A stretch of 64,000 nucleotides of DNA, from contig JACROR010000001.1 of NCBI GenBank assembly GCA_016214345.1, positions 1,264-65,263 of the forward strand, read 5' to 3'. This document shows positions 1 through 64,000 of this stretch, in pieces. The DNA comes from Candidatus Niyogibacteria bacterium. Its GTDB lineage: Bacteria; Patescibacteriota; Minisyncoccia; JACROR01. The translations under genes were made by a program, and so were the position numbers. Numbering within the stretch: position 1 is the first letter of the stretch; the number at the start of each line of letters is the position of its first letter. Under the pieces are notes generated by a model. That model had not been told where the DNA came from and made no database searches. It worked only from the letters and a program-made list of their open reading frames with translations.

Positions 1-249
1 GCGGAAGAAGGAGCGGTTTTAGGCGGCGCGGATAATTCTTTCAAAATTTTCTGTTTTTCGGCATCAGGCAAAACATCGCCCTCAGGCACCGACAAATCTT
101 TAAGCACAGCGCGCTTCTCTTCACTAGTAAAAGGGACGAATGGCTCAACAGCGGATTTTTTTATTACTGTAAAATAATAAAAAACTGCCGCCGATATTAT
201 AATAACAACCATTACTGCTATTATAATAACTATCTTTTTCTTGTTCATG
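1..249 (-). CDS. Hypothetical small membrane-anchored protein, 3' end beyond window (N-term MNKKKIVIIIAVMVVIIISAAVFYYF... single TM anchor)
   Basis: Reverse-strand ATG at 247-249 gives an open frame to the window edge. The N-terminal hydrophobic stretch is typical of a signal anchor. It is not in the ORF track because it is truncated by the window. Confidence 0.4.
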
Positions 250-329
250 ATATATTAATTTTACATGATATATTAATTTTACACCAGCGAGCTTACAAAC
301 TCAAATATCAAATGTTGAAAACTGACCGG

Positions 330-1586
330 CTATGGATAAAACGCTTCTTTTGTATATTTGTTAGACGCATCCCATACCATCCAGCTTGTAAGCCCCGCGT
401 CATAAACCGCCCTCTTCTGCAGATTGACCATCTCCGCCGTATAAATCGCTCCCAGATCAAAGTCCTGAATCCATGGGCGAAGTTTTTCAGGCGTAGAACT
501 ATCGGCGATCAACCGATCGGAGGCCATTTTCATGCCCTTATAAACTATTTCGTAAGGATGATCCGCCGGATTTTTATAACCGTTATACCCCTTCGGATAA
601 TGCGACGGGTATACCATGGGCGCGATGTAATCAAAATACGGAGCCGCCCGCTCCAACACCTGTCCGATATTTAAATCATCGGTGTTGACCGTTACCATTC
701 CGAAGAGATCCGCGGACAGAGGCACGCCAATGTCTTTTAAGTTGTCCGATAGATATTTGAAAAATTGTTCCAGCATGTCCGCTTTACTTGGAGGTTCAAC
801 CTCCAAGTCTAACTTGGAGGTTGAACCTCCAAGTTGATAACCTCCGAGCACATCGCCGCAAAAAGTATAAACAATGTTTTTCATGTTGCCGTCGGATGGA
901 AATCTTATGTAATCAAAATTAAGTTCATCAAAACCGACGCGCTCCGCTTCCCGCGCGATCTTTATCGTATAATCCCAAACTTCTTTGGAACACTGATCCA
1001 GCCAGCTTATACCCTTGTAATCTTTCCACGCCACCCCTTCTTTGGTTTTAACCGCCAAGTCAGAGCGTAATTTAACCAAAAAAGCGTCTTGAAAAACGCT
1101 TATGCGCGCGATCGCGTAAATATTTTTATCGTGCAAAATTTTTATAAAACCCCCGATATCCGGAATGCGCTTTTCCGGCGCCCCTAACGCGGCAATTTCA
1201 GGATCGGAAACTTCAAAAGAAATCCGCCCCGTATAATCTTTGACATCCACGACTACCGCGTTTAATTCTGACGAATCTATAAAATTAACGAGACTTTTGC
1301 GCCAATCGGTCGTCCCCGCGACCCAACTTGTCATATATATTGCCTTTACTGATTTTGGCGTTTTTAGATGCGTTACTTTCGCAGGCTCAACTTTAACGGC
1401 GCAATCCGCCCCCTCACAAACAACATTTTCTTTTACATATTTCGATTGGCCATCATTGATATTGGGAGCCAAAACAAATATACCTATGCCGAAAATAGCT
1501 CCCACTAAAAGAGCCTGCCAACGCCTATTCGCCGACATATTCAAACCCAAAATAAATTTTTTTACGCGCCGCGACAAATCTTTCAT
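330..1586 (-). CDS. DUF4015-like putative glycoside-hydrolase TIM-barrel protein with N-terminal membrane anchor
   Basis: 418-aa ORF. N-terminal TM (LLVGAIFGIGIFVLAP) is followed by a domain I recall as the DUF4015 / putative glycosyl hydrolase family. An unusual palindromic insert lies at nt 787-833. Confidence 0.55.
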   Translation of the reverse strand: MKDLSRRVKKFILGLNMSANRRWQALLVGAIFGIGIFVLAPNINDGQSKYVKENVVCEGADCAVKVEPAKVTHLKTPKSVKAIYMTSWVAGTTDWRKSLVNFIDSSELNAVVVDVKDYTGRISFEVSDPEIAALGAPEKRIPDIGGFIKILHDKNIYAIARISVFQDAFLVKLRSDLAVKTKEGVAWKDYKGISWLDQCSKEVWDYTIKIAREAERVGFDELNFDYIRFPSDGNMKNIVYTFCGDVLGGYQLGGSTSKLDLEVEPPSKADMLEQFFKYLSDNLKDIGVPLSADLFGMVTVNTDDLNIGQVLERAAPYFDYIAPMVYPSHYPKGYNGYKNPADHPYEIVYKGMKMASDRLIADSSTPEKLRPWIQDFDLGAIYTAEMVNLQKRAVYDAGLTSWMVWDASNKYTKEAFYP

Positions 1587-1591
1587 GGTAT

Positions 1592-2908
1592 TTAGATTTT
1601 ATTCAGATCAAAATCAGGGTCTGCTAAATTACTTTTATGTTCCGACAAATCGCGTCTCTCCCGAATCATCCGCACAACCTTCCCCAAATATTCTTGTCCG
1701 TTCAGAAGAATGGCGCCTATCATTATGCCATTTTTCAAGAAAAAACGCGAATACTCGCCACGCATTTCCCGAACACGCGCTACCGCTTCAATACCGACAT
1801 CTTCCCTGGCATGGCCAATAAGCGCGATATGATTTTTCAAATGCGTAACCGCGTAAGAAAATACGGTGTCAAATTTTACGCGCCTGCCTGCCGGACAGGC
1901 AGGCTTGTTCTCTTCGCCGTCATTTAATGCCATATTAAAACCGGCAACTTTGCCCTGCATAAAAGATTCGCTCCAACTGCCGGACAATTTATCCATTCCG
2001 GAATAAAGGTCCGGATATTCAACCGCATCGCCCGCGGCCCAAACATTTTTACGGGAGGTTTCCATAAATTCATTAACCCTAATGCCAACACCATGCATAA
2101 GAGCGCACGATTTTGCCAATTCCAAATTGCGTTCCAATCCCACGCCCACCGCCACTATATCCGCGATTATTTTATCGCCTTTATCGGTGAGCACTCTCGC
2201 GCTGTCCAGCGCTTCCGATATGGCCTTAACCTCCGAATCAAAAAATATCTCTATGCCGCGGCTTTTCCACAAATCGGCGAACATCGCGGAACCGCGTTCA
2301 TCCAGATGCTCTTCCCAAAAACGCTTTTTGCGCAAAAGCACGGTTACTTCAAAACCCGCGTTATAAAAAATATCTATGAGATCCAAGGCATTCAATCCAC
2401 CGCCAACAACCAAAACTTTACCGCGCCGCTTCTCTTTAATGCCCAATTTGGGATTGACCCATTCCACTTCCCGATATTTTTCCATAAGTTCCCGGACGCG
2501 CCCGGCATCTTGCATTGTGCGCAAACGTGCCACGCGAGATAGCGCGCCCTCTTCTTGCGGCCAAAATTTGGGATGCCCGCCGCCGGCCAAAAGAACCTTA
2601 TTGAAAATAAAAATCTTGCCTGAAGCCGTGCGCGCTTCCGCGGCGCCCAAATCCAAAGATTCAATACGCTCGCCCAAATACAGATCTATTTTAGCGGATT
2701 CATAATCAGCTAGACGGCGAAGCATTAATTTCTCCGCGGGAATATTACCGGCGGCAAAATCAGGCAACGCGACGCGCGAATACAAAAAATGCGGCTCGGC
2801 TTCCACCAACGCGATAGAACCAGCGCCGTCTTGGCTACGAATGGTTTCCGCCGCAGTCGTACCAGCTATCCCTCCGCCAATGATCAAATAATTATATCTT
2901 TCGGCCAT
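1592..2908 (-). CDS. FAD/NAD(P)-dependent pyridine nucleotide-disulfide-family oxidoreductase (Pyr_redox_2; NADH-oxidase / reductase-like)
   Basis: Two Rossmann dinucleotide motifs are present, YLIIGGGIAGTTAAE (FAD) and VLVVGGGLNALDL (NAD(P)). Length is 438 aa. No CxxxxC redox-active pair was seen. Confidence 0.8.
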   Translation of the reverse strand: MAERYNYLIIGGGIAGTTAAETIRSQDGAGSIALVEAEPHFLYSRVALPDFAAGNIPAEKLMLRRLADYESAKIDLYLGERIESLDLGAAEARTASGKIFIFNKVLLAGGGHPKFWPQEEGALSRVARLRTMQDAGRVRELMEKYREVEWVNPKLGIKEKRRGKVLVVGGGLNALDLIDIFYNAGFEVTVLLRKKRFWEEHLDERGSAMFADLWKSRGIEIFFDSEVKAISEALDSARVLTDKGDKIIADIVAVGVGLERNLELAKSCALMHGVGIRVNEFMETSRKNVWAAGDAVEYPDLYSGMDKLSGSWSESFMQGKVAGFNMALNDGEENKPACPAGRRVKFDTVFSYAVTHLKNHIALIGHAREDVGIEAVARVREMRGEYSRFFLKNGIMIGAILLNGQEYLGKVVRMIRERRDLSEHKSNLADPDFDLNKI

Positions 2909-2932
2909 GGCTTAATTGTAGCATACGCGAAT

Positions 2933-2993
2933 AAAATTCCGGTGTAGCCGGAATTTTATTAGAAATCAAATTTGGAGGCTTGGCCTCCAAATT
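2933..2993. terminator. Two consecutive perfect hairpins (aaaattccgg-tgtag-ccggaatttt; tttggaggc-ttg-gcctccaaa) between convergently arranged minus-strand genes
   Basis: Perfect 10-bp and 9-bp stems lie directly downstream of the 3003-3251 gene. The T-tract is weak, so this may be a terminator or a regulatory structure. Confidence 0.4.
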
Positions 2994-3002
2994 AAAATAT
3001 CT

Positions 3003-3251
3003 TTACATTCCCAAATGTCCCGGCATGGTGGGCTTTTCCGTAATTACCGGTTCACGCGGCTTTTGCGGCGCGAGAGGCGCTACTTCTCCCGGCTGCGCGC
3101 TTTTTTCACCGGATACCGCCCAAAATCCCAACACGGCAATAACAACACCCAACAATATTAAAACCATGCGCTCAACCGCCAAAGAAAAATTTATAAACGG
3201 CACTAAAATCACCAACAATCCTAAAACTCCATTAATCCAATTTTTCCACAT
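3003..3251 (-). CDS. Small hypothetical membrane protein (2 predicted TM helices)
   Basis: 82-aa ORF with hydrophobic helices (GVLGLLVILVPFINF; VLILLGVVIAVLGFWAV). Preferred over the overlapping plus-strand ORF 2980-3330, which has low-complexity composition. Confidence 0.45.
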   Translation of the reverse strand: MWKNWINGVLGLLVILVPFINFSLAVERMVLILLGVVIAVLGFWAVSGEKSAQPGEVAPLAPQKPREPVITEKPTMPGHLGM

Positions 3252-3406
3252 AATTCAATTAAAAAATTTATTTTTTATAAATATCACGACCTTGCTTTTT
3301 AGTTTTCAGGTTCTAGGTTATAGTTTTTAGGTTATTATCTATATCTATGCCTTTCTATTATTATATATGAATTTGGTAAATAATATACTCCACGCAGAGA
3401 AAATCC

Positions 3407-3841
3407 TCACTTGGACACCGAGTGTCCAAGTGACAATAAAAAGAGAAGCGCGGTCGTGGTGGCGGAAACCATGCAATAAAAACATATCGCATTTATAACA
3501 AAAAGTTGAAGATAAACAAAATAGAGCGAAAATAAGACGCCTAGTCCAACTAAAGCGCACGCTCCCCAAAGCGCGTATTTTTGTTTTTCTATCATATATA
3601 TTAGCGTCAAAAATAAAAATCCGGCGTAATAAATCATGCCCCAAAGAGAGGTCGGCAATCCAAACATAATCGCGTAAGGGTTGTTTAACACAGTATTGCA
3701 CCCTTCAAAAATAACGCACCTGACGCCTTCGCCGCTGTAATGCTCCCAAGTCAAATAAGCGGCATCAAACAATCCCACGGTCGCCAAAACAAGCATCGCG
3801 ATCAAAACCATTTTCTTTTTATCCATATTCTCAAATCGCAT
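3407..3841 (-). CDS. Vitamin K epoxide reductase (VKOR) family membrane protein
   Basis: A CxxC pair in a loop (CVIFEGC) plus the TM-embedded CFYC motif (AICFYCMVSA), with 4-5 TM helices, matches the VKOR/DsbB-like architecture. Confidence 0.7.
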   Translation of the reverse strand: MRFENMDKKKMVLIAMLVLATVGLFDAAYLTWEHYSGEGVRCVIFEGCNTVLNNPYAIMFGLPTSLWGMIYYAGFLFLTLIYMIEKQKYALWGACALVGLGVLFSLYFVYLQLFVINAICFYCMVSATTTALLFLLSLGHSVSK

Positions 3842-3946
3842 TAAAAAATATTAGCATAGAAAAATAAAAAATAAAATTAGATTACTAATTATTACTAAAT
3901 ATAATCATTGCGTTTACAAAAATTTTTCTGAGCGTAACATTGAAAG

Positions 3947-4825
3947 ATGGGTTTTATTTTAGCTTTCTTGACCGCAATAGCGGAATCCACGACCAATGTT
4001 TTAAGCAAAAAAGCGCTAATCAATAAAAGCGAATATTCTATGGCGTGGACTTTGCGATTTTTTTCATTGCCATTTTTACTTTTAATGCTTGCATTGACAG
4101 AAAAATCAGCCTTACAAATAATCAACGAAAAATTCTGGCTGGCCCTTTTAATAAGCGGAGGATTGAACTCCCTAACCACCGTTCTCAGCATGAAAGCCAT
4201 AAAATATTCTGATCTTTCGGTAACTGTTCCCATGCTCGCCTTTTCTCCGGCGTTTCTTTTAATAACATCTCCTGTAATATTGGGAGAAACGCCAACGATC
4301 ATCGGCGTCGTCGGAATTCTCTTGATTGTATTGGGATCCTATATTCTCAATCTTCAAGAAAAGAAAAACGGATATTTGGAACCCTTCAAGGCATTGCTCA
4401 AAGAAAAAGGATCTCGGCTAATGTTGTTGGTCGCCTTTATCTGGTCAATTACCTCTAACTTTGATAAAATAGGCGTGCAAAATTCTTCGCCTATTTTGTG
4501 GGCAACAGCAGTTAATATTTTTATAGTCATTGTTTTGTTGCCGATTTTATGGTGGATAAACAGCCCCGCCAATCAAATAAAAATATTTAAAGACACCAAA
4601 ACTTTATTCTTGATCGGATTTTTTGGAGCGTTGGTTAGTATTTTTCAAATGACGGCCGTCAATCTGATACTGGTAAGCTATGTCATAGCCATAAAACGCC
4701 TTAGCATAATTTTCACCACCATCGCCGGTTATCTATTTTTTAAAGAACAGAAATTGCGCGAACGACTTGCGGGCGCGATCATTATGCTGATTGGCGTTGT
4801 TTTGATTATCTGGCGCGGAATATAA
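3947..4825 (+). CDS. EamA/DMT-superfamily transporter (10 TM)
   Basis: 292 aa and highly hydrophobic. A duplicated EamA-like half structure is apparent. Confidence 0.75.
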   Translation: MGFILAFLTAIAESTTNVLSKKALINKSEYSMAWTLRFFSLPFLLLMLALTEKSALQIINEKFWLALLISGGLNSLTTVLSMKAIKYSDLSVTVPMLAFSPAFLLITSPVILGETPTIIGVVGILLIVLGSYILNLQEKKNGYLEPFKALLKEKGSRLMLLVAFIWSITSNFDKIGVQNSSPILWATAVNIFIVIVLLPILWWINSPANQIKIFKDTKTLFLIGFFGALVSIFQMTAVNLILVSYVIAIKRLSIIFTTIAGYLFFKEQKLRERLAGAIIMLIGVVLIIWRGI

Positions 4826-4861
4826 AAAAATCTCATAGCATATTCTGCTATGAGATTTTTG
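4824..4861. terminator. Bidirectional rho-independent terminator (aaatctcatagca-tattct-gctatgagattttt)
   Basis: A perfect 11-bp stem flanked by A-run and T-run lies between convergent genes ending at 4825(+) and 4869(-). Confidence 0.65.
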
Positions 4862-4868
4862 ACTGCAA

Positions 4869-5699
4869 TTATTTTTTTATCAAACCGCTCTGTAAAAAAG
4901 AGGGCTGAACGCCAATAGATGCCAATAATACCGTTTGTCTTTCAAATTTGGTTGCCATTTTTGACATATGGCGCTTATAAAGTTCTGGCTGCTGCGCAGG
5001 ATCGGGCAACTCATACTTTTGAACGCCTTCGCCTTGCGGATCAATGGCCGCTATGCATGGCCCAAAATTTTCCACCAATCTGGCTAAAGGAATTATTTCT
5101 TCCACGCCGGACAACTGATAATGCGCCATTTGGTGCATTTCCTTAGACCATCCTAGTATATATGTCCCCGATTGATGATCAGCGATTTTAGCGGCCCGCA
5201 AATCAAAACCGCCGACCGTCATTAACGCAACATTGTCCCACAAACAAAAAGTGTTTGCCAATCTTCCTTCATGGATGGATTCCGACAACTCATTGATTGC
5301 CACGCCAACGGCGCGCGCGCCCTTTTGAATGGGCTCATTGAAATAACTTCTAGCGCTAACGGACAAAATAATGGAATAATCCATGCCATTTCGCAACTGC
5401 AAAGCTATCCCATAATTAAGCAAGCCGCAAAACAGATCGCCGCGCCGCACTTCGCTTAAATAAACATCGGGCACGCCCTGAAGCGCGCTCTGAAGAGATG
5501 CATATGTGTAACCACAATCCGATTCGGCAAATCTTTTATCCGCCCAAACCAACACATCTATCCTGTGAATGGCTTGGTATCCGCCTATCGTTAATCGCAC
5601 GGCCCGTTCTACGGCATCCTTAACCGTAGCCACTCTTCCTGCCACATCTTTTGAATCGGTAGCATAGGTACGCAATATCAAACCAACTCTTGGCTCCAA
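4869..5699 (-). CDS. Hypothetical protein (possibly nucleotide-diphospho-sugar-transferase-like fold; function unknown)
   Basis: 276-aa ORF with strong RBS (AGGAGGA) upstream. The N-terminus VGLILRTYATD vaguely resembles the start of a GT-A fold. No confident family assignment was made. Confidence 0.45.
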   Translation of the reverse strand: MEPRVGLILRTYATDSKDVAGRVATVKDAVERAVRLTIGGYQAIHRIDVLVWADKRFAESDCGYTYASLQSALQGVPDVYLSEVRRGDLFCGLLNYGIALQLRNGMDYSIILSVSARSYFNEPIQKGARAVGVAINELSESIHEGRLANTFCLWDNVALMTVGGFDLRAAKIADHQSGTYILGWSKEMHQMAHYQLSGVEEIIPLARLVENFGPCIAAIDPQGEGVQKYELPDPAQQPELYKRHMSKMATKFERQTVLLASIGVQPSFLQSGLIKK

Positions 5700-5825
5700 C
5701 GCAAATCCTCCTCTGTCTGTTCAGGTTGACAAGCTAAAAAATTGTTAAAAAACTATATTACCATCTGGTCATTTTTTATTGGTTAAATAATAACGTGACA
5801 ATTATTTTTTGTCCAAACAAAATTC

Positions 5826-5860
5826 CAAATAAAAACCTCGCGTAAAAGCGAGGTTTAATA
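5826..5860 (-). terminator. Rho-independent terminator (aaacctcgc-gtaaaa-gcgaggttt) ending the ugd-like/epimerase/deoC operon
   Basis: Perfect 9-bp GC-containing stem followed by a T-run on the minus strand, immediately downstream of the deoC stop. Confidence 0.6.
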
Positions 5861-5873
5861 GTTTTATAAATAT

Positions 5874-6569
5874 TTATTCTGGATTCCAAACCGGAGAACT
5901 GGTTCCGATAATTACTTTTTTTGAATGAATGGCCGATAAAATCCTTTGCGTATCCTTTGCGGTTTTAATGCCGCCCGCAATCTTGATGAAAACATCGGGC
6001 GCGGCCTTATGCATCAAGCGCGCGTGCCGTATTTTTTCCGCAAGTGAAATTTCCGGCAAAAATCCGGCCGGAGTGTCTACATCTTTTAACCCCGTAGAGG
6101 TTTTTAACGCAAACACTCCAAAACTCGCCAATTTCACTGAGACCTTTTTAAGCAAGGCTTCGTCATACCACTTATGACCGGTTTCTAAAATTACTTTAAC
6201 GCGCAAGTCTTTCGGCGCTACCGCCATGAATTTCTCCATCTCTTCTAACGCGGCGGCAACATATCCCCTTTTCAACGCCGGCAAATTGATAACCGTATCA
6301 ATTTCTCTGACACCCGCCGTATAAGCCAAAATGACTTCTTTATTTTTGCGTCTTATGCCTCCATCGCCGAACGGAAAGTCATTGACCGCGCACACGAAGA
6401 TTTTGCTATCCGCAGTTTCCCGCGCGCATAATTCCAGAATTGTTAAATTCGGCGGCACGCATACGCTCCGCACCAGATCGGAATGGAGCTTCGCCGTTTG
6501 GCAAAGCTCCATATATTTCTCCAGCGGAGCTTTTTCATCAAGTAAGGTGTAATCAATGTAGGGTTTCAT
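5874..6569 (-). CDS. deoC: Deoxyribose-phosphate aldolase family protein (DeoC-like class I aldolase)
   Basis: DeoC hallmarks are IDYTLL, VCVPP, KTSTG, IKIAGGIKT and IGTSS. The likely start is MKPYIDYTLL at 6569, overlapping the upstream stop (ATGA). The ORF-track start at 6650 is probably an over-extension. Confidence 0.7.
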   Translation of the reverse strand: MKPYIDYTLLDEKAPLEKYMELCQTAKLHSDLVRSVCVPPNLTILELCARETADSKIFVCAVNDFPFGDGGIRRKNKEVILAYTAGVREIDTVINLPALKRGYVAAALEEMEKFMAVAPKDLRVKVILETGHKWYDEALLKKVSVKLASFGVFALKTSTGLKDVDTPAGFLPEISLAEKIRHARLMHKAAPDVFIKIAGGIKTAKDTQRILSAIHSKKVIIGTSSPVWNPE

Positions 6570-7531
6570 AAATGCTTCTTTAAGTTGGCAATGCCATCTT
6601 CTAATGTAACAAACGGCCTCCAGCCCAAAAGTTTTCTGGCGCGCTCCCACGACGCAAGTGTTTCTTTCGCCTCGTCTTTGCGAGGCGCGATGAAAACGAA
6701 ATCCTTGCCCTCTACCAGCGCTTCCTTCGGTTTGCCATGAATCAATGCCGCCACTTCAAAAATGGAATAATTTTTGCCGCAGCCGACATTGATGATTTCC
6801 GCCTTCCCTACTTTGGGCGAAAGCATCGCTTCAATATTAGCGCTCGCCACATCATACACATGCGTGTAATCGCGCCGTGACAATCCATCGGGAACCACGG
6901 TCATAGGAACACCTGCCTTGTATTGATCAAGGAATATGCCGATCACGGTAGCGTATGGACCTTCAGCCGTATCCGGCTGACGCGGACCATAAACATTGAA
7001 GTAGCGCAAACAAACCGTTTCCGGCCCGCCGGTTAATACGCCCATGTCGTAACAAAGCATTTCACCGATACGCTTTGATGAAGCATACGGATTCAACGCC
7101 CGTGGCGCCAATTTCATGTCTTCTGTCAGAGGCAGTTCTGCTTCGCCGTAAGCCGAAGAGGAGGCAGAATACACCACGCGCTTCACGCCGAATTCTTTGC
7201 TCAAAAGCAGAATATTTCTGGCGCCAACCACATTAGACAAAAAACATTCATCCGGTTGTTCAAAAGACGGTTGCATGCGCGCAAACGCCGCGCAATGAAT
7301 CACGAAATCCGGACGCGTTGCCGCGAAAATTTCGCGCATCTGCTCCAGATGGGCAATATCCATCACGAAATACGACGCCTTATCATTATGGAAAGCCGCA
7401 TAATCATTCGGATGTTTTACATCCACTACTTTGACTATGGCGCCATATTCCACCAATTTATCCACGACACGGCTACCGATGAAACCGAGGCCTCCAGTTA
7501 CCATTATTCTTTTGCCGTTTAAATCATACAT
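6566..7531 (-). CDS. NAD-dependent epimerase/dehydratase (SDR; UDP-sugar 4-epimerase / UDP-glucuronate decarboxylase-like)
   Basis: MVTGGLGFIGSRVV GxxGxxG motif and YxxxK (NPYASSKRIGE). Likely start is MYDLNGKRIMVTGG at 7531, abutting the upstream gene's stop at 7533. Confidence 0.8.
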   Translation of the reverse strand: MYDLNGKRIMVTGGLGFIGSRVVDKLVEYGAIVKVVDVKHPNDYAAFHNDKASYFVMDIAHLEQMREIFAATRPDFVIHCAAFARMQPSFEQPDECFLSNVVGARNILLLSKEFGVKRVVYSASSSAYGEAELPLTEDMKLAPRALNPYASSKRIGEMLCYDMGVLTGGPETVCLRYFNVYGPRQPDTAEGPYATVIGIFLDQYKAGVPMTVVPDGLSRRDYTHVYDVASANIEAMLSPKVGKAEIINVGCGKNYSIFEVAALIHGKPKEALVEGKDFVFIAPRKDEAKETLASWERARKLLGWRPFVTLEDGIANLKKHL

Positions 7532-7532
7532 G

Positions 7533-8441
7533 TCACTCTCCTCCTTTTTCAATGTGTCCGCTAACATCTTCTATGGAAAGTCCCTGCGACTCGAGCAAAA
7601 TTTCATTGAATGCGTAACTCGCGTAAAGCAAGTCGAGCACGGCTTTCAATAATTTCGTATCTTCGCCTTTCGCGCGTCTTTCTTCATACAAGCTGTTTAT
7701 CCAAGAAATGAGCGCACGGGAATCTTTCGGAAAACAATATCCGCCGAATCCTCTGTAACCGCCGCGCTTGACATCCGTCCACGCCCCGCCGATTCTACTA
7801 TCTGCCGTCACGACTCGCTTGATATGATCGTAATCCGCGCCTATCGCTTCCGCCACGACATTCATCGCATTCGCAAAACTGACCTTGGAGGCGCCGAACA
7901 TATTGGCAAAATATTTAGCTAATTCGGCTTCAAATGCCGTAATTTGAATCGAGGAATTCTCCACCCCGGGACTTTCAAATTTCGCCCAAGGCAAAATATT
8001 AAGCACCGTACGCGCGTAAGGCCGGCTCCGTTCCGTAAATCCCACAATCTGGCGATCCGGATCCACAAAATCCAAATCCGCGTTGACTTCCGTCAAAAAT
8101 TCTGGATTAAACAAGGTAGCGACATTATATTTTTCGCCTAACATATCCGTAGTGCCCGGTTCAACCGTGGACTTAATAACCACGATTTTATCCGACGTAC
8201 GAAACTGCGCCACGACACTCTCCACGATTGAACTGTCACAACGGCCATCCTTACGGCTTGGCGTGGGCACGCAAATAAATACGATTTCCGCTGTTTGTAC
8301 GTCATCTTTCAAATCAGGCTCCTGATTCGCGTCATAAAGAAACAAATCCTGTCCCTGCCTCCAGCCCTGCGACAAAAACCAATTTGCCACTTGCCGGCCC
8401 ACAAATCCTAATCCAATCACGCCAATTTTAAGATCGCTCAT
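7533..8441 (-). CDS. UDP-glucose/GDP-mannose 6-dehydrogenase family protein, unusually short (lacks C-terminal UDP-binding domain)
   Basis: N-terminal IGVIGLGFVGRQV Rossmann motif and catalytic-Cys motif GGYCFPKD are present. Only ~60 aa follow the catalytic Cys, versus ~150 in canonical Ugd. Confidence 0.7.
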   Translation of the reverse strand: MSDLKIGVIGLGFVGRQVANWFLSQGWRQGQDLFLYDANQEPDLKDDVQTAEIVFICVPTPSRKDGRCDSSIVESVVAQFRTSDKIVVIKSTVEPGTTDMLGEKYNVATLFNPEFLTEVNADLDFVDPDRQIVGFTERSRPYARTVLNILPWAKFESPGVENSSIQITAFEAELAKYFANMFGASKVSFANAMNVVAEAIGADYDHIKRVVTADSRIGGAWTDVKRGGYRGFGGYCFPKDSRALISWINSLYEERRAKGEDTKLLKAVLDLLYASYAFNEILLESQGLSIEDVSGHIEKGGE

Positions 8442-8577
8442 GGCTCACCTCTTCCTGATTGTTCAATTGTAAAGCAACGGTTTTTAACAACATAGCACGA
8501 AAATAATCCGCAGTCCAGCTAAAAACGCTCATTTCTTTAACCCTTTAAAATTACTGAAACAGTGCTAAAATAGCGGC

Positions 8578-9957
8578 ATGCCCGCAAGAGAAAAATTCAA
8601 TAAAATAATACTAATTTTAGGAGATGTCGCCATTCTCTATATTTCGCTACTTCTCGCTCTTACCATAAGATACGGCGGACTGCCCACTCCAAAAATCTGG
8701 AACGCGCATTTAATCCCTTTTGCCATAATATTTTTCATCTGGATTGTTATATTTTATATAGCCGGATTATACGACCCCGCCAAATTCATTTCCGCCAAAG
8801 AAATGCAAAAACAAATAATATGGGCGATGGAATTCGCGGGCATCATCGCCTTAGCCGCATTTTATTTAATTCCGTATTTCCTCATAACCCCGAAAACCAA
8901 TCTGTTTTTGGATTTAATAATAACGCTTCTGCTACTCATTATCTGGCGCAGAAATTTTTTGATGTGGCTCATAAAGGCGCGGAAAATAAATATTTTATTT
9001 TTTGGCTTATCCAAAGACATCGCGCAATTCATATCACATATTGCTAAAAATCCTCAATTGGGTTACCACATAGCGGCTATAATGAAACTACCCGAAGAAA
9101 ATGGCGGCACTTATGATATTCCTTCGGAAATTCCCGCATTTAACTTTGACCACAACTTGACCGACTTAATAAAAAACAAAGGCGTTTCTTTAATCGTGGC
9201 ATCCAGCAGTATAAAACAAAACCAAGAAATTATAAGAATGTTTTATGAAATACTGCCGCTTCGCGTCTCCATCGTAGATTTTCCGAGATTTTACGAGGAG
9301 CTTTTTGGCAAAGTGCCGGTGTCTCTCATTACCGAATCTTGGTTTTTGGAAAATCTTATGGAGTTAAACAAAGGAGCGTTTGAAACCATAAAACGATGGT
9401 CAGATATTATTTTGGCCATTGTCCTTGGCACCGCGACCATTATCATTACTCCTTTGATTGCTTTATTGATAAAAATAGACAGCCGAGGTCCGGTATTTTA
9501 CAGCCAAAAACGAATTGGCAAAGACGGCAAAATATTTGAAATTATTAAATTCCGCTCCATGGTCCAAAATGCCGAACAAGGCGAAGCAAAATGGGCAATG
9601 GAAAAAGATGGCCGCGTTACTAAGTTTGGCGGTATTTTGCGCAAAACCAGAATAGACGAACTGCCGCAACTCTGGAATGTGCTGAAAGGAGAGCTGTCTT
9701 TCGTTGGCCCTAGACCTGAGCGCCCCGAATTCGTGGAAATGTTGAAAAAAGAAATACCGCATTACGCCATGCGGCACATCGTAAAACCGGGACTTTCCGG
9801 ATGGGCGCAAATTAATTTTCCTTACGGCGCTTCCGTGGAAGACTCCATGGAAAAACTGCAATATGATCTCTATTACATAAAAAACCGATCACTGCCTCTG
9901 GAATTTTCCATATACTTAAAAACCATAGCTACGGTCATCCGCCGTCAAGGCAGATGA
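8578..9957 (+). CDS. Polyprenyl-phosphate hexose-1-phosphate transferase (WbaP/PglC-type initiating phosphoglycosyltransferase, bacterial sugar transferase family)
   Basis: 4-5 N-terminal TM helices, then the conserved C-terminal PGT domain: DIILAIVLG..., KFRSM, DELPQLWNVLKGELSFVGPRPERPEF. Confidence 0.85.
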   Translation: MPAREKFNKIILILGDVAILYISLLLALTIRYGGLPTPKIWNAHLIPFAIIFFIWIVIFYIAGLYDPAKFISAKEMQKQIIWAMEFAGIIALAAFYLIPYFLITPKTNLFLDLIITLLLLIIWRRNFLMWLIKARKINILFFGLSKDIAQFISHIAKNPQLGYHIAAIMKLPEENGGTYDIPSEIPAFNFDHNLTDLIKNKGVSLIVASSSIKQNQEIIRMFYEILPLRVSIVDFPRFYEELFGKVPVSLITESWFLENLMELNKGAFETIKRWSDIILAIVLGTATIIITPLIALLIKIDSRGPVFYSQKRIGKDGKIFEIIKFRSMVQNAEQGEAKWAMEKDGRVTKFGGILRKTRIDELPQLWNVLKGELSFVGPRPERPEFVEMLKKEIPHYAMRHIVKPGLSGWAQINFPYGASVEDSMEKLQYDLYYIKNRSLPLEFSIYLKTIATVIRRQGR

Positions 9958-11081
9958 GCTTCTATAATTTCCCGCATACCGCGAGCGCGCGCATCCCATG
10001 TGTATTTTTTTATCTCATTTGAAGCGGCTATTGATTTTTCCTTGGCCTCTTCGGGATGTTGAATCACATAATCAATCATTTGAGCAAGCCGTTCCGGATC
10101 GTCGGGCGGAACGAAAAACACCATTTTATCGTCCACAATTTCCCGCAAAGACGGAAGGTCTGAGGCAATAATAGGTATATTGCTCGCCATAGAGGAAAAT
10201 AATTTCAAAGGCGAGGTGTAAGATTTGGATATCTCAAAACGAGCGGAATTCGGAATAACCAAAATATTTGCGGATTGTTTATACTTTGGCATTTCGGCAT
10301 ACGGTTTGCGCCCTAATATTTTAATGCGGGGATTTTGGCCATATTTTTCGCGAAAAATAACCACATCTTCATCGGTCCCACCGACAAAAACAAATAAAAC
10401 ATTTGATTGGACTTTGGAAGCGGCCTCAGCAAGAATATGCGCTCCCTTCCATTCATACAAATGTCCGCTATATAACACTATAGGCACATCTACCGGCAAA
10501 CCTGCCAATTTTCTCGGTTCATTTTTATCTTTAACGACCACAAACCTATCTAAGCCGACGGCATCTGGAAAAACATATAATTTATTTTTATCTTTAATAC
10601 CATAGGAAATAAATTTTTCTTTAAGGCCGTTTGATATAAAAAATGTGGCCATGGATTTTTTAATCGCATAATCGGCTCGGCGGCTATAAAAATCCTGGTG
10701 TACTTCCCACACAAAATGAATACCACAAAGAGCCGATAAAAAGGCAAGGTTGGCGTCGCGAACAAAAATCACATCGGCATTTTTATAATCCCCGCGCCGG
10801 AGAAAACTTAGAAAAAAAATAAAGGTTCGCAAAATAAAGGATAGCTTATTCAGATGCCTAAAACTGGGCGTTCTGTAACCGTTGTCTATGCTAAAAACGG
10901 GAGCCACATCGTAATACTCAAAAGCATCGCTGGCATTTTTGTTGAATGCCGGCACCGCCAGAGTGGTTTTTATGCCCGAATGAGCGAACGCCTCGCACAT
11001 CTTCATTATTTGAATGCCGTGCGCCTTCTCGGTCGGCAGACGCATATTTTCAAGATAGATAAGCGACAAAGATTTTTGCAT
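9945..11081 (-). CDS. Glycosyltransferase family 4 (GT-B)
   Basis: C-terminal GT4 signature (EWKGAHILAEAA ... SPLKLFSSMASNIPIIASDLPSLREIV). The N-terminus RLPTEKAHGIQIM is shared with the 58365-59540 paralogue. Confidence 0.8.
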   Translation of the reverse strand: MQKSLSLIYLENMRLPTEKAHGIQIMKMCEAFAHSGIKTTLAVPAFNKNASDAFEYYDVAPVFSIDNGYRTPSFRHLNKLSFILRTFIFFLSFLRRGDYKNADVIFVRDANLAFLSALCGIHFVWEVHQDFYSRRADYAIKKSMATFFISNGLKEKFISYGIKDKNKLYVFPDAVGLDRFVVVKDKNEPRKLAGLPVDVPIVLYSGHLYEWKGAHILAEAASKVQSNVLFVFVGGTDEDVVIFREKYGQNPRIKILGRKPYAEMPKYKQSANILVIPNSARFEISKSYTSPLKLFSSMASNIPIIASDLPSLREIVDDKMVFFVPPDDPERLAQMIDYVIQHPEEAKEKSIAASNEIKKYTWDARARGMREIIEAHLP

Positions 11082-11150
11082 AATTAAATATTCGCATAAA
11101 TTATTATTGGTTACAACACAAAAAAATATTTATGGTATTATACATTCTAT

Positions 11151-12317
11151 ATGAAAATACTTTTGGCAACGCCCCTTTACCCTCCCGAAATAGGCGGTCC
11201 CGCCACCTATACGAAAGAGTTGGTGGAGCGCCTAAAAAATTACCATCAAATCAAAATCGTCGCTTATACGGCAAAAAGTCCGGAACAAATAAGCGGCGTG
11301 GAATTAATTTTTGTTGATAAGTTAAAGCCGCTTCCTTATCGACTAATCGTATTTTTTCTCGCGATTCTTAAACATGCGAAAGACGCAGACATTATTTATG
11401 TTCAAAACGCGATGGCGGCAGGCCTACCCGCCGTACTCGCCGCAAAACTCCGACAAAAACCGATAGCGCTCAAATTCGTAGGCGACGAAGCCTGGGAGCG
11501 AGCATACGGAGAAAACAGAACCCAAAAACTATTAGTGGACTTTCTGCGAAATCCCGACGGCGGACTAAAAAGTTGGGTATTCAGAAAAATCCAAAAATTT
11601 GTTTTGCGAAACGCAACCATAATAACCACGCCGTCAAAATATCTCGGAGAAGAAATAATAAAAGCCTATGGCATCAGACAATCTTCTCACATTCTAAATT
11701 ACAATGCCGCCAAACAAAAAAATGAATACAAAGAAGACGATCTATTTAACATAGAAAAGAAAAAGCACCAGCTGCTTACCACGGCACGGTTGGTTTCTTG
11801 GAAGGGCGTGGATGGAATAATACAAGCGGTGGCAATTTTAAAAAATAAAATACCCGACCTAAAGCTCATAGTGGCGGGAGACGGCCCTGAGTTGGGAAAC
11901 CTTAAAAGAATCGCGCAAAACCTTAAAGTAAATCAGATGGTTAATTTTATAGGGAATGTGTCGCATGCCCAAACCAGACATTTGAGAAAAGAATCCGAAA
12001 TTTATATACTAAATTCCCTGTATGAAGGATTGCCACATACGATATTAGCCAGCTTTTCCGCAGAAATACCGGTTATAGCAACAAATGTGCCGGGCACAGA
12101 TGAAGCAGTATACGACGGAGAAACCGGAATTTTAGTGCCACCAAGCAATCCTCAAAAATTAGCAGAGGCCATAGAAAAATTGCTTGATGATCATGAACTG
12201 CAAAATAAAATAACGAGCGGCGCAACAAAACTTCTGCGTGAAAAATTCTCCTGGGACGCGCACATCAAGACCCTACTTGAAATTTTTCATTCTATTTTGT
12301 TTAAACCAAATAACTAA
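11151..12317 (+). CDS. Glycosyltransferase family 4 (GT-B)
   Basis: MKILLATPLYPPEIGGPATY N-terminus and the EGLPHTILASFSAEIPVIATNVPGTDEAV E-x7-E-like motif. Confidence 0.8.
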   Translation: MKILLATPLYPPEIGGPATYTKELVERLKNYHQIKIVAYTAKSPEQISGVELIFVDKLKPLPYRLIVFFLAILKHAKDADIIYVQNAMAAGLPAVLAAKLRQKPIALKFVGDEAWERAYGENRTQKLLVDFLRNPDGGLKSWVFRKIQKFVLRNATIITTPSKYLGEEIIKAYGIRQSSHILNYNAAKQKNEYKEDDLFNIEKKKHQLLTTARLVSWKGVDGIIQAVAILKNKIPDLKLIVAGDGPELGNLKRIAQNLKVNQMVNFIGNVSHAQTRHLRKESEIYILNSLYEGLPHTILASFSAEIPVIATNVPGTDEAVYDGETGILVPPSNPQKLAEAIEKLLDDHELQNKITSGATKLLREKFSWDAHIKTLLEIFHSILFKPNN

Positions 12318-13247
12318 GCGAGAAAGTCCGTCTTCTAACGAAACTTCCGGCTCCCACCCGAGAATAAGCTTGGCTTTTTTTATGTCCGCGCAAGTTTCTT
12401 CTACACTCGCCGCATGGCTTGGCCTTTCTTTAACCTTGGCCTTGGTGCCAATCACCTTCTCTAACGCCGCCAAAAGCTCTCGCAACGAATAAGGCCTTCC
12501 GTATCCTATATTCAAAATTTCAAAACCGGCGTCTTTCAGCTCCAAGGCCTTGATTATGGCCCCAACCGTATCGCCCACATAGGTATAATCTCTTTTCCTG
12601 CTTCCGCCTCCCGATATTTCAATCTGCTCGCCGCGAAGTATTTTGTCGGTCCAAATGTAAGGCACCATATCCGGCCTGTTATTCTCGCCGTATGCGTTAA
12701 AAAATCGCAAACACACGGAATTAAGTCCGAAATTATGATAATAAGTGTAAATAAAAAATTCTCCGGATCGCTTAGTCGCGCCATAGGGCGATATTGCAAA
12801 ACTATGGGCATCGTCTTCTTTGAACGGCACAGAGGCAGTATTGCCATACACGGAAGAAGATGAAGCAAAAACAAAATTTTTTACTCCATAATCTTTCGCG
12901 AGCTCCAATAAATTAATAGTTCCCTTAATATTTATCGCCTCATAAATATATGGATCGGCGACCGCTTTTCTCGTATCTGTTTTGGCAGCAAGATGCACGA
13001 CATATTCCGGCTTTTCTTTCTCAAAAATCTTCTTTAAACCAGCAAAATCCAAAATATCTTTTTTATAAAAAATAAAATTTTCATGGCCATCAAACGGCCT
13101 TAAGTTGTCCTCCTTATACGCCACCTCATAAGAACTATCCATATTATCAACAACCGCCACGCGATATTGGCCGCCGCTTAAAAGCTCTCGTATTAAATTA
13201 GATCCTATGAATCCGGCGCCTCCGGTTACTAAAACTGTCTTCATGGC
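12273..13247 (-). CDS. NAD-dependent epimerase/dehydratase (SDR; UDP-glucuronate/GlcNAc epimerase-like)
   Basis: MKTVLVTGGAGFIGSNLIREL and YGATKRSGE (YxxxK). Likely start is MKTVLV at 13247; the ORF-track start at 13289 is a probable over-extension. Confidence 0.8.
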   Translation of the reverse strand, partial: AMKTVLVTGGAGFIGSNLIRELLSGGQYRVAVVDNMDSSYEVAYKEDNLRPFDGHENFIFYKKDILDFAGLKKIFEKEKPEYVVHLAAKTDTRKAVADPYIYEAINIKGTINLLELAKDYGVKNFVFASSSSVYGNTASVPFKEDDAHSFAISPYGATKRSGEFFIYTYYHNFGLNSVCLRFFNAYGENNRPDMVPYIWTDKILRGEQIEISGGGSRKRDYTYVGDTVGAIIKALELKDAGFEILNIGYGRPYSLRELLAALEKVIGTKAKVKERPSHAASVEETCADIKKAKLILGWEPEVSLEDGLSRLVIWFKQNRMKNFK

Positions 13248-13305
13248 ATATTGCTTAATATAAGAATATACTATACTATAAACGCACAAAAAGACAATCC
13301 ATCAT

Positions 13306-14388
13306 ATGGCGATACCCGACTACAAAAATCAAATTCAAGCGGAGCTCAATAATATATCTCCAATCTTATTTAAAATAGGACTGGAAATGGAAAAAAAACA
13401 GCCGCACATAAGCGGCGAGAGAGCCGTATTAAGCCAAAAAAGTCTTGTACTTTTTTGCGCTGAAAAATCAACCGGCAACCGCGTAGTAGTAAAATGCAGT
13501 GGGCATGAAGACGGCATGCGCGAGATCCGGCGCGAAAAAATAATGCGCGATCATTTGGCCACGGCAAAATATTCCACTGATCGCCCAGCTCTTCCCAAAG
13601 AAACATTTTTCGGGGAACGCGACAATTATATATTCTTGGCTACGGAATATGTAGATCAAGAACGAGTGTTTGTCAAACACGATTTGCAACAGCAATTTTT
13701 CATGGCCTTGAACGCCTTTGAACGGCAAGAAGCATTTCACGCGACTACCTATGAGCATCTTAGTTCCATAAAAAAAATCGCCGAAATCATTACCCCCGAA
13801 CTTTATTCAGAAAAATTCGGAAACTTTATAAAAAATGCTAATGCAAATTACCAAAACAGCGAAACGCTCTCAACTCTAATGCAAGCGAAGAATCTTTTTG
13901 ATCAAAACCTTAATATGGTAAGAACTTATTCTTATTATCTTATACATGAAGACTTGGTCCCCCACAATTTCCGAATAAGAAATTCGCACATTCATATGTT
14001 AGACTGCGCATCCCTCCAATATGGCAATAAATATGAGTCATGGGCGCGTTTTATAAATTATATGGTGATACACAGCCCGGAGCTTGAAAAAAAACTTCTG
14101 CAATATATTAAAAATAGCAGAGGAGAAAGAGAATATCTTTGTTTGCGAGTTATGCGCGCATTTAAGGTGGCGCAATTGATAAATTACCATGCAAGCCTGA
14201 TTTCCAAAGTTGAAGGTAATTTTCTGCAACTGACAAAAATTAGATTGGACTTTTGGACAAAAGTCCTGTCTAAAATACTCGCGGACGAAAAAATATCTTC
14301 AGAAGAGCATGAAAACTATACGCGGCAAAGAGACGCCCTGAGAAGCAATGAAGAAAAAGAAAGGCAACAGGAATTTGCCGTGGCTTAA
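13306..14388 (+). CDS. Protein-kinase-like / aminoglycoside-phosphotransferase (APH)-fold phosphotransferase, substrate unknown (candidate sugar anomeric kinase)
   Basis: Brenner-type catalytic motif IHEDLVPHNF (HxDxxxxN) followed by a DxxS-like region (LDCASL). Length is ~360 aa. Confidence 0.5.
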   Translation: MAIPDYKNQIQAELNNISPILFKIGLEMEKKQPHISGERAVLSQKSLVLFCAEKSTGNRVVVKCSGHEDGMREIRREKIMRDHLATAKYSTDRPALPKETFFGERDNYIFLATEYVDQERVFVKHDLQQQFFMALNAFERQEAFHATTYEHLSSIKKIAEIITPELYSEKFGNFIKNANANYQNSETLSTLMQAKNLFDQNLNMVRTYSYYLIHEDLVPHNFRIRNSHIHMLDCASLQYGNKYESWARFINYMVIHSPELEKKLLQYIKNSRGEREYLCLRVMRAFKVAQLINYHASLISKVEGNFLQLTKIRLDFWTKVLSKILADEKISSEEHENYTRQRDALRSNEEKERQQEFAVA

Positions 14389-15161
14389 AAATACTTTGCA
14401 ACCCTTTCCTTAATGGCATTATTGCAAACCGCAAATACTTTCTGCGGTTTTTTGCTGAATTTTTCGGATAAGTCGGATACCATAATTTGCCCACCAGCCT
14501 CTTCCAGAATTCCTATGGCGGAAGAGATATCCATGGTCGTTAAAGTGCCATATACGGCCAACTCCGCCCTTCCCGCGGCTACAAAACATATATCAAGCGA
14601 CGATGATGCAAAATTATTAATTTTTTTAACTTCTCCTAACAACTTCTTATAAAGTCCTATGCCCCAATCTCTGATTTTAGGATCTCGGCCAACATGTAAA
14701 AGCACAAAAGATTTTTTTAAATCCGTTTCTAAAGAAATTCGTATTTTTTGTCCATTTAAAAACGCACCGCCACCTTTTTGAAAACTAAATAATTCATCAG
14801 TTATGGGATTATATACGGCGCCAATCACCGGCACACCATTTTCCATAAGTCCCACGCATATGGCGAAATGCGGAATATGCCGAGAAAAATTAGAAGTACC
14901 GTCTATCGGATCAATACTCCAAACATATTTGGTTTTTTTAACAAATATATCAGTGCCCTCTTCGGAATAAATCGCGTGGTCCGGGAATTGCTTCTTGATT
15001 GCAGAAGATATAAAATGGCTTATTTTTATATCCGCATCCGTAACCACATCCCTAATATCATCTCCCTTATGCGATACAACGAAATCCAAATGATATAATT
15101 CCTTAAGAAACTCGCCCGCTTTTTTGGTTAAATCCACGGTAAATTTATAAAAGTCGTTCAT
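14385..15161 (-). CDS. Inositol monophosphatase / CysQ-family phosphatase
   Basis: IMPase motifs SEEG and WSIDPIDGTSNF, plus a C-terminal ...DICFVAAGRAE region. Confidence 0.8.
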   Translation of the reverse strand: MNDFYKFTVDLTKKAGEFLKELYHLDFVVSHKGDDIRDVVTDADIKISHFISSAIKKQFPDHAIYSEEGTDIFVKKTKYVWSIDPIDGTSNFSRHIPHFAICVGLMENGVPVIGAVYNPITDELFSFQKGGGAFLNGQKIRISLETDLKKSFVLLHVGRDPKIRDWGIGLYKKLLGEVKKINNFASSSLDICFVAAGRAELAVYGTLTTMDISSAIGILEEAGGQIMVSDLSEKFSKKPQKVFAVCNNAIKERVAKYF

Positions 15162-15195
15162 ACCAAAAATTTAGCACGATTGCGCCGCAACAACA

Positions 15196-15232
15196 ATAAA
15201 ACATCCCGGCATAACCGGGATGTTTTATTTGG
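15196..15232. terminator. Bidirectional rho-independent terminator (aaaacatcccgg-cataa-ccgggatgtttt)
   Basis: Perfect 12-bp stem with T-runs on both strands, downstream of the 15250-16203 gene. Confidence 0.55.
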
Positions 15233-15249
15233 TCAACTCAATTCAATAT

Positions 15250-16203
15250 CTATTGTGGGGACGGCGCGGGAGTTAAATTCATCCAATCAAAATTGTAAGC
15301 AGGGGCTGTGGTGGGAGCGGTCGCAGGAGCTGACACGGGCGCTGAAGGCGTTACTGCGGGAACCGCCGCAGGAGCGGCAGACGGAGCAGCCGCGCCGCCA
15401 AACACTTCCTGAATCTTGGCGCGAGTTTTAGGACCAAGCGCTCCATATCCGGTAGTTGCCGGAGTTCCCGAAGAAACAATTCCGTACTTTGCTTGGAATT
15501 TTTGAAGAGCCTTCTCGGTTAAAGATCCAAAATATGACGTTTCTTTGCCGAGAGATCCAACACCGGAGCTCGCAATTTTGGTATCAGCGTCTGAATTAAG
15601 CAATTGCTGAAGCCTTTTTACATCTAAACTTGTTGCGCCTATCTTGAGTGCCTTGCTAAATACCGGAGACACCGCTACTGCTACGGACGATGGCGTAGCC
15701 ATTATCGCGGCTGGTATGGTGGGCGCGGTAACCACTGCCACGGGGGCAGATACTGCCACTGCTCCGTTTTGCGCGGGAATAACCGGAGCAATTCCACTAC
15801 CACCTCCGCCACCGCCTCCGCCTCCTCCACCACCGTCTACAATACAAGCTGAAGTTTGTGGGGTTATGGTAGGCGTTACTTGCACACCGGCTGACGGATT
15901 GGAAATAGTAGTAATCGCGTTGGAAGAAGAACAAGTGGAAGTAATCGCCAACGATCCCAACTGACTTACAGTTAAGAACCTTCTGTCCGAAGAAGTTATT
16001 TCTATAGACTGCCCGCCCGACAAAGTTACCGTAAAATCGCTGGCGCTAACTGTTATGGAATCAACAGCGGCAGTAGAGCCGGACACATTCAAATTTATAC
16101 TAGAAACGCTGATGATGGCGTCCGTACCAAGACTTAGGTCTGCCGCCAACGCTGAAACGGGTAAAAGCAAGCTCAAGAAAATTGTTAAATAAATTTTCAT
16201 CAT
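15250..16203 (-). CDS. Secreted Ser/Thr/Ala/Pro-rich surface protein with poly-Gly linker and peptidoglycan-binding-like domain
   Basis: Signal peptide (MMKIYLTIFLSLLLPVSALA). A Ser/Thr-rich beta-like N-domain is followed by a G13 linker. A PG_binding_1-like segment (LDVKRLQQLLN...GSLGKETSYFGSLTEKALQKFQAKYGI) and an Ala/Pro-rich tail follow. Confidence 0.6.
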   Translation of the reverse strand: MMKIYLTIFLSLLLPVSALAADLSLGTDAIISVSSINLNVSGSTAAVDSITVSASDFTVTLSGGQSIEITSSDRRFLTVSQLGSLAITSTCSSSNAITTISNPSAGVQVTPTITPQTSACIVDGGGGGGGGGGGGSGIAPVIPAQNGAVAVSAPVAVVTAPTIPAAIMATPSSVAVAVSPVFSKALKIGATSLDVKRLQQLLNSDADTKIASSGVGSLGKETSYFGSLTEKALQKFQAKYGIVSSGTPATTGYGALGPKTRAKIQEVFGGAAAPSAAPAAVPAVTPSAPVSAPATAPTTAPAYNFDWMNLTPAPSPQ

Positions 16204-16231
16204 ATTGTTAATTAAATTTTCAAAAGCTAAA

Positions 16232-16867
16232 TTATCTCACTGCCCAGAAATTCAAAGTACCGGAAACAGTTTGTGTGCCACCAGGAGTTATTCCCTCATT
16301 AAAAAGATCCACATTAATCTGATTAATAATGGACGAAGATGCCGCTCGGATAAAAATTTGCGGATTATAACTTCCGGAGACCAGGCTAGAAGTCGCCATC
16401 ACAAATACTTTATCACCGCTACGAACACCAGCAGCGCTAGTGCATGCAAAATTTTGTGTGGTTGAGGCGGTTAAAGTCGTGCTAGTCAGGTTACATGTCC
16501 CAAATACCATTCCGGCAATAGTGCCATTAGTGCTGTCTCCGCCGACTATCAAACTCGTTGAACTCGCGGTTCCCACAACCTCCAACGCAGTGTTAGGAGT
16601 TATGGTCAGCACACCAACGCGATTATTGGTTCCATCAACATAAAAAGTGGTGGTATCCACTGTAAAATTAGTACCAACCGTGGCGGCTGCGCTCATAGTG
16701 ACCGCGCCGGTCAATGTGCTTGCGCCGGTAACATCTAGTGTGCCGCCGGTATTAATACTCGTGCTAATCGTAGTAGCCGCGCTCGTAAACAACGCTACCA
16801 AAAGAAAAGACATCAAGCTCGCCATTATAATGCCTGACGCCTTTTTCGTATCTAAAAATCTTCGCAT
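16232..16867 (-). CDS. Secreted Thr/Ser/Gly-rich surface protein (candidate O-glycosylation acceptor)
   Basis: Signal peptide (MASLMSFLLVALFTSAA; the true start may be this internal Met). About 35% Ser+Thr with alternating beta-strand-like pattern and two Cys. AT-rich promoter region upstream. Confidence 0.55.
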   Translation of the reverse strand: MRRFLDTKKASGIIMASLMSFLLVALFTSAATTISTSINTGGTLDVTGASTLTGAVTMSAAATVGTNFTVDTTTFYVDGTNNRVGVLTITPNTALEVVGTASSTSLIVGGDSTNGTIAGMVFGTCNLTSTTLTASTTQNFACTSAAGVRSGDKVFVMATSSLVSGSYNPQIFIRAASSSIINQINVDLFNEGITPGGTQTVSGTLNFWAVR

Positions 16868-16989
16868 AATTATTTTTTACTAATTGATAATTTTCTAATT
16901 AAATAATGAACGTTATAAATCGACATTTATAATGTATTATTCTTAGTATAAATTAATTATGCCCGAAACTAAATTATATCTGTGGATAA

Positions 16990-19203
16990 CTATGGATTTC
17001 GGCCAGCCTTAATCTCGCTTATCAAGGCCTCGCCTTGTTTTTTAAATTCAGGACTCAATACTATGGCTTTTTCCAATTCTTTAACAGACATCGCGCGATT
17101 TTCCAACTTCAGATAAGTAGCCGCCAAACTTATATGATATTGGACATTGGATGGATCTTTTTCTATCAAGGACAGCCACACGTCTCTTACGCGATCATAT
17201 CGGCCAACACGGGCATAAGCAGTAAGTAATTTAGGATCTGCCACCACAATAGTGCCAAAATGTTTTTTTAATAAAGCGTCTGCGTTATCCTGATTGTCAT
17301 TAATTATCTCCACCATTGCAAGACCTAGGGCGGCCGCATCATAACTTTGATCCAAATTATAAGCGATCCGCATCATCTCAACCGCCTTATCGTTTTGGTT
17401 AAGCGATATATAAACATCGGCGAGCAAAAAATAAATTTGCTGTTTTTTGGGAGACAGCTCTAAAGCCTTGTTCAATGTAACAAGCGTGTCCGTAGTTTTG
17501 CCGCCATAACCATACAAAGAAGATAAAAACAAATAAGTTCTCGCGTCATTAGGATTATTCTTTGCCTGATCCTCCATTTCTTTTATGGCAGCGGTCAATA
17601 CTTTAATTTTGCTTTCCATCGGCACTTCGGACTTTACTATATTATTGGCATAGCCGCTTAATTGCTCTCTCGCCTCTCCGGTGCCAAACGAACGATAAGC
17701 AAAAACTTTGTCAAAATCCCGCAAAATTAAATCAACATTTTGCCCTTCCGTACTTACATCTCTCAAAGCATTTAAAAGCGCCTGCGACGCCAAAACCGGT
17801 TTCACATTAACAAAATACATCACGCCGGACATCGCCACAATAACCGAAACTGCCGCCGCCATATGCGCCGGACCGAACTCAGCCGGCCTTGATTTTTGTT
17901 TAGATTCCTCCAAAATCGCCTCCTGCGTTCCTTGAAAATGAATAAACCCGATAACCGTGAAAAAAAGATAATAAGAAATTAAATTATCAAAAACAAAAAA
18001 ATTATGGAAAAAATAAGCGGCAAAAAGTCCGGTAAAAATCGCCGGAGCATAAATACTTCCCGACAATCCGCGCTCTTGAACATATTTTTTCCATAACACA
18101 TACAATACGCTTACGAAAATAGAAAGATACGCCAACAACCCCAGCGCCCCGGCCGCTATCAGCCAATCAAAAAATACATTGTGCGAGCGATCAAACCACG
18201 GCTCTTGCCGCCATAATTTAGGCTCATAATATTTATTAAATACCAAATTATAATTCTCTATGCCGTAGCCCAGCAACGGATATTCCTTAAATCCCTGCCA
18301 CGACATTCCCCAAATAGTGAAACGCGACTCTACCGTTCTTTCCTGTAAAGACAAGTCGCTAAAACGCGTCAGTACATAATTATTTTTGACAAAATCAGTA
18401 TTGCGCGCAAGCCAAAAAGCTCCGGCTAATAAAATAATGCCAAAAATCACGCCGATGGAAACCTTTTTTACACTCCGGCTTTTATTAAAAATAACAAGCA
18501 AAAGCCCAAACAAAACCAACCCGCCCAGCAAACCCAAAATAGCTCCGCGCGTTGCCGTTAAAAATATTACCGGAACTTCAAAGATAAACAGCGCGGCAAA
18601 TAAGGCTTTAAGCCAGCGTTGTTCCGATTGAAAAAACAAAAACAGCGCCAAAAATACTTGAAACACCATAAAAATAGCCATATAGCTGGCATTGCCGAAA
18701 GTGCCATCAACTCTCGGACCGCTCTGTTGGGAGATTGCCAACACGCCATAAAATTGCAAATATCCGTAAAGCGCCATGGCCGCGCCCGTGGCGGCCAAAC
18801 TATAAAACATTTTCTTCCAATCAGCCGCGCCCTTGAACACGCTTATCAAGACCAAAAAGTAAGCAAACAAATGCAGATGCCCTAAGAGTCCTTCCATCCT
18901 CTCGTAATTGGACCAAAAACTGCGGTAAGGATTGGCACCGAACATGGTCGCCAACGCCAACACCACCACCGTAATGGTCACGGCATACAAAATAGGCGAA
19001 ATCGCGGGACGATATTCGCGCTTAAAAATAGCCAAAACCACCCAAAGAGCCAGCAATATTTCCACCGTAATCCGAAACGCGAAATTCTTGCCCGTGATAT
19101 ACGGAAAAAACATAGTGGAAGAAACGATAAACGCCGTGAGCGGCAAAAGAATAATGCCCGCTTTTACGATATAACCTAGAATATTTAAGGTTTTTGTAGA
19201 CAT
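16990..19203 (-). CDS. O-antigen-ligase-fold (Wzy_C) polytopic membrane protein with C-terminal TPR repeats; candidate O-oligosaccharyltransferase / ligase
   Basis: 737 aa. About 12 TM helices with a large Wzy_C-type loop region, then ~300 aa of soluble TPR-like repeats (e.g. LADVYISLNQNDKAVEMMRIAYNLD; YHISLAATYLKLENRAMSVKELEKAI). Confidence 0.7.
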   Translation of the reverse strand: MSTKTLNILGYIVKAGIILLPLTAFIVSSTMFFPYITGKNFAFRITVEILLALWVVLAIFKREYRPAISPILYAVTITVVVLALATMFGANPYRSFWSNYERMEGLLGHLHLFAYFLVLISVFKGAADWKKMFYSLAATGAAMALYGYLQFYGVLAISQQSGPRVDGTFGNASYMAIFMVFQVFLALFLFFQSEQRWLKALFAALFIFEVPVIFLTATRGAILGLLGGLVLFGLLLVIFNKSRSVKKVSIGVIFGIILLAGAFWLARNTDFVKNNYVLTRFSDLSLQERTVESRFTIWGMSWQGFKEYPLLGYGIENYNLVFNKYYEPKLWRQEPWFDRSHNVFFDWLIAAGALGLLAYLSIFVSVLYVLWKKYVQERGLSGSIYAPAIFTGLFAAYFFHNFFVFDNLISYYLFFTVIGFIHFQGTQEAILEESKQKSRPAEFGPAHMAAAVSVIVAMSGVMYFVNVKPVLASQALLNALRDVSTEGQNVDLILRDFDKVFAYRSFGTGEAREQLSGYANNIVKSEVPMESKIKVLTAAIKEMEDQAKNNPNDARTYLFLSSLYGYGGKTTDTLVTLNKALELSPKKQQIYFLLADVYISLNQNDKAVEMMRIAYNLDQSYDAAALGLAMVEIINDNQDNADALLKKHFGTIVVADPKLLTAYARVGRYDRVRDVWLSLIEKDPSNVQYHISLAATYLKLENRAMSVKELEKAIVLSPEFKKQGEALISEIKAGRNP

Positions 19204-19224
19204 AATGTATAAGATAGCACTTTA

Positions 19225-19700
19225 TTAAAAAATTACCAAAAATGAAGCCCAGGCGCTATTATTCTCCGTGCCATTATCTAACGTGATGGTGTGTTTGAGA
19301 TTCCGAGGGATCGCACTCAGCCGTTTGGCGATGATACTGTTAGTGGTCGCACTGATTTTGTCTTTCACTCTAGTGATGAAATATATTCCGGTCTTTCTTT
19401 CGAGAAGGGCGTTCATTCCCGGCTTGAGTAAGCTCAACAAATTCAGATACATACGAGACTCCTTAATACATCTAAGGAGAATGAAACAATTCAACAAGTT
19501 TAAGGGCGCCAAAGGCTTCATAATGGTATGGGACCACATTTCGCCGCCGCAGGCGGCGAGAAATTCCCTCCGCGAATCCACCAGCTGGCGGACGAAAAGG
19601 CGGCGAAGCCGCACCGATGACAATTTCAAGTTTTTCTTTGGCGGCAAATTTCAAAGACATGAATTTTTATCAAAAATCAAATGTTCTTTCGGAATTTCAA
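19225..19700 (-). mobile_element. Degraded IS30-family transposase remnant (frameshifted/truncated DDE core)
   Basis: Minus-strand ORF 19225-19647 contains ALLERKTGIYFITRVKDKISATT...PRNLKHTITLDNGTEN, matching the IS30 DDE region (...lvERksr...ktiTfDNGsEF). Upstream parts are in other frames (19472-19660) and no intact full-length transposase is present. GC here is locally higher than in the neighbours. Confidence 0.4.
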
Positions 19701-20592
19701 ATTCTGCTTTCAAGCGACGCTTGGATAAATACTGATTCGCATCCTCCGATCCTTGAATATTCAAATATTGATAGCCGAGGGAGTTTGCAATTCTCGCACA
19801 TTCTAACATAAGTGCGCGATATAAATTTCTATACTCAAAATCATTTACCAAAACATTGCATCCTAAACATTTCTGAGATATTTCACTAAATACCAGAAAA
19901 CCAATCAGTTTATTATTTTTCGAATCGTAAATACCAAAATGAATCAAGTCGCTTCGAGAATTGCAAAACATTTCGTGAGAGGCGCGGAGATCCTCTTTAC
20001 TCCAGTCATTGCGAAGATGCATATTATCTATCCACTTTTTTAAAATTTCTCCTACAATTTCAAGATTGCAAACTTCCCATCTTCGCACTTCAATTGAGTA
20101 CTCTCGGTTGAATCGCGCCTGTTCTTCACGCAAAGATTGAAAATTCGGACCTTTAAGGTCAGTAAGTTGTTTTGTGTTCAAAATCTGTTCCGGGAAAGAA
20201 TTATCGTCATATTTGGACTGGTTATTCCACCATTCATCTACACGATAGTGACGACAACCAAGTTTCAAAAGCTCTTGCTCAAGTTCCATTCCTACATTTT
20301 TTATAAAAACTGGTTTGCCCGAATTTTCAAAGCATTCTTTTGTAACAGTAGATATATTCTTTGCGCGATTATCTCCCGCGCAAGCAACAACAACAAAATT
20401 ATCCACACCTAGCTTTTTGGTAAAAATAACAATTCCATCTTCAAGCTTGCGGAAATCAAAGTAATTTCTCGTTGCTTGTAATGTATATCCATTACAAAAC
20501 TCAAAATCACAAGAATTGTTATGAAATTTATTAGCAAAATCTCGAAAAATCGGGAGAGCGTCATCAACATTTTTGCCCTTTGTTTCAGTCAT
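19651..20592 (-). CDS. Hypothetical GNAT-fold acyltransferase-like protein (FemAB / BioF2-like / DUF2156-like family)
   Basis: 313-aa AT-rich ORF. The C-terminal half (LIGFLVFSEI...YRALMLECARIANSLGYQYLNIQGS) resembles tandem-GNAT Fem/BioF2-like acyl/aminoacyl transferases. Only the ORF itself is confident. Confidence 0.35.
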   Translation of the reverse strand: MTETKGKNVDDALPIFRDFANKFHNNSCDFEFCNGYTLQATRNYFDFRKLEDGIVIFTKKLGVDNFVVVACAGDNRAKNISTVTKECFENSGKPVFIKNVGMELEQELLKLGCRHYRVDEWWNNQSKYDDNSFPEQILNTKQLTDLKGPNFQSLREEQARFNREYSIEVRRWEVCNLEIVGEILKKWIDNMHLRNDWSKEDLRASHEMFCNSRSDLIHFGIYDSKNNKLIGFLVFSEISQKCLGCNVLVNDFEYRNLYRALMLECARIANSLGYQYLNIQGSEDANQYLSKRRLKAEFEIPKEHLIFDKNSCL

Positions 20593-20822
20593 AAAAAAAT
20601 TCTTTTCCCAAAATTAAAATGCAGTTCGAGCCGATATTTTCACAGGTTCTTTGGCAGTGTTTATCGGCACGACGGAACCGCGCTTGCGGGCGGGACTTCC
20701 TCCGCCTACGGTGGCGAAATGCGTTCAAACTGTCTTAAGAATACAGAGCCGGTCAGCAAATTGCAAACACACATGATTGATTTCTTAACATTCATATGTT
20801 ATGTTAAAAAATAGTTTATTCT

Positions 20823-20851
20823 TTGAAATTTAAAAAATAAATCAATAATAT
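20823..20851 (+). promoter_or_regulatory. Sigma70-like promoter TTGAAA-N17-TAATAT for the neuA-like gene
   Basis: Near-consensus -35 at 20823-20828 and -10 at 20846-20851 with 17-bp spacer. The RBS AGGAGG at 20882-20887 precedes the GTG start at 20893. Confidence 0.5.
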
Positions 20852-20892
20852 GTTCTCAAACTAGGCGCTGCAACTCATGACAGGAGGATTAC

Positions 20893-21600
20893 GTGTACAA
20901 AAACAAGCGTATAGTTACTATTATTCCGGCTCGTGGCGGGAGTAAGGGAGTTCCTCGAAAAAATATAAAATTACTGGATGGAAAACCGCTGATTGGGTAT
21001 TGTATCGAGGTCTTAAAAAAATCTGGCGTAATCGATAGGGTTATAGTATCAACGGAAGATGACGAAATCGCAACCGTTTCCGAATCTCTCGGAGCAGAAA
21101 TTATATGGCGTCCCAAAGAGTTGGCAGCTGACACGGCATTAACAGAACCGGTCATGGAACACGCCCTCAAAGAGATTGAAAAAAAAGGATACCTGCCGGA
21201 TTATATTTCTCTTGCTCAATGCACATCGCCCTTTTTAACTGAGACAACAATACGACAAGCGGTGAATGCCGTAGTCACTAATAATTTTGATTCATGCATT
21301 ACTGTATTTTATCCTCATACGCATGAATTCAAATGGAGGAAAAGCGCGGAGAATAAAGATATTTTTATTCCGGACCACAATGTTGAATGTCGTCCAAGAC
21401 GACAAGATTTACCAAAAATATACCATGAAAATGGCGCCTTCTATATCACCACGACTGCGTTGTTCAAAAAAACTAGAAATCGCTTTGGCGGGAATCTCGC
21501 AAAAATCACTGCCGTGGAGATGAACGAAGAAGACTCCCTCCAAATTGACACTGAATTTGATTTTTGGCTCGTTGAACAAATAATTACTAAAAAGCATTAG
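20893..21600 (+). CDS. CMP-nonulosonate cytidylyltransferase (NeuA / acylneuraminate cytidylyltransferase family)
   Basis: N-terminal IIPARGGSKGVPRKNI motif diagnostic of CMP-NeuAc/Pse/Leg synthetases. GTG start with strong RBS; 235 aa. Confidence 0.8.
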   Translation: MYKNKRIVTIIPARGGSKGVPRKNIKLLDGKPLIGYCIEVLKKSGVIDRVIVSTEDDEIATVSESLGAEIIWRPKELAADTALTEPVMEHALKEIEKKGYLPDYISLAQCTSPFLTETTIRQAVNAVVTNNFDSCITVFYPHTHEFKWRKSAENKDIFIPDHNVECRPRRQDLPKIYHENGAFYITTTALFKKTRNRFGGNLAKITAVEMNEEDSLQIDTEFDFWLVEQIITKKH

Positions 21601-21668
21601 TTTGCCAAAATATATATTTTGGCAAACTAATGAAAAAACCACCGACTATGCCGGTGGTTTTATTTTGC
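21601..21668. terminator. Bidirectional terminator pair: 26-bp perfect palindrome tttgccaaaatatatattttggcaaa plus aaaaaccaccg-actatg-ccggtggtttt
   Basis: Lies between convergent genes ending at 21600(+) and 21669(-). The second hairpin has flanking A-run and T-run. Confidence 0.65.
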
Positions 21669-22610
21669 TTATTTTTTTCTTAATTTTTCCTTAATGGGAA
21701 TCTCAACGGCCAAAAGACGTTTTTCACCATCTCCTCTTGCCTCTTCCCAGAGTCTTATATCCCTCACCAAAAGTTCTAATCCTTTCGGTGCAATACTGGC
21801 CGCTTGGTCAGAACCCCACATCGTTCGATCTAGGGTAATATGCCTTTCGATCAAACAAGCGCCGCACACCACAGCCATCACTGAAGGCGCAACGCCACGT
21901 TCATGCCCACTGTAACCAATCGGCACATTAGGGAACCTCTTCTGAAGGGTTTTAATTACCCGCAGGTTAAGATCATGATCCGCTGACGGATAAGTCGCAA
22001 CACAATGCAAAATTATTAAATTCTCTTCTCCTAAAATATCTACCGCGGAAATAATTTCTTCCATTGTGCTCATTCCGGTTGACAGGATAATCGGCTTACC
22101 TTTTAAGCGTAGACACTTTAAAAGATTATGGTCAGTCAAACTGGCCGAAGCTACCTTGTAACAAGGGACTTTAAGCTCCGCCAAAAAATCAACACTGCCC
22201 AAATCCCACGGAGAAGCGAACCACACAATTCCTTTTTTCTGACAATACCTATCAATCTCTCGATATTCTTCTTTCGTAAATTCCAAGGCATATTTTAAGT
22301 CGCCATTAGTAGTGCTCGCTAAATTGGAATCAATAAGACATTTAATTCTATCTCCGGACAAAACTCCTCGCTTAATAGCGTTAGCAATAATATCTGCCGG
22401 GACATCGCGCGACTTTAATAATTCCGCTTTAGTATATACGGCATCAACTGTTCTTTTCTGAAACTTAACCATGTCACAACCGGCATCAACAGCAACGTCT
22501 ATGAGCCTCTTGGCGATTTCTACATTGCCATTATGATTGATTCCGATTTCTGCGACAATAACGCACGGACGATCTTTACCAATAATCTTATCTGCCACCT
22601 TAACTGCCAT
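21669..22610 (-). CDS. NeuB-family nonulosonate (sialic/pseudaminic/legionaminic acid) synthase, short form (C-terminal SAF domain largely absent)
   Basis: N-terminal VIVAEIGINHNG and a TIM-barrel NeuB core. 313 aa versus 357 aa for the paralogue at 31014-32087. RBS AAGGAGGA upstream. Confidence 0.75.
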   Translation of the reverse strand: MAVKVADKIIGKDRPCVIVAEIGINHNGNVEIAKRLIDVAVDAGCDMVKFQKRTVDAVYTKAELLKSRDVPADIIANAIKRGVLSGDRIKCLIDSNLASTTNGDLKYALEFTKEEYREIDRYCQKKGIVWFASPWDLGSVDFLAELKVPCYKVASASLTDHNLLKCLRLKGKPIILSTGMSTMEEIISAVDILGEENLIILHCVATYPSADHDLNLRVIKTLQKRFPNVPIGYSGHERGVAPSVMAVVCGACLIERHITLDRTMWGSDQAASIAPKGLELLVRDIRLWEEARGDGEKRLLAVEIPIKEKLRKK

Positions 22611-22757
22611 GACCGTCCTCCTTCACACAGTAATTAATTATCAAGGGTCGTCTTTTATTTTAGACTACATAAATAATCTCCTAAATACAATCTTGACTTT
22701 TTATATCAGATAGTTTGTAACAAATATCGGAACCGTTATAATTTCCGATAACTTCTA

Positions 22758-24110
22758 TCATGTTGGGTGCTGAAATTTTTGAATTATTTTAATAATTTCA
22801 TTTTCAGCGCGCACACTTGACTGACCGTCTGAATTTCCCAATAAATCTTTGAATAATTTTTTCTTACTGATCATATCATGACTAGTATATAAATCTGAAT
22901 TGAAAATATATTTTTCAAGATCTGTTTCGGTTTTTATATAATTGACCAACTCCGGATGCTCGCTAAAATAATCCCAGGGTTTATCAGTTATTAAGTCTCC
23001 AAAATAAGGCGAAATTAAAACCTTTTCAAAAATAAGCGCCTCAAGACAGGTGGTAGAATTAAAACTTATCACGGCTATAGAATTCTTGATTAAATCAAGG
23101 GTGTCGCCGATATTGGTAATTACCAGATTGTCTATGGGATCTTTAAAATTATCCGCTAAAATTTGCTTAACATATTGAAAATAATGGCCGGCAAATTTTG
23201 TTTTGATTATTACTTTTATATTTTTATTATCCGCGGCAAATTTAATAACCGATTTATGAAAATTGTAAAATCTATCTCTTATTTCTTTAATTTTATTATC
23301 ATCTTTTATAAACAAGCCGAGAAGTCTATCATCGGGGTCCGAGGAAAAACACACTACCTGCTTGCTAATATATTTTTTTTCTTTTTTCGGCATTGTAAAG
23401 TAGTAATCAAACCGCGGCATGCCAACAATTTTAGTATTATTCTCTGAAATTCCCGAGAGGGAGTTATTCAGCAACGCCCTCCTAATTTCGTTGCTGTAGA
23501 ACAAAATCTCAGCACCCCTAAATTTATAAACCTTAAATAAATCAGCCCATTCTTTTCCATACCCAGGAACAAGTAGCCCTTCTTTGTGCAGAATAATGAA
23601 AGGAATCCCATTTTTCGTACACACATCTTCCAACTCCTGTTGCTCCGGATAACCGAAATTACCAGATAAAACCGCATCAAATTTTATTAATCTGCGCAAT
23701 GCGGGAATCATCTGGCTTAAATATAAATTGTACTTTCGCTTAGCGTCACCCGCTAAATTACAAATATGATAATTTTCTTCTGTTAGCTGATTTCTCTCTG
23801 ATTCTGTCAAAAAATAATCAAAAATCATACGAAAATAATTTTTAAAAATTACAACATACTTAATGCGCCCTCCAAAATTCGCTAGCGCCTCTATGTCATT
23901 TAAAAAAACGCTCCTGCCCAAACAAAGGACCGTAAAATCGCCCCTTCTATTAACTTTGCTTGCAATCATCATAAAAATCAGGGCCGTTAATTTTGGATAA
24001 TTGATAAACAAACTAAGCTTAACGAGAAGAATAAATAGCGAGGACTTTATTTTGTGTCTTGCTTTCTTGAATATCGAACGATCTTGTATTGCTAAGATTA
24101 TTTTTTCCAT
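22758..24110 (-). CDS. Putative GT-B glycosyl/glycerophospho-transferase of the TagB/TagF / capsule-biosynthesis (KpsS-like) type; candidate nonulosonate transferase
   Basis: 450 aa and AT-rich. The C-terminal pattern ...IKTKFAGH...LVITNIGDTLDLIKNSIAVISFNSTTCLEALIFEKVLISPYFG resembles the TagF-family HP...LITDYSS...KP(v/i)i core. It is paralogous in architecture to the 39816-41315 protein. Confidence 0.4.
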   Translation of the reverse strand: MEKIILAIQDRSIFKKARHKIKSSLFILLVKLSLFINYPKLTALIFMMIASKVNRRGDFTVLCLGRSVFLNDIEALANFGGRIKYVVIFKNYFRMIFDYFLTESERNQLTEENYHICNLAGDAKRKYNLYLSQMIPALRRLIKFDAVLSGNFGYPEQQELEDVCTKNGIPFIILHKEGLLVPGYGKEWADLFKVYKFRGAEILFYSNEIRRALLNNSLSGISENNTKIVGMPRFDYYFTMPKKEKKYISKQVVCFSSDPDDRLLGLFIKDDNKIKEIRDRFYNFHKSVIKFAADNKNIKVIIKTKFAGHYFQYVKQILADNFKDPIDNLVITNIGDTLDLIKNSIAVISFNSTTCLEALIFEKVLISPYFGDLITDKPWDYFSEHPELVNYIKTETDLEKYIFNSDLYTSHDMISKKKLFKDLLGNSDGQSSVRAENEIIKIIQKFQHPT

Positions 24111-24176
24111 TTTGGCTTCTTTTTATTTTAAGATAATATATTATATGTTAGCATAAGAGAACGAAATAAAAAAAAC

Positions 24177-25205
24177 ATGAACATGGCAAAACAAAAAAAA
24201 TTCAATATCCCACGTAAAAAAGGAAAGGAGACAAATTGGAAAAATTTGAATCGTAGTATTTTATGGCGAATAAAGGCCGCGAAAAGAAAAAAAGAAACAG
24301 CAAAATATTCGGCCTTCTTTCAAAAAAAATTAAAACATTGCCCTATATGCAATAATAAACAATATCAGACTTTTGTCATCATATATGGATATAAATATGC
24401 GGAGTGTAAATCGTGTGGTCACATTTTTATGCAACCGCCGTTAGATCTAAAAGCTGTAAGACATATGTATTCTGGCGGCAAAAAATCTTCTATGCAAGAT
24501 AAGATTTATATTAATAATGAAAATCTTTTCAAAAAAAGAATTAAACAAATTGCGACGCCAAAAGTTGAATATTGTAACGGTATAATTAAAAAAAAGGGGG
24601 TATGGATTGATATAGGATGCGGAGTTGGCGAAATGCTAATTGCCGCCGAAAAAACAGGCTGGAAAGTGTTTGGAATAGAACCAGATTTAAGAGAAGTAAA
24701 ATTTGCCAAACAACACGGCTTAAATGTTGCTCAAGATTTCATAACTACGGATAATGCAGAACAATTACGAGATGCAGACGTAGTCTCTTTGATCAGCGTC
24801 CTTGAACATATAAATAATCCTTCTGAATTCTTACAAAACATAGTAAATGCATTGCCACGAAACGCGTATGTAATCATTGAAGTTCCAAGACATCCTTCAT
24901 TGTCATCTTTTGTAAACTTAGTATTCCCTAATTTAGCATACCGACACATACATTCACCGGAACATTTGCATATTTTTACAGAAAAATCATTAGCGACAAT
25001 GTTCAGTCGTGCCAGATTAAAAGCCGTCGGCATGTGGGAATTTGGCCAAGACGTATCAGATTTAATATTATTAGCAGCTGCCAATGCCTCAAAAAAAGAA
25101 AGTCAATTTATTGGCATGATCTACAAACTTGTGCCTGATTTACAAAAAGTTGTGGATGAAAAAAGCATGTCTGATACAATTTTTATAGTCACTAAAAAAT
25201 TTTAA
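24177..25205 (+). CDS. Class I SAM-dependent methyltransferase with N-terminal Cys4 zinc ribbon
   Basis: CPICNN...CKSCGH zinc ribbon. SAM motif I is VWIDIGCGVGEM, then an acidic motif II and motif III, consistent with Methyltransf_23/11. Confidence 0.75.
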   Translation: MNMAKQKKFNIPRKKGKETNWKNLNRSILWRIKAAKRKKETAKYSAFFQKKLKHCPICNNKQYQTFVIIYGYKYAECKSCGHIFMQPPLDLKAVRHMYSGGKKSSMQDKIYINNENLFKKRIKQIATPKVEYCNGIIKKKGVWIDIGCGVGEMLIAAEKTGWKVFGIEPDLREVKFAKQHGLNVAQDFITTDNAEQLRDADVVSLISVLEHINNPSEFLQNIVNALPRNAYVIIEVPRHPSLSSFVNLVFPNLAYRHIHSPEHLHIFTEKSLATMFSRARLKAVGMWEFGQDVSDLILLAAANASKKESQFIGMIYKLVPDLQKVVDEKSMSDTIFIVTKKF

Positions 25206-25235
25206 AAATATACTTTTAGCATCATATAGTCAATC

Positions 25236-27029
25236 TCATTTTCTTACATTATACATCTTGAAAAAGTGCGAATCTTTGTCTTTAAGAAGTTCGTCTGGCA
25301 TCCCCTCTTCAATAATTTTTCCATTTTCCAAAACAATCAGCTTGTCTGAAATCATAACCGTAGAAAGACGATGAGCGATCGCTATAACCGTCATCTTCCC
25401 CTTCAGACTTTCTATTGATTTTTGTATCATCATCTCCGATTCATTATCCAGCGCGGATGTTGCCTCATCAAGTATTAATATTTGTGGCCGTCTTACCAAT
25501 GCACGAGCCAACACAATCCTTTGACGCTGCCCTCCGGAAAGCATCGTTCCGCGCTCTCCAACAATTGTTTTGTATCCATTCGGCTGTTTTTCTATAAATT
25601 CATGGATATTTGCCATTCTGGCCGCCAAAACAATATCTTCGTGTTCCAATGCTTCATTATAAAACTTTATATTATTTTCAATGGTGTCATTCAGCAGAAA
25701 TATATCCTGCGAAACATAGCCTATATTTGCGCGCCAACTGGAAAGTTTAATATTATCAATATTTTCTCCATCCAATAAAATAACGCCTTTTTGCGGATAA
25801 AAAAGCCGTAGCAACAAATCAACGATCGTGGTTTTCCCAGCCCCAGACTGCCCCACCAAGCCAATGATTGAACCTTTTTTGATGTCAAAACTCAAGCCAG
25901 ATAGCACATATTCTTTTCTTTCGTCATCATAAGCAAAGTGTACATTTTGCAATTTTAGACTCTTCTGAAAAGAAAAGGTTTTTTGTCCACCATCTTTCTC
26001 CGCGCATTGAATCGTTTCATCTTTATAATTCAATACGCTCATTAGGTGTGGAATCTGCGAGCTTATCGCATGCGCCTGTGATTGCGCCAACTGTATATTC
26101 GCAAATACTTTATTGATAGCATAAATAATAACCGCGAAAGATGCTAAATTAAGCATTGTTGTTTTGTAAAAAAAAGAGAATATGCCAATGATGAAAATGA
26201 GCCCCACTGGTTGTAAGATTACATTGGTGCAATTCTTAAGCATAGAAACTCTGATATATAGATCTTTCATGCGTTCAAAGTACGTAAGTCCAACAGTTAA
26301 TACGCTCTCGCCGACAAACATGGCCTTCACAGTCTTCATACCAATCATATGTTCATTAACATAATGGGCGATGTGTTTATATTTTTGGGTTATTTCTCTG
26401 TAAGCAACTCGGTTTCTATAAAATAAAGGTTTAAAAATAATAAAAATGACCCCGCCTAAGACGAAAACAAGAAGCGCAATAATCGGAGATATATTAAACG
26501 CTAAAATGCCGTACACGACAATATTAGCAATCATAATCATGATACCGCCGATATAGAAAAGAAGGGCCGAACTATTTACAATGTTGGTTGTTAAAATTTG
26601 ATCAAGATGACCAATTTTTTGTTTAGATAAATATCGCCAATCAGCGGCAAATGTCAGTTTCAGAAGTGCGCCTCTCATAGTCTTTTCATAATCCGCGGTA
26701 ATCTCTGCAATCACATACTGTGTAAAAAATAAAAAAGCTGCCTTTACCAAAAACAACAAAATAATAAATATTAACAAGTACTTAACCGTATATGTTATAT
26801 GAAAAAAAAGAAAGAATTTCTCAATAGCTTGAGAAATTTTGTCGGTTGCTTGACCGCCTTTAATAAAAGAAAGGATTGGAATGACTGTGTTAATGCCAAC
26901 GATCTCCAATATTCCTGAAAAAAAGCTCAAAGCAGCCATGCCGGCAATTTGCCATTTATACTGTCCGAACGCCCTTTGAAACAATCTAATGACCGCGAAT
27001 ATTTTAGTATTTTTAAATGCGAATTCCAT
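25236..27029 (-). CDS. ABC exporter, fused TMD-NBD (MsbA/PglK-like; candidate lipid-linked oligosaccharide flippase)
   Basis: Six TM helices N-terminally. Walker A GQSGAGKTT, ABC signature LSGGQRQRIVLARAL and Walker B ILILDEATSALD are present. Confidence 0.85.
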   Translation of the reverse strand: MEFAFKNTKIFAVIRLFQRAFGQYKWQIAGMAALSFFSGILEIVGINTVIPILSFIKGGQATDKISQAIEKFFLFFHITYTVKYLLIFIILLFLVKAAFLFFTQYVIAEITADYEKTMRGALLKLTFAADWRYLSKQKIGHLDQILTTNIVNSSALLFYIGGIMIMIANIVVYGILAFNISPIIALLVFVLGGVIFIIFKPLFYRNRVAYREITQKYKHIAHYVNEHMIGMKTVKAMFVGESVLTVGLTYFERMKDLYIRVSMLKNCTNVILQPVGLIFIIGIFSFFYKTTMLNLASFAVIIYAINKVFANIQLAQSQAHAISSQIPHLMSVLNYKDETIQCAEKDGGQKTFSFQKSLKLQNVHFAYDDERKEYVLSGLSFDIKKGSIIGLVGQSGAGKTTIVDLLLRLFYPQKGVILLDGENIDNIKLSSWRANIGYVSQDIFLLNDTIENNIKFYNEALEHEDIVLAARMANIHEFIEKQPNGYKTIVGERGTMLSGGQRQRIVLARALVRRPQILILDEATSALDNESEMMIQKSIESLKGKMTVIAIAHRLSTVMISDKLIVLENGKIIEEGMPDELLKDKDSHFFKMYNVRK

Positions 27030-27043
27030 ATTTTATGGAAAAT

Positions 27044-28369
27044 TTATGTCAATCTTTTAAATCCAACGTGAGCAGTCGGCCCCTCTAGTAAAGCGCGCAC
27101 TTTATTGTCTTTAATGGCTTGTCCTAAAAGACAAAAAACTTCGTCAGCCGCATTGAGATATTTTCTGATATGTTTTTCTTTAAGACTATATGTAACATAA
27201 AGCACACTCCCCACTAAAAATTCTCTTTTCAGCATCTCCTGCGTATAAAGCGTCTTTATTGTTTGACCATCTTCACCGTAATCAAAACTCAAGTGAGGCA
27301 TTGGAGATAATCCGCTTACTAATAATCTTATATTATGTTTCTTTGCGCATTCCTTCATTCCGCGCATAAACATACCGCCAATGCGTAGAAGGTGCCTGGG
27401 AACCTTCTTATTTATCATTTTTCCTATACTGGCCAGCGCCGCAACAGTTCCAATTCGTTCCGTCCAATAAGAGCTGCTGATAAAAGTCGTTTGCGCGGAT
27501 TGCATTATTTTTTTCTTGCCAATAATTGCCGCCATGGGAAAACCATTGCTTATTCCTTTGGCAAACACCGCAATATCCGGATTAACGCCGTACTTCAGAT
27601 GCGCTCCGCCATACGAAAGACGCCAGCCGATAGTTATTTCATCAAAAATTAAAACGGCTCCGCTTTTGTTTGCAATCCTCCGCACCTTTTGTAAAAAATT
27701 ATTCATCGGCTCATGATTACGCAATGGCTCCATTATAATCACTCCTATGTCTTTATTTTTAGAAACAATATTTTCCAATTCTTCTATCTTATTGTAACTA
27801 AAAGGAATGGCTGTTCCTCGCAATCCTTTAGGTACGCCCCTTGGATCCAAACCCGGAAGCAAATGTTCTTTGAGATTTTTATTATTTCCAAGATTAGCGG
27901 CTAAATACCAATCTTGCCAGCCATGATAACCGCAAAACGCAATTTTATCCTTACCGGAATACGCGCGGGCGATGCGCACGGCGATAGCCATTGCTTCGCC
28001 TCCGCCTCGCGCATATCGCACCATGTCAGCCCATGAGTGCAATTTGCATAATAATTCAGCTAACTTTATTTCTTCAGGACAATTCAGCGTGGATATATTA
28101 CCTTGATCAATCACTTTTTTAACAGCATTATTTACATCTGGGTCAGCATAACCCAATATACAAGCGCCGATACTTGCCAATGTGTCTATATATTTATTCC
28201 CATCTAAATCCCACACAAAAACTCCTTTGGCTTTTTTAAAATAAGACGGCCATTGTTCCGGCAAAAACATTTCCGCACGTTTTGATAATAATTGCGAGCC
28301 GCCAGGAATGATTTTCTTGGCTTTATTCCATAATTTAACGCCTTTTTTATTTTTCATAAGCCTTTTCAC
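27044..28369 (-). CDS. Class III (GSA-aminomutase-like) PLP-dependent aminotransferase
   Basis: 441 aa. Glutamate-1-semialdehyde aminomutase-like layout with GYHGW..., the DEITIGWR motif (DEV-type) and a PLP lysine region AVFAKGISNGFP. Confidence 0.8.
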   Translation of the reverse strand: MKRLMKNKKGVKLWNKAKKIIPGGSQLLSKRAEMFLPEQWPSYFKKAKGVFVWDLDGNKYIDTLASIGACILGYADPDVNNAVKKVIDQGNISTLNCPEEIKLAELLCKLHSWADMVRYARGGGEAMAIAVRIARAYSGKDKIAFCGYHGWQDWYLAANLGNNKNLKEHLLPGLDPRGVPKGLRGTAIPFSYNKIEELENIVSKNKDIGVIIMEPLRNHEPMNNFLQKVRRIANKSGAVLIFDEITIGWRLSYGGAHLKYGVNPDIAVFAKGISNGFPMAAIIGKKKIMQSAQTTFISSSYWTERIGTVAALASIGKMINKKVPRHLLRIGGMFMRGMKECAKKHNIRLLVSGLSPMPHLSFDYGEDGQTIKTLYTQEMLKREFLVGSVLYVTYSLKEKHIRKYLNAADEVFCLLGQAIKDNKVRALLEGPTAHVGFKRLT

Positions 28370-28433
28370 AATATACCATATATTATAAATAAACTTCCTT
28401 GCAAAATAATTGCGAGGAAGTTTTTGACTAAAT

Positions 28434-29468
28434 TTATTCTTCTTTTTCTTTTTTATATTTCATATCGCTTTCTAACGCAAAATCGCATGTTCGACAAGAT
28501 GGGATTTCAAAAAACTTACCGGAAAAATGTTTTTCTCTAATTTGCTGCAATTTGCGTGATTTCCATGCGTCTTCTAATGACATGTCTTTCAAATTGCCAA
28601 AACAAAGTGTCCTATCATAATCCATACAACATGGAGAAATCATTCCATCCTCCCAAATCGTTAGCCGAGTAATAATCTGCGGGCAGATAAAGCCTGATTC
28701 ATAACTACCATCAAAACATCCCTCTTTTGATTTCACAGGATCAACATAATCAATGAATGAAACCGCGTCAACAATTGGAGAAAAAAGCGCGATAGTGTCT
28801 TCTATTTCTTTTCTGGTTATATCGTGGAATTTAATACAATTTATCCTTGTAAGCGGCCTAATCACATTAAGTTGCTTCTTTAATTCCGCAAAATTTTTTA
28901 TATTCCGTAACACTTTCTCAAATTTAGCGCCAATCCTGATTTTCTCGTATTTTTCTTTATACGGCGAATCAAAAGAAATAATCAATCTATCCAATCCTGC
29001 CTCAATTAATTTTCTGCCATTTATTTCGTTTAATGCGGTCGCATTGGTGTGAAAAAAAACATCCAATATTCCCTTGCTCTTTGCGTAGGAAATCATTTTG
29101 AAGATATTCGGATTTAATAGTGGCTCGCCAAAATTATCAAAATCCACAGCGCACAAACCCTTGCTTCCCCCTTCGTCTATCGCCTTCTGAAAAAACTCAA
29201 ACTCCAAATGCCTTGTCTCAACCCATGTGGTGTCCCCAATTTTTTGTGTACGTGTACACATCGGACACTTGAGATTACATTTGCTGGTAATGCCGATATC
29301 AAGATGAAGAGGAAATTCCGGAATTATTAATTTTTTAGGATATTCTTCCCATTTTTCCCTATATTCTTTGTATTCTGGAGGTTGAGACGCTTCGAACTTA
29401 TCCACGTTCTCATTTTTTATATCCACATTAAAACCAGAATAAACATCGGCGCCATTTTGTTTACGCAC
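28434..29468 (-). CDS. Radical SAM enzyme with C-terminal SPASM/twitch-type Cys cluster
   Basis: CxxxCxxC motif (TSKCNLKCPMC). C-terminal cysteines (CPQ...SPCCMDYDRTLCFGN...PSCRTCDFA) are typical of SPASM auxiliary Fe-S clusters. GTG start after AAGGAG. Confidence 0.75.
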   Translation of the reverse strand: MRKQNGADVYSGFNVDIKNENVDKFEASQPPEYKEYREKWEEYPKKLIIPEFPLHLDIGITSKCNLKCPMCTRTQKIGDTTWVETRHLEFEFFQKAIDEGGSKGLCAVDFDNFGEPLLNPNIFKMISYAKSKGILDVFFHTNATALNEINGRKLIEAGLDRLIISFDSPYKEKYEKIRIGAKFEKVLRNIKNFAELKKQLNVIRPLTRINCIKFHDITRKEIEDTIALFSPIVDAVSFIDYVDPVKSKEGCFDGSYESGFICPQIITRLTIWEDGMISPCCMDYDRTLCFGNLKDMSLEDAWKSRKLQQIREKHFSGKFFEIPSCRTCDFALESDMKYKKEKEE

Positions 29469-29556
29469 ACTTTACTCCTTTTCTATTTTATTTAAATGAA
29501 CAAACTATATTAGCACCTTATCACAAATCAACCGCTTAATCAAGTTTTTTTATAAT

Positions 29557-30345
29557 TCACAACTTATAAATGGTTTGGTCCTCTTTTAAAGATCTAAAAT
29601 ATCCTTCGTCTTTTTTAATATCGCTATTAATTCGCAATAGGTCGGGATTTTTTTCAAGAAGAGTCAGTATATCTTTCATGTAAAATATTGAGTCTTTTTT
29701 ATACAATCTGTCGTATACTGCTCTGACAAATTTCAAATCTCTATCTTCATCAACTGTCCAGCGTAAATAAGATAAGTCTTTATCAATCGTGCTAAATCCT
29801 TTGATACGAAAAAATTCCGGGTGATTCCAAATATATGATGTCACATGTTCTCTTTCCGATAAAAATTTCGCTTCTTTCCAAGCTTTTTCCAGCGCCTTAA
29901 AACTGCATACTTCGGTATCAAGACCATCAGGATAATTTGTTCCTGCGTTTTCTTGATTAAGAATATGCCCAGTGCTTACATAGTCACAACTATTCTTTAT
30001 AAAATATTCCACGGTATGGTCAATAATGCATGGGTCAATTAATGGACAATCGCCTGTTATTCTTACAATTATATCTGTGTTATACTGCCTTGCCGCCTTA
30101 TAGCACCTATCCAAAACATCGCTTTCACTACCCGCAAAAGCGCTTACTCCGATATCGTCCGCTACATCTAAAATTTTTTTATTTTCATCATTGTCAACAG
30201 TAGCAATAATTATTTTGTCTATCATCTTTGAATGCCCAACCCTATCAACCACATGCCACAACATTGGCTTTCCACAAATAAACGCCATCGCCTTTCCTGG
30301 AAGTCTTGTTGACGACATTCTTGCTTGAATAATCGCTGTAATCAT
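29557..30345 (-). CDS. Cytidylyltransferase (SpsF/NeuA-like CTP:nonulosonate cytidylyltransferase family)
   Basis: N-terminal ITAIIQARMSSTRLPGKA motif (PF02348-type). Likely start is MITAII at 30345, overlapping the upstream stop. Confidence 0.75.
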   Translation of the reverse strand: MITAIIQARMSSTRLPGKAMAFICGKPMLWHVVDRVGHSKMIDKIIIATVDNDENKKILDVADDIGVSAFAGSESDVLDRCYKAARQYNTDIIVRITGDCPLIDPCIIDHTVEYFIKNSCDYVSTGHILNQENAGTNYPDGLDTEVCSFKALEKAWKEAKFLSEREHVTSYIWNHPEFFRIKGFSTIDKDLSYLRWTVDEDRDLKFVRAVYDRLYKKDSIFYMKDILTLLEKNPDLLRINSDIKKDEGYFRSLKEDQTIYKL

Positions 30346-30995
30346 ACAATTTGAGGCGCCACTCCATGCCAAGAGCGAATAAAGAGATGGCGGTGTATAT
30401 TAAATCCATTTTTATTTATTTTTTTAGGGTCCACATAACGACCTGTATAGACTTTGTCTCCATTTTTATCTCTATCGGAACACCAAATAAAATCGTTCTT
30501 CCATAATATTTCATCGTCAGTTAAAAAATAATAAGCAAAAAAAGTAAACGCCGTTAAAATAGCCGATGGAAGATTTTGATTGCGCGCCAAGAGCTTTTCT
30601 ACATTCTCTGGACTTATACCTCGCGTCTGCCGCATTACATTCTTACAGATTAAATACCACTTAAATTTTAAATGTGTTTTATCGGCAAACTTTTCGCGTA
30701 TATACCAATCTTGATTATAAAAACACGGCTCTGACACATTCGGATCCATGCCAAGATCAGAGCGCATTTTATTAATCGTCAAATGTGCGCCATCTTTTGT
30801 TTTTGGTATTCCAAGAATCAATATATAGTTACGCTTATTTTTTTTTAAATATTCTTCACTAAAAAAAATTTTAGGAAATTTACCTTTTCTAAAACTAATC
30901 GGGTCAACAATGCCTAATTTAGAGGCGATGCCTTGCAATTCGTCAGGCCCAATAAAATTTTTACCCATTATTTTTTTAGCTTGGCTAATATCCAT
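30342..30995 (-). CDS. Hypothetical protein in nonulosonate operon (no family recognised)
   Basis: 217-aa ORF translationally coupled on both sides (stop/start overlaps). AT-rich. Confidence 0.5.
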   Translation of the reverse strand: MDISQAKKIMGKNFIGPDELQGIASKLGIVDPISFRKGKFPKIFFSEEYLKKNKRNYILILGIPKTKDGAHLTINKMRSDLGMDPNVSEPCFYNQDWYIREKFADKTHLKFKWYLICKNVMRQTRGISPENVEKLLARNQNLPSAILTAFTFFAYYFLTDDEILWKNDFIWCSDRDKNGDKVYTGRYVDPKKINKNGFNIHRHLFIRSWHGVAPQIV

Positions 30996-31013
30996 GGAAT
31001 CCTACTAAATAAT

Positions 31014-32087
31014 TCAAACCGTGTCCCAATAAATTGCCTCTCTGGCTTTTATATCTTTTTTTGCTATCCTTCCGATAATCAAATGTTTAAATTTTGGAAT
31101 AATGCCAACCGCGGGTCGCAACTCAATAATGTCTTCTCTTTTTATAACTTCACCGCTCTTAATATTGCGCTTCGCGTGCAAAGACCGACGCTGAACAATT
31201 ACAGTTTCAGACTCCTCTTCAACAATATCTTTTTTTGTCGTTCCAAGCGCTTTTTCCAATAATCTGATTTTTTCTACCATTAACTTAAACTCCCGTGGTT
31301 CCATTGAGTGCGGGTGATCAGGACCAGCATCTTTTTTACTTAATGTAAAATGTTTTTCAATAACTTTGGCTCCAAGCGCTATAGCCCCCAACACAACAAC
31401 ATCGCCGGGTGAATGGTCGGAATATCCAGTGATAACATTAAAGGCTGTTTGATATGTTTTTAAAACATTAATATTTGCGCTCTCTATTTTTGACGGATAA
31501 TTGGTAATACATTGCAATAAAATTATTTTGTCGTTACCAGCATTCTCTATAACTCTTACTGCCTCATCTATTTCGGCTAATGTGCTGTCACCAGTTGATA
31601 AAATGATGGGTTTATTTTTTTGAGCGACATATTCAAGCATTTCATGCCACGTAATTTCACCGGAACCAATTTTAAAAAAATCAACTCCTAATTCATGCAA
31701 AAGATCAACGGCTGAAAAATCATACGGCGCAGAATTGAAAACCGTTCCTATTTCTTTACAATAATTATAAAGCTCTTTATGCCACTTGCGTGGAAATTCA
31801 GCTGCCCTGAAAACTTCGTCTATTGGCTTTTTCCAACTGCCATGCACGCCCTTAAGATTCATCTTGGCAAAACTCGGACCAGATATAATTGTATCAGCGG
31901 AGAACGTCTGAAATTTAACCACATCCGCGCCCGCTTCTTTCGCCGCCAAAGCAAGTTTTTTTGCCTTATCTAAATTCCCATCAAAATTGGCGCCAATATC
32001 AGCTATAAAATAGGATGGGTGTCCTTCTCCAACCAATCTTTTTCCGATTTTTATTTCTGAGCTAAAAGTTTTTTGATTCATAATCAA
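31014..32087 (-). CDS. NeuB-family nonulosonate synthase with C-terminal SAF domain (PseI/LegI/SpsE-like)
   Basis: FIADIGANFDGN N-terminus with a TIM-barrel core, and a C-terminal SAF-like region (IVQRRSLHAKRNIKSGEVIKREDIIELRP). Confidence 0.85.
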   Translation of the reverse strand: MIMNQKTFSSEIKIGKRLVGEGHPSYFIADIGANFDGNLDKAKKLALAAKEAGADVVKFQTFSADTIISGPSFAKMNLKGVHGSWKKPIDEVFRAAEFPRKWHKELYNYCKEIGTVFNSAPYDFSAVDLLHELGVDFFKIGSGEITWHEMLEYVAQKNKPIILSTGDSTLAEIDEAVRVIENAGNDKIILLQCITNYPSKIESANINVLKTYQTAFNVITGYSDHSPGDVVVLGAIALGAKVIEKHFTLSKKDAGPDHPHSMEPREFKLMVEKIRLLEKALGTTKKDIVEEESETVIVQRRSLHAKRNIKSGEVIKREDIIELRPAVGIIPKFKHLIIGRIAKKDIKAREAIYWDTV

Positions 32088-33292
32088 TTAAAATTTAATT
32101 TTCGTTGACGTTTTTTGTATTTTTCTATCTCTTCTTTTGATAAATGCACTTTGCCATACGCGGATGATCCTCCCCAAACATTATCTTTCACCCATTCTTC
32201 ATTGTCAATCCGCCATACGCGGGGATCTCTAAAAAAATCAGCTGTCTTCCAGAACTCATCTTCTTTCATACCAACGTATTCAAGCCAATGATATAAATCA
32301 CTTGATACGACATGGTCATATTTCTTTACCATTTCTATCCCCTCCTCGCGCGTCATGTAGCCATCTCTAACATCTTTTGAGGCGTGGTCAGACGCCCTGC
32401 CATATCCAAATTTTACAAACTTCATTAAATCGTGTATTCCATTTTCATATCTATCATCCAAATTTGAGAATCTCCTGTATGTTCTTTCAAACGGTGTTTC
32501 TTTTGGTTTCCATCCATATTCCTCCTGCACCATTTTGGCATGCCGATTCGGATCCCATCTAAAAAAATTTCCTATGTAAAGACCTCTCACGCCGACTTTC
32601 AAAATATCCTCGTCTGTCGGATATTTTGCCCATTGTAAATCTTTTTCACTTAATTGTTCAACGGGGTCGTTGATCATATCATGCCACTCGTAACCCCTCA
32701 AATCATGCTCATGTCTGACGCGGGCGCTAAACTCAACGAAATCATCAGGTTCAAACATTCCTGATATATCCCAGCTGGTTTCTCCCCAAATCATAAGCGG
32801 AATATTCAATCTAACTGCAACCTGTATCGGATATGTCATAATTCCGCAATGATTATGCCAATTCATATCGCCCATCTTCCTAAAACATAATCTATTTAAC
32901 TTCTTCAAAACTTCAACGCTGGGGCCAAAAACAAGATGGTCAACATTAAACACGTTGCGCATTCTGTCTCTATTATAATCCGCCTCAGGCAAGTAATTGT
33001 TCCCGTGATAAGTCGCTAGCAACGGCTTGAGCCCATATTCGGCAACCATTATATGCGTCTGATAATAACTATCTTTACCGCCACTAACAGGAATAATACA
33101 ATCGTAATCGCCCTTATTGTTTCTTGAGATTTCTTTAACTATTTCTCCAAATCTTGCCTTTCTCTTTACCCAAAAATCCGGCGCCAAAGCGTTAAATTTT
33201 TCGAAAGTTATACAACTTGAACACACGCCGGATTCATTCAGGCCCAAATTAACAGTTATTTGAGGATACACGCATCGTTTGCAATATTGCAT
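32084..33292 (-). CDS. N-acetyl sugar amidotransferase (WbuX/WbpG/PseA family; forms acetamidino sugars)
   Basis: N-terminal zinc ribbon CKRCVYP...GVCSSC followed by the PP-loop SGGKDS. About 400 aa, typical of this family. Confidence 0.8.
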   Translation of the reverse strand: MQYCKRCVYPQITVNLGLNESGVCSSCITFEKFNALAPDFWVKRKARFGEIVKEISRNNKGDYDCIIPVSGGKDSYYQTHIMVAEYGLKPLLATYHGNNYLPEADYNRDRMRNVFNVDHLVFGPSVEVLKKLNRLCFRKMGDMNWHNHCGIMTYPIQVAVRLNIPLMIWGETSWDISGMFEPDDFVEFSARVRHEHDLRGYEWHDMINDPVEQLSEKDLQWAKYPTDEDILKVGVRGLYIGNFFRWDPNRHAKMVQEEYGWKPKETPFERTYRRFSNLDDRYENGIHDLMKFVKFGYGRASDHASKDVRDGYMTREEGIEMVKKYDHVVSSDLYHWLEYVGMKEDEFWKTADFFRDPRVWRIDNEEWVKDNVWGGSSAYGKVHLSKEEIEKYKKRQRKLNFN

Positions 33293-33300
33293 AAAATTAA

Positions 33301-34494
33301 TTACTCCTTATATCCCATATAATAAATATCTCCTTGGCCGCAATAACCATTAAATAAAAACTGGTTTTTATCAATCTCTTTCTTTATTTTTTTAATATCT
33401 TTCGTGTTCTTTAACAGATAAATTAGGCCTTTCAATTCTTTGAAAAAATTGGAAATTTTGTTGATTTCTTTTTTATATATGCGCTCTAAATTAAAATTGA
33501 AATCTAAATTTTCTATCTCTTTAAATTTTTCCAGCTTAATTACAGAATCGGGCCCTATATCTTTAATTAAATCGGTAATCTTATTAAGATTATTCATTGG
33601 CAGTAAGTCTTTATGATATTCATTTATTATTTCCTTATCCGTTGCGTTCGCTGTCATCCAAAAATACTCAGAGAAAGAAAGTAATTTTCTATATTTCTTT
33701 TCTGTATAATCAATTATGTCGTTTCTTGGCGAATCAACTAAAGGAAACGGAAATTGTAATGGCGGCCATGACGAATAAAATTTAATATTATTTTCATCAA
33801 ACCACTTCAATATCTCCTCTACGCTGGCGTTATCTGCTTTCGGAACAACATAAGAATCATAAATTATTGAATCAGCGCTTCGTTTGCCATATTTGACAGC
33901 TCTATCAATGTGCTCCTTAAACAAAAATTTTGCCAATGTGACAATCTCTTCTTCTGACTTAGCCAATTTATATAAAATCATTCTTTGTAGATTTCTTTGA
34001 AAAGCTCCTGCCTTATTTCCAACACTAATAAATACAAACCCTCTCGGCCTCAAATAAGAAACTAATTTTTTAAACCCAGCTCTTTGGTCATTCGTATGGT
34101 GCAAAACTCCGTTTGACACCACAATGTCAAATTTTTTATTCGGTTTAAAATCAAATAACGAAATATTGTGAATTTTCAATTTTTCCGTTAATTTATATTT
34201 TTTAAACAATTTTTTGCATCTATCCACGGACAAATTATTCATCTCCACGCCAGTGATATTTGCCCCCCATTTTGCATAAAATAAATCCTGTTCGCCGGTT
34301 CCTGAACCAAAATCCAATAATTCCGCGCTATCAAACATTTGCAATGGAAACTTCAACTTATCTCTAAATAATGACTCGCGAAATTTTTGATGATATTTAA
34401 AAATATCATTGCTTTCAATTTTATGCGTACTTGGATTAACTTTTTTGTAAACAGCTAAAACTTTTTTCTCTACTTGTTTTAATATTTTTTCCAT
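33301..34494 (-). CDS. Class I SAM-dependent methyltransferase
   Basis: SAM motif I LLDFGSGTGEQ, then ...DIVVSNGVLHH. 397 aa with an extra C-terminal domain. Confidence 0.7.
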   Translation of the reverse strand: MEKILKQVEKKVLAVYKKVNPSTHKIESNDIFKYHQKFRESLFRDKLKFPLQMFDSAELLDFGSGTGEQDLFYAKWGANITGVEMNNLSVDRCKKLFKKYKLTEKLKIHNISLFDFKPNKKFDIVVSNGVLHHTNDQRAGFKKLVSYLRPRGFVFISVGNKAGAFQRNLQRMILYKLAKSEEEIVTLAKFLFKEHIDRAVKYGKRSADSIIYDSYVVPKADNASVEEILKWFDENNIKFYSSWPPLQFPFPLVDSPRNDIIDYTEKKYRKLLSFSEYFWMTANATDKEIINEYHKDLLPMNNLNKITDLIKDIGPDSVIKLEKFKEIENLDFNFNLERIYKKEINKISNFFKELKGLIYLLKNTKDIKKIKKEIDKNQFLFNGYCGQGDIYYMGYKE

Positions 34495-34510
34495 AAAATT
34501 TAAAATTATT

Positions 34511-35320
34511 CTAGTTTACCGATAAAATATCCGGGGCTCTTACATTATAGTTCTTTTCGTACAAATATTTTTTAGCGTAATAAACGCTCTGATCACTATA
34601 ATGAAAAATGTTGGCAGCGGCCACGGCATCAACGCTCGTTTTATCCAATGCCTCCGCAAAATGCGACCAAGCTCCGACTCCGCCGCACGCAATAACGGGT
34701 ATATTAACCTTCTCAGCAACATTTTCAAGAAGATTAATGTCGTAACCATTTTTCATACCATCACGATCTATAGAATTTAACAAAATTTCACCAGCCCCAT
34801 AAGACTCCGCGATGCTTGCCCACTCTACTGGAGTATAATCGGTTGAAACCAAACCACCATTTGAAAAAACTTTATACTCTCCATTCACTATCTTCACATC
34901 GATTGACACAACAACACATTGTGAGCCAAATTCTTTGGCCGCTTCCGTAATAAATTTCTTATCAGCAAGAGCTTTTGAATTAATAGATACTTTATCAGCA
35001 CCAGCGGATAATAAATCTTTTATGTGTTTAAGAGTCCTAATTCTGCCACCGACAGTGATCGGCATAAATGCAACAGTTGATACGTCTTTAATAATATCAA
35101 TGAAAGAGTGGCGATTTTGATATCCCTGATCGTCTCTTCTCAAATCGTATGTTTCATCCTTGGAAATATCAAGATATATAAGTTCATCGGACGCCCATTG
35201 ACTTAACCTCTTAACTGCCGCGACTGGATTGCCAAGATTTTGATAGCGACAAAACTCCTTACTCTGCACGAGCCAGCCATTTTTGAGAAGCAAAATTGGT
35301 ATAAGACGCTTTTTTTTCAT
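34511..35320 (-). CDS. HisF-like cyclase subunit homologue (WbuZ-type, imidazole glycerol phosphate synthase family)
   Basis: RLIPILLLKNGWLVQS... start with a (beta/alpha)8 HisF pattern, including ...DELIYLDI... and GADKVSINS. Confidence 0.8.
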   Translation of the reverse strand: MKKKRLIPILLLKNGWLVQSKEFCRYQNLGNPVAAVKRLSQWASDELIYLDISKDETYDLRRDDQGYQNRHSFIDIIKDVSTVAFMPITVGGRIRTLKHIKDLLSAGADKVSINSKALADKKFITEAAKEFGSQCVVVSIDVKIVNGEYKVFSNGGLVSTDYTPVEWASIAESYGAGEILLNSIDRDGMKNGYDINLLENVAEKVNIPVIACGGVGAWSHFAEALDKTSVDAVAAANIFHYSDQSVYYAKKYLYEKNYNVRAPDILSVN

Positions 35321-35964
35321 CTGCTTTCTACTTGCAATTTTAAAAAATTTTCTAATAAAAGCCTGCCTGCCTTCTGGCTCTTTTCCGGATGAAATTGAAC
35401 GCCAAATATATTATCGCGGGACACTATTGAATTAAAATTCTCGCCATATTGTGTCTTAGCCACAATATCACTCTCATTATCCGCCACAAGCTTATAGCTA
35501 TGAACAAAATAAAAATCCTGCTTATCATCAAGCCCTTTAAGTAGCGGCGATTCTCTTAAAATATTTATATTATTCCATCCAACGTGAGGTAACGGCAAAC
35601 TATCCGCATTTACTTTCTTTACACTGCCGGGGATCCATCCCAATCCTTCATGCTCTCCAAATTCATATCCTTTTGTCGCCAATACTTGCATACCAACACA
35701 AATCCCCAAAAAGGGCTTTTTATTTTGAAAAATCTCATCCTCTAATATTGCAAGAGGGATTTTATTTCTTATTTTATCCATTGCCACGCCAAACGCGCCA
35801 ACTCCAGGTAAAATAATATGCGTCGCCAATTTAATATCATTTAATTTATTAGACACGGTCACATCGGGCGTGATGGCGAGTAATATATTATAAACTGACT
35901 GAATATTCCCGGCGCCGTAATCCAAAATACAAATTTTTTTATTTGAAATCATGCCGCTTTTCAA
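35317..35964 (-). CDS. HisH-like glutamine amidotransferase subunit homologue (WbuY-type)
   Basis: ICILDYGAGNIQSV, catalytic Cys in GICVGMQVL, and HPEKS at the C-terminus. Translationally coupled to the HisF homologue. Confidence 0.85.
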   Translation of the reverse strand: MKSGMISNKKICILDYGAGNIQSVYNILLAITPDVTVSNKLNDIKLATHIILPGVGAFGVAMDKIRNKIPLAILEDEIFQNKKPFLGICVGMQVLATKGYEFGEHEGLGWIPGSVKKVNADSLPLPHVGWNNINILRESPLLKGLDDKQDFYFVHSYKLVADNESDIVAKTQYGENFNSIVSRDNIFGVQFHPEKSQKAGRLLLENFLKLQVESR

Positions 35965-36000
35965 AAAACTTTGAATAAAATTCGCCCTCTAAATAATTCT

Positions 36001-37002
36001 CTAAATTTGTATATTTTTTGTGATCTCAATCAACTGATCCTTTGTTAACCATTCTTTATTTGTGTTGCTACAATAGCAAAAATCGGGTGATAATTGTTTC
36101 CCGCTTTGTAAAAATTTACTTATATCTTCCGCATTAAATAAATCACGATTTTCTGGCAATATAACAAAATATTTATCAAGCTCAACAGCATGCCTAGACT
36201 CTTCCGAAGTAACTAGTGTTTCGTGTAACTTCTCTCCCGGTCTAATGCTGGTAAATTCTCTCTCTGCTTTCGGAATAATGGCGTCAAACAAATCTACTAC
36301 TTTCATGCTGGGAATTTTTGGGATAAAAATTTCTCCTCCTTCCATATTCATGAGACTGAAAAATACAAGTCTGAAACTTTGATCCAAGGTTATCCAAAAT
36401 CTAGTCATTCTTTGATCTGTAATATATACCTTTTTTAATTCTTTATTTCTCAATAAAGTTTCTACTATGCTGCCCCTACTGCCGATAACATTTCCATAGC
36501 GCACACAACCAAATACGGATGCGCCTCCGGTATACGCATTACCGTTGATAAATAATTTTTCAGCGCATAATTTTGTTGAACCGTAAAGATTTGCTGGCTG
36601 CGCCGCCTTATCGCTTGAAATTAATAAAACTTTTTTTACTCCTTGATCAATTGCGGCCTCTATAACATTTTGACTGCCAATAATGTTTGTTTTAACCGAT
36701 TCAAGAGGATTATATTCAAGGGTTGGCACTTGTTTTAACGCGGCCGCGTGTATTACGATATCCACACCACGAAAAGCTCTTTGCAGCCTACTCAATTCGC
36801 GAACATCGCCAAGAAAAAAGCGCAATCGATCATCATCATCTTTTATTTCAGATTGCATGTGAAATTGTTTAAATTCGTCTCTGCTAAATACAATTACCTT
36901 TTTTACAACTGTATTTTGTAACAGAAACTTCACGAAGTTTTTGCCAAAAGAACCCGTGCCACCTGTTATTAATATTATTTTATCTTTTAATAATTCATTC
37001 AT
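36001..37002 (-). CDS. UDP-GlcNAc 4,6-dehydratase (PseB/CapD/FlaA1-type, Polysacc_synt_2)
   Basis: ILITGGTGSFGKNFV Rossmann motif. Length (333 aa) and the YGSTKLCAE catalytic YxxxK match PseB-like inverting dehydratases. Confidence 0.8.
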   Translation of the reverse strand: MNELLKDKIILITGGTGSFGKNFVKFLLQNTVVKKVIVFSRDEFKQFHMQSEIKDDDDRLRFFLGDVRELSRLQRAFRGVDIVIHAAALKQVPTLEYNPLESVKTNIIGSQNVIEAAIDQGVKKVLLISSDKAAQPANLYGSTKLCAEKLFINGNAYTGGASVFGCVRYGNVIGSRGSIVETLLRNKELKKVYITDQRMTRFWITLDQSFRLVFFSLMNMEGGEIFIPKIPSMKVVDLFDAIIPKAEREFTSIRPGEKLHETLVTSEESRHAVELDKYFVILPENRDLFNAEDISKFLQSGKQLSPDFCYCSNTNKEWLTKDQLIEITKNIQI

Positions 37003-37219
37003 AAATTCTTAAAAATACGCCGCTCACAAAAGAGTATAAAACGTATCTATCTTTTTCTCTAATATAAATTAAAATGCGGCATATTGCAAGAATAATAAAA
37101 TTTATTGCGATAGAACGCTATTGACATATTTTAATACCAAAGATACTTTTTATTATAGATACTGGTAAAATAACACACGAAAGTCCGAAGGTTCATTTAC
37201 AATTAAGGAGGGCGCGATC

Positions 37220-39043
37220 ATGAATGGAATAAAAATTCTTGGTATTGTGTGGGAAATGTGCAGTGGCGCGGCGCTTATGATAGATGGAAGGGTGATTGCT
37301 GCGGCAAGCGAAGAAAGATTCTCACGAGTAAAAAACGATGAGCGATACCCGCTACAGGCGATAGAATATGTACTAAAAGAGGGCGGGATAAAGCCTGAGG
37401 AATTAGACATAATTGCATTCGCTGGCACTATCTGGAATCCTCCATATGTTGCAACTAGACGGTACACAACATTCTCTCAAGAAGACAGGATTCGTGAGCA
37501 AAAAGAATATTGGCATCCACGCCTATATGAAAAAAGGGATGTAAAATATTTGGATATTTTCAAAGACAAAATAGACACCGACCAATATCCAGGTCCTCAG
37601 GATTGGGTACCAATCATAGATTTTCTAAAACACGACGCGAAGGAAGCATCAGACCAAAGAAAACACAACACACTGTTTTTCCAAGAAGCGCGACGATCGA
37701 TTGTCAGTAAACATTTATGCATATCTTCGGATAAAATTATTTTTATTGACCATCACAGCGCTCATGCTTTTTACGCATTTTTTGCAAGCCAAGAGAGAAA
37801 AAACAATACTTTAATCTTGACCGCTGACGCGTGGGGTGATGATGCAAACGCAACAATCAGTGTGGTGAAAGACGACAAGATTAAAAGATTGTCCGCGAGC
37901 AATAATTTTGCAGCTGCAAAGTTTTATCGTTATGTAACACTCATTTTAGGCATGAAGCCCGATGAGCATGAATATAAAGTAATGGGGCTCGCACCATACG
38001 CAAAAAAGCAACACATTGAAAAAGTATTGCAAATGTTTCAAGACACTCAATATGTGAACGGGCTTGAATTTAATTTCCACAAAAAGCCGACTGACAGCTA
38101 CTATCACTTCAAAGAATTATTTGAAGGACAAAGATTTGATACAATAGCAGGAGCATTGCAAAAATACACAGAAGATATCTTGCTTAAGTGGGCACAAAAC
38201 GCATTCGCTCTAACACAAAGCGTTGACATCTGCTTTGGTGGAGGAATTGCAATGAATGTGAAAGCAATGATGGAAATCAACTGTCTTCCTGGCGTAAATA
38301 GTCTTTTTGTGCCACCAACTCCTTCAGATGAATCACATGCGATAGGATGTATGTATGTTGCTATGTATTATGAGTGTCTGAAAAGAGGCCTGGATGTATT
38401 CAAAACAATAAAGCCCCTTTCAAACGCTTATCTTGGTCCGCGCATTACGGACGACAAACTTATCATCAACAAACGGCAAGAAGCGATTGAGGCAAATACT
38501 CCACCATCTCGCATTGCCGACCTTTTAGAGAAAGGCTATGTGATTGGTGTTGCGAGAGGCAGAAGTGAGTTTGGCGCAAGGGCTCTTGGCAACAGATCAA
38601 TTCTCGCAGACCCAAGAAATATATCTGTTGTAAGAAAAATAAATGAAATGATTAAAAGCCGAGATTTCTGGATGCCATTTGCGCCCGTCATTCTTGAAGA
38701 ACGCGCCAGCGATTATATTAATGGATATAAGAAAAACGTTGGCGCGCAATTCATGACCCTAGCATTTCAAACAACGCTTCTAGGTCAGCGAGATTTGACG
38801 GCGGGATTGCATCAAGCAGACCTAACCTCAAGACCACAGGTCTTAAAACCGGGAGTAAATCCTTTTTATGAAGAAATAATAAAGGAATTTCAAAAAAAGA
38901 CCGGGGTTGGAGGACTTCTTAATACTTCATTCAATCTTCACGGTGAACCAATCGTCCAAACCGCAGAAGATGCGATGAGGGTGTTCAATTTATCAAAACT
39001 AGATGGCCTTTTAATCAATGACGCATTAATAATGAAGCCTTGA
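37220..39043 (+). CDS. Carbamoyltransferase (NodU/CmcH family)
   Basis: 607 aa. N-terminus ILGI...AAASEERFSRVKNDERYP and the overall two-domain length are typical of NodU/CmcH O-carbamoyltransferases. RBS AAGGAGGG upstream. Confidence 0.85.
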   Translation: MNGIKILGIVWEMCSGAALMIDGRVIAAASEERFSRVKNDERYPLQAIEYVLKEGGIKPEELDIIAFAGTIWNPPYVATRRYTTFSQEDRIREQKEYWHPRLYEKRDVKYLDIFKDKIDTDQYPGPQDWVPIIDFLKHDAKEASDQRKHNTLFFQEARRSIVSKHLCISSDKIIFIDHHSAHAFYAFFASQERKNNTLILTADAWGDDANATISVVKDDKIKRLSASNNFAAAKFYRYVTLILGMKPDEHEYKVMGLAPYAKKQHIEKVLQMFQDTQYVNGLEFNFHKKPTDSYYHFKELFEGQRFDTIAGALQKYTEDILLKWAQNAFALTQSVDICFGGGIAMNVKAMMEINCLPGVNSLFVPPTPSDESHAIGCMYVAMYYECLKRGLDVFKTIKPLSNAYLGPRITDDKLIINKRQEAIEANTPPSRIADLLEKGYVIGVARGRSEFGARALGNRSILADPRNISVVRKINEMIKSRDFWMPFAPVILEERASDYINGYKKNVGAQFMTLAFQTTLLGQRDLTAGLHQADLTSRPQVLKPGVNPFYEEIIKEFQKKTGVGGLLNTSFNLHGEPIVQTAEDAMRVFNLSKLDGLLINDALIMKP

Positions 39044-39060
39044 TTAAAAAGATAGAATCT

Positions 39061-39095
39061 AAAACCACCAACATTGTTGGTGGTTTTTTTATTTA
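39061..39095 (+). terminator. Rho-independent terminator (aaaaccaccaac-attg-ttggtggttttttt)
   Basis: Perfect 10-bp stem and a 7-T run immediately after the carbamoyltransferase stop. Confidence 0.7.
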
Positions 39096-39135
39096 CTTTA
39101 ACTTCTATGAATTAAGAAACAAACGCATAAGAAAA

Positions 39136-39741
39136 TTAAGTAAGGCTCTTTATCTTTTTTTCTTTCCATATTTGATAATTAATCGCATCGTCAAAAGATA
39201 CAATATGTCCCTTATTACTATATTCTTTGATTTTTTGGAATTCCATATCTAATAATTCCAATCTTATTTTTGGTAATTCAATCTCAAACCATGGAATATT
39301 CCTTGCGGGAGCGTTAAAAATTAAAATTTCCAATTCTGCTTCTTGCATCGCCCTCAAAAAAGTGAGATACGCCCTATATTGGTGAAAGTGTGACGCTATA
39401 AGGATGATACTTTGCCAATTATTTTCTTTAATTAATCTCATAACATTAATCGCCTGTGCCCTGGTATACAAAGACTCTACTTCTAAAATAATATTCTTTG
39501 GTTTTATACTGCACTTATCCAAAATATACTTTTTAAGCTTCTCACCATGAAAGGAGCCGATGCTATCCCCCTCCAACCCCCCTGAGATAATAATCTTATC
39601 GGCATATTTAGATTCAAAAAGTTCTATCGCCCTATCAGCGCGATAATAAAAATCCCCCTCCAATACAACAATAACATCGGAAGGAAATAAAAAATCACCG
39701 CCAACAAAAGACATTAATTGTTCTCTTTTTGATAATTTCAT
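39136..39741 (-). CDS. DUF218/YdcF-family (ElyC/SanA-like) protein
   Basis: 201 aa with the ...VVLEGDFYYRADRAIELFESKYADKIIISGG... pattern typical of DUF218. Confidence 0.55.
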   Translation of the reverse strand: MKLSKREQLMSFVGGDFLFPSDVIVVLEGDFYYRADRAIELFESKYADKIIISGGLEGDSIGSFHGEKLKKYILDKCSIKPKNIILEVESLYTRAQAINVMRLIKENNWQSIILIASHFHQYRAYLTFLRAMQEAELEILIFNAPARNIPWFEIELPKIRLELLDMEFQKIKEYSNKGHIVSFDDAINYQIWKEKKIKSLT

Positions 39742-39815
39742 ACACCTTAAAAGCTCCTATTGAATACGCGCACGAGTTGAATCCTTAAAATATATAGTAT
39801 AACATATATTTTATT

Positions 39816-41315
39816 ATGAAAGTTTGTTTTGTGCTACAAAATAGATTCGCCTACCCTGGCCACGCAATGATAAAAACCCTCAAAAAAAAATATGGGGAGG
39901 AGGAATTCTGTGGCTATGTTTATACGAGACCGAGTTTCAATTTCCTTACCTCTCAAAAAGAAATAATATATTCGCGTCTACTGCTTGATGACGATATACA
40001 TTCCAAATACAAAACTGAACAACTAGACCTCCCATACATACAATGGATAGAAAAAGAATTTGGACTTCCCAATCTGTGGGCATACGTTGAACTGGATCGC
40101 ATCGTGCGATATGGTTTATTCGTACGAGAATACCCGCACAACACTCCGCCTTATACGCACGAAGAGATGCTTCGCATTATACAAGTAAAATCAAAGGCGA
40201 TTTTGAAATTTTTGGAAGAAGAAAGGCCTGATTTTATAGTTTTTTCTGTCATGGGCGATATCGGCATGCTTCTATTGTATCATATGGCAAAAAAACGAGG
40301 CATCAAAATACTCTACATAACAGAACCGCGCATCAATGCGCAATTTACCATATCCAATTATTACAACGGAATTGATTCCATAGAAGAAGCATTCAAAACC
40401 AACATCGATGAATCATACATAAACCAAGCAAAAAAGTTCCTTGATTCATTTCGTCAAAATCCTGTTTCGCCCAACTCAATCGATACGCCGCAAGCAAGAG
40501 CAATAACAAAAAGGCAACAATTTAAATTTTTGTCTCCAAAAAGATTTATCCGTTCTTTTTTATGGACTATTCGTGTGTTTTTAGATTATGCGAAAAACAG
40601 ACACAAAAACGACTACACTGAAATAAAGCCGTGGTACTATATATTAGATCATGTAAAAAGAAAAATGAGAGTATTACGGGGTTTTAATGATCTCTACGAT
40701 AAAATTGACTTAAAAGAAGACTACGCATTTTTTCCGCTACAAGTAGAACCGGAGATAAGTAGCCTGCTACTTGCGCCATTTTATACAGACCAGTTATGGC
40801 TTGCTAAACAAATAGCCCGATCTCTTCCGATTCATTTTAAACTTTATATTAAAGAACATCCTGCAATGTTTGGCTATCGTACGCGTAGTTTTTACAAAGA
40901 ACTTAAAAAAATTCCAAATGTCAAACTTATTGACCCGTGCATTACGAGTTTCAATATCACAAAGAATGCAAAATTAATAGTTACGCAAACCGGTGGTGTT
41001 GGTTGGGAAGGCTTATTTTTCAAAAAACCAGTAATAACTTTTGGTAATATATTTTATAATATTTTACCGATGACAAAAAAATGTAAAGCGATTGAGGACC
41101 TCCCGCATATAATTAAAGAACAATTAGAAAACTTTCATTACGATGAGAAACTGCTTATAAAACTTATAGCTGCCTCTTACCAAGAGAGCGCGCATGTTGA
41201 CCTTGTGCAAATATGGGAAATTGACGGCGGTGGAAAAATGGATGAAAAAGAAAATCAACTCATGCCTTTAACAGATTTGCTAGCAAAAAAAATGGGATTA
41301 AAAAAGCCTAATTAA
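39816..41315 (+). CDS. Putative GT-B glycosyl/glycerophospho-transferase of the TagB/TagF / capsule-biosynthesis type; candidate nonulosonate transferase
   Basis: 499 aa. C-terminal IKEHPAMFGY...KLIDP...AKLIVTQTGGVGWEGLFFKKPVITFGN resembles the TagF-family core. Architectural paralogue of 22758-24110. Confidence 0.4.
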   Translation: MKVCFVLQNRFAYPGHAMIKTLKKKYGEEEFCGYVYTRPSFNFLTSQKEIIYSRLLLDDDIHSKYKTEQLDLPYIQWIEKEFGLPNLWAYVELDRIVRYGLFVREYPHNTPPYTHEEMLRIIQVKSKAILKFLEEERPDFIVFSVMGDIGMLLLYHMAKKRGIKILYITEPRINAQFTISNYYNGIDSIEEAFKTNIDESYINQAKKFLDSFRQNPVSPNSIDTPQARAITKRQQFKFLSPKRFIRSFLWTIRVFLDYAKNRHKNDYTEIKPWYYILDHVKRKMRVLRGFNDLYDKIDLKEDYAFFPLQVEPEISSLLLAPFYTDQLWLAKQIARSLPIHFKLYIKEHPAMFGYRTRSFYKELKKIPNVKLIDPCITSFNITKNAKLIVTQTGGVGWEGLFFKKPVITFGNIFYNILPMTKKCKAIEDLPHIIKEQLENFHYDEKLLIKLIAASYQESAHVDLVQIWEIDGGGKMDEKENQLMPLTDLLAKKMGLKKPN

Positions 41316-41324
41316 ACATAATTT

Positions 41325-42182
41325 TTGGACATAATATCAAAACTAAGAAAAATTTATAGAAAATTCATTCATCTGCCATGGGTAGACAAATTGATCTATG
41401 TCATTTTGGATGCATTAACCAACATATACGCGCATTCGGCTAAATTTTATTTTCCAAAAAATTATATACGAAAATGGAAATTGAATATGTTGTGGGGCAA
41501 ATATGAACCCGAAACCTACAAACTCTTCAAACACATCGTAAAATCCGGCATGGTGGTGATTGACATCGGCACGCACATCGGATATTTTACCCGCCTATTT
41601 TCAAAACTTACTAAACAGGGCGGTTTAGTCTACGCGCTGGAAGCAGACCCAGAAAATTTTTCTTTGTTGCAAAAAAACACCGCTCATTTGAAAAATGTCT
41701 GCGCAATCAAAATAGCAGTCACAGATAAAAAGGGTGAGATCAATTTCTATAGAAGCGAGAAAACCGGCTGCCACAGCACCATTCCAAATACCGAACAGCA
41801 AAAAGAAGTAATTACCGTTCTCGCCACCGATCTCGACAGTTTATTACTAGATACTGAACAGATATCGAAAATAGACCTGATCAAGATGGACATTGAAGGT
41901 GGCGAAATGGCGGCCCTCCGCGGTATGAAAAAGATCATCGGCGCAAATCCAGAGATCGCGCTCGTCGTAGAATTCAACCCGGGATGCCTAAAAATGGCGA
42001 AGGTTATACCGACCGATTTTATTAAAACATTGCGTGATCTTGGCTTTAAAATTTTCTCCATCCAATCCAAAGATCTAATAGAGATCGGGCCGCAAGAAAA
42101 CTTCCCGGAAAAATATCTCCTACCGGGAGCGACCTTCGTTAATCTATACTGCGTAAAAGGATCGGTACAGGAACGATCCTAA
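41325..42182 (+). CDS. FkbM-family SAM-dependent methyltransferase
   Basis: MVVIDIGTHIGYFT motif I and ...LIKMDIEGGEMAALRG... typical of Methyltransf_21 (FkbM). Confidence 0.8.
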   Translation: MDIISKLRKIYRKFIHLPWVDKLIYVILDALTNIYAHSAKFYFPKNYIRKWKLNMLWGKYEPETYKLFKHIVKSGMVVIDIGTHIGYFTRLFSKLTKQGGLVYALEADPENFSLLQKNTAHLKNVCAIKIAVTDKKGEINFYRSEKTGCHSTIPNTEQQKEVITVLATDLDSLLLDTEQISKIDLIKMDIEGGEMAALRGMKKIIGANPEIALVVEFNPGCLKMAKVIPTDFIKTLRDLGFKIFSIQSKDLIEIGPQENFPEKYLLPGATFVNLYCVKGSVQERS

Positions 42183-43348
42183 ACCAAAGATTCGATCACT
42201 GCGTTCAATTTGCGTCCCAATACGCGATAATCCAAACTCTGTGCGCGTACTAAAATATCTTTGGATAACTTGATTCGAAGACCCTCGTCTTTGCCGAGCT
42301 TCTCTATTTTTTTAGCAAGATCAATGTGATCATTGGGATTGAACGTCAGCGCCGATCCGGCGGTCAGCCACTCGAGCGCCCCGCCACCGGGAATTATACA
42401 AGGAATGCCAAAAGCCATCGCTTCCGTTAAAAGCGCCGAACCATATTCCATCCACCACTTGGGAAAAACGAAGATCTGCGTTGCGAGGAAAAATTCAAAC
42501 ATTTTTTCTCGCGCCACCCAGCCCGGAAATGAAAAATATTTTCCCAAGCCCAGATCGCGCACCATGCTCTCCAAACGCTCCTTGTCTGGTCCGCCGCCGC
42601 TCATCACAACGCGATATTTTTCTTTATTAGAAAGAGTGGCAAATGCTTTGATCACCAGATCGAATCCTTTTTCCGGAAACATACGTCCAGTACAAAATAT
42701 TTGGATGATATCGCAGGAACGCTGACGCCTCTCCACGAACTCATCCATAATATGATGACGCTCTATAATGCCTTTCATGTCCACAAAATCCTCTATCACA
42801 GAAGTTTTTTTGCTGTCCACCCCGAAATCAACATACATTTTCTCAACCATCGGCGTATTGAAAATAAACGCATCCAAATGATTGGCCATAGGAATACCGA
42901 TCCGGCGCTCCATAAATGATCTAATTTTTTTCTTTAAAGTTTTAAAGAAAGAAACACGCGCGGGATTGCCCGTCATATCCGCCCAACAATTAAGACGAAC
43001 GTTAAAAAATGCCGCAACGGGTTTCAGCCCGCCCAACATGCGATAAAGTCCTCCTCCATACAAAAACATATGCCCATCTATATAAAACGCGTCGGCGGCA
43101 CTTTCATATTTTTTCAACAAGCCGTAAATCCCGCTCTGCATGCTAAGTAAAGTCCCTTTGGGAGCGATATTTTCTTCCACCACTTTATACGGCAAGTCTA
43201 TGGAAATTTTATTCGCGCGTGAAAACGCCGTAACCACCGTAACATCATGCTCCTCATCCTGCAAGCTCTTTGCCTTCCAATGCAGATCAAGCACCGAACC
43301 GCCGGCGGTTTCAAAATTCAATTTTGAGGTGATTAAAATAATCCTCAC
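42179..43348 (-). CDS. Glycosyltransferase family 4 (GT-B)
   Basis: C-terminal EYGSALLTEAMAFGIPCIIPGGGALEW GT4-like motif; 389 aa. Confidence 0.75.
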   Translation of the reverse strand: MRIILITSKLNFETAGGSVLDLHWKAKSLQDEEHDVTVVTAFSRANKISIDLPYKVVEENIAPKGTLLSMQSGIYGLLKKYESAADAFYIDGHMFLYGGGLYRMLGGLKPVAAFFNVRLNCWADMTGNPARVSFFKTLKKKIRSFMERRIGIPMANHLDAFIFNTPMVEKMYVDFGVDSKKTSVIEDFVDMKGIIERHHIMDEFVERRQRSCDIIQIFCTGRMFPEKGFDLVIKAFATLSNKEKYRVVMSGGGPDKERLESMVRDLGLGKYFSFPGWVAREKMFEFFLATQIFVFPKWWMEYGSALLTEAMAFGIPCIIPGGGALEWLTAGSALTFNPNDHIDLAKKIEKLGKDEGLRIKLSKDILVRAQSLDYRVLGRKLNAVIESLV

Positions 43349-43743
43349 TATATAAAAACTTTATCGTCAACAAAAGGGCCATTCTTCAACTCGAATATTT
43401 CCGCGTCCTGCATAACACGCACCCCATGACCTCCGCGCAATATGATCAAGGCCTCACCCGCTTTAACATAAACATATTTAAAGATCTTTTTATTAGGCGC
43501 ATAAAAATCCACCCTGATCTTTCCTCTTCTCACTACCAAACATTCCTGAAGCATCTTAGTAATTCTTCTTTTAGAAATATGCGCATGCGGTTTGATCTGA
43601 TAACCTTTTTTATGTTTCAAAGTGAGTAATTGCAAAAACTCTGCGTCACTCGTAACAGGAACGGAGCCCTTGGGAAGGGCCTTTACACGAATCGCGGCCA
43701 GGATGTTCTTGTAAAAAATTTTTTCCACCCCAACACTATTCAT
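43348..43743 (-). CDS. Cupin-domain protein (candidate sugar-nucleotide epimerase/ketoisomerase of the small-cupin type)
   Basis: 131 aa; HAHISKRR...GKIRVDFY...GEALIILRGGHGVR suggests a small beta-barrel cupin. Its start overlaps the upstream stop. Function is inferred from context only. Confidence 0.35.
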   Translation of the reverse strand: MNSVGVEKIFYKNILAAIRVKALPKGSVPVTSDAEFLQLLTLKHKKGYQIKPHAHISKRRITKMLQECLVVRRGKIRVDFYAPNKKIFKYVYVKAGEALIILRGGHGVRVMQDAEIFELKNGPFVDDKVFI

Positions 43744-43746
43744 TGA

Positions 43747-44814
43747 TCAAGAAATGTGAAATCTACGATCTTCGCTATGAACATTTTTTAATTTGGCCTC
43801 ACGACTCACATAATTAAAATCCTCTTCGATCATCATCTGCGTCAATTTACTGAAAGTTACTCGCGGCTGCCAGCCCAAAACCTCGCGCGCCTTCGCCGCA
43901 TCGCCCAACAAAAGGTCCACTTCATTCGGTCTGAAATGCTTGGGATCTATTTCAATAATGGTTTTGCCGGTTATCTTATCAATACCCTTTTCATCCAAAC
44001 CGGAACCAGTCCACGCAATCTCTATATCCAAATGCTTTGCCGCCCCCTCCACAAATTCCCTAACGGTATGCGTCTCACCAGTGGCGATCACAAAATCGTC
44101 CGGCTTGTCATGCTGTAATATTTTCCACATCGCCTCTACATAATCTTTGGAGTGCCCCCAATCGCGCTTAGCATCCAAATTGCCAAGCATTAATTTCGGC
44201 TGTATGCCCAATTTAATGTTGGACAACCCTAAAGTGATCTTGCGCGTCACAAAATTAAAACCGCGACGCGGCGACTCATGATTAAAAAGTATGCCATTGG
44301 AAGCAAAGATGCCATAGCCCTCACGGAAGATTTTCGTAATATAAAAAGCGAATACCTTTGAGAGACCGTACGGCGATTGCGGATTGAATTGCGTGATCTC
44401 GTTCTGGGGAACGGCTAAAACTTTTCCGAACATCTCGGACGAACTTGCCTGATAATATTTTGTTTTTAAGCCGAGAGTACGAATGGTTTCCAAAATGCGC
44501 AACGGTCCCAGCGCGTTTACATTCACCGTATACTCCGGTTTATCAAAACTAATCCTGACATGACTTTGAGCGGCCAAGTTATAAATCTCGTCCGGTTTAA
44601 CAACGTACAAAATGCGCGTCAGATTGGAGCTGTCCGAAAGATCCCCATACATCATGTACAGATTGGGATGCGAGACATGATCAATGCGCTGCGTATTGGG
44701 CATGCTCGCGCGCCGCTGAACGCCATAAACTTCATATCCTTTTTCTAACAGAAGTTCGGTTAAATAAGAGCCATCTTGTCCGGTTATTCCCGTTATTAAT
44801 GCCTTTTTTGTCAT
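43747..44814 (-). CDS. gmd: GDP-mannose 4,6-dehydratase family (possibly GDP-heptose 4,6-dehydratase given context)
   Basis: [28 protein letters not shown]-terminus, ...ASSSEMFG... and NHESPRRG are classic GMD motifs. Confidence 0.85.
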
Positions 44815-44860
44815 CTTTTACAATATAGCAAATAATAAAAAAGTTGCAATATGAATCATT

Positions 44861-45664
44861 TTATGCGATAAAATTTTTTATCAATGATTCAATATCCTCC
44901 GCATCCAAACTCCATCCTAATGCACCATAATTCTCTTTCAAATGTTCCACACTACTAGCCCTCGGTATGGCCACAATGCCCTTGGACATTGTCCAATTCA
45001 ACGCGACCTGAACAGGAGTTTTGTCGTATTTTTTTGCCAAATTTCGCAATAATTCGTTGTGCTCTTCCGCCAATTTACCCTTAGCAAGAGGCCTATATGC
45101 GATGACTTGAATATTATTTGCCCGGCAATATGGAATAATATCCTGTTCGACAGAACGTTCTATTAAATTATATTCCACCTCATTTGCCGCAAGCTTCGTA
45201 TGCTCTAAATATTTTTGCGCCTCCTTCATCAATGCCACCGAAAAATTACTTACCCCTATATGATGCGCCAAGCCCTTGTCCGCCAAATACTCCATGGCTT
45301 TCATGGTTTCTTTAAGAGGCACTTCCTCGTTCGGCCAATGCACCAAATAAAGATCAATGTAATCCGTCCGTAACCGTTTCAGACTACCTTCGGCCGCTTT
45401 CAAAACATCGTCATAACGAAGATGAATCTTCCAAACCTTGCTTATTATAAAAATTTCTTCTCGTTTATAACCCTGTATGGCTTCGCCCACGATCTCCTCC
45501 GTCATTCCCTCGCCATATAATTCCGCCACATCGATCAGCCGAATACCCACATCTAAGCCCGCCCTTAAAATCTCTACGGATTCTTTGATATTGGACGAAT
45601 CTTTCTCCCATTTTCCACCCATCCCCCAAGTACCCATTCCCAATAGTGGCATTTCCATGATCAT
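44861..45664 (-). CDS. Aldo/keto reductase
   Basis: IDVAELYG and LYLVHWP AKR signature motifs; 267 aa. Confidence 0.8.
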   Translation of the reverse strand: MIMEMPLLGMGTWGMGGKWEKDSSNIKESVEILRAGLDVGIRLIDVAELYGEGMTEEIVGEAIQGYKREEIFIISKVWKIHLRYDDVLKAAEGSLKRLRTDYIDLYLVHWPNEEVPLKETMKAMEYLADKGLAHHIGVSNFSVALMKEAQKYLEHTKLAANEVEYNLIERSVEQDIIPYCRANNIQVIAYRPLAKGKLAEEHNELLRNLAKKYDKTPVQVALNWTMSKGIVAIPRASSVEHLKENYGALGWSLDAEDIESLIKNFIA

Positions 45665-45670
45665 CCAAAC

Positions 45671-46882
45671 TTATTTGATTATTACTTTAGGAGTCGGGAT
45701 AATAAATTTTCCTTTATAGCCGTTCCTCCTGATCTTTGGGATAAGTTCATCGGCTAAATTCCAGGATAGCATCAGCGCGTACTCGGGCTGTTCGGCAAAA
45801 AGCCGCGCCTCTTCCACCACGGGAATGCGCATACCGGGAGAAAAAAGACCAATTTTTAACTCGCTTTTCTCTACCAAATAATCAATGATGTCAGGCCCTA
45901 GCCGGCAGAAATTCAACAAAGTGTTTCCCTTGGCGGGCGCGCCTATGCCCACAATTTTTTTACCGGCGCTTTTTTGTTCCAAAATAAATTTCTGCAAGTC
46001 TAATTTATTTTGGCGCACTCTCGCCGCAAAATCCGCGTAAGCCCTGCCGCCATATAACCCAAAACGTTCTTCCAAATCCAACAAGCCCTTCACGCCTTGC
46101 CCGATTTCACGACTTCCTTTTTTGGCGGCGTAAACGCGGATGGAGCCACCATGGCTTGGAATGCGTTCCGCATCAAATATTTCCATACCAAATTTATCAA
46201 ACAAAATATTTAACGGGCGCAGAGCATAATAACGTAAATGTTCGTGATAAATAGAATCGTATTGCAATTTTTCCACCAGATCCAAAACATATCCGGATTC
46301 TGATACAAAAACTCCCTCCGCATCCAATAATTCATAAATTCCCGCCATGAAATCATCAAGGCCGATCACGTGCGCAAGGACATTGGTGGCAGTAACCACT
46401 TTAGCCCTTCCGTTTTCTTTCACCACCCGCTTGGCAACCTCCAAAGAGAAAAAATCGTTTATAGTAGGAATATTGTTCGCCAAAGCCAATTTAGCGGCGC
46501 TGGAAGGATCAACCCCCAAAACTTTCACACCAAACGGCATATAATATGAAAGAAGCGTGCCATCATTAGAACCCACGTCCACCGCCAGATCTCCTTTTTT
46601 CAAATTAAAACGACCGACCAGCGATCCTACCAAAGTTTTAAAATTAACTTTCAACGCGTTATTTGTGGCGGTGTTATAAACATAATCACGGAACAGCTTC
46701 TCCGGATCAACCGCATAATTTAATTGCGCCAATCCGCAACTCTGGCAAACACAAAATTCCAAAGGATAAACAACTTCGGGTCGTGACAAATCTTCCCTGC
46801 GCAAAAATGCATCACTGGGCGGCTGCTGCCCCAGATCCAACACGGACACTAAATTTTCTTTTCCGCAAATATAACAAGCCAT
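45671..46882 (-). CDS. Sugar C-methyltransferase family (TylC3-like; zinc-ribbon + SAM MTase + C-terminal C-methyltransferase domain)
   Basis: N-terminal CYICGKENL...CQSCGL zinc ribbon and SAM motif I LAVDVGSNDGTLL. The ~400 aa length matches NDP-hexose C-methyltransferases. Confidence 0.7.
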   Translation of the reverse strand: MACYICGKENLVSVLDLGQQPPSDAFLRREDLSRPEVVYPLEFCVCQSCGLAQLNYAVDPEKLFRDYVYNTATNNALKVNFKTLVGSLVGRFNLKKGDLAVDVGSNDGTLLSYYMPFGVKVLGVDPSSAAKLALANNIPTINDFFSLEVAKRVVKENGRAKVVTATNVLAHVIGLDDFMAGIYELLDAEGVFVSESGYVLDLVEKLQYDSIYHEHLRYYALRPLNILFDKFGMEIFDAERIPSHGGSIRVYAAKKGSREIGQGVKGLLDLEERFGLYGGRAYADFAARVRQNKLDLQKFILEQKSAGKKIVGIGAPAKGNTLLNFCRLGPDIIDYLVEKSELKIGLFSPGMRIPVVEEARLFAEQPEYALMLSWNLADELIPKIRRNGYKGKFIIPTPKVIIK

Positions 46883-46886
46883 GTAT

Positions 46887-48716
46887 TTATTTAATCAATG
46901 AATATCCAAATAAATTATTAGACGTAAATACTAACTCTGGACCGCTTAATTGGTCAATGACATTCTTCGGCAAAGGACCTACGGATAAAATATAATCTAA
47001 CCTGTAACGCATCAACTCTTTCTTGAAGTCTCGCGCCATAAATTGCCGATAGTCCGCCGGAAATCGCGCCAGACGTTCTTCCAGTAATTTATCGGAAAAA
47101 TCCGGAAAATCTTTGACATTGAAAAGTCCCTGCCAATTAGTATAGAGGCATCCCGTCGCTTCTCCCCTGTTTTGCCGTAAATAATCCTCAATGCCATTTG
47201 CCGGCACACCCTTTAATCGCAACTCTATCAAATAATTATGAAGCGACCGCTCATAGGGCATTAGGGAGAAGGTTTCTGTCGAAGCATATCGGTTGCAATG
47301 GCTTAACGCAGGAATTAAGACATTTAGCGCGTCTCCCTCTGGTCCATCTTCGCGTATTAAAACCACGCAATCTTTTTCTTGAGAATTTAACCACGCGAAA
47401 AGCGGCGCGTAAGACTGCTGATGCAAATTATATGCATAGCCGTGGCGATAAGCGCTCGCTTGCGTATAAATCCCGTACGATAAGGATACAACTATGATAA
47501 TGCCAATGCTCAACTTCCAAAAAAATAAAGATTCTTTTCGGACAATATTGTACAAAATCAACATCACCACCACTATGGCAAGCGGTATGGAATATTGCAC
47601 GAAATGATACGGCCAAATTGTTCTACCAGTTATAATCTGTTCGCTAAAAGCCCACAAAGAACCGAAAATAAAAGCAAAGCAGAATAAGTGCCAGTTCCGG
47701 AACGAACCAAAAATTCTATTTCTCAAAGCCGCCGTTTTATCCGAATACTTTAATGCGGAAAATAGAACTGCCAAAACATATGCCACCAAAACCGCAAGCA
47801 TCAATTTATTCAGCAGAGGATAATGCGTCAAGAAAAGCCCGCTTCGCAGAACCGATTCGGCATACCAGGAACTTTTGCTCGCCTGCCAAGACGAATACCA
47901 ATAAGGCGACGCGAGCAAAATGGCCGCAAGCAATGTATATGTTAAATTTTTAGCGGTCTGAAATTTCCCTTGAATTGAATACATTAAAATAAGCATCGCC
48001 AGGACGGACAAGGCCATGCCCCAGCTGAAAAAATAACTCCCCATCATCAAAGCCAAAAAAACGGATGCACTGAATATACTCACCGCCCGTCGCCCCGACT
48101 GCTGAATGATTTTCCAAACCAAGATCAAAAAAGAAAACAGGAATATCGCCCCCAATATCGGATTTACCGGCCGCGCCCACAATAAAAATCCGCCTATGTC
48201 ATTTTGACCTGAAAGCACCGACCATAAATGCCGATAATCGACCAGATCATAACCAAGAACAATAAAAAGCGCTCCAGCTATGGCATTAATCTTACGCGCC
48301 AAAAAATCGTCGCCTTCGCTTAGGCGATAAATCAAAAAATATGCCAACAAAAATAAAATTAACGGTAAAATAAATTTGCTTGCCAATAAAATATCTTTTG
48401 CCGGCCAACGCAACAAAAAAGCCGGGATGGCATAGAACATCTCGCCTACCGGAGGCGATAACGGCCATTCATTTTTGTATTCAAAAAAGAAAGGCGACCC
48501 AAGCGCCGGATGTCCATCCAAAATATCCTGTATGCGCGCCAGATAAGAACCTTCGTTCGGAGTCTGCATCGCGGGCACCCCCTGATAATGCGATCCCAGA
48601 GAAAAAATTAAAAATATATAAGGCGCCAAATAGATCACGCCAACCAGCAATGCCACGCAATAGGCCAGCTTGTGCCTTATAACGCTCTCCCAAAAATAAT
48701 TAACAGCATATCGCAT
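46887..48716 (-). CDS. Large polytopic membrane protein with C-terminal soluble domain (candidate GT-C-fold glycosyltransferase / polymerase)
   Basis: 609 aa with about 12-13 predicted TM helices, then a ~170 aa hydrophilic C-terminal domain. An acidic EGDD motif lies in an early loop. No family was recognised with confidence. Confidence 0.55.
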   Translation of the reverse strand: MRYAVNYFWESVIRHKLAYCVALLVGVIYLAPYIFLIFSLGSHYQGVPAMQTPNEGSYLARIQDILDGHPALGSPFFFEYKNEWPLSPPVGEMFYAIPAFLLRWPAKDILLASKFILPLILFLLAYFLIYRLSEGDDFLARKINAIAGALFIVLGYDLVDYRHLWSVLSGQNDIGGFLLWARPVNPILGAIFLFSFLILVWKIIQQSGRRAVSIFSASVFLALMMGSYFFSWGMALSVLAMLILMYSIQGKFQTAKNLTYTLLAAILLASPYWYSSWQASKSSWYAESVLRSGLFLTHYPLLNKLMLAVLVAYVLAVLFSALKYSDKTAALRNRIFGSFRNWHLFCFAFIFGSLWAFSEQIITGRTIWPYHFVQYSIPLAIVVVMLILYNIVRKESLFFWKLSIGIIIVVSLSYGIYTQASAYRHGYAYNLHQQSYAPLFAWLNSQEKDCVVLIREDGPEGDALNVLIPALSHCNRYASTETFSLMPYERSLHNYLIELRLKGVPANGIEDYLRQNRGEATGCLYTNWQGLFNVKDFPDFSDKLLEERLARFPADYRQFMARDFKKELMRYRLDYILSVGPLPKNVIDQLSGPELVFTSNNLFGYSLIK

Positions 48717-48751
48717 TATTTCAATATTATCATAAATAATGGCTTAAATGT

Positions 48752-48784
48752 ATTAAAAATCCCTCGCCTTATTCCGGCGAGGGA
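48752..48784 (-). terminator. Rho-independent terminator (ccctcgcc-ggaataag-gcgaggg + T-run on minus strand)
   Basis: Immediately downstream of the transaldolase-family gene stop at 48790. Confidence 0.6.
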
Positions 48785-48789
48785 CCATC

Positions 48790-49527
48790 TTATTTAAGCC
48801 AATTTTCAAAATCTTTCAAAAACTGACCAACAACTTCGTCGGTCTTGAAATGTAAAATCATGTCAGGGAAAAATTTGGGAGGCACGGTAACAATGTGCGC
48901 TCCGGCTAATCCCGCCGCTATCACATCAGTACCATTACGGATACTGCCAACAATAATTTGCGTATCCGGATAAGAACTGTCCAAAAGAGAGCGTACTGCC
49001 GGAACCACATATGCCGGATCAAAATCCTCTTCTTTCATGGCGCCTTTTTTAATAAGTTCGTTTTTTTGCTGAGCGAAATTTTTTTTCGTCCCACCGTCGC
49101 TTATGCGCCCCCAAAAAAGACTCACGAAACTCGCCCCTGCCGCCGCGGCCATCAATGCCTGCGACACGCTCATATTGCAAGTGCAATTAACCGAGAAGCC
49201 CTTCCGGCTTAGCTTGCGTATCACTTCCAACTCATCCCAGCCAATAGGTACTTTTATGCTTAACTGGGGATGTTTAAAAGTTTCCTGAAAGGTTTCGGCT
49301 TGCCGTAAAATCTCTTGAGGATCTTTGGAGAATACCTCCACGCTCAAATGGGCGTCGGGCTGATATTGTTTTATAAGCTCTACAATTTTACCTATATGCT
49401 CGTTAAAATTCCCCTTGGGCTCTTTGGCAAAAAGCGAAGGATTGGTGGTCACGCCCCTCACAAATCCACGCTTAAGCGCGTCTTCTATGTCTGCTAAACG
49501 AGCGGTATCTACAAATAATTTCATCAC
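48790..49527 (-). CDS. Transaldolase / fructose-6-phosphate aldolase family protein (supplies sedoheptulose-7-P)
   Basis: KLFVDTARLADIE...GVTTNPSL N-terminus is typical of short TalC/Fsa-type transaldolases. Confidence 0.75.
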   Translation of the reverse strand: MMKLFVDTARLADIEDALKRGFVRGVTTNPSLFAKEPKGNFNEHIGKIVELIKQYQPDAHLSVEVFSKDPQEILRQAETFQETFKHPQLSIKVPIGWDELEVIRKLSRKGFSVNCTCNMSVSQALMAAAAGASFVSLFWGRISDGGTKKNFAQQKNELIKKGAMKEEDFDPAYVVPAVRSLLDSSYPDTQIIVGSIRNGTDVIAAGLAGAHIVTVPPKFFPDMILHFKTDEVVGQFLKDFENWLK

Positions 49528-50081
49528 ACACCTCCTTTCTCCATATGTGTAATCATTTTTGCCGCAAGCAATAGATTGTTAGCGGCATAATTACAAATAA
49601 CGCCAACATTATAATCCGTTCTTATAAGCACAGTTTTGCAACCCGCCGCTTGTCCCGCCAACATATCGTTTTCAGTATCGCCGATCATATACGACCGGCC
49701 AAGATCAATATTCCATTTTTCCGCTGCCGCCAAAAGCATGCCGGCTTTTGGTTTTCTACATTCACAACCAGCATCCCTGTCATGATAACAAACAAAGATG
49801 TCGTCAAATCCTAAACCGCGTACTTGCGCCATAATATTGTTATAATCTTCTTTCGTAATCATACCGTAAACAAGATCTGGCTGATTAGTAACCAAGATTC
49901 GCAACAAATCCATCTTCCCCATTAGAGTTAAAGCTTTTGGAATATTTGGCTTTATGCGAAATTCCACCAAATTATAGGGAGCAGTGAAGCGCACCTCTTT
50001 GCCAACAACAAAAAAACCTTGACCCCGATCTATCATATCGTTGACAACGCCATCGCGATCAATAAAAACCGCGCGCCTCAT
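49524..50081 (-). CDS. gmhB: D-glycero-D-manno-heptose 1,7-bisphosphate phosphatase (GmhB; HAD IIIA)
   Basis: HAD motif I FIDRDGVVN, the zinc-binding CYHDRDAGCECRKPKAGM motif characteristic of GmhB, and GDTENDMLAG. Confidence 0.8.
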   Translation of the reverse strand: MRRAVFIDRDGVVNDMIDRGQGFFVVGKEVRFTAPYNLVEFRIKPNIPKALTLMGKMDLLRILVTNQPDLVYGMITKEDYNNIMAQVRGLGFDDIFVCYHDRDAGCECRKPKAGMLLAAAEKWNIDLGRSYMIGDTENDMLAGQAAGCKTVLIRTDYNVGVICNYAANNLLLAAKMITHMEKGGV

Positions 50082-50689
50082 ATCAGCTCTTTCAACCGGA
50101 AAGTGATCAGATGCGTTAAGAGAACATGCAAAGATTCAACCAACGGCGTAGATTCCACGGGCACCACCACGCAATGATGGCACATGGTCTTCATAGCTCC
50201 GCCATCAAATCCGGAAAATCCTATGGTTAAACCGTCATTGTCTTTTACATACTGGATCGCCTGAAGCAAATTCTGCGACCAAGCGCCATCTTTGTCCGAA
50301 CCCGAACCGCCGTGAACGCTGAAAGCGATAAGAATATCGCCGGGAGCATAAAGGGTCCGCAGCTGTTCCACAAAAAGGCTTCCCTTGCCCCAATCGTTCA
50401 CCAAAGCGCTCGTCAAAGGTATATTATCCACCAAAGAAATAGCCGCAATTCCTTTGCACCCAGCGTTGGATACCACGGTCTTCATTAAATCTGCAGCGAA
50501 ATGGGTCGCGGTGGAAGCAGAGCCGCCGTTACCGATAAGAAATACTTGTTGACGGCTAAACCAGGCATGAAATAATGCTTCTATGATCTCTTCCAACTCC
50601 GGCTTGGCCAATTTAAGCAACTCAGTCGCTCGTTCAGTATCCGCAAAAAATTTCTTAAAATAAGCATCACTATCATTCTGGTAAGACAT
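50078..50689 (-). CDS. gmhA: Sedoheptulose-7-phosphate isomerase (GmhA; SIS domain)
   Basis: SIS motif FLIGNGGSASTATHFAADL and the GmhA-like length (203 aa). RBS AAGGAGGA upstream. Confidence 0.85.
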   Translation of the reverse strand: MSYQNDSDAYFKKFFADTERATELLKLAKPELEEIIEALFHAWFSRQQVFLIGNGGSASTATHFAADLMKTVVSNAGCKGIAAISLVDNIPLTSALVNDWGKGSLFVEQLRTLYAPGDILIAFSVHGGSGSDKDGAWSQNLLQAIQYVKDNDGLTIGFSGFDGGAMKTMCHHCVVVPVESTPLVESLHVLLTHLITFRLKELI

Positions 50690-50773
50690 ATCGGTCCTCC
50701 TTGATCTATTTGATTATTAAATAACTTTCTTGACTTGTCATTATCAAAGCACGGAAACAAAATTTTATCAATA

Positions 50774-50806
50774 CAAAAGCGGGCAGTATTTCTGCCCGCT
50801 TTAAAT
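50774..50806 (-). terminator. Rho-independent terminator (aaagcgggcag-aaat-actgcccgcttt)
   Basis: Perfect 11-bp stem immediately after the hddA-like stop, with a T-run on the minus strand. Confidence 0.65.
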
Positions 50807-51793
50807 TCAAAGATTTATTACCGTGGCCCGCGCGCCCATCTCATCGATCTGCAAATTCATTTCCCGCAGATCAAAGTTCTTCAGCGCGCTTTGCACGGAT
50901 CGCTTATCGCTCTCCGAACGGCAATAGAACATAAAATATCCTCCGCCGCCCGCGCCCATGATCTTGCCGCCCAGCGCTCCGGCCCGTTTGGCGCTCGCGT
51001 ATACATCATCTAACCAAGCGTTAGTCATATTGACGGACATCTCTTTTTTAATATTCCAATGCTCATCCATCAATGCCCCAAAGGTGTCCAGATCCCCCCG
51101 CGTAAAAGCGCCGAGTATCTCTTGCCCAATCTTCTTGGTCTTGTGCTTTAATTCAAGCACCCTTTGATGATCCTGCGCGTCTAAAAGCGACTTGCTGTTG
51201 CGCCTGATACCGGTGTAATAAAACAAAGTATTGAGCAAAAACGTGTCTATCGTTTCAGGCGCGATCACCGGCCTGCTCACAGAGACCTTGCCATCCTTAT
51301 CAATATCCAAAACCACGAAACCGCCCAAAGCGCAGACATATGGATCCTGTTTACCGTCGGGTAAGTCCAAATTTTGCGTCATCAAGAATGATTGCTCCGC
51401 CGCTTCCAGGTTGTTCATCTCGGCGCCTTTGTATAAGGACAGTCCCTTTAAAAGGCCGACCGAACATGCTCCGGAAGACCCAAGACCGGTCCCCGCGGGA
51501 GTATCCGCCTTGAAAGACACAGCGATTTTGTTCTGGATTCCCATCATTTTAAGCGCCTCTTTGCCCAAGATATGCTTTAAACTGCCGGCGGAAGACTCAT
51601 ATTCATACTGCGTATAATGCATATGAACATAATCGTCGCTCACGGGTTTTTTGATAAAAATATCCACGTACATATTGATAGTCGCCGCGAATATAAAGCC
51701 CCCGTATTTTTGATAATAAGACGGCATATCCGTGGAACCTCCGCCCAAAGATATGCGAAACGGTGTCCGACTGAGAATGATCGGTGAATTCAT
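50807..51793 (-). CDS. hddA: GHMP kinase, D-glycero-alpha-D-manno-heptose 7-phosphate kinase-like (HddA)
   Basis: GHMP ATP-binding motif PAGTGLGSSGACSVG, N-terminus TPFRISLGGGSTD and a length of 328 aa. Clustered with gmhA/gmhB. Confidence 0.75.
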   Translation of the reverse strand: MNSPIILSRTPFRISLGGGSTDMPSYYQKYGGFIFAATINMYVDIFIKKPVSDDYVHMHYTQYEYESSAGSLKHILGKEALKMMGIQNKIAVSFKADTPAGTGLGSSGACSVGLLKGLSLYKGAEMNNLEAAEQSFLMTQNLDLPDGKQDPYVCALGGFVVLDIDKDGKVSVSRPVIAPETIDTFLLNTLFYYTGIRRNSKSLLDAQDHQRVLELKHKTKKIGQEILGAFTRGDLDTFGALMDEHWNIKKEMSVNMTNAWLDDVYASAKRAGALGGKIMGAGGGGYFMFYCRSESDKRSVQSALKNFDLREMNLQIDEMGARATVINL

Positions 51794-51887
51794 TTTACGC
51801 TCCTTTTAAAATTTAAAGGTTCTTATTCAATTTATTGCTTGCCATGATTGTAGTATACTAAACGAATCAGAGTCAATAATAATCAAC

Positions 51888-52778
51888 ATGAAGATCTCCG
51901 ATCCCCAATTCATTAATATATTAAGCTGCCCATTGTGCCAAAACGATCTGCATGACAGAAAAGATAATATGGCGTGCGAACAATGCGGCATGTCTTACCC
52001 TATCCGGACATCTGCAATATATCTGGCGCCAAAAGGCGATCAACTGCTCCGCCAGTACCGCGAAGAAGCCCGATCTCCGATCAACCGCTTCAAAGCTCTT
52101 ATCAAAACATGGCCGTGGCTATTTGATATTCTGACACTCGCCATCGGCAGCGTGTCTTTCTTCGGACAATCCGCCAAAACCACCATCAAAAAAACATATG
52201 GTAACAATACACAAGACAAGATCATCATCAATATCGGTTCCGGCATAAGCCGGCCTCACCCGGCAGCGCTTAATTTGGACATCTTCCCGTTTAAAAATGT
52301 GGATATAGTGGCCAGCGCCACGGCACTTCCCTTTAAAGACAATTCCGTGGATATGATCATAAGCGAATCAACTCTGGAACACATCCCGGACGGAGAAACC
52401 GCCATCAAAGAGATCATGCGCACGGTAAAACCGGGCGGCATGGTTTACATCACCATACCGTTTTTAATGCCGTTCCACGCTTCTCCCAACGACTACATGC
52501 GCTTGACCCATGAAGGCTTGAAACAAAAATTTTCGGCATTCGAGCCGATCAAAATCGGTATGAGGGGCGGACCCGCTTCCGCGCTGATCACCTTTCTGAT
52601 GTATTTTTTCGCGCTTCCCTTCTCCCTAATATCGGAAAGTGCTTATAATTTCGCGACTTATTTTTTTATGGTAATTCTATCGCCGCTTCGCATTTTTGAC
52701 CTGTTATTTTTCCTCTTTCCCAAATCCATAGAAACCGCGACCATCATATACTTCGTCGGCAAGAAAAAAAATATTTAA
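51888..52778 (+). CDS. Class I SAM-dependent methyltransferase with N-terminal Trm112-like zinc ribbon and C-terminal TM segments
   Basis: CPLCQNDL...CEQCGM zinc ribbon, SAM motif I IINIGSGIS and ...MIISESTLEHIPD. A hydrophobic C-terminal tail is present. Confidence 0.75.
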   Translation: MKISDPQFINILSCPLCQNDLHDRKDNMACEQCGMSYPIRTSAIYLAPKGDQLLRQYREEARSPINRFKALIKTWPWLFDILTLAIGSVSFFGQSAKTTIKKTYGNNTQDKIIINIGSGISRPHPAALNLDIFPFKNVDIVASATALPFKDNSVDMIISESTLEHIPDGETAIKEIMRTVKPGGMVYITIPFLMPFHASPNDYMRLTHEGLKQKFSAFEPIKIGMRGGPASALITFLMYFFALPFSLISESAYNFATYFFMVILSPLRIFDLLFFLFPKSIETATIIYFVGKKKNI

Positions 52779-53698
52779 GCAGTTTCTCTGTAATATTCAA
52801 CGGCGCGACACAATCCTTCTTCCAAGGTCACTTCCGGCTTCCAACCGAGTTCTTTTTTAATTTTGCCAACATGGGCTATTAAAATTGTAGGGTCTCCGGC
52901 ACGATCCCCCATGTGTTTTATTTCAAATGTCCTCCCCATGATTTTTTCCAATTTATGAAAGATATCATGCATGACAAAACCTTTACCACCGGCCACATTA
53001 TAAACACGGCATCCTTTTCCTTTTTCTGCCGCGAGTAAATTGGCGCGAACCACATCGCCCACAAAAATATAATCTTTTTTCTGTTTGCCCTGCCAATACA
53101 TCGGCACCGGTCTGCCCGCGAGCATCGCCTTGATCCAACTCGGCACAGCGCGGGTAACCGGCCTTTGTTCGTCTCCCGGACCATAAACATTGAAATACCG
53201 CAAAGAAACACTCTCTATGCCAAAAGCGTGATAATAAGCGCTCAACGCATGCTCAAAAGCGAACTTTGCCGCGCCATAAGGATTAACCGGCTCTTTGACA
53301 TCGTTTTCCCGTATGGGGACCCGTTTAGGTTCGCCGTAAACTCCCGCGGTCGAAGAATAAATGATCTTTTTTACGCCCGTTTTTCTCATGGCGTCCAAGA
53401 TCTTTATGCCGTTCATGAAATTATTCTCAAAATAAAGCGGTGGGTTTTCCAAAGAAATTTTTATGATACCGGTTGCCGCCAAATGAAATACGACGTCTTT
53501 ACCCGCGAGCAATTTTCCCAACAATTGAGTATCACCGATAGAGCCGCGTACCAACTTGGCCCGTTTATCGATCTCGGTTCGGCCGCTGGAAGAAAAATCA
53601 TCCAGCGCGACAACCTCATGCCCTTTATCGCATAAATATGTGACTAAATTCGAACCTATAAAGCCAGCTCCGCCGGTAACCAACGCTTTCATAAACAA
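52775..53698 (-). CDS. NAD-dependent epimerase/dehydratase (SDR), tandem paralogue 1
   Basis: MKALVTGGAGFIGSNLV, and YGAAKFAFE as YxxxK. About 60% identical at protein level to the adjacent 53702-54622 gene. Confidence 0.8.
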   Translation of the reverse strand: MFMKALVTGGAGFIGSNLVTYLCDKGHEVVALDDFSSSGRTEIDKRAKLVRGSIGDTQLLGKLLAGKDVVFHLAATGIIKISLENPPLYFENNFMNGIKILDAMRKTGVKKIIYSSTAGVYGEPKRVPIRENDVKEPVNPYGAAKFAFEHALSAYYHAFGIESVSLRYFNVYGPGDEQRPVTRAVPSWIKAMLAGRPVPMYWQGKQKKDYIFVGDVVRANLLAAEKGKGCRVYNVAGGKGFVMHDIFHKLEKIMGRTFEIKHMGDRAGDPTILIAHVGKIKKELGWKPEVTLEEGLCRAVEYYRETA

Positions 53699-53701
53699 TA
53701 A

Positions 53702-54622
53702 TTAAATTACATTAGTTTTAAAATATTCTATGGTACGTTTAAGCCCATCTTCAATGCCAACCTCGGGTTTCCAACTCAATTCTTTTTTAATGCGAGACGT
53801 GTCCGCTACCGCATATTTAGGATCTCCGGACCGCTCTCCCATGTCTTTCAGATCAAGGCGCCTACCCAAGATCTTCTCTATCTTCTTTAAAATATCTATC
53901 ATCCAAATACCTGTTCCGCTTCCCACATTGTAAACGCGAAAGCCTCTCCCCTTCTCGGCTGCGAACAAATTGGCGCGCGCTATATCTTCTACAAAAATAT
54001 AATCGCGTTTCTGCCGGCCCTTCCAATAATAAGGCATAGGCCGGCCACGCAAAGCGGCTTTGAGCCACTGCGGTATGGCTCGGGTGCTTTCCGCCTGCTC
54101 ATCATTCGGGCCGTAAACATTGAAAAATCGCAAAGCTATGCCCTCAATGCCGAAAGAATGATAATAAGCGCTCATGGCATGCTCGAACGCGAGCTTTGAC
54201 GCGCCATAAGGATTTATGGGACCTATGGGATCGTCTTCCGCGACTGGAGTCTTTTTGCGGCCATCATAAGACGCGGCGCTTGAGGCATAAACCATTTTTT
54301 TAACACCGGCTTTTTTCATGGCTTCCAATAAAATAATGCCGTTCATAAAATTATTCTGAAAATAAACCGCCGGATTGGTCATGGAATAAGTAATGGTGGA
54401 AAATCCCGCCAAATGGAAAACCACATCAATGCCGGGCAAAATTTTTCCCAGCAATTTTGGATCGGCGATCGAGCCTTTATAAAATTTGACACGCTCGTCC
54501 ACTAATTTGCGAAATCCGGAAGATAGGTCGTCAATCACGATGACTTCATGCCTCTTATCGCAAAGAAGTTTTACCAAATTTGAACCGATAAATCCGGCTC
54601 CGCCGGTAACTAATGCTTTCAT
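53702..54622 (-). CDS. NAD-dependent epimerase/dehydratase (SDR), tandem paralogue 2
   Basis: MKALVTGGAGFIGSNLV; YGASKLAFE; the same architecture as 52775-53698. Confidence 0.8.
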   Translation of the reverse strand: MKALVTGGAGFIGSNLVKLLCDKRHEVIVIDDLSSGFRKLVDERVKFYKGSIADPKLLGKILPGIDVVFHLAGFSTITYSMTNPAVYFQNNFMNGIILLEAMKKAGVKKMVYASSAASYDGRKKTPVAEDDPIGPINPYGASKLAFEHAMSAYYHSFGIEGIALRFFNVYGPNDEQAESTRAIPQWLKAALRGRPMPYYWKGRQKRDYIFVEDIARANLFAAEKGRGFRVYNVGSGTGIWMIDILKKIEKILGRRLDLKDMGERSGDPKYAVADTSRIKKELSWKPEVGIEDGLKRTIEYFKTNVI

Positions 54623-55377
54623 TATATTTTTTTATAATGCGTTTTCTGCCAAAGTTTATAAGTGTCCCGCAAAAATCCCGTTATTACCGAAAGTTTAACC
54701 AACGCTATTATCTTGCCTCTTTTGCCAACTTCGGAATCCGCGAACCCCGTAAGACGATAATAATGATGGACCCCAACCTCTCCGATAGTATAACCATTTT
54801 GAAGCGCCGACAAATATATCTCGGCGTTTATGACTCCTTGCGTCAGATCAGGTAAAAAATCCACGCCATCAATAATCTTCCTCTTATAAAGCTTGAAGGC
54901 GCAATTTATATCTTTTAATTTCAATCCAAACAACCACCTTAATGTTAAATTATAAAACCACGACATCCATATACGCATAAGCGGATCATTACGTTTCAAT
55001 TTATAGCCGGTCACTATGTCGTATTTATCCAGCAACGGTAAAAGCAGGTCCATCTCCTTAATGTCAAACTGGCGATCACCATCCGTATAAAATATAAGGT
55101 CTTTTGTGGAACTCCTAAAGCCGTCACGAAGCACATTGGCATAGCCGAAATTTTTTTCACGAGCCACAAGTTTTAAATTAGGGGTCGTCGTCGCCAATTC
55201 CCGAACTATGGGGTCGGTGCTGTCCGTGCTTCCATGGCTCATTACCAAAATTTCATAATCTTTGAACCGGCTTTTTAAATATTGATCTGCCTCCAAAACA
55301 ATATCTCTAATACACCCCTCTTCATTGAAGGCCGGCAAAAATACGGAAATGCTTTTTCCCATAAAACCCGTTATCAT
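54622..55377 (-). CDS. Glycosyltransferase family 2 (Dpm1/ArnC-like polyprenyl-phosphate sugar synthase)
   Basis: ISVFLPAFNEE N-terminus and TDGDRQFD (DxD). The soluble GT-A of 251 aa is typical of Und-P-sugar synthases. Confidence 0.75.
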   Translation of the reverse strand: MITGFMGKSISVFLPAFNEEGCIRDIVLEADQYLKSRFKDYEILVMSHGSTDSTDPIVRELATTTPNLKLVAREKNFGYANVLRDGFRSSTKDLIFYTDGDRQFDIKEMDLLLPLLDKYDIVTGYKLKRNDPLMRIWMSWFYNLTLRWLFGLKLKDINCAFKLYKRKIIDGVDFLPDLTQGVINAEIYLSALQNGYTIGEVGVHHYYRLTGFADSEVGKRGKIIALVKLSVITGFLRDTYKLWQKTHYKKI

Positions 55378-55391
55378 TCACTTCATTATAT

Positions 55392-55420
55392 AAAAAAACG
55401 GGGTCTTTTCAACCCCGCTT
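55392..55420 (-). terminator. Rho-independent terminator (gcgggg-ttgaaaag-accccg + T7 on minus strand)
   Basis: Immediately downstream of the B12-radical-SAM gene stop at 55432. Confidence 0.6.
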
Positions 55421-55431
55421 CTTAAATAAAA

Positions 55432-56955
55432 TCAATCTTCGTTACCGCGCCATCGATGGCCAACGCTCTGTTTTAACCGCATGGCCACATGTTCCGCGGT
55501 ATTAATCTCGCGCCAAGCCGCATCCCGTAATTCCATAATACGCTCAGGCGGGACAACAGTATTTTTCATGACCGCATTTTTCCAATTCATGGCGTCAGGA
55601 TCAAAATCCCGATCCAAATATCCGCGACTCACGGCCAGCTCGTACAACTTACTGCCCGGAAAAGGGATGGGTATAAAAAAGGTGCAATAAGCCGCTCCGG
55701 CATCCACCAATCTCTTGCCCAAATCAATGCTCAAACGCATCTCCTGCTCGGTCTCATCCGGAAATCCGATCATCATATTGATAGGACAAACGATCCCAAC
55801 TTTAACTGCCGCGCGCACCAATCCAACCACATCCAGGGAATCCAGATCCAATTTGGATGTCGCGTACGTATCCAATATGCGCTGAGACCCTGACTCCACC
55901 GGAAACACTATCTGGTCAAAACCTACGGATTTCAACAATTCCAGGAATGGAATGTCGATCGCCCACTTTTTATCCTTGCCCCTGGTCCTGAAATTGACGA
56001 GATTAACCCCGTTAACATTAGCGATCTCCAAGCCAAGGCCAACAACTCGCTTAAAAATAGACTGGGCTCTGGATCTATTTGCCAACAAGCTGTCGTCTTC
56101 AAAATATATCTTTTTAACGCCCAATGACTGCAAGATATTTATTTCTTGCAGCACCCTGTTCACGGACTTGGTGCGCAGAACTCCTATATCGCCGGACACA
56201 CCTTCTTTCTCCTTGGATATGTGGCAATACATGCATTGGAACGGGCAGCCCCTGGATGTCATCATAGGAGCATATCGCACGCTCGCGGAATGTATAACCC
56301 CATGCGGTGAAGCGATATGATCGTAATGATCAAAGGGCAATTTATACCATGCGGGGAACGGCAATTCATCCAGATCAGTTATGAGATCTGACGGCGAAAC
56401 GGCCACTTTAATGTAGCTTTCGCCTTTCTTGAACATGATACCCGACAACCCTTCAAAGCTGCCGCCTTTAGCCCACTCATTTATCAAACGAACTAGGATT
56501 TTTTCTCCCTCACCCGAACATATCACATCCACATTGCCGCTATCCAAAAAATGCTCCGCTAAATTTCTGGCATTAACACCGCCGGCAATAACCAAAATGT
56601 TAGGATCAACGCCTTTAGCCGCCGCGGCAACTTCCAAAGCCATTCTCGTTTGCGGAGTAAAATTGGCATTGATACCCACGACATTGTATGCGCCCCGAAC
56701 AATAAATTCTTTTATTCTATCCTTTGACATGCCAATCCGTATCAATCCGCTCGGCAACGCTATTCCGTTATAAAAAGTATCATTTAAGCTGTCAGACGCA
56801 GCCCCGACGGACGCATCCAAAATATCCGCCTCAAAACCAGCCCGCTCCAATGCTCCGGCCAAATAAAGTAGCCCCAACGAACCATCGGGTCTCGGAGTTT
56901 CAATCGGCATTAACTGATTAGGAGGATAAACGAGCAATATTTTAGGAACTTTCAT
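55432..56955 (-). CDS. B12-binding (cobalamin) radical SAM enzyme (class-B radical SAM methyltransferase-like)
   Basis: N-terminal B12-binding-like Rossmann domain (ILLVYPP...), then the radical SAM CxxxCxxC motif SRGCPFQCMYC. The preferred start is MKVPKI at 56955, which has a GAAGGAG RBS. The ORF-track start at 56973 lies inside that RBS. Confidence 0.75.
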   Translation of the reverse strand: MKVPKILLVYPPNQLMPIETPRPDGSLGLLYLAGALERAGFEADILDASVGAASDSLNDTFYNGIALPSGLIRIGMSKDRIKEFIVRGAYNVVGINANFTPQTRMALEVAAAAKGVDPNILVIAGGVNARNLAEHFLDSGNVDVICSGEGEKILVRLINEWAKGGSFEGLSGIMFKKGESYIKVAVSPSDLITDLDELPFPAWYKLPFDHYDHIASPHGVIHSASVRYAPMMTSRGCPFQCMYCHISKEKEGVSGDIGVLRTKSVNRVLQEINILQSLGVKKIYFEDDSLLANRSRAQSIFKRVVGLGLEIANVNGVNLVNFRTRGKDKKWAIDIPFLELLKSVGFDQIVFPVESGSQRILDTYATSKLDLDSLDVVGLVRAAVKVGIVCPINMMIGFPDETEQEMRLSIDLGKRLVDAGAAYCTFFIPIPFPGSKLYELAVSRGYLDRDFDPDAMNWKNAVMKNTVVPPERIMELRDAAWREINTAEHVAMRLKQSVGHRWRGNED

Positions 56956-57012
56956 TGCCAGTCTCCTTCGCACACATTATTGTTAAAGTACTTCGTTACA
57001 TTAACAAAAAGA

Positions 57013-57687
57013 TTAATAATTTTTATTGAACTTGTCAATCTCCGCCTTGGTAGAAAAAGATAAATTGTCTCTGCCTCTGACCGACATAACTCTATGAGTC
57101 TTGATGAATTTTTTCATCATGGAAGTAATATAATATTCTCCGTTACGATGCTTGATCGGACGATATTTAAAAATATCAGAATTGATGACCATCAAGCCTC
57201 CCACCACAAAATTAGACTTCGGATTCTTCGGCTTTTCTTCAACATCCACGATCCTGCCACGCGCAAGCGTAACCACGGCGGATTCCTCGGGCTTATCATA
57301 ATATTTAGTAAGCCAACTGAATTTGTTTTTAAGACAATGGACGACCTCTTTTTTCGTAGGCAATTCATCGGCATAAATCAGCAGAAAACGCTCACTCTTC
57401 TTAAAATATTGCTTCGTTAAAAGCAAACTATGCGCCGTGCCTAAATTTATTTTATCATTCACAACATAAATTATTTTTTTACCTCGATAACTGTTACCCA
57501 AAAAACCCTTTATCATCTTGCCCTTATAGCCGATAACTATGATGATTTCGTCAACCGACGAAGGCAGGGCATTCAATATATGCTCCAAAAAAGTCTTGCC
57601 ACGCACCCTTACCAGCGGCTTAGGTTTTCTCATGGTGAGCGGCCGCATTCTTTTCCCTTTTCCGGCCGCTAAAATTATCGCTTTCAT
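57013..57687 (-). CDS. Sugar-phosphate nucleotidyltransferase (HddC/GMP-like; candidate heptose-1-P guanylyltransferase)
   Basis: MKAIILAAGKGKRMRPLT N-terminal G-x-G-x-R nucleotidyltransferase motif; 224 aa. Confidence 0.75.
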   Translation of the reverse strand: MKAIILAAGKGKRMRPLTMRKPKPLVRVRGKTFLEHILNALPSSVDEIIIVIGYKGKMIKGFLGNSYRGKKIIYVVNDKINLGTAHSLLLTKQYFKKSERFLLIYADELPTKKEVVHCLKNKFSWLTKYYDKPEESAVVTLARGRIVDVEEKPKNPKSNFVVGGLMVINSDIFKYRPIKHRNGEYYITSMMKKFIKTHRVMSVRGRDNLSFSTKAEIDKFNKNY

Positions 57688-57715
57688 ATCTTTATTGTGG
57701 TGCTATTAGATAAAA

Positions 57716-58375
57716 CTATGGCAATTTTTTAAACGCAAAAAATTTACTGCCCAAAAAATTCCCTATAAATGAAATAGGGATCAAGGTAGCCAACACGACA
57801 TTGGCCCATATTTTGGGGTCAAATCCTTGCGGCGCGCCCACCACATTCACCATTAAATGCAAAAAGGTGGTGTTCAAAAGCGAGGTAATGCCAACCACGC
57901 TAAAATATTTAATGTACTCCGATTTGCCGCGATTCGTGCCATAAGCGTTAAATGTCCAAAATTTATTCCAAAAAAATCCATTAGTGGCGGCGGCCACAAA
58001 AGATATGACCGCGAACAGATCGACTGCCAAACCTTGCGTAATGGCGGTGATCCAAATAAGCCCGTTAAATACGCCGATCTGCAAAAAAGTATTAAGCCAT
58101 CCGACGAGGCCGTATTTGCCGACCTCAAATGCCACGGGACGCCATATCAAAGCCATACGATAAAACACAAAAAGGCCTAACGCCGAGGCTAGAGGCAAGA
58201 TCATAAACCAAGCGATGAGCGCCACCCGCAATACCGTGGGATCATATTCGCGCGCGATCTCAAAAATTTTAATATTCTCCAGAACCGGCACGGCAAAAAG
58301 GGCAATAATCGCTCCCGCCGCGAACGCGCGCCAAAAATCCGATTTTGTAAATGAAATATCGCGGTTATGCTCCAT
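57716..58375 (-). CDS. GtrA-family membrane protein (polyprenyl-phosphate-sugar flippase-like)
   Basis: 4 TM helices and the GtrA hallmark ...NGFFWNKFWTF. Confidence 0.65.
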   Translation of the reverse strand: MEHNRDISFTKSDFWRAFAAGAIIALFAVPVLENIKIFEIAREYDPTVLRVALIAWFMILPLASALGLFVFYRMALIWRPVAFEVGKYGLVGWLNTFLQIGVFNGLIWITAITQGLAVDLFAVISFVAAATNGFFWNKFWTFNAYGTNRGKSEYIKYFSVVGITSLLNTTFLHLMVNVVGAPQGFDPKIWANVVLATLIPISFIGNFLGSKFFAFKKLP

Positions 58376-59540
58376 GTTTTATTAAATCTTCTACGAAAGA
58401 TAATATATGAATCACCCTTTTGTCCCAAGTATATTCCCGCGCCTCTGCCTGCGCCCTTTTGGCGCGCACGTCCGCCTTGTTCAAATCGTCCAATATATCC
58501 AAAATGCAATTTACGATCGCATCCGGGTCATCCGGCCTGACCAGCCAAGCATTATTCTCATTTAAAACCTCTCTTAGCGAGGGGGTGTCGGATACGATGA
58601 TCGGCCGCCCCGCAGCCATATACTCAAAAAGTTTCATCGGAGAAGTATATAAACGGGAAATATCTTCTTTGGCGGAATTAGGCATAACCAAAATATCCGC
58701 GGCTTTCAGCCAAAAAGGGATCTCTTGATGCGGACGATGGCCAGCTATCAAAATATGCGGCAAACCGGCAACAGAGCCCCTGAACCTGGCAACATCCTCG
58801 TCGGTTCCGCCGACAAATACGAATAAAATTTCCGACCGCTTGATAAATGGGAACGCGCGCGCCGCTTGAAGCAAAACATCCGCGCCCTTCCACGTATAAA
58901 GATGGCCGGAATATAAAATAATTTTTTTATCAAGCGGCAGAGCTAATTTTTTGCGACACTCGCTTTGCGATTCCCGGATATCGAATTTCCCGACATCAAC
59001 CGCGTCACGCGCCACAATGATCTTTTTCTCATCAATACCGCGCTCCATCAATCCCTTCCGCAATCCATCGCTTATTGCCACCAAGCCGCGACTCCCCTCC
59101 CACGCTAATTTATGCAAGAATGATGCCCTATCTGGCAAATCATGTATCTCATAAAATACCACTTTGCCCAGCAGAAAAAATACCGCGGCGATCAGCGCGT
59201 CACGAGTATAAAAAACCGCGCCTCTTTCAAATAAAAAATAAATTGTCGCAAAGAATGCAAATGATACGCTCTCGATCCAAAACCAGCATGACTTAAAGGC
59301 CGGCAAAAACATCAGATCCAGACAAGGCAATTTCTTGATCTGAAAATCCGACCGCGATCCATAATATTCAAAAGGGCTTTGAGTGATCTTGTTCACACGC
59401 CTCGGAATGACCAATCGTGTCCGCGCGTCAGGCGACGCGTTGCTAACCAAAGCGGACAACATTTGCATTATCTGAATGCCGTGCGCCTTTTCGGTAGGCA
59501 GGCGAACATTGGCTATATATATAAAATTTTTTATGGTCAT
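58365..59540 (-). CDS. Glycosyltransferase family 4 (GT-B), paralogue of 9945-11081
   Basis: N-terminus VRLPTEKAHGIQIM and C-terminal SPMKLFEYMAAGRPIIVSDTPSLREV. Nucleotide-level similarity to the 5' end of the 9945-11081 gene. Confidence 0.8.
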   Translation of the reverse strand: MTIKNFIYIANVRLPTEKAHGIQIMQMLSALVSNASPDARTRLVIPRRVNKITQSPFEYYGSRSDFQIKKLPCLDLMFLPAFKSCWFWIESVSFAFFATIYFLFERGAVFYTRDALIAAVFFLLGKVVFYEIHDLPDRASFLHKLAWEGSRGLVAISDGLRKGLMERGIDEKKIIVARDAVDVGKFDIRESQSECRKKLALPLDKKIILYSGHLYTWKGADVLLQAARAFPFIKRSEILFVFVGGTDEDVARFRGSVAGLPHILIAGHRPHQEIPFWLKAADILVMPNSAKEDISRLYTSPMKLFEYMAAGRPIIVSDTPSLREVLNENNAWLVRPDDPDAIVNCILDILDDLNKADVRAKRAQAEAREYTWDKRVIHILSFVEDLIKHGA

Positions 59541-60157
59541 TTTATGGCAAACACGCTATAACCGCTGACTTGAGCGCTATCTGATTTTTTTAACAACACA
59601 TCCATCCATTCCGCCATTTTAACGAAAAATTTGGATCTACCTAAAGGGCTCAAATGGATCCACGTACCTATGGCCCCCCTAACACTTTGTTTTTCAACCG
59701 AAGAAAAATCTTTAAAAAGCAAGTCTACCGCTTCTTTGGTAAATCTCCAATAGTCATGATAGTAGCCTTTTTCCGCGTGAAAATAATAAAGGAACGGCAC
59801 ATAACAAAGGCAGTGTCCGCCGGGCTTGAGTACGCGGCGGATCTCTCGCACCGCCCTCATCGGATCCTCCACATGTTCTAAAACCGCAACGCAGATGATC
59901 GCGTCCTGCGAATCATCCCCGAAAGGCAAATTATGAATGTCTCCCACAATATCCGGATGGTAAGCATCCGACGGGTCCAAAATTTTATAATCTACACCGC
60001 GAGCGCGCGCCAGATCCAGGATCCATTTCCTGGATGCGTCATAACGGTTGCCTTTTTCTTTGGAGATCCGCAATCCGCCACCGATATCCACCACGGATTT
60101 TTTCTCGGTAAAGATCTTGGTTATTTTCTGCTTAAAAAAATCGTCCCATTGCGCCAT
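59537..60157 (-). CDS. Class I SAM-dependent methyltransferase (Methyltransf_11-like), tandem paralogue 1
   Basis: Motif I VVDIGGGL, ...AIICVAVLEHV and VLKPGG. The preferred start is MAQWDD at 60157; the ORF-track start at 60202 would overlap the neighbour by 44 nt. Confidence 0.7.
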   Translation of the reverse strand: MAQWDDFFKQKITKIFTEKKSVVDIGGGLRISKEKGNRYDASRKWILDLARARGVDYKILDPSDAYHPDIVGDIHNLPFGDDSQDAIICVAVLEHVEDPMRAVREIRRVLKPGGHCLCYVPFLYYFHAEKGYYHDYWRFTKEAVDLLFKDFSSVEKQSVRGAIGTWIHLSPLGRSKFFVKMAEWMDVLLKKSDSAQVSGYSVFAIK

Positions 60158-60158
60158 G

Positions 60159-60821
60159 TTAATTGAAAGATCTAAAAAATAATCCGAGAGCGAATTTTTC
60201 ACGGTTCATTTTGGGCTTCAAATCTAAAATCATTTTATCCAACAACAACACACACGGCAAAATAAAAATTTTCAAAAAACGCGGAAAAACGAATTCCGCC
60301 TGCGAATATCCCGCGCTAAACGGCCCGCGACCCAAAATACTGATCTCAATATTTTTAAAACCGCGATCCTCTAATATTTTACGCAAAGATTCGCTGGTAT
60401 AACGCCAATAGTCGCGAGGGTCGGGATGATATCCCACCAAAAAAGGCACCGCGCCGACAACTCTCCCTTCCGGTTTCAATACTCGTTTTATCTCGGAGAG
60501 CAAAAAAGAGTAATTATAAAGATGCTCCAAAATATTAAACGCCAAAACCATATCCACGCTGTGATCCGCGTATGACAAGGCGTCTTGCTCCAAATTAATG
60601 TGCGAACCGCCGCCAACCTTATCGAAACCCAGATCTAAAGCGATAATTTCAACATTTTCCGATTTTTTCAAAAACCTGTGATAACTCGCCTTATTCAATC
60701 CGCTGCCGATATCTAAGACTTTGCCATGAAGCGAAACATTCCTGCATGCCAAATTCATCAAAATGCGATAAAGATCCTTGCCCCGCCACAACTCTTTTAT
60801 AAAAATAGTCGCGTCTTTCAT
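60159..60821 (-). CDS. Class I SAM-dependent methyltransferase (Methyltransf_11-like), tandem paralogue 2
   Basis: Motif I VLDIGSGL, ...MVLAFNILEHL and VLKPEG. Confidence 0.75.
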   Translation of the reverse strand: MKDATIFIKELWRGKDLYRILMNLACRNVSLHGKVLDIGSGLNKASYHRFLKKSENVEIIALDLGFDKVGGGSHINLEQDALSYADHSVDMVLAFNILEHLYNYSFLLSEIKRVLKPEGRVVGAVPFLVGYHPDPRDYWRYTSESLRKILEDRGFKNIEISILGRGPFSAGYSQAEFVFPRFLKIFILPCVLLLDKMILDLKPKMNREKFALGLFFRSFN

Positions 60822-62647
60822 ATGTGAATCTTATATTGCTTGACCCATATTTGAAAGGTGAGAATCGCCCACAAGATCGTAACATTGTATTCTTTGGAGT
60901 TTTTATGATCTTCCAAAATTCGCGAAACTTCATCCCACTTAAAAATAGGCCGAGTGGCCTCGCAGTAATCCGCGGAGAGCACGGAGCGCGCCACATCATA
61001 GATCTTTGGACGGCGCAGCCATTTGGCGCCGGGGGAAAACCATCCGCGCTTCGGCTGGCGCAAAAGAAAATCCGGAATTCTGCCGCGAAACGCTTCTTTC
61101 AAAATAATTTTGGTATTAAATAGGCCGATCTTGTATTTTAAGGGCAATTTTCCCGCGAATTCCACCAGCTCCTTGTCCAAAAACGGAACCCTCGCCTCCA
61201 AGCCCGCCGACATTGACGCCTTGTCCGTCATCATAAGAGAAAAATCGGGAAGCCACGCTCTCCTATCCGCATCCATGAGCAATTCCTCAAAATTTTTATC
61301 GCTTTTGCCGGCGAAATATTTGTCTTCAAAAAATTTCTTAGAAATACCCGTGTGAAAAAACTTCTCTGATACCGCCCTTTTCAAAATATCGTCTTTCTGA
61401 AACATAAAGAGCGCGAATCTGTCCACGCCCGAAGGAATATTTAATTTTCCAAGACGATCGTTAAAATTTAAAATATCCCTGAGCGGCACGGGCAATCTTT
61501 GATAATAGGTAGCCGCCAAAGACATGCGATACCGATCGTATCCTCCGAAAAGCTCATCTCCGCCGTCTCCCCCCAGCACTACGGTTGCGGTTTTTTTAGT
61601 AAATGAGGCTAATTTCATCATGGCAAGAATGGTGGGATTGGAAATGGGCTCATCCAAATGCCAAATCGCTTTTTCTAAATTATCCAAAACATCCTGTTCC
61701 GACAACATGACCTCATGATGATCAGCGCGATAATACGCCGCGGTTTTACGCGCCAAATAAAAATCCTGGTTGAATTTTTCCCGACCCTCTCCGTCAGACA
61801 GATCAAAGCCTACGGAAAAAGTGTCTATGTTATCGCGCACTTTTGCCACGCAATCTAAAACCACGCTTGAATCTATGCCGCCAGAAAGATAAATTCCCAA
61901 AGGACGATCCGAAACCAATTGTCGCTCCACGGCCCTACACGTCTTGTTGCGCAAATCTATTGCCGCTTCTTTTAAACTGCCGGTAATATAATTGTCGCGA
62001 CCCAACTGCCAATAAGTGTCAATCTCCAAACGCCCGCCCTTCAATACCGCGCGGCTAGCCGGAGGAAGTTTTTTTATGCCATCAAACATGGTCAAGGGCT
62101 CTGGCACATATAAAACGCGAAGATAATGATTAAAAGCCTCTTGGTTTAAAACTCGCGGCACATCGTGTTCCAAAATCGCTTTGATCTCGGAAGAAAATAT
62201 AAATTTTTTATCGTCCCAATAATAATAAAATGGTTTAACCCCGATCTGATCACGCGCCAAAAATAATTCCTGCTTAGCCGCGTCCCAAATCGCGAATGCG
62301 AAAATTCCATTAAATTTTTTAACAGAATCTCTGCCCCATTTTTGATAAGCCGCCAGGATAACTTCTGTATCGCTTGAAGTGCGAAAATTATAATCTCCGA
62401 GCTCTTTTTTAATATCCTGAAAATTATATATTTCGCCGTTAAATACAATGGTTAAATTGCCATCTGCGTTTTTCATGGGCTGGGCGGCGGACATGCTTAG
62501 ATCAATGATGCTAAGACGATCATGTCCCAATGAAACGCCCTCTCCGAAAAAAACACCGGTACCATCAGGCCCGCGATGGCGCGTGACGGCGTTCATTTTT
62601 AATATTAAATTTTTGTCCTGGAAATTAAATCCGTTGATCGCGCACAC
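60818..62647 (-). CDS. Asparagine synthetase B-family glutamine amidotransferase (WbpS-like, glycan amidation)
   Basis: N-terminal nucleophile MCAINGF (Cys2), PP-loop LSGGIDSS and a length of 609 aa. Confidence 0.85.
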   Translation of the reverse strand: MCAINGFNFQDKNLILKMNAVTRHRGPDGTGVFFGEGVSLGHDRLSIIDLSMSAAQPMKNADGNLTIVFNGEIYNFQDIKKELGDYNFRTSSDTEVILAAYQKWGRDSVKKFNGIFAFAIWDAAKQELFLARDQIGVKPFYYYWDDKKFIFSSEIKAILEHDVPRVLNQEAFNHYLRVLYVPEPLTMFDGIKKLPPASRAVLKGGRLEIDTYWQLGRDNYITGSLKEAAIDLRNKTCRAVERQLVSDRPLGIYLSGGIDSSVVLDCVAKVRDNIDTFSVGFDLSDGEGREKFNQDFYLARKTAAYYRADHHEVMLSEQDVLDNLEKAIWHLDEPISNPTILAMMKLASFTKKTATVVLGGDGGDELFGGYDRYRMSLAATYYQRLPVPLRDILNFNDRLGKLNIPSGVDRFALFMFQKDDILKRAVSEKFFHTGISKKFFEDKYFAGKSDKNFEELLMDADRRAWLPDFSLMMTDKASMSAGLEARVPFLDKELVEFAGKLPLKYKIGLFNTKIILKEAFRGRIPDFLLRQPKRGWFSPGAKWLRRPKIYDVARSVLSADYCEATRPIFKWDEVSRILEDHKNSKEYNVTILWAILTFQIWVKQYKIHI

Positions 62648-62656
62648 AAAATTATA

Positions 62657-63424
62657 TTATTTCCTCGCTAAAATAATATTAGTATCACCCATGCCGAGAT
62701 ATGAGCATGCAATAAATCGGAATACATTGACATACAAATCTCTATTGAGAACGAACGCAAATTGAGGCCTCATGCTTTGTACATTCTTTGCCACCACCAC
62801 CTCCATATGAAGCCACTCGCACATCATATACAATTCATTAAGCGTATACTCCCTCCAGTGACCGTCAAATGTATCTCCCTGTTCAAAAAATGTTTGTAAA
62901 TTGCTGAGCGGAGCTCTATTAAATAAAAATCTGACACGATTAAGCAAATGGGTTAGGTTGGGGGTAGCAATATATAGATAGCCGTCCTTTTTTAAATTTG
63001 CTATAAGTCCTTCCATAAATTTTTTTGGACTTTTCTGATGCTCAATCGTTGCCACACTGATAACCACATCATAAATGCCGGAGTTTTTAGAATTAAGTAT
63101 ATCTTTTTCTGAAATAAGTAATCCGTATTTTTTCCAAACCATATGTAGTTGTCTTATAGCATCTCCACGATAATACTGACTATCTCTATTAAAAAGATGC
63201 TTATCCACACCAGAAACATTGCGATATCCTAAAATTTTTAACGCCAATGCAAGGATGCCGATTCCACAACCGGCATCAAGAATGGTTGTTCCTTTGTTTA
63301 TTTTTTTCGTTAAAAAATCAAGATGCACTAAATTATTATTAAATTCCCATCGTTGTTTATCGGAATATGGAGAAAGCGCCTTATATGACTCTCGTAATGC
63401 CTTTTGATTATCTATTGCCATCAA
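62657..63424 (-). CDS. Class I SAM-dependent methyltransferase
   Basis: Motif [13 protein letters not shown] and ...[11 protein letters not shown]. The start may be 63421 (MAID...), which would reduce the overlap with the upstream gene. Confidence 0.7.
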
Positions 63425-64000
63425 AGGTCACTTCTGGCTTCCATCCTAATTTTTTTCTGGCTTTGGAGGAATCGCCCAAAAGATAATTTACTTCAACCGG
63501 TCTATAAAATTCCTTGTTTATTCTTAAAATTACTCTTCCGCTCTCATCTTTACCAACCTCATCAAGTCCTTTGCCGCCCCAAATGATTTGCATATCAAGA
63601 GCCTTGATGGAGGCCTCCACAAAATCTTTGACAGAGTGCGACAAACCCGTTGATATTACATAATCTTCCGGCTTGTCTTGCTGGAGCATCATCCACATAG
63701 CGCGCACATAATCTCCGGCAAAACCCCAATCTCTTTTTGCCTCCAAATTACCGAGCTCAAAACAATCTTTTATTCCTAGCTTAATTTCTGCCAAAGAACG
63801 GGTAATTTTTCTCGTGACAAAATGCTTGCCCCTTCTGGGCGATTCATGGTTAAAAAGAATGCCCGAACAAATAAAAAGGCCGTGTCTTTCCCTGTACCCC
63901 GCCACATAATCTTCGTGCGCTTTTAATTTTGCTTCGCCATAAGGACTTACCGGAGCAAACGGCGATTGTTCATTTTGCGGCGGATTAGTTTTCCCGAACA
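63408..64000 (-). CDS. gmd: GDP-mannose 4,6-dehydratase family, second copy, 5' end beyond window
   Basis: The open frame continues to the window edge (...[53 protein letters not shown]...). NHESPRRG and PYGEAKL are GMD motifs. The ORF-track M at 63905 is an internal GTG. Confidence 0.8.

What the first reader, a model, noticed from the sequence alone, without database searches (positions are those of the whole stretch)
19650..42200. AT-rich ~22 kb island carrying nonulosonic-acid (Pse/Leg-type) biosynthesis, bounded by an IS30-like remnant
By eye the stretch from ~19.6 to ~42 kb is markedly more AT-rich than the flanks. Lys/Asn/Ile-rich proteins and long A/T runs are seen in 22758-25205, 28434-34494 and 39136-41315, whereas 5-19 kb and 42-56 kb are GC-richer. 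The island starts right after a degraded IS30-family transposase remnant (19225-19700). It contains a coherent pathway: PseB-like dehydratase, NeuB synthases, CMP-cytidylyltransferases, aminotransferase, amidotransferase plus HisH/F, carbamoyltransferase and transferase candidates. This looks like a horizontally acquired glycan-tailoring cassette inserted into a pre-existing glycosylation locus.
Basis: partly seen in the sequence, partly recalled or inferred. Interest (0 to 1): 0.55.

Follow-up and report, generated by a model that had tools for sequence, protein, structure and literature searches.

The report
Swapped-in AT-rich sialic-acid-like sugar cassette
A 22-kb AT-rich block in the surface-sugar locus of an ultrasmall groundwater bacterium (Candidatus Niyogibacteria) carries genes for a decorated sialic-acid-like sugar and was most likely swapped in from a lower-GC relative, which is an ordinary way for bacteria to vary their surface.

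Summary
Unsupervised GC segmentation cuts the window at 19,621 and 41,751, giving GC 0.427 | 0.362 | 0.438. Island genes have GC3 of 0.33 against 0.46 in the flanks (p=4.5e-9). Codon usage, dinucleotide signature and Lys/Asn/Ile content shift as well.

Only PseB passes its curated cut-off, and no PseC, PseH or PseG equivalent is present. The core is a recurrent module of NeuB, DUF218, an unknown protein, a cytidylyltransferase and a class-III aminotransferase.

The host is a Candidatus Niyogibacteria MAG (Patescibacteria). All named homologues of two island-specific proteins are Patescibacteria, so any transfer was within the phylum.

The closest relative found (L116) is collinear through the right flank at about 78-80% identity. 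Identity then falls to 61% and 49%, and L116 carries a different NulO cassette in the same slot. In 12 of 56 relatives a NeuB gene lies just upstream of the Wzy_C-TPR ligase gene.

This fits cassette replacement in a hypervariable slot better than insertion into a locus that lacked such genes.

The IS30 remnant is real but tiny, about 50 aa. No tRNA gene or flanking direct repeats were found. This is a known kind of event in an unusual host.

The parts
16990..19203 (-). Left anchor, outside the island: a 737-aa Wzy_C (O-antigen-ligase-type) plus TPR protein
   Evidence: Pfam Wzy_C plus TPR on the identical Logan gene. TIGR03097 putative O-glycosylation ligase scores 58 bits, below its cut-off. 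486 related stretches were confirmed in genome contigs; all but a few of the 80 kept loci are labelled as Patescibacteria-group lineages, best 65%. GC 0.422.
19264..19410 (-). Relic of an IS30-family transposase (about 49 aa of the catalytic core) in the gap between the ligase gene and the island
   Evidence: NCBIfam NF033563 scores 32.4 bits, E=7.4e-8, profile 152-200/267, below the cut-off of 80. The peptide ...RNLKHTITLDNGTENN... is shown. No Pfam or plasmid tblastn hit.
19537..19571 (.). Left arm of a roughly 35-nt imperfect inverted repeat. The right arm is at 20689-20721, and the pair brackets the DUF2156-like gene.
   Evidence: Local alignment score 34. It was reached in 0 of 3000 shuffles and in 0.5% of random window pairs. 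An independent assembly breaks at about 19.63 and 20.63 kb.
19651..20592 (-). DUF2156 / LPG_synthase_C-like protein (by my recollection an aminoacyl-transferase-type GNAT fold); first AT-rich gene
   Evidence: Pfam PF09924 59 bits. GC 0.352, GC3 0.296. No homologue in any fetched locus.
20689..20721 (.). Right arm of the inverted repeat
20893..21600 (+). CMP-NulO cytidylyltransferase, PseF-like
   Evidence: TIGR03584 PseF 157 bits (cut-off 205.7); Pfam CTP_transf_3. 62% identical to the L007 gene in the same position.
21595..21661 (.). Perfect 38-nt palindrome (21595-21632) followed by a hairpin with a T-tail, between convergent genes; a terminator-like site
   Evidence: (I11, I1). The Logan contig ends at 21603.
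21669..22610 (-). NeuB1: short NulO-synthase paralogue lacking the SAF domain
   Evidence: Pfam NeuB 257 bits; TIGR03569 249 bits covering profile 1-278/329. 66% identical to the ligase-adjacent gene of L007, and the two cluster together in the NJ tree.
22758..24110 (-). Candidate NulO transferase (distant BFO_1060 family)
   Evidence: NF046086 BFO_1060 59 bits (cut-off 200) and TIGR04396 38 bits. BFO_1060 is listed with the T. forsythia Pse/Leg-derivative transferases Tanf_01245 and TFUB4_00887 (PMC5420450). Homologues sit beside NulO genes elsewhere, as in L119. All named homologues are Patescibacteria.
24177..25205 (+). SAM-dependent methyltransferase
25236..27029 (-). Fused ABC exporter (MsbA/HepA/PglK-like); the last gene of the long minus-strand operon and the candidate lipid-linked-glycan flippase
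   Evidence: HepA-family 342 bits, MsbA 315 bits, PglK 211 bits, all below their cut-offs. 57-63% identical to L007, L008 and L116.
27044..28369 (-). Class-III (GSA-aminomutase-like) aminotransferase
   Evidence: Pfam Aminotran_3 151 bits. PDB hits include GSAM and aminoglycoside C-6' aminotransferases. 60-75% identical in cassette relatives.
28434..29468 (-). Radical SAM / SPASM enzyme
   Evidence: Pfam Radical_SAM plus SPASM. 61% identical in L098.
29557..30372 (-). KdsB-like CMP-sugar cytidylyltransferase
   Evidence: Pfam CTP_transf_3 125 bits
30342..30995 (-). Conserved unknown protein (HZC14_00160) that always sits between DUF218 and CTP_transf_3
   Evidence: No Pfam or NCBIfam hit. 442 homologues; all named ones are Patescibacteria apart from one labelled only 'bacterium'. 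AF2 model pLDDT 92.7. No PDB fold match better than E=0.18.
31014..32087 (-). NeuB2: full-length NulO synthase of the DUF218-linked clade
   Evidence: TIGR03569 334 bits and TIGR03586 309 bits, both below their cut-offs. 70-77% identical on other contigs. Tree.
32084..33292 (-). WbuX-type N-acetyl-sugar amidotransferase (acetamidino formation)
   Evidence: TIGR03573 314 bits, above the cut-off of 203
33301..34494 (-). Methyltransferase; the lowest-GC gene (0.300)
34511..35964 (-). HisF/WbuZ-like and HisH glutaminase pair, the ammonia supply for WbuX
   Evidence: TIGR03572 266 bits (cut-off 299.7); TIGR01855 236 bits, above its cut-off of 105
36001..37002 (-). PseB, UDP-GlcNAc 4,6-dehydratase (inverting); first gene of the operon
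   Evidence: TIGR03589 434.7 bits, above the cut-off of 407.75
37220..39043 (+). NodU/CmcH-type carbamoyltransferase
   Evidence: Pfam Carbam_trans_N and Carbam_trans_C
39136..39741 (-). DUF218 protein, displaced here from its usual place next to NeuB
   Evidence: Pfam PF02698 59 bits. It lies next to NeuB in the other contigs.
39816..41315 (+). Capsule_synth (KpsC/KpsS-like) candidate ulosonic-acid transferase; the last AT-rich gene
   Evidence: Pfam PF05159 41 bits. KpsC in PDB at E=1.4e-3. 49% identical to the syntenic L116 gene, GC 0.357 vs 0.432.
41487..42182 (+). Right anchor, outside the island: FkbM methyltransferase with flank-like GC
   Evidence: TIGR01444 95 bits. GC3 0.465. Called start from Logan. 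61% identical and syntenic in L116.

Best explanation
The block from 19.65 to 41.3 kb is the variable nonulosonic-acid (NulO) cassette of a surface-glycan locus of at least 55 kb in a Candidatus Niyogibacteria (Patescibacteria) genome.

Origin (inferred). Most of the block, roughly 22.7-41.3 kb and probably also 19.65-20.6 kb, was brought in by recombination from a lower-GC Patescibacterium. It replaced an earlier cassette in a slot that lies between a conserved GT4/FkbM side and the Wzy_C-TPR ligase gene. It has not yet drifted to host composition.

Function (inferred from family assignments).
- PseB starts from UDP-GlcNAc.
- An aminotransferase acts next. Only a class-III enzyme is present here.
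- The conserved NeuB2 / DUF218 / unknown-protein trio produces a nine-carbon ulosonic acid.
- The KdsB-like cytidylyltransferase activates it with CMP.
- WbuX with HisH/HisF converts an N-acetyl group to an acetamidino group.
- The radical-SAM enzyme, the methyltransferases and the carbamoyltransferase add further decorations.
- The BFO_1060-like and KpsC-like transferases attach the sugar to a lipid-linked glycan that the flank genes build, starting with the priming phosphotransferase at 8578.
- The fused ABC exporter flips the glycan across the membrane.
- The Wzy_C-TPR ligase transfers it to a surface acceptor, possibly the adjacent Ser/Thr/Ala/Pro-rich secreted proteins.
For: Shown.
- Sharp, statistically strong compositional steps lie in intergenic gaps at both ends, and all three codon positions shift.
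- The island is compositionally homogeneous internally: delta* is 15 between its halves and 54-99 against the flanks.
- The flanks belong to the same functional class but have normal GC.
- Eleven tightly packed co-directional genes run from 37002 down to 25236.
- Host identity is Niyogibacteria.
- Cassette synteny at 46-77% identity appears on contigs with GC from 0.27 to 0.57. The best NeuB2 matches are on contigs of GC 0.29-0.38.
- In the NeuB tree, window NeuB2 groups with the DUF218-linked clade, not with the ligase-adjacent NeuB of L001, L102 or L103.
- L116 is collinear through the right flank, and identity then falls stepwise (79% at the GT4, 61% at FkbM, 49% at Capsule_synth). After that L116 has a different cassette containing DegT.
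- Flank orthologues in L116 have equal GC, whereas the island alleles are 7 points lower in the window.
- A NeuB-family gene lies upstream of the ligase in 12 of 56 relatives and downstream in 0 of 38.
- The same core module directly abuts the ligase in L112.
- The same module forms an AT-rich island in a contig whose flanks have GC 0.61-0.72 (L091).

Family assignments come and from PMC5420450. Genomic islands and Patescibacteria-to-Patescibacteria gene transfer are reported in PMC12455944.
Against: - No close relative (above about 80% identity throughout) was available, so the timing and direction of transfer are inferred, not observed.
- There is no integrase, tRNA gene or flanking direct repeat, and only a 49-aa IS30 relic.
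- PseF-like and NeuB1 (20.9-22.6 kb) look resident: they have 62-66% orthologues in the same position in L007.
- The ABC exporter is equally AT-rich in L116 (0.367), so part of the low GC could be gene-specific.
- Relatives show a mild GC dip in the same slot, for example L006.
- The pathway as encoded lacks a DegT aminotransferase, an obvious N-acetyltransferase and a PseG/LegG-type hydrolase. The product and even its completeness are therefore unknown.
- Only 64 kb of the genome was seen, so the genome-wide GC baseline is assumed from the flanks.
Confidence: 0.6

Rival explanations
1. The cassette is native and vertically inherited. On this view its low GC reflects gene-specific constraints or local mutational bias in a fast-evolving accessory region, not transfer.
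For: NulO genes occupy the same slot in many relatives. The ABC exporter is equally AT-rich in L116. Relatives show mild dips in the same slot. No intact mobility machinery is present.
Against: Neighbouring glycan genes of the same class have normal GC. The steps are abrupt and lie in intergenic gaps. GC1 and GC2 and the amino-acid composition shift too. Capsule_synth and PseB orthologues in L116 have host-like GC, although the L116 flanks have the same GC as the window's flanks. NeuB2 belongs to a different clade from the NeuB genes of the nearest ligase relatives.
Confidence: 0.2
2. The island was acquired from outside Patescibacteria (for example Bacteroidota, Campylobacterota or archaea) as an IS30-mobilised composite element.
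For: An IS30 relic sits at the exact left GC boundary. A distant BFO_1060 (Tannerella) family match exists. The core module also occurs in a high-GC, probably non-CPR contig with a Maf-type domain protein (L091).
Against: Every named homologue of the two island-specific proteins searched is from Patescibacteria, apart from one labelled only 'bacterium'. The module abuts the Patescibacteria-type Wzy_C-TPR ligase in other genomes. There is no second IS copy and there are no terminal repeats at the right end.
Confidence: 0.1
3. The GC step is an assembly or binning chimera that joins two populations.
For: The source is a MAG contig. An independent assembly of run SRR12113407 is fragmented at about 19.63, 20.63 and 21.60 kb, so it does not span the left junction.
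Against: The independent 41.9-kb Logan contig spans the right junction and 20 kb on either side with identical proteins. The break at 21603 coincides with a perfect 38-nt palindrome. The Logan pieces abut or overlap and match at 100%. The same kind of cassette lies next to the same ligase and GT4/FkbM genes in other genomes.
Confidence: 0.05

Closest known systems
Variable central regions of O-antigen / capsule / glycosylation-island loci (low-GC cassettes exchanged by recombination between conserved flanking genes)
   Same: An AT-rich, operon-dense sugar-biosynthesis block sits between conserved flanking genes. Identity to a relative collapses at the boundary (79% to 49%). Relatives carry alternative cassettes in the same slot. 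The distribution is patchy.
   Different: The host is a Patescibacterium with a small genome and, as generally assumed for this group, no outer membrane. The anchor is a Wzy_C-TPR fusion rather than genes such as galF/gnd or kps. The exchange partners appear to be other Patescibacteria.
Tannerella forsythia general protein O-glycosylation with a terminal Pse5Am7Gra or Leg derivative (Tanf_01245 / TFUB4_00887 / BFO_1060 transferases)
   Same: A strain-variable NulO module is coupled to a dedicated roughly 450-aa transferase and a methyltransferase next to the CMP-NulO genes (PMC5420450). An amidotransferase for an acetamidino group is present here (WbuX). S/T-rich surface proteins are plausible acceptors.
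   Different: The match to the BFO_1060 family is only 59 bits against a cut-off of 200 and covers the C-terminal part. T. forsythia has a canonical PseC or LegC (the paper's pseC and legC knock-outs), and this window has none.
Canonical pseudaminic-acid pathway PseB-C-H-G-I-F (Campylobacter/Helicobacter)
   Same: There is a PseB equivalog above its cut-off, a NeuB-family condensing enzyme and a CTP_transf_3 activating enzyme.
   Different: No DegT-type PseC, no PseH and no PseG are present. The synthase and cytidylyltransferases score below the PseI and PseF cut-offs. The extra conserved partners (DUF218, the unknown 217-aa protein, a class-III aminotransferase and a radical-SAM/SPASM enzyme) are, to my knowledge, not part of the canonical pathway.
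Genomic islands in Patescibacteria (PMC12455944)
   Same: The block is compositionally deviant, and the most likely donors are other Patescibacteria. [quoted passage not shown]
   Different: In the passages retrieved, that study highlights translation, transcription and restriction-modification genes. The terms 'polysaccharide', 'glycosyltransferase' and 'sialic' do not occur in its main text.

Membership tests
Pseudaminic acid biosynthesis (PseBCHGIF) | PseB: inverting UDP-GlcNAc 4,6-dehydratase | tested here: met
   Gene 36001-37002 scores 434.7 bits on TIGR03589, above the cut-off of 407.75
Pseudaminic acid biosynthesis (PseBCHGIF) | PseC: DegT/DnrJ/EryC1-type C4 aminotransferase | tested here: not met
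   No DegT-family hit was found for any of the 61 ORFs scanned. Only a class-III aminotransferase is present (27044-28369). Related cassettes elsewhere do carry DegT.
Pseudaminic acid biosynthesis (PseBCHGIF) | PseH N-acetyltransferase and PseG UDP-sugar hydrolase | tested here: not met
   No PseH, PseG, GNAT or Hexapep hit in the window. The candidates for substitution (DUF2156-like, DUF218, the unknown 30342 protein) are untested.
Pseudaminic acid biosynthesis (PseBCHGIF) | PseI synthase and PseF cytidylyltransferase at equivalog level | tested here: inconclusive
   NeuB2 scores 309 on PseI (cut-off 340) and 334 on NeuB (cut-off 400). The 20893 gene scores 157 on PseF (cut-off 206). The 29557 gene matches only KdsB-like models.
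Legionaminic acid biosynthesis (LegBCHGIF) | LegB dehydratase, LegC aminotransferase, LegH acetyltransferase and LegG 2-epimerase/hydrolase | tested here: not met
   TIGR04180 LegB scores only 63 bits on PseB (cut-off 475). There is no DegT and no Hexapep. Epimerase_2 gives only 20.6 bits on gene 39816.
Classical genomic island | Compositional deviation with sharp boundaries | tested here: met
Classical genomic island | Integrase or transposase, tRNA target and flanking direct repeats | tested here: not met
   Only a 49-aa IS30 relic is present. There are 0 tRNA genes, and no boundary direct repeats stand out from chance-sized matches.
Classical genomic island | Patchy distribution and phylogenetic incongruence among relatives | tested here: met
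   12 of 56 relatives have NeuB upstream of the ligase. NeuB2 falls in a clade different from that of the nearest ligase relatives. L116 has a different cassette. The trees are NJ without support values.
IS30-family insertion sequence | Complete DDE transposase with terminal inverted repeats | tested here: not met
   The match covers profile 152-200 of 267 only, at 32 bits against a cut-off of 80. No element-bounding IRs were identified. The 35-nt IR pair found brackets a different gene.
Lipid-linked glycan assembly with ABC flippase and Wzy_C ligase (PglK/PglL- or WaaL-like logic) | Priming polyprenyl-phosphate glycosylphosphotransferase, GTs, flippase and Wzy_C-domain ligase in one locus | tested here: met
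   Gene 8578-9957 scores 372 bits on TIGR03025, above its cut-off. GT4 and GT2 genes are present. The ABC exporter is and Wzy_C. The flippase and ligase are assigned at family level only.
Lipid-linked glycan assembly with ABC flippase and Wzy_C ligase (PglK/PglL- or WaaL-like logic) | Identified acceptor (protein, lipid or wall polymer) and transfer activity | not testable with these tools
   The only lead is the adjacent S/T/A/P-rich secreted proteins.

The most novel reading that the evidence does not exclude
Patescibacteria widely encode a non-canonical nonulosonic-acid pathway whose conserved core is NeuB, DUF218, a 217-aa protein with no recognisable family or solved fold, a cytidylyltransferase and a class-III aminotransferase. 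This core is physically coupled to a phylum-typical Wzy_C-TPR ligase. If so, these ultrasmall episymbionts would coat their surface proteins or envelope with highly decorated, frequently swapped sialic-acid-like sugars: acetamidino, carbamoyl and methyl groups, plus an amino group installed by the radical-SAM/aminotransferase pair. Such sugars could govern host attachment or phage evasion. The window would then be one snapshot of that exchange.
Probability: 0.35. Interest if true: 0.7.

Novelty: new member of a known kind. Interest (0 to 1): 0.4.

Why it matters
As a genomic event this is ordinary: a low-GC sugar cassette exchanged in the variable part of a surface-glycan locus.

The host makes it worth recording. 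The window devotes at least 55 kb to surface glycans in a lineage known for reduced genomes. The cassette type recurs across Patescibacteria next to a characteristic ligase.

Full-text searches found no paper that mentions both nonulosonic acids and Patescibacteria; the 36 papers that hold 'sialic acid' and 'Patescibacteria' did not, among the 12 listed, concern NulO biosynthesis. If these cells do display variable sialic-acid-like sugars, that bears on how episymbionts recognise hosts and escape phages.

The conserved DUF218 plus unknown-protein pair is also a concrete target for finding missing or alternative NulO biosynthetic steps.

Tried and rejected
- Exact-protein look-up of PseB found nothing. 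Other window proteins did locate the same genome in Logan run SRR12113407 and in an NCBI MAG.
- Rfam at gathering threshold gave no hit in the window, so the GC-rich intergenic pieces at about 19.5 and 20.65 kb are not a known RNA.
- The tRNA scan found none.
- The repeat search found no island-bounding direct repeats, only short matches of chance size and terminator hairpins.
- Pfam and a plasmid tblastn of the IS30 ORF gave nothing. tblastx and blastn of the two intergenic pieces against all fetched loci matched only themselves.
- The TETRA z-score correlation on 10-kb pieces was too noisy to discriminate (0.33-0.59 everywhere). I relied on GC3, RSCU and delta* instead.
- Finer segmentation found no robust sub-blocks inside the island. 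The idea that the left 3 kb is resident therefore rests on synteny with L007, not on composition.
- Literature searches for NulO or the O-antigen ligase together with CPR returned nothing relevant.
- I considered a group-2-capsule-like (KpsMT) export route because of the Capsule_synth hit. I rejected it because the transporter is a fused MsbA/PglK-type half-transporter and a Wzy_C ligase is present.

Full report

Yes. Per-kb GC is 0.32-0.42 between 20 and 42 kb and 0.40-0.48 on both sides. An entropy-based segmentation given no coordinates puts its two strongest change points at 19,621 and 41,751. The statistics are 185 and 120, while the maximum in 200 Bernoulli null sequences was 14.2. The resulting segments have GC 0.427, 0.362 and 0.438.

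The shift shows at gene level in all three codon positions. GC3 is 0.333 vs 0.459 (p=4.5e-9), GC1 0.441 vs 0.483, and GC2 0.322 vs 0.367. It also shows in amino-acid content (K+N+I 24.1% vs 19.1%), in the density of A/T runs, and in synonymous codon usage. RSCU correlates at 0.90 between the two flanks but at only 0.67 and 0.51 between island and flanks.

The dinucleotide signature is very uniform within the island (delta* = 15 between its halves). It is 54-99 away from the flank pieces.

The step falls at 41.4-41.55 kb, in the gap between the Capsule_synth gene (ends 41315) and the FkbM gene. An independent gene call starts FkbM at 41487, and the gene has flank-like GC3.

**2. What is encoded?**

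Family scans of 61 ORFs show that almost the whole window from about 5 kb to 64 kb is surface-glycan biosynthesis.

- Left flank: a priming polyprenyl glycosylphosphotransferase, GT4 enzymes, epimerases, and a 737-aa Wzy_C + TPR ligase.
- Right flank: GT4, GDP-mannose dehydratase, a C-methyltransferase, heptose-pathway enzymes (GmhA, GmhB, HddA-like), a B12-radical-SAM enzyme, and AsnB-type amidotransferases.

In window order these are:

- a DUF2156/LPG_synthase_C-like protein
- a PseF-like cytidylyltransferase
- a short NeuB paralogue
- a distant BFO_1060-family transferase
- two methyltransferases
- a fused MsbA/PglK-like ABC exporter
- a class-III aminotransferase
- a radical-SAM/SPASM enzyme
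- a KdsB-like cytidylyltransferase
- a conserved unknown protein
- a full-length NeuB
- WbuX with HisF and HisH
- PseB
- a NodU-type carbamoyltransferase
- a DUF218 protein
- a KpsC-like Capsule_synth protein

Eleven of these, from PseB at 37002 down to the ABC exporter at 25236, form one tightly packed minus-strand array.

BFO_1060 is listed with the Tannerella forsythia transferases Tanf_01245 and TFUB4_00887. Knock-outs of those two genes implicated them in adding a Pse or Leg derivative to S-layer O-glycans (PMC5420450). The match here is distant: 59 bits against a cut-off of 200.

**3. Pse/Leg-type?**

Only in part. PseB passes its equivalog cut-off (434.7 vs 407.75). WbuX and HisH also pass theirs.

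NeuB2 falls below both the NeuB and PseI cut-offs, and both cytidylyltransferases fall below PseF. No ORF in the window matches a DegT-type aminotransferase (PseC/LegC), a PseH/LegH acetyltransferase, or a PseG/LegG hydrolase or epimerase.

The aminotransferase present belongs to the GSA-aminomutase / aminoglycoside C-6' aminotransferase class.

**4. Whose genome is it?**

The island proteins are recorded in NCBI as HZC14_00130 and HZC14_00160 of a 'Candidatus Niyogibacteria bacterium' MAG, on a 67,983-bp contig.

The scan with the ligase protein confirmed 486 related stretches. All but a few of the 80 kept loci are labelled as Patescibacteria-group lineages, and the best is 65% identical.

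The same sequence occurs in an independent Logan assembly of run SRR12113407. One 41.9-kb contig covers window 21.6-63.5 kb and so spans the right boundary. Short contigs end at about 19.63, 20.63 and 21.60 kb. The last of these breaks coincides with a perfect 38-nt palindrome.

**5. Was it horizontally acquired?**

Five lines of evidence bear on this.

(a) Function alone does not explain the composition, because the flanks are glycan genes too and have normal GC.

(b) A metagenome scan with NeuB2 found 16 contigs at 61-77% identity. They carry the same neighbourhood: PseB, NeuB, DUF218, the unknown protein, a cytidylyltransferase, often the class-III aminotransferase, and sometimes the radical-SAM enzyme, carbamoyltransferase, methyltransferase, WbuX/HisHF and ABC exporter. 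L098 has nearly the whole set in one block. Locus GC ranges from 0.27 to 0.55 (0.57 in L112), and the best matches lie on contigs of GC 0.29-0.38.

(c) The host's nearest relatives by the ligase (L001 at 65%, L103 at 62%, L102 at 54%) have NeuB genes only 35-36% identical to NeuB2. These fall in a different clade of an NJ tree.

(d) The best relative found is L116, a Parcubacteria-group MAG from the same aquifer project. It is collinear with the window's right flank:
- 46887 at 49%
- 45671 at 66%
- 44861 at 63%
- GMD at 78%
- 43348 at 55%
- GT4 at 79%
- FkbM at 61%
- Capsule_synth at 49%

Two extra genes sit between the GT4 and FkbM in L116. After Capsule_synth, L116 continues with a different NulO cassette: ABC exporter, a second Capsule_synth, PseB at 62%, and DegT. 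Flank orthologues have the same GC in the two genomes (0.44-0.45). The window's Capsule_synth and PseB are 7 points lower than L116's, 0.357 and 0.350 against 0.432 and 0.423.

(e) The same core module appears as an AT-rich patch (GC 0.41-0.49) inside a contig whose flanks have GC 0.61-0.72. There it sits beside a protein with a Maf-type (MptE-like) domain (L091).

Together these support an origin in a lower-GC lineage.

Every named homologue of the two island-specific proteins searched is from Patescibacteria, apart from one record labelled only 'bacterium'. The names include Nealsonbacteria, Staskawiczbacteria, Minisyncoccia, Falkowbacteria and Buchananbacteria. The exchange was therefore within the phylum, in line with a survey of HGT in aquifer Patescibacteria (PMC12455944).

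**6. Insertion or replacement?**

NulO genes are a recurrent occupant of this slot.

- In 12 of 56 species-level genomes with at least 5 kb upstream of the ligase, a NeuB-family gene lies within 10 kb upstream, nearly always co-oriented. In 0 of 38 does one lie downstream.
- In L007, a short NeuB (66%) and a PseF-like gene (62%) abut the ligase exactly as at 20.9-22.6 kb in the window.
- In L112, the NeuB / DUF218 / unknown / aminotransferase / cytidylyltransferase module directly precedes the ligase, which is followed by MurB, SecA and Obg.

So the locus did not gain a new capability. One cassette allele was most likely exchanged for another, and the result is a mosaic. The PseF-like/NeuB1 pair may be resident.

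**7. Mobility signatures**

The IS30 remnant is real. It scores E=7e-8, and the peptide ...ERKTGIYF...RNLKHTITLDNGTENN... resembles, as I recall the family, the region around the second catalytic Asp. But it covers only about 49 of 267 profile positions and lies below the family cut-off. There is no tRNA gene, integrase or boundary direct repeat.

A new detail emerged at the left edge. A roughly 35-nt imperfect inverted repeat (19537-19571 and 20689-20721) brackets the single DUF2156-like gene. Its alignment score was reached in 0 of 3000 shuffles. The independent assembly breaks near both arms. This hints at a small, possibly polymorphic IR-bounded unit at the left edge, but that remains unproven.

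**8. Mechanism**

The following is inferred except where a call is cited.

- PseB makes the 4-keto-6-deoxy intermediate from UDP-GlcNAc.
- Amination follows. Only the class-III enzyme is available in this window.
- The invariant NeuB2 / DUF218 / unknown trio yields the nine-carbon acid.
- The cytidylyltransferase makes the CMP-sugar.
- WbuX with HisH/HisF forms an acetamidino group.
- The radical-SAM/SPASM enzyme together with the aminotransferase could install an additional amino group. This suggestion rests on my recollection of radical-SAM dehydrogenase plus aminotransferase pairs in aminoglycoside pathways.
- The carbamoyl- and methyltransferases add further decorations.
- The BFO_1060-like and KpsC-like enzymes transfer the sugar to a lipid-linked glycan.
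- The ABC exporter flips the glycan, and the Wzy_C-TPR protein ligates it to an acceptor.

Two secreted proteins rich in Ser/Thr/Ala/Pro are encoded immediately beside the ligase and are conserved there in relatives. One has a G14 linker and a peptidoglycan-binding domain. They are plausible acceptors.

**9. The unknown protein**

The 217-aa protein at 30342-30995 has 442 homologues and 35 invariant residues, including a PCFYNQDWY motif. Its AlphaFold model is confident (pLDDT 92.7, pTM 0.91). It has no PDB fold match better than E=0.18. Its fixed place between DUF218 and the cytidylyltransferase makes it a candidate for a missing pathway step.

**10. Verdict**

The block is a foreign-composition cassette, but it represents intra-phylum replacement in a hypervariable slot. 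It is non-canonical rather than plainly Pse/Leg-type, and the IS30 relic is of unproven relevance.
- This is a known kind of event in an unusual host. Interest is moderate (0.4).
- The more novel reading is a Patescibacteria-wide alternative NulO pathway tied to the Wzy_C-TPR ligase. The evidence does not exclude it, and it is worth testing.

Noticed in passing
window 19537-19571 and 20689-20721 (bracketing 19651-20592): A roughly 35-nt imperfect inverted repeat flanks the single DUF2156/LPG_synthase_C-like gene. Both arms lie in short GC-rich patches, and an independent assembly of the same sample breaks at about 19.63 and 20.63 kb. It may be a small IR-bounded, population-polymorphic unit next to the IS30 relic.
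   Followed up: partly
window 30342-30995 (-): A conserved 217-aa protein with no Pfam or NCBIfam family. It has 442 homologues; the named ones are Patescibacteria apart from one labelled only 'bacterium'. It carries an invariant PCFYNQDWY motif. Its AlphaFold model is confident (pLDDT 92.7), with no PDB fold match better than E=0.18. It always sits between DUF218 and CTP_transf_3, next to NeuB.
   Followed up: partly
window 15250-16203 (-) and 16232-16867 (-): Two secreted proteins rich in Ser/Thr/Ala/Pro lie directly beside the Wzy_C-TPR ligase gene and are conserved there in relatives (L001-L003, L009, L102). One has a run of 14 glycines, A/P/T-rich linkers and a PG_binding_1 domain. Both have unusually high GC2 (0.55-0.58). 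They are candidate glycosylation acceptors.
   Followed up: partly
window 21595-21661: A perfect 38-nt palindrome is followed immediately by a GC-rich hairpin with a T-tail, between the convergent PseF-like and NeuB1 genes. The independent assembly contig ends inside the palindrome. A similar hairpin lies at 39046-39093.
   Followed up: partly
window 46887-48716 (-): A 609-aa protein with no Pfam or NCBIfam hit sits inside the right-flank heptose / C-methyl-sugar block. A 607-aa gene is conserved (49%) and syntenic in L116.
   Followed up: no
window ~5000-64000: At least 55 kb of contiguous surface-glycan genes lie in a Patescibacteria genome. They include a heptose pathway (GmhA, GmhB, HddA-like), GDP-mannose dehydratase, a sugar C-methyltransferase, a B12-radical-SAM methyltransferase-like enzyme and an AsnB-type amidotransferase (60818-62647). 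This is a large investment for a lineage with reduced genomes.
   Followed up: partly
window 62111-64000: Segmentation at a lower threshold flags a second drop to GC 0.39 at the window's end. It includes a methyltransferase gene (62657-63424) with GC 0.355 and GC3 0.316.
   Followed up: no
L091 3400-9750 (Ga0118677_10002522): The same core module (CTP_transf_3, DegT, NeuB, DUF218, the unknown protein, a methyltransferase, PseB) lies at GC 0.41-0.49 between flanks of GC 0.61-0.72. It is followed by a 795-aa protein with an MptE-like (Maf-type) domain and an AMP-binding domain, and by a protein with PP-binding and TPR regions. This looks like a clear AT-rich island in what seems a non-CPR host.
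   Followed up: partly
L116 11172-21170 (JACOYO010000001.1): The closest relative found has two extra genes (a CTP_transf_like gene and a 269-aa unknown) between the GT4 and FkbM genes. In the slot occupied by the window's island it carries an alternative NulO cassette containing DegT.
   Followed up: partly
window 6566-8441 (-): The 302-aa nucleotide-sugar dehydrogenase-like ORF (7533-8441) matches only profile positions 68-278 of 413 and overlaps the next epimerase ORF by 35 nt. Relatives have a similarly short homologue beside the same epimerase, so this is probably a conserved short form rather than a pseudogene.
   Followed up: partly

Follow-up and report, generated by a model that had tools for sequence, protein, structure and literature searches.

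A surface-glycan island of Candidatus Niyogibacteria may combine two separate nucleotide-sugar branches

Does a run of heptose-type sugar genes that leads into a GDP-mannose 4,6-dehydratase gene set encode one pathway or two? The question is raised by a contig of Candidatus Niyogibacteria, a member of the tiny-genome CPR lineage Patescibacteria, from which a stretch of 64,000 nucleotides (the window) was analysed. The first-pass annotation had proposed a complete GDP-heptose pathway, the product of which would be remodelled by a dehydratase of the GMD family, an aldo/keto reductase (AKR), a C-methyltransferase and a cupin. Its gene positions and family labels hold: all ten minus-strand open reading frames exist at the coordinates given, and their families are borne out by Pfam and NCBIfam, or for the cupin by a modelled fold. 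As to the pathway, we lean with modest confidence towards two separate nucleotide-sugar branches, both serving a single surface-glycan island of this genome. The first, branch A, is more likely an uncharacterised, transaldolase-started route to a seven- or eight-carbon sugar, and the second, branch B, more likely leads from GDP-mannose, by way of an ordinary dehydratase, to a 6-deoxyhexose bearing a C-methyl group. Gene order, family membership, folds, the terminator described below and the co-occurrence counts are observed; the substrates and products, the sequence of steps, the carbon number of the branch-A sugar and the branch served by the membrane glycosyltransferase of the region are inferred from them.

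The core of branch A is a single transcription unit of four genes, here called unit 1. It opens with an HddA/WcbL-like GHMP sugar kinase (50807-51793; Pfam GHMP_kinases_N and _C), at which a promoter-like site is found (51876-51847), continues with a divergent GmhA-like SIS-domain ketose-phosphate isomerase (50078-50689; Pfam SIS_2) and a GmhB-like HAD-IIIA phosphatase (49524-50081), and ends with a transaldolase (TAL) of the TAL/FSA family (48790-49527; Pfam TAL_FSA, 142 bits), all on the minus strand, as are the genes described below. Genes of the unit overlap, which suggests translational coupling. These heptose-type genes had earlier been divided between two adjacent operons, a division that does not stand, for the four form one unit followed by an intrinsic-terminator-like hairpin and U-run (48755-48784, minus strand). 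The hairpin lies directly after the TAL stop codon, between units 1 and 2; its RNA folds at -21 kcal/mol (z-score -4.59, with 0 of 200 shuffles equally stable), UUUUU comes next, and its stem was also picked up by a scan. Terminators may leak, a caveat on the separation of units 1 and 2.

The description of a complete GDP-heptose pathway was overstated, since the cassette enzymes fall far short of every one of the curated equivalog cutoffs for GmhA (TIGR00441; 81.7 bits, cutoff 209), HddA (127.5, cutoff 600), GmhB (97, cutoff 178) and HddC (65, cutoff 300). The best solved relatives of the kinase are heptose kinases (3k85, 4usk, 4usm and 4n3o, 107-129 bits). The phosphatase, in which the zinc loop CxH...CxC is seen, passes TIGR01656 (93 bits against 84) and TIGR01662 (59 against 44.6), remains below the other GmhB models as well (79 against 150, 69 against 250), and has D,D-heptose 1,7-bisphosphate phosphatases as solved relatives (47-56 bits). 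Alignment of the isomerase to GmhA (1tk9, 1x92) places an Asp (HFAADL) at the position of the catalytic Glu, retains the His, and reveals a 9-residue insertion in the phosphate loop STSGNS. There is support for a route of the GmhA/HddA/GmhB type leading to a nucleotide-activated sugar of higher carbon number, for which D-glycero-D-manno-heptose is a candidate identity only. In the predicted order of steps, the dedicated transaldolase would build the entry ketose phosphate, either sedoheptulose-7-phosphate (C7) from erythrose-4-phosphate or octulose-8-phosphate (C8) from ribose-5-phosphate; the isomerase would convert the ketose phosphate to an aldose phosphate, the kinase would phosphorylate the anomeric C-1, the phosphatase would remove the terminal phosphate, and the nucleotidyltransferase of the cassette would then activate the sugar as an NDP-sugar.

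In alignments to 3r8r and 3s0c, Asp7, Glu64, Lys92 and Phe138 of the transaldolase are of the transaldolase type and not of the FSA type. These are the catalytic residues of a normal transaldolase, and CPR bacteria depend on the non-oxidative pentose phosphate pathway, both of which would suit a housekeeping pentose-phosphate enzyme that lies in a glycan operon by chance, beside an otherwise ordinary GDP-heptose pathway. Such an accident is very hard to credit, however, in view of the overlapping genes and of the distribution of the protein: its subfamily, as defined by motifs, is rare and accessory (128 of 185,579 species genomes), a count that any housekeeping enzyme of the Patescibacteria should greatly exceed. 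Among TAL-centred loci from 80 species, moreover, a SIS or HAD gene lies no more than 2.5 kb from TAL in 63, and the order SIS-HAD-TAL is shared by several phyla (Patescibacteria, Methylomirabilota, Chloroflexota, Planctomycetes and delta-proteobacteria).

The same rarity is consistent with a product of eight carbons. The make-up of the cassette (transaldolase, isomerase, kinase, phosphatase and nucleotidyltransferase) would fit the logic of the lincomycin GDP-octose pathway equally well, these being the enzyme classes of LmbR, LmbN, LmbP, LmbK and LmbO, the roles of which have been assigned (PMC4351081); the likeness drawn here is one of enzyme class. Ribose-5-phosphate and a C3 unit would give octulose-8-phosphate, a beginning that we regard as possible though doubtful, and the later steps, isomerisation by the SIS enzyme and then the action of kinase, phosphatase and nucleotidyltransferase to supply a surface glycan with an NDP-octose, are just as tentative. 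The cassette is extended in loci of Gemmata (L083), Magasanikbacteria (L004) and Peregrinibacteria (L006), each with an SDR epimerase and an oxidoreductase of the Gfo/Idh/MocA family, and the last also with a DegT aminotransferase; these additions belong to the classes of LmbL/Z, LmbM and LmbS. Transketolase already makes sedoheptulose-7-phosphate, so a dedicated transaldolase should be unneeded for heptose, and both types of SIS partner are non-canonical as GmhA (47-82 bits against 209), that of the window having in addition the insertion in its phosphate loop. Weighing against eight carbons, heptose enzymes are the characterised proteins to which the kinase, isomerase and phosphatase are most closely related, small genomes could use a dedicated transaldolase just to raise their supply of sedoheptulose-7-phosphate, and we know of no octoses from bacterial surface glycans. 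The broader assignment of branch A, to a sugar of seven or eight carbons, is the one carried forward here.

An operon upstream of unit 1 would complete branch A. Its sugar-1-phosphate nucleotidylyltransferase (57013-57687; Pfam NTP_transferase) matches best, among NCBIfam models, the archaeal GlmU N-domain (147 bits) and AglF (113 bits), and scores 40-62 bits against its solved relatives RmlA, ManC and GlmU; it resembles archaeal GlmU-N, AglF and RmlA more closely than HddC, which leaves a GDP-linked product as a candidate only. The neighbouring B12-binding radical SAM enzyme (55432-56973; Pfam B12-binding and Radical_SAM) meets no NCBIfam cutoff and possibly carries out C-methylation or another radical modification of the sugar. 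It is a frequent partner of the cassette, with homologues of 52-68% identity in 11 of the 28 close loci that are well flanked (TAL identity no lower than 55%, and 7 kb or more of sequence on either side). A GT2 glycosyltransferase resembling the polyprenyl-phosphate enzymes ArnC, GtrB and DPM1 (54622-55377; Pfam Glycos_transf_2) has ArnC, PgfS and dolichyl-phosphate hexose transferase as its best NCBIfam matches, all under cutoff. It is followed by two GalE-type SDR epimerases (52775-54622; Pfam Epimerase), SDR2 (53702-54622) and SDR1 (52775-53698), which score 215-223 bits against GalE (cutoff 262) and have UDP-hexose 4-epimerases as best solved relatives. L002, L036 and L047 have the same GT2-SDR-SDR triple (62-73% identity), and L062 retains the GT2 and SDR1 at 64-68% identity. 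A small membrane protein of the GtrA family (57716-58375; Pfam GtrA_DPMS_TM), present also in four other loci (L008, L021, L023 and L035), may handle a polyprenyl-phosphate sugar in a flippase-like role. The NDP-sugar of branch A would probably be tailored, placed on polyprenyl phosphate by the GT2 enzyme and handled in its carrier-bound form by the GtrA protein.

Branch B would correspond to unit 2, which comprises in order a membrane glycosyltransferase gene taken up below, the C-methyltransferase, the AKR, the GMD, the cupin and a GT4 glycosyltransferase. The dehydratase (43747-44814) exceeds the TIGR01472 gmd equivalog cutoff (504 bits, cutoff 415) and matches solved GMDs at 329-443 bits, compared with 123 bits for the solved GDP-heptose 4,6-dehydratase 7us5; by sequence it falls with the true GDP-mannose dehydratases, far from 7us5. 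GMD-clade placement together with a fucose or rhamnose synthase partner had been named in advance as evidence that would count against a heptose substrate. The placement is found, and no canonical partner (Fcl, Rmd) is, the two SDRs scoring 68-78 bits against Fcl (cutoff 500). Neither ManB nor ManC is encoded within the 64-kb window, so that the supply of GDP-mannose is not visible there; the missing ManC is uninformative, as three other loci with a GMD-cupin pair (L168, L169 and L170) also lack a nearby ManC.

The C-methyltransferase (45671-46882; Pfam Methyltransf_13, Methyltransf_23 and Methyltransf_14) is a SAM-dependent NDP-4-keto-hexose C-3 methyltransferase of the TylC3, TcaB9, MtmC and KijD1 family, with full-length matches to MtmC (4rv9, 268 bits), KijD1 and TcaB9, four invariant zinc Cys residues and a YHEH motif. 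Its relatives usually have an NTP-transferase and a dehydratase-type SDR gene as neighbours, and it therefore most likely acts on the 4-keto sugar that the dehydratase beside it, here GMD, produces. The AKR (44861-45664; Pfam Aldo_ket_red, 235 bits) is DkgB-like (170 bits, cutoff 327) and adjoins the C-methyltransferase also in L002 and L032; it could conceivably be the 4-ketoreductase of this branch, a role for which we know of no direct precedent in the AKRs. The 131-residue cupin (43348-43743) has no Pfam match and scores 28.8 bits against the WbuC cupin model (cutoff 42), and its fold comes from an AF2 model (pLDDT 86.6) with generic cupin matches only in Foldseek (E of 0.02 or more; TM 0.48-0.50 to the FdtD ketoisomerase domain). 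The 14 relatives found share invariant H53xH55 and Q66-E67, and the protein may be an epimerase or ketoisomerase acting on GDP-4-keto-6-deoxymannose. The GT4 enzyme (42179-43348; Pfam Glycos_transf_1 and Glyco_transf_4), which closes the unit and is next to GMD also in L011, L168 and L169, would transfer the resulting sugar. GMD would convert GDP-mannose to GDP-4-keto-6-deoxymannose, the TylC3-type enzyme would methylate C-3, the cupin would epimerise or isomerise, and a reductase, possibly the AKR, would reduce C-4, leading to a virenose- or evalose-like GDP-6-deoxy-3-C-methylhexose. A branch of GMD, C-methyltransferase, reductase and cupin resembles the route to virenose from GDP-mannose, with GMD and a TylC3-type methyltransferase, that has been proposed for Coxiella (PMC3539893).

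Whether the second gene set modifies what the first one makes is addressed by the company that each keeps. The adjacency on which the earlier proposal was built is real: the two sets share a strand inside 10 kb, in an order that is repeated in a second Niyogibacteria genome (L002). The cassette is followed by a GMD-GT4 pair in L011 too, hence in two lineages, which is more than expected were the sets unrelated. Heptose genes are clustered with a GMD-like dehydratase in Campylobacter, Yersinia, Burkholderia and M. tuberculosis (Rv0112-0115), and the lack of ManB, ManC, Fcl and Rmd noted above would likewise suit a pathway in which the cassette makes GDP-D-glycero-alpha-D-manno-heptose and the GMD, cupin, C-methyltransferase and AKR convert it to a 6-deoxy, epimerised and C-methylated heptose. 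We nevertheless judge this single route improbable. In the 28 well-flanked close loci the cassette is consistently represented (SIS in 27, HAD, GHMP and GT2 in 25 each, NTP-transferase in 23) and the other set is scarce (C-methyltransferase in 4; GMD, AKR and cupin in 1 each), so that the cassette stands without GMD in 27. Conversely, where GMD (62-70% identity) is followed by the cupin (49-56% identity) in L168, L169 and L170, none of the three has TAL, SIS, HAD or GHMP genes within 8 kb. To these are added the affinity of the dehydratase for GMDs over 7us5, the terminator between the units, the nucleotidyltransferase that is unlike HddC and the four heptose-type enzymes below their cutoffs. 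The assertion that the AKR and C-methyltransferase belong to the heptose-modifying classes of Campylobacter and Yersinia also fails, as to our knowledge those sets include neither. Of the 43 loci with TAL identity of at least 55%, 6 nevertheless have a C-methyltransferase relative no more than 10 kb from the cassette, usually without GMD, so a C-methylated branch-A sugar is possible in some lineages.

Between the transaldolase and C-methyltransferase genes, as the first gene of unit 2 and preceded by promoter-like sites, lies a gene for a polytopic protein of 609 residues (46887-48716) without a match in Pfam or NCBIfam, and with 193 homologues of which all named ones are CPR 'hypothetical proteins'. 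Its AF2 model (pLDDT 85.8, pTM 0.89) confidently predicts a GT-C-fold glycosyltransferase: the top 20 Foldseek matches in the PDB are all GT-C enzymes (DPY19, PglB, STT3, AglB, ALG9, ArnT, AftD and EmbC), with probabilities of 1.00 for the first 17 and 0.93-0.96 for ranks 18-20, at TM 0.33-0.48. D67 and E79, within the first external loop, are invariant. Such an enzyme would take a polyprenyl-phosphate-linked sugar as donor and pass it to an extracytoplasmic acceptor, and it lies near the polyprenyl-phosphate-type GT2 and the GtrA protein; the branch-A sugar might be transferred outside the membrane by a GT-C enzyme such as this one. GT-C genes occur in 15 of the 28 well-flanked close loci. 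Homologues accompany the cassette and the GMD-cupin loci alike, which makes assignment of this protein to branch A uncertain. The first-pass annotation had overlooked this protein, which sits between the two gene sets.

It is clear that the ten minus-strand open reading frames between 42179 and 51793 are real and were given the right family labels in the first-pass annotation, as was the NTP_transferase gene at 57013-57687 (also minus strand). The observation made there is largely real, and its interpretation, that a complete GDP-heptose pathway feeds a GDP-mannose dehydratase (GMD), an aldo/keto reductase (AKR), a C-methyltransferase and a cupin to give a C-methyl deoxyheptose, is only partly supported. 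The main interest of the region lies not in a C-methyl deoxyheptose but in a conserved, apparently transaldolase-initiated cassette for a higher sugar, linked to a new CPR-specific family of putative GT-C glycosyltransferases. The GHMP kinase (50807-51793), SIS isomerase (50078-50689), HAD phosphatase (49524-50081) and transaldolase (48790-49527; HZC14_00245) are encoded in a single tightly packed unit of overlapping genes, not in the two operons over which these heptose-type genes had been distributed. A promoter-like site lies upstream of the unit at 51876-51847, and a 9-bp GC-rich hairpin followed by UUUUU stands immediately 3' of the transaldolase stop codon, with a predicted folding energy of -21 kcal/mol (z = -4.6; 0 of 200 shuffled sequences equally stable). 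Downstream of the hairpin is a second unit, in which a 609-aa protein (46887-48716; HZC14_00240), skipped in the first gene set and lying between the transaldolase and the C-methyltransferase, precedes the C-methyltransferase (45671-46882), the AKR (44861-45664), the GMD (43747-44814), the cupin (43348-43743; HZC14_00220) and a GT4 glycosyltransferase (42179-43348); the transaldolase, the 609-aa protein and the cupin bear the locus tags of Candidatus Niyogibacteria MAG proteins to which each is 100% identical. A Logan assembly contains the same contig, and the source is thus a member of the Patescibacteria (CPR).

A Schiff-base lysine accompanied by Glu and Phe marks true transaldolases, and Gln with Tyr marks FSA-type aldolases. 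Alignment with 3r8r and 3s0c places Asp7, Glu64, Lys92 and Phe138 of the window protein at the catalytic positions, which makes it a true transaldolase and not an aldolase of the FSA type. It reaches 142 bits on the Pfam model TAL_FSA, against 27, and misses the equivalog cutoff of fsa_talC_mipB (138 against 246). Close relatives (at least 58% identity) are numerous in CPR metagenomes, and in a pattern scan of 185,579 species, each represented by one genome, the subfamily turned up in only 128, which makes it accessory and not the housekeeping enzyme of the pentose-phosphate pathway; that housekeeping reading is rejected given the rarity of the subfamily together with its conserved synteny. 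A tblastn search with the transaldolase against plasmids returned one irrelevant 35% match, and a literature search on the CPR pentose-phosphate pathway yielded nothing usable. In the CPR members of the subfamily about 27 extra residues (147-173 in the window protein) directly follow the phosphate-binding GRxxDGG segment, and non-CPR members, of about 220 aa, lack them yet keep the SIS-HAD-transaldolase arrangement.

Open reading frames were called in 80 transaldolase loci and compared with the window proteins, and in 63 of them a SIS or HAD gene lies within 2.5 kb of the transaldolase, usually in the order SIS-HAD-transaldolase. Carriers of the cassette include Patescibacteria of many classes as well as Methylomirabilota, Chloroflexota, Gemmata, Verrucomicrobiota, Binataceae and delta-proteobacteria. 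Among the 28 loci that have at least 7 kb on both sides and a transaldolase identity of at least 55%, SIS is present in 27, HAD, GHMP and a GT2 glycosyltransferase in 25 each, the NTP-transferase in 23, the 609-aa protein in 15, a B12-binding radical SAM enzyme in 11, the C-methyltransferase in 4, and GMD, AKR and cupin in one each. These counts define the cassette as a conserved module of which the nucleotidyltransferase, GT2, 609-aa protein and radical SAM enzyme are regular partners, and of which the GMD set is not. The radical SAM enzyme (55432-56973, minus strand) is 52-68% identical across cassette loci (L008, L011, L015, L020-L023, L027, L035, L036, L042, L044, L047, L051 and L059, the L-numbers denoting comparison loci from other genomes); it reaches no curated family cutoff, its best match being the Sden_1168 P-methyltransferase family at 155 against 575 bits, and it may methylate or rearrange the sugar. 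The GT2 gene (54622-55377) and two GalE-type SDR genes (52775-53698 and 53702-54622), all on the minus strand, form a sub-module of their own at 52775-55377. The triple recurs at 62-73% identity in a second Niyogibacteria genome (L002) and in L036 and L047, and L062 has GT2 and the first SDR at 64-68% and the second SDR at only 36%. Among solved structures the SDRs match UDP-hexose 4-epimerases best, so the triple may belong to a UDP-sugar and not to the product of the cassette.

The classical GDP-D-glycero-alpha-D-manno-heptose pathway of S-layer and capsule glycans (GmhA, HddA, GmhB and HddC) has four superfamilies in common with the cassette, in the same logical order, and the closest solved structures of the kinase (107-129 bits), isomerase and phosphatase are all heptose enzymes. 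Given these nearest relatives, a chemistry of ketose-phosphate isomerase, anomeric kinase and terminal phosphatase is a well supported prediction. What had been described as a complete GDP-heptose pathway stands as regards superfamilies and type of chemistry; as a specific assignment it does not, all four enzymes missing the equivalog cutoffs by wide margins. The SIS protein scores 81.7 bits on GmhA (TIGR00441; cutoff 209.45) and the kinase 127.5 on HddA (NF049969; cutoff 600), while the HAD phosphatase falls short of three GmhB models (NF006506, 97.0/178; TIGR00213, 79.3/149.6; NF050049, 69.3/250 bits) and passes only broader HAD-IIIA and histidinol-phosphatase-domain models. The nucleotidyltransferase, at 65 bits on HddC (NF049965; cutoff 300), scores higher on the archaeal GlmU N-domain (146.7 bits) and AglF (112.8 bits) and is nearer to these and to RmlA than to HddC. 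The features expected of GmhA are, in E. coli numbering, the catalytic residues Glu65 and His180, together with a phosphate loop of sequence STSGNS; alignment to 1tk9 and 1x92 indicates that the window protein keeps the His and differs in having Asp for the catalytic Glu (HFAADL), Glu at the Gln172 position and a 9-residue insertion in the phosphate loop. Two different SIS types accompany the transaldolase, and neither is a canonical GmhA (47-82 bits against 209). The second, which has a GVGGSAANASHAVNDFRKI motif, is about 28-32% identical to the window SIS and looks unrelated to it, and replaces the window type beside the same transaldolase and phosphatase (L021-L024, L030, L033, L035, L058, L060, L064, L068, L069, L071, L075, L077, L080-L083 and L087). 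Had the second type, which is seen in non-CPR loci, been a canonical GmhA, heptose would have been favoured; at 47-65 bits against 209 this was ruled out.

The classical GDP-heptose pathway has no dedicated transaldolase, whereas in the cassette this enzyme is integral and conserved. Sedoheptulose-7-phosphate is a normal product of transketolase, so that a dedicated, conserved transaldolase would be hard to justify for a plain heptose; it would fit exactly the need of an octose route. To our knowledge, only one characterised pathway, the lincomycin route, groups a dedicated transaldolase gene with those of a GmhA-like isomerase, GHMP kinase, HAD phosphatase and nucleotidyltransferase. The cassette has the same clustered set as this lincosamide GDP-octose route and is identical in class composition to its transaldolase LmbR, isomerase LmbN, kinase LmbP, phosphatase LmbK and guanylyltransferase LmbO (PMC4351081). 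Differences are also evident: the window isomerase lacks the carrier-protein fusion seen in the lincomycin route; the cassette sits in a glycan island with GT2, GtrA (57716-58375, minus strand) and GT-C genes and not in an antibiotic cluster; and GalE-type SDRs and the radical SAM enzyme take the place of Gfo/Idh/MocA enzymes. Counterparts of the LmbL/Z and LmbM classes, Gfo/Idh/MocA and SDR epimerase genes, are found in related loci. Such an extended cassette is common to a planctomycete (Gemmata sp. IIL30, L083 2904-10737) and two CPR classes (Magasanikbacteria, L004 357-8735; Peregrinibacteria, L006 1583-8603). The first two have GT2, SDR epimerase, adh_short, Gfo/Idh/MocA, GHMP, NTP-transferase, SIS, HAD and transaldolase genes; L006 has part of the set only, with an inositol-monophosphatase-family gene where the HAD phosphatase is expected and a DegT aminotransferase in addition. 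With their Gfo/Idh/MocA, SDR epimerase and aminotransferase genes, the extended cassettes come closer still to the Lmb route.

As to the product, opinion is evenly balanced on whether the cassette makes a heptose; an octose or another non-classical sugar, argued by analogy with the lincomycin route, is a tentative proposal and on the whole an unlikely one. Stated in full, and with the same reserve, this proposal would make the cassette a widespread, undescribed counterpart of LmbR/N/P/K/O in Patescibacteria and scattered Planctomycetes, Methylomirabilota, Chloroflexota and delta-proteobacteria, producing an NDP-octose or non-classical higher-carbon sugar for surface glycans that the CPR-specific GT-C family would deliver via polyprenyl phosphate, the cupin being separately a new GDP-4-keto-6-deoxymannose epimerase or 3,4-ketoisomerase. 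No publication describing the transaldolase cassette was found in the available literature searches, and the cassette could represent a first instance of octose synthesis beyond antibiotic pathways.

Family assignments, folds, gene order and co-occurrence are observed here, and the substrates, products and order of steps that we infer for the cassette would be as follows, whether the sugar is a heptose or an octose. The transaldolase would form a ketose phosphate, which the SIS isomerase would convert to an aldose phosphate; the GHMP kinase would then give the 1,ω-bisphosphate, the HAD phosphatase the sugar-1-phosphate and the nucleotidyltransferase the NDP-sugar, with tailoring possibly by the SDRs, the radical SAM enzyme and methyltransferases. 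GT2 would load the sugar on polyprenyl phosphate, GtrA would handle the carrier-bound sugar, and a GT-C enzyme such as the 609-aa protein would transfer it. The 609-aa protein has 193 homologues, every named one a CPR 'hypothetical protein', and no Pfam or NCBIfam match. AlphaFold models it with confidence from 25 sequences (pLDDT 85.8, pTM 0.89), and all of the 20 PDB entries that Foldseek ranks highest are GT-C enzymes (DPY19, PglB, STT3, AglB, ALG9, ArnT, AftD and EmbC), with a probability of 1.00 for ranks 1-17 and 0.93-0.96 for ranks 18-20 and TM scores of 0.33-0.48. In the 25 sequences D67 and E79, between the first and second membrane helices, are invariant and are candidates for the conserved acidic residue that GT-C enzymes have in the first extracytoplasmic loop. 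By its predicted structure the protein is a GT-C fold glycosyltransferase, and the model assigns to a CPR-specific family of roughly 600-aa 'hypothetical' membrane proteins both a fold and a probable function. The combination in one island of a GT2 of the ArnC/GtrB/DPM1 type, a GtrA-family protein and a GT-C-fold enzyme recalls three-component systems of polyprenyl-phosphate glycosylation such as GtrA/GtrB/GtrC, ArnC/ArnT and DPM1/PMT, with the difference that this GT-C protein belongs to no sequence-level family. Homologues also stand next to GMD-cupin units without the transaldolase cassette (L168 2624-4384, 48% identity; L169 8390-10117, 35%), and the family is thus not tied to one donor sugar.

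The second half of the earlier proposal was that the GMD set acts on the heptose made by the cassette. The two sets lie on one strand within 10 kb, their order is kept in the second Niyogibacteria genome, in a third lineage (L011) the cassette is followed by a GMD-GT4 tail, and 6 of the 43 loci with a transaldolase identity of at least 55% have a relative of the C-methyltransferase no more than 10 kb from the cassette. An SDR 4,6-dehydratase and a cupin beside heptose-type genes are also what the 6-deoxyheptose sets of Campylobacter, Yersinia and Burkholderia present (DmhA, WcbK and DdahA; DdahB and MlghB; SDR reductases), systems in which we know of no AKRs or C-methyltransferases. In contrast to the dehydratases of those sets, the window enzyme is by sequence a true, GMD-clade enzyme: it scores 504.3 bits on TIGR01472 (equivalog cutoff 415) and 329-443 bits against solved GMDs of bacteria, plants and humans (7kf3, 1db3, 2z1m, 1t2a, 1n7g and 1rpn), compared with 122.8 bits against 7us5, a GDP-D-glycero-D-manno-heptose 4,6-dehydratase, and 135 against the reductase Rmd (2pk3), and so is not nearer to the heptose dehydratase than to the GMDs, as an enzyme of the DmhA/WcbK/DdahA type would be. 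This clade placement (443 against 123 bits) had been named beforehand as telling against a heptose substrate; the fucose or rhamnose synthase partner named with it is not found, the neighbouring SDRs being GalE-type and scoring only 68-78 bits against 500 for Fcl. The cupin likewise contrasts with DdahB and MlghB in lacking a dTDP_sugar_isom (RmlC) Pfam match and in belonging to a small family of its own. No ManB, ManC, Fcl or Rmd is encoded within the 64-kb window, which might seem to favour a supply of substrate from the cassette, but the absence of ManC says little, since GMD-cupin loci elsewhere (L168-L170) also lack a nearby ManC. In these three loci the cupin directly follows a GMD 62-70% identical to that of the window, GT4 adjoins the pair in two of them, and no transaldolase, SIS, HAD or GHMP gene lies within 8 kb, an arrangement that identifies GMD-cupin(-GT4) as an independent unit. 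With a GMD-clade dehydratase, a GMD-cupin pair that occurs independently and GMD in only 1 of the 28 cassette loci, a C-methyl deoxyheptose made jointly by the two sets is not supported, and action of the GMD set on the cassette product appears improbable. Two testable units replace an attractive but weakly founded idea.

In both the window and L002 (complete genome CP066691.1) the C-methyltransferase and AKR genes lie just upstream of GMD, and Niyogibacteria have extended the independent GMD-cupin unit with these two genes. The C-methyltransferase has an N-terminal zinc domain (PF08421, 77 bits against 31), a SAM domain and a C-terminal Methyltransf_14 domain (PF08484, 163 against 23.5), above the Pfam cutoffs, with the four invariant zinc Cys and the YHEH motif conserved; over its full length it is homologous to MtmC, KijD1 and TcaB9, which are C-3 methyltransferases (268 bits to MtmC, 4rv9, over residues 2-400). 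Its relatives in 80 metagenomic loci are mostly beside an SDR dehydratase-type gene and a nucleotidyltransferase, the arrangement expected for methylation of the 4-keto product of a neighbouring dehydratase, which here is GMD. All solved TylC3/TcaB9/MtmC members known to us use dTDP-sugars, and it is the adjoining GMD that suggests a GDP-sugar here. A close parallel is the GDP-virenose (6-deoxy-3-C-methylgulose) route of Coxiella burnetii, itself an in-silico proposal, in which the GMD CBU_0689 and the TylCIII-type methyltransferase CBU_0691 are joined by an epimerase/reductase (PMC3539893). Both loci cluster a canonical GMD with a TylC3-family C-3 methyltransferase among surface-glycan genes, and the predicted product is in each case a 6-deoxy-3-C-methylhexose; the window has an AKR and a small cupin where the Coxiella route has an Fcl-type epimerase/reductase. 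The branch would begin with conversion of GDP-mannose to GDP-4-keto-6-deoxymannose by GMD, followed by methylation at C-3, epimerisation or isomerisation by the cupin, 4-keto reduction, for which the AKR is a candidate, and transfer of the product by GT4. Such a branch would yield a sugar resembling virenose and open GDP-linked C-methylation to biochemical study.

Only 14 proteins make up the family of the cupin, and H53xH55 and Q66-E67 are invariant among them. The window cupin has no Pfam match, scores below the RmlC/DdahB-type, WbuC (TIGR04366, 28.8 bits against 42) and FdtA family models and has no PDB sequence match at E <= 10. Its AlphaFold model is confident (pLDDT 86.6), and Foldseek returns generic cupins only (E >= 0.02), the higher TM scores (0.44-0.50) being those of the sugar-nucleotide ketoisomerase/epimerase cupins FdtD and WbcA. 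Locus L170 (6848-10815) encodes, in order, GMD, cupin, a DegT aminotransferase, GT2 and an acetyltransferase, which mirrors the FdtA/FdtB/FdtC logic of 3-acetamido-3,6-dideoxyhexoses downstream of a GMD; this gene order hints, by analogy, that the cupin could be a GDP-4-keto-6-deoxymannose 3,4-ketoisomerase.

Patescibacteria live attached to other cells and the surface is thus central to their biology, and we know of no experimental work on their surface glycans. Most of the window beyond about 8.5 kb belongs to a cell-surface glycan island, which includes a Bac_transf priming transferase, several GT4 enzymes, many methyltransferases and an AsnB homologue; tRNA and Rfam scans of the whole window gave no match. 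A nonulosonic-acid-type cluster occupies 21669-36000, with two NeuB genes (21669-22610 and 31014-32087), two CMP-transferases (20893-21600 and 29557-30372), a HisH/HisF-like pair (34511-35964), a class-III aminotransferase, a SPASM radical SAM enzyme and an ABC exporter. Its GC content is 35-37%, compared with 41-48% in the flanks, and at about 42 kb, where genes converge (42179-42182), there is a steep rise in GC. The stretch 37220-41315 encodes a NodU/CmcH-type carbamoyltransferase (37220-39043), a DUF218 protein and a KpsC/KpsS-like Capsule_synth protein (39816-41315), a combination suggesting that this CPR bacterium makes glycans that are carbamoylated and Kdo-like or nonulosonate-linked. 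At 16990-19203 a 737-aa Wzy_C (O-antigen ligase/polymerase-like) protein has TPR repeats fused at its C terminus. The sole plus-strand gene inside the minus-strand string, at 51888-52778, encodes a methyltransferase with an N-terminal Trm112-like zinc ribbon, and homologues of it (32-59% identity) occur in many cassette loci, mostly just before the GT-C gene.
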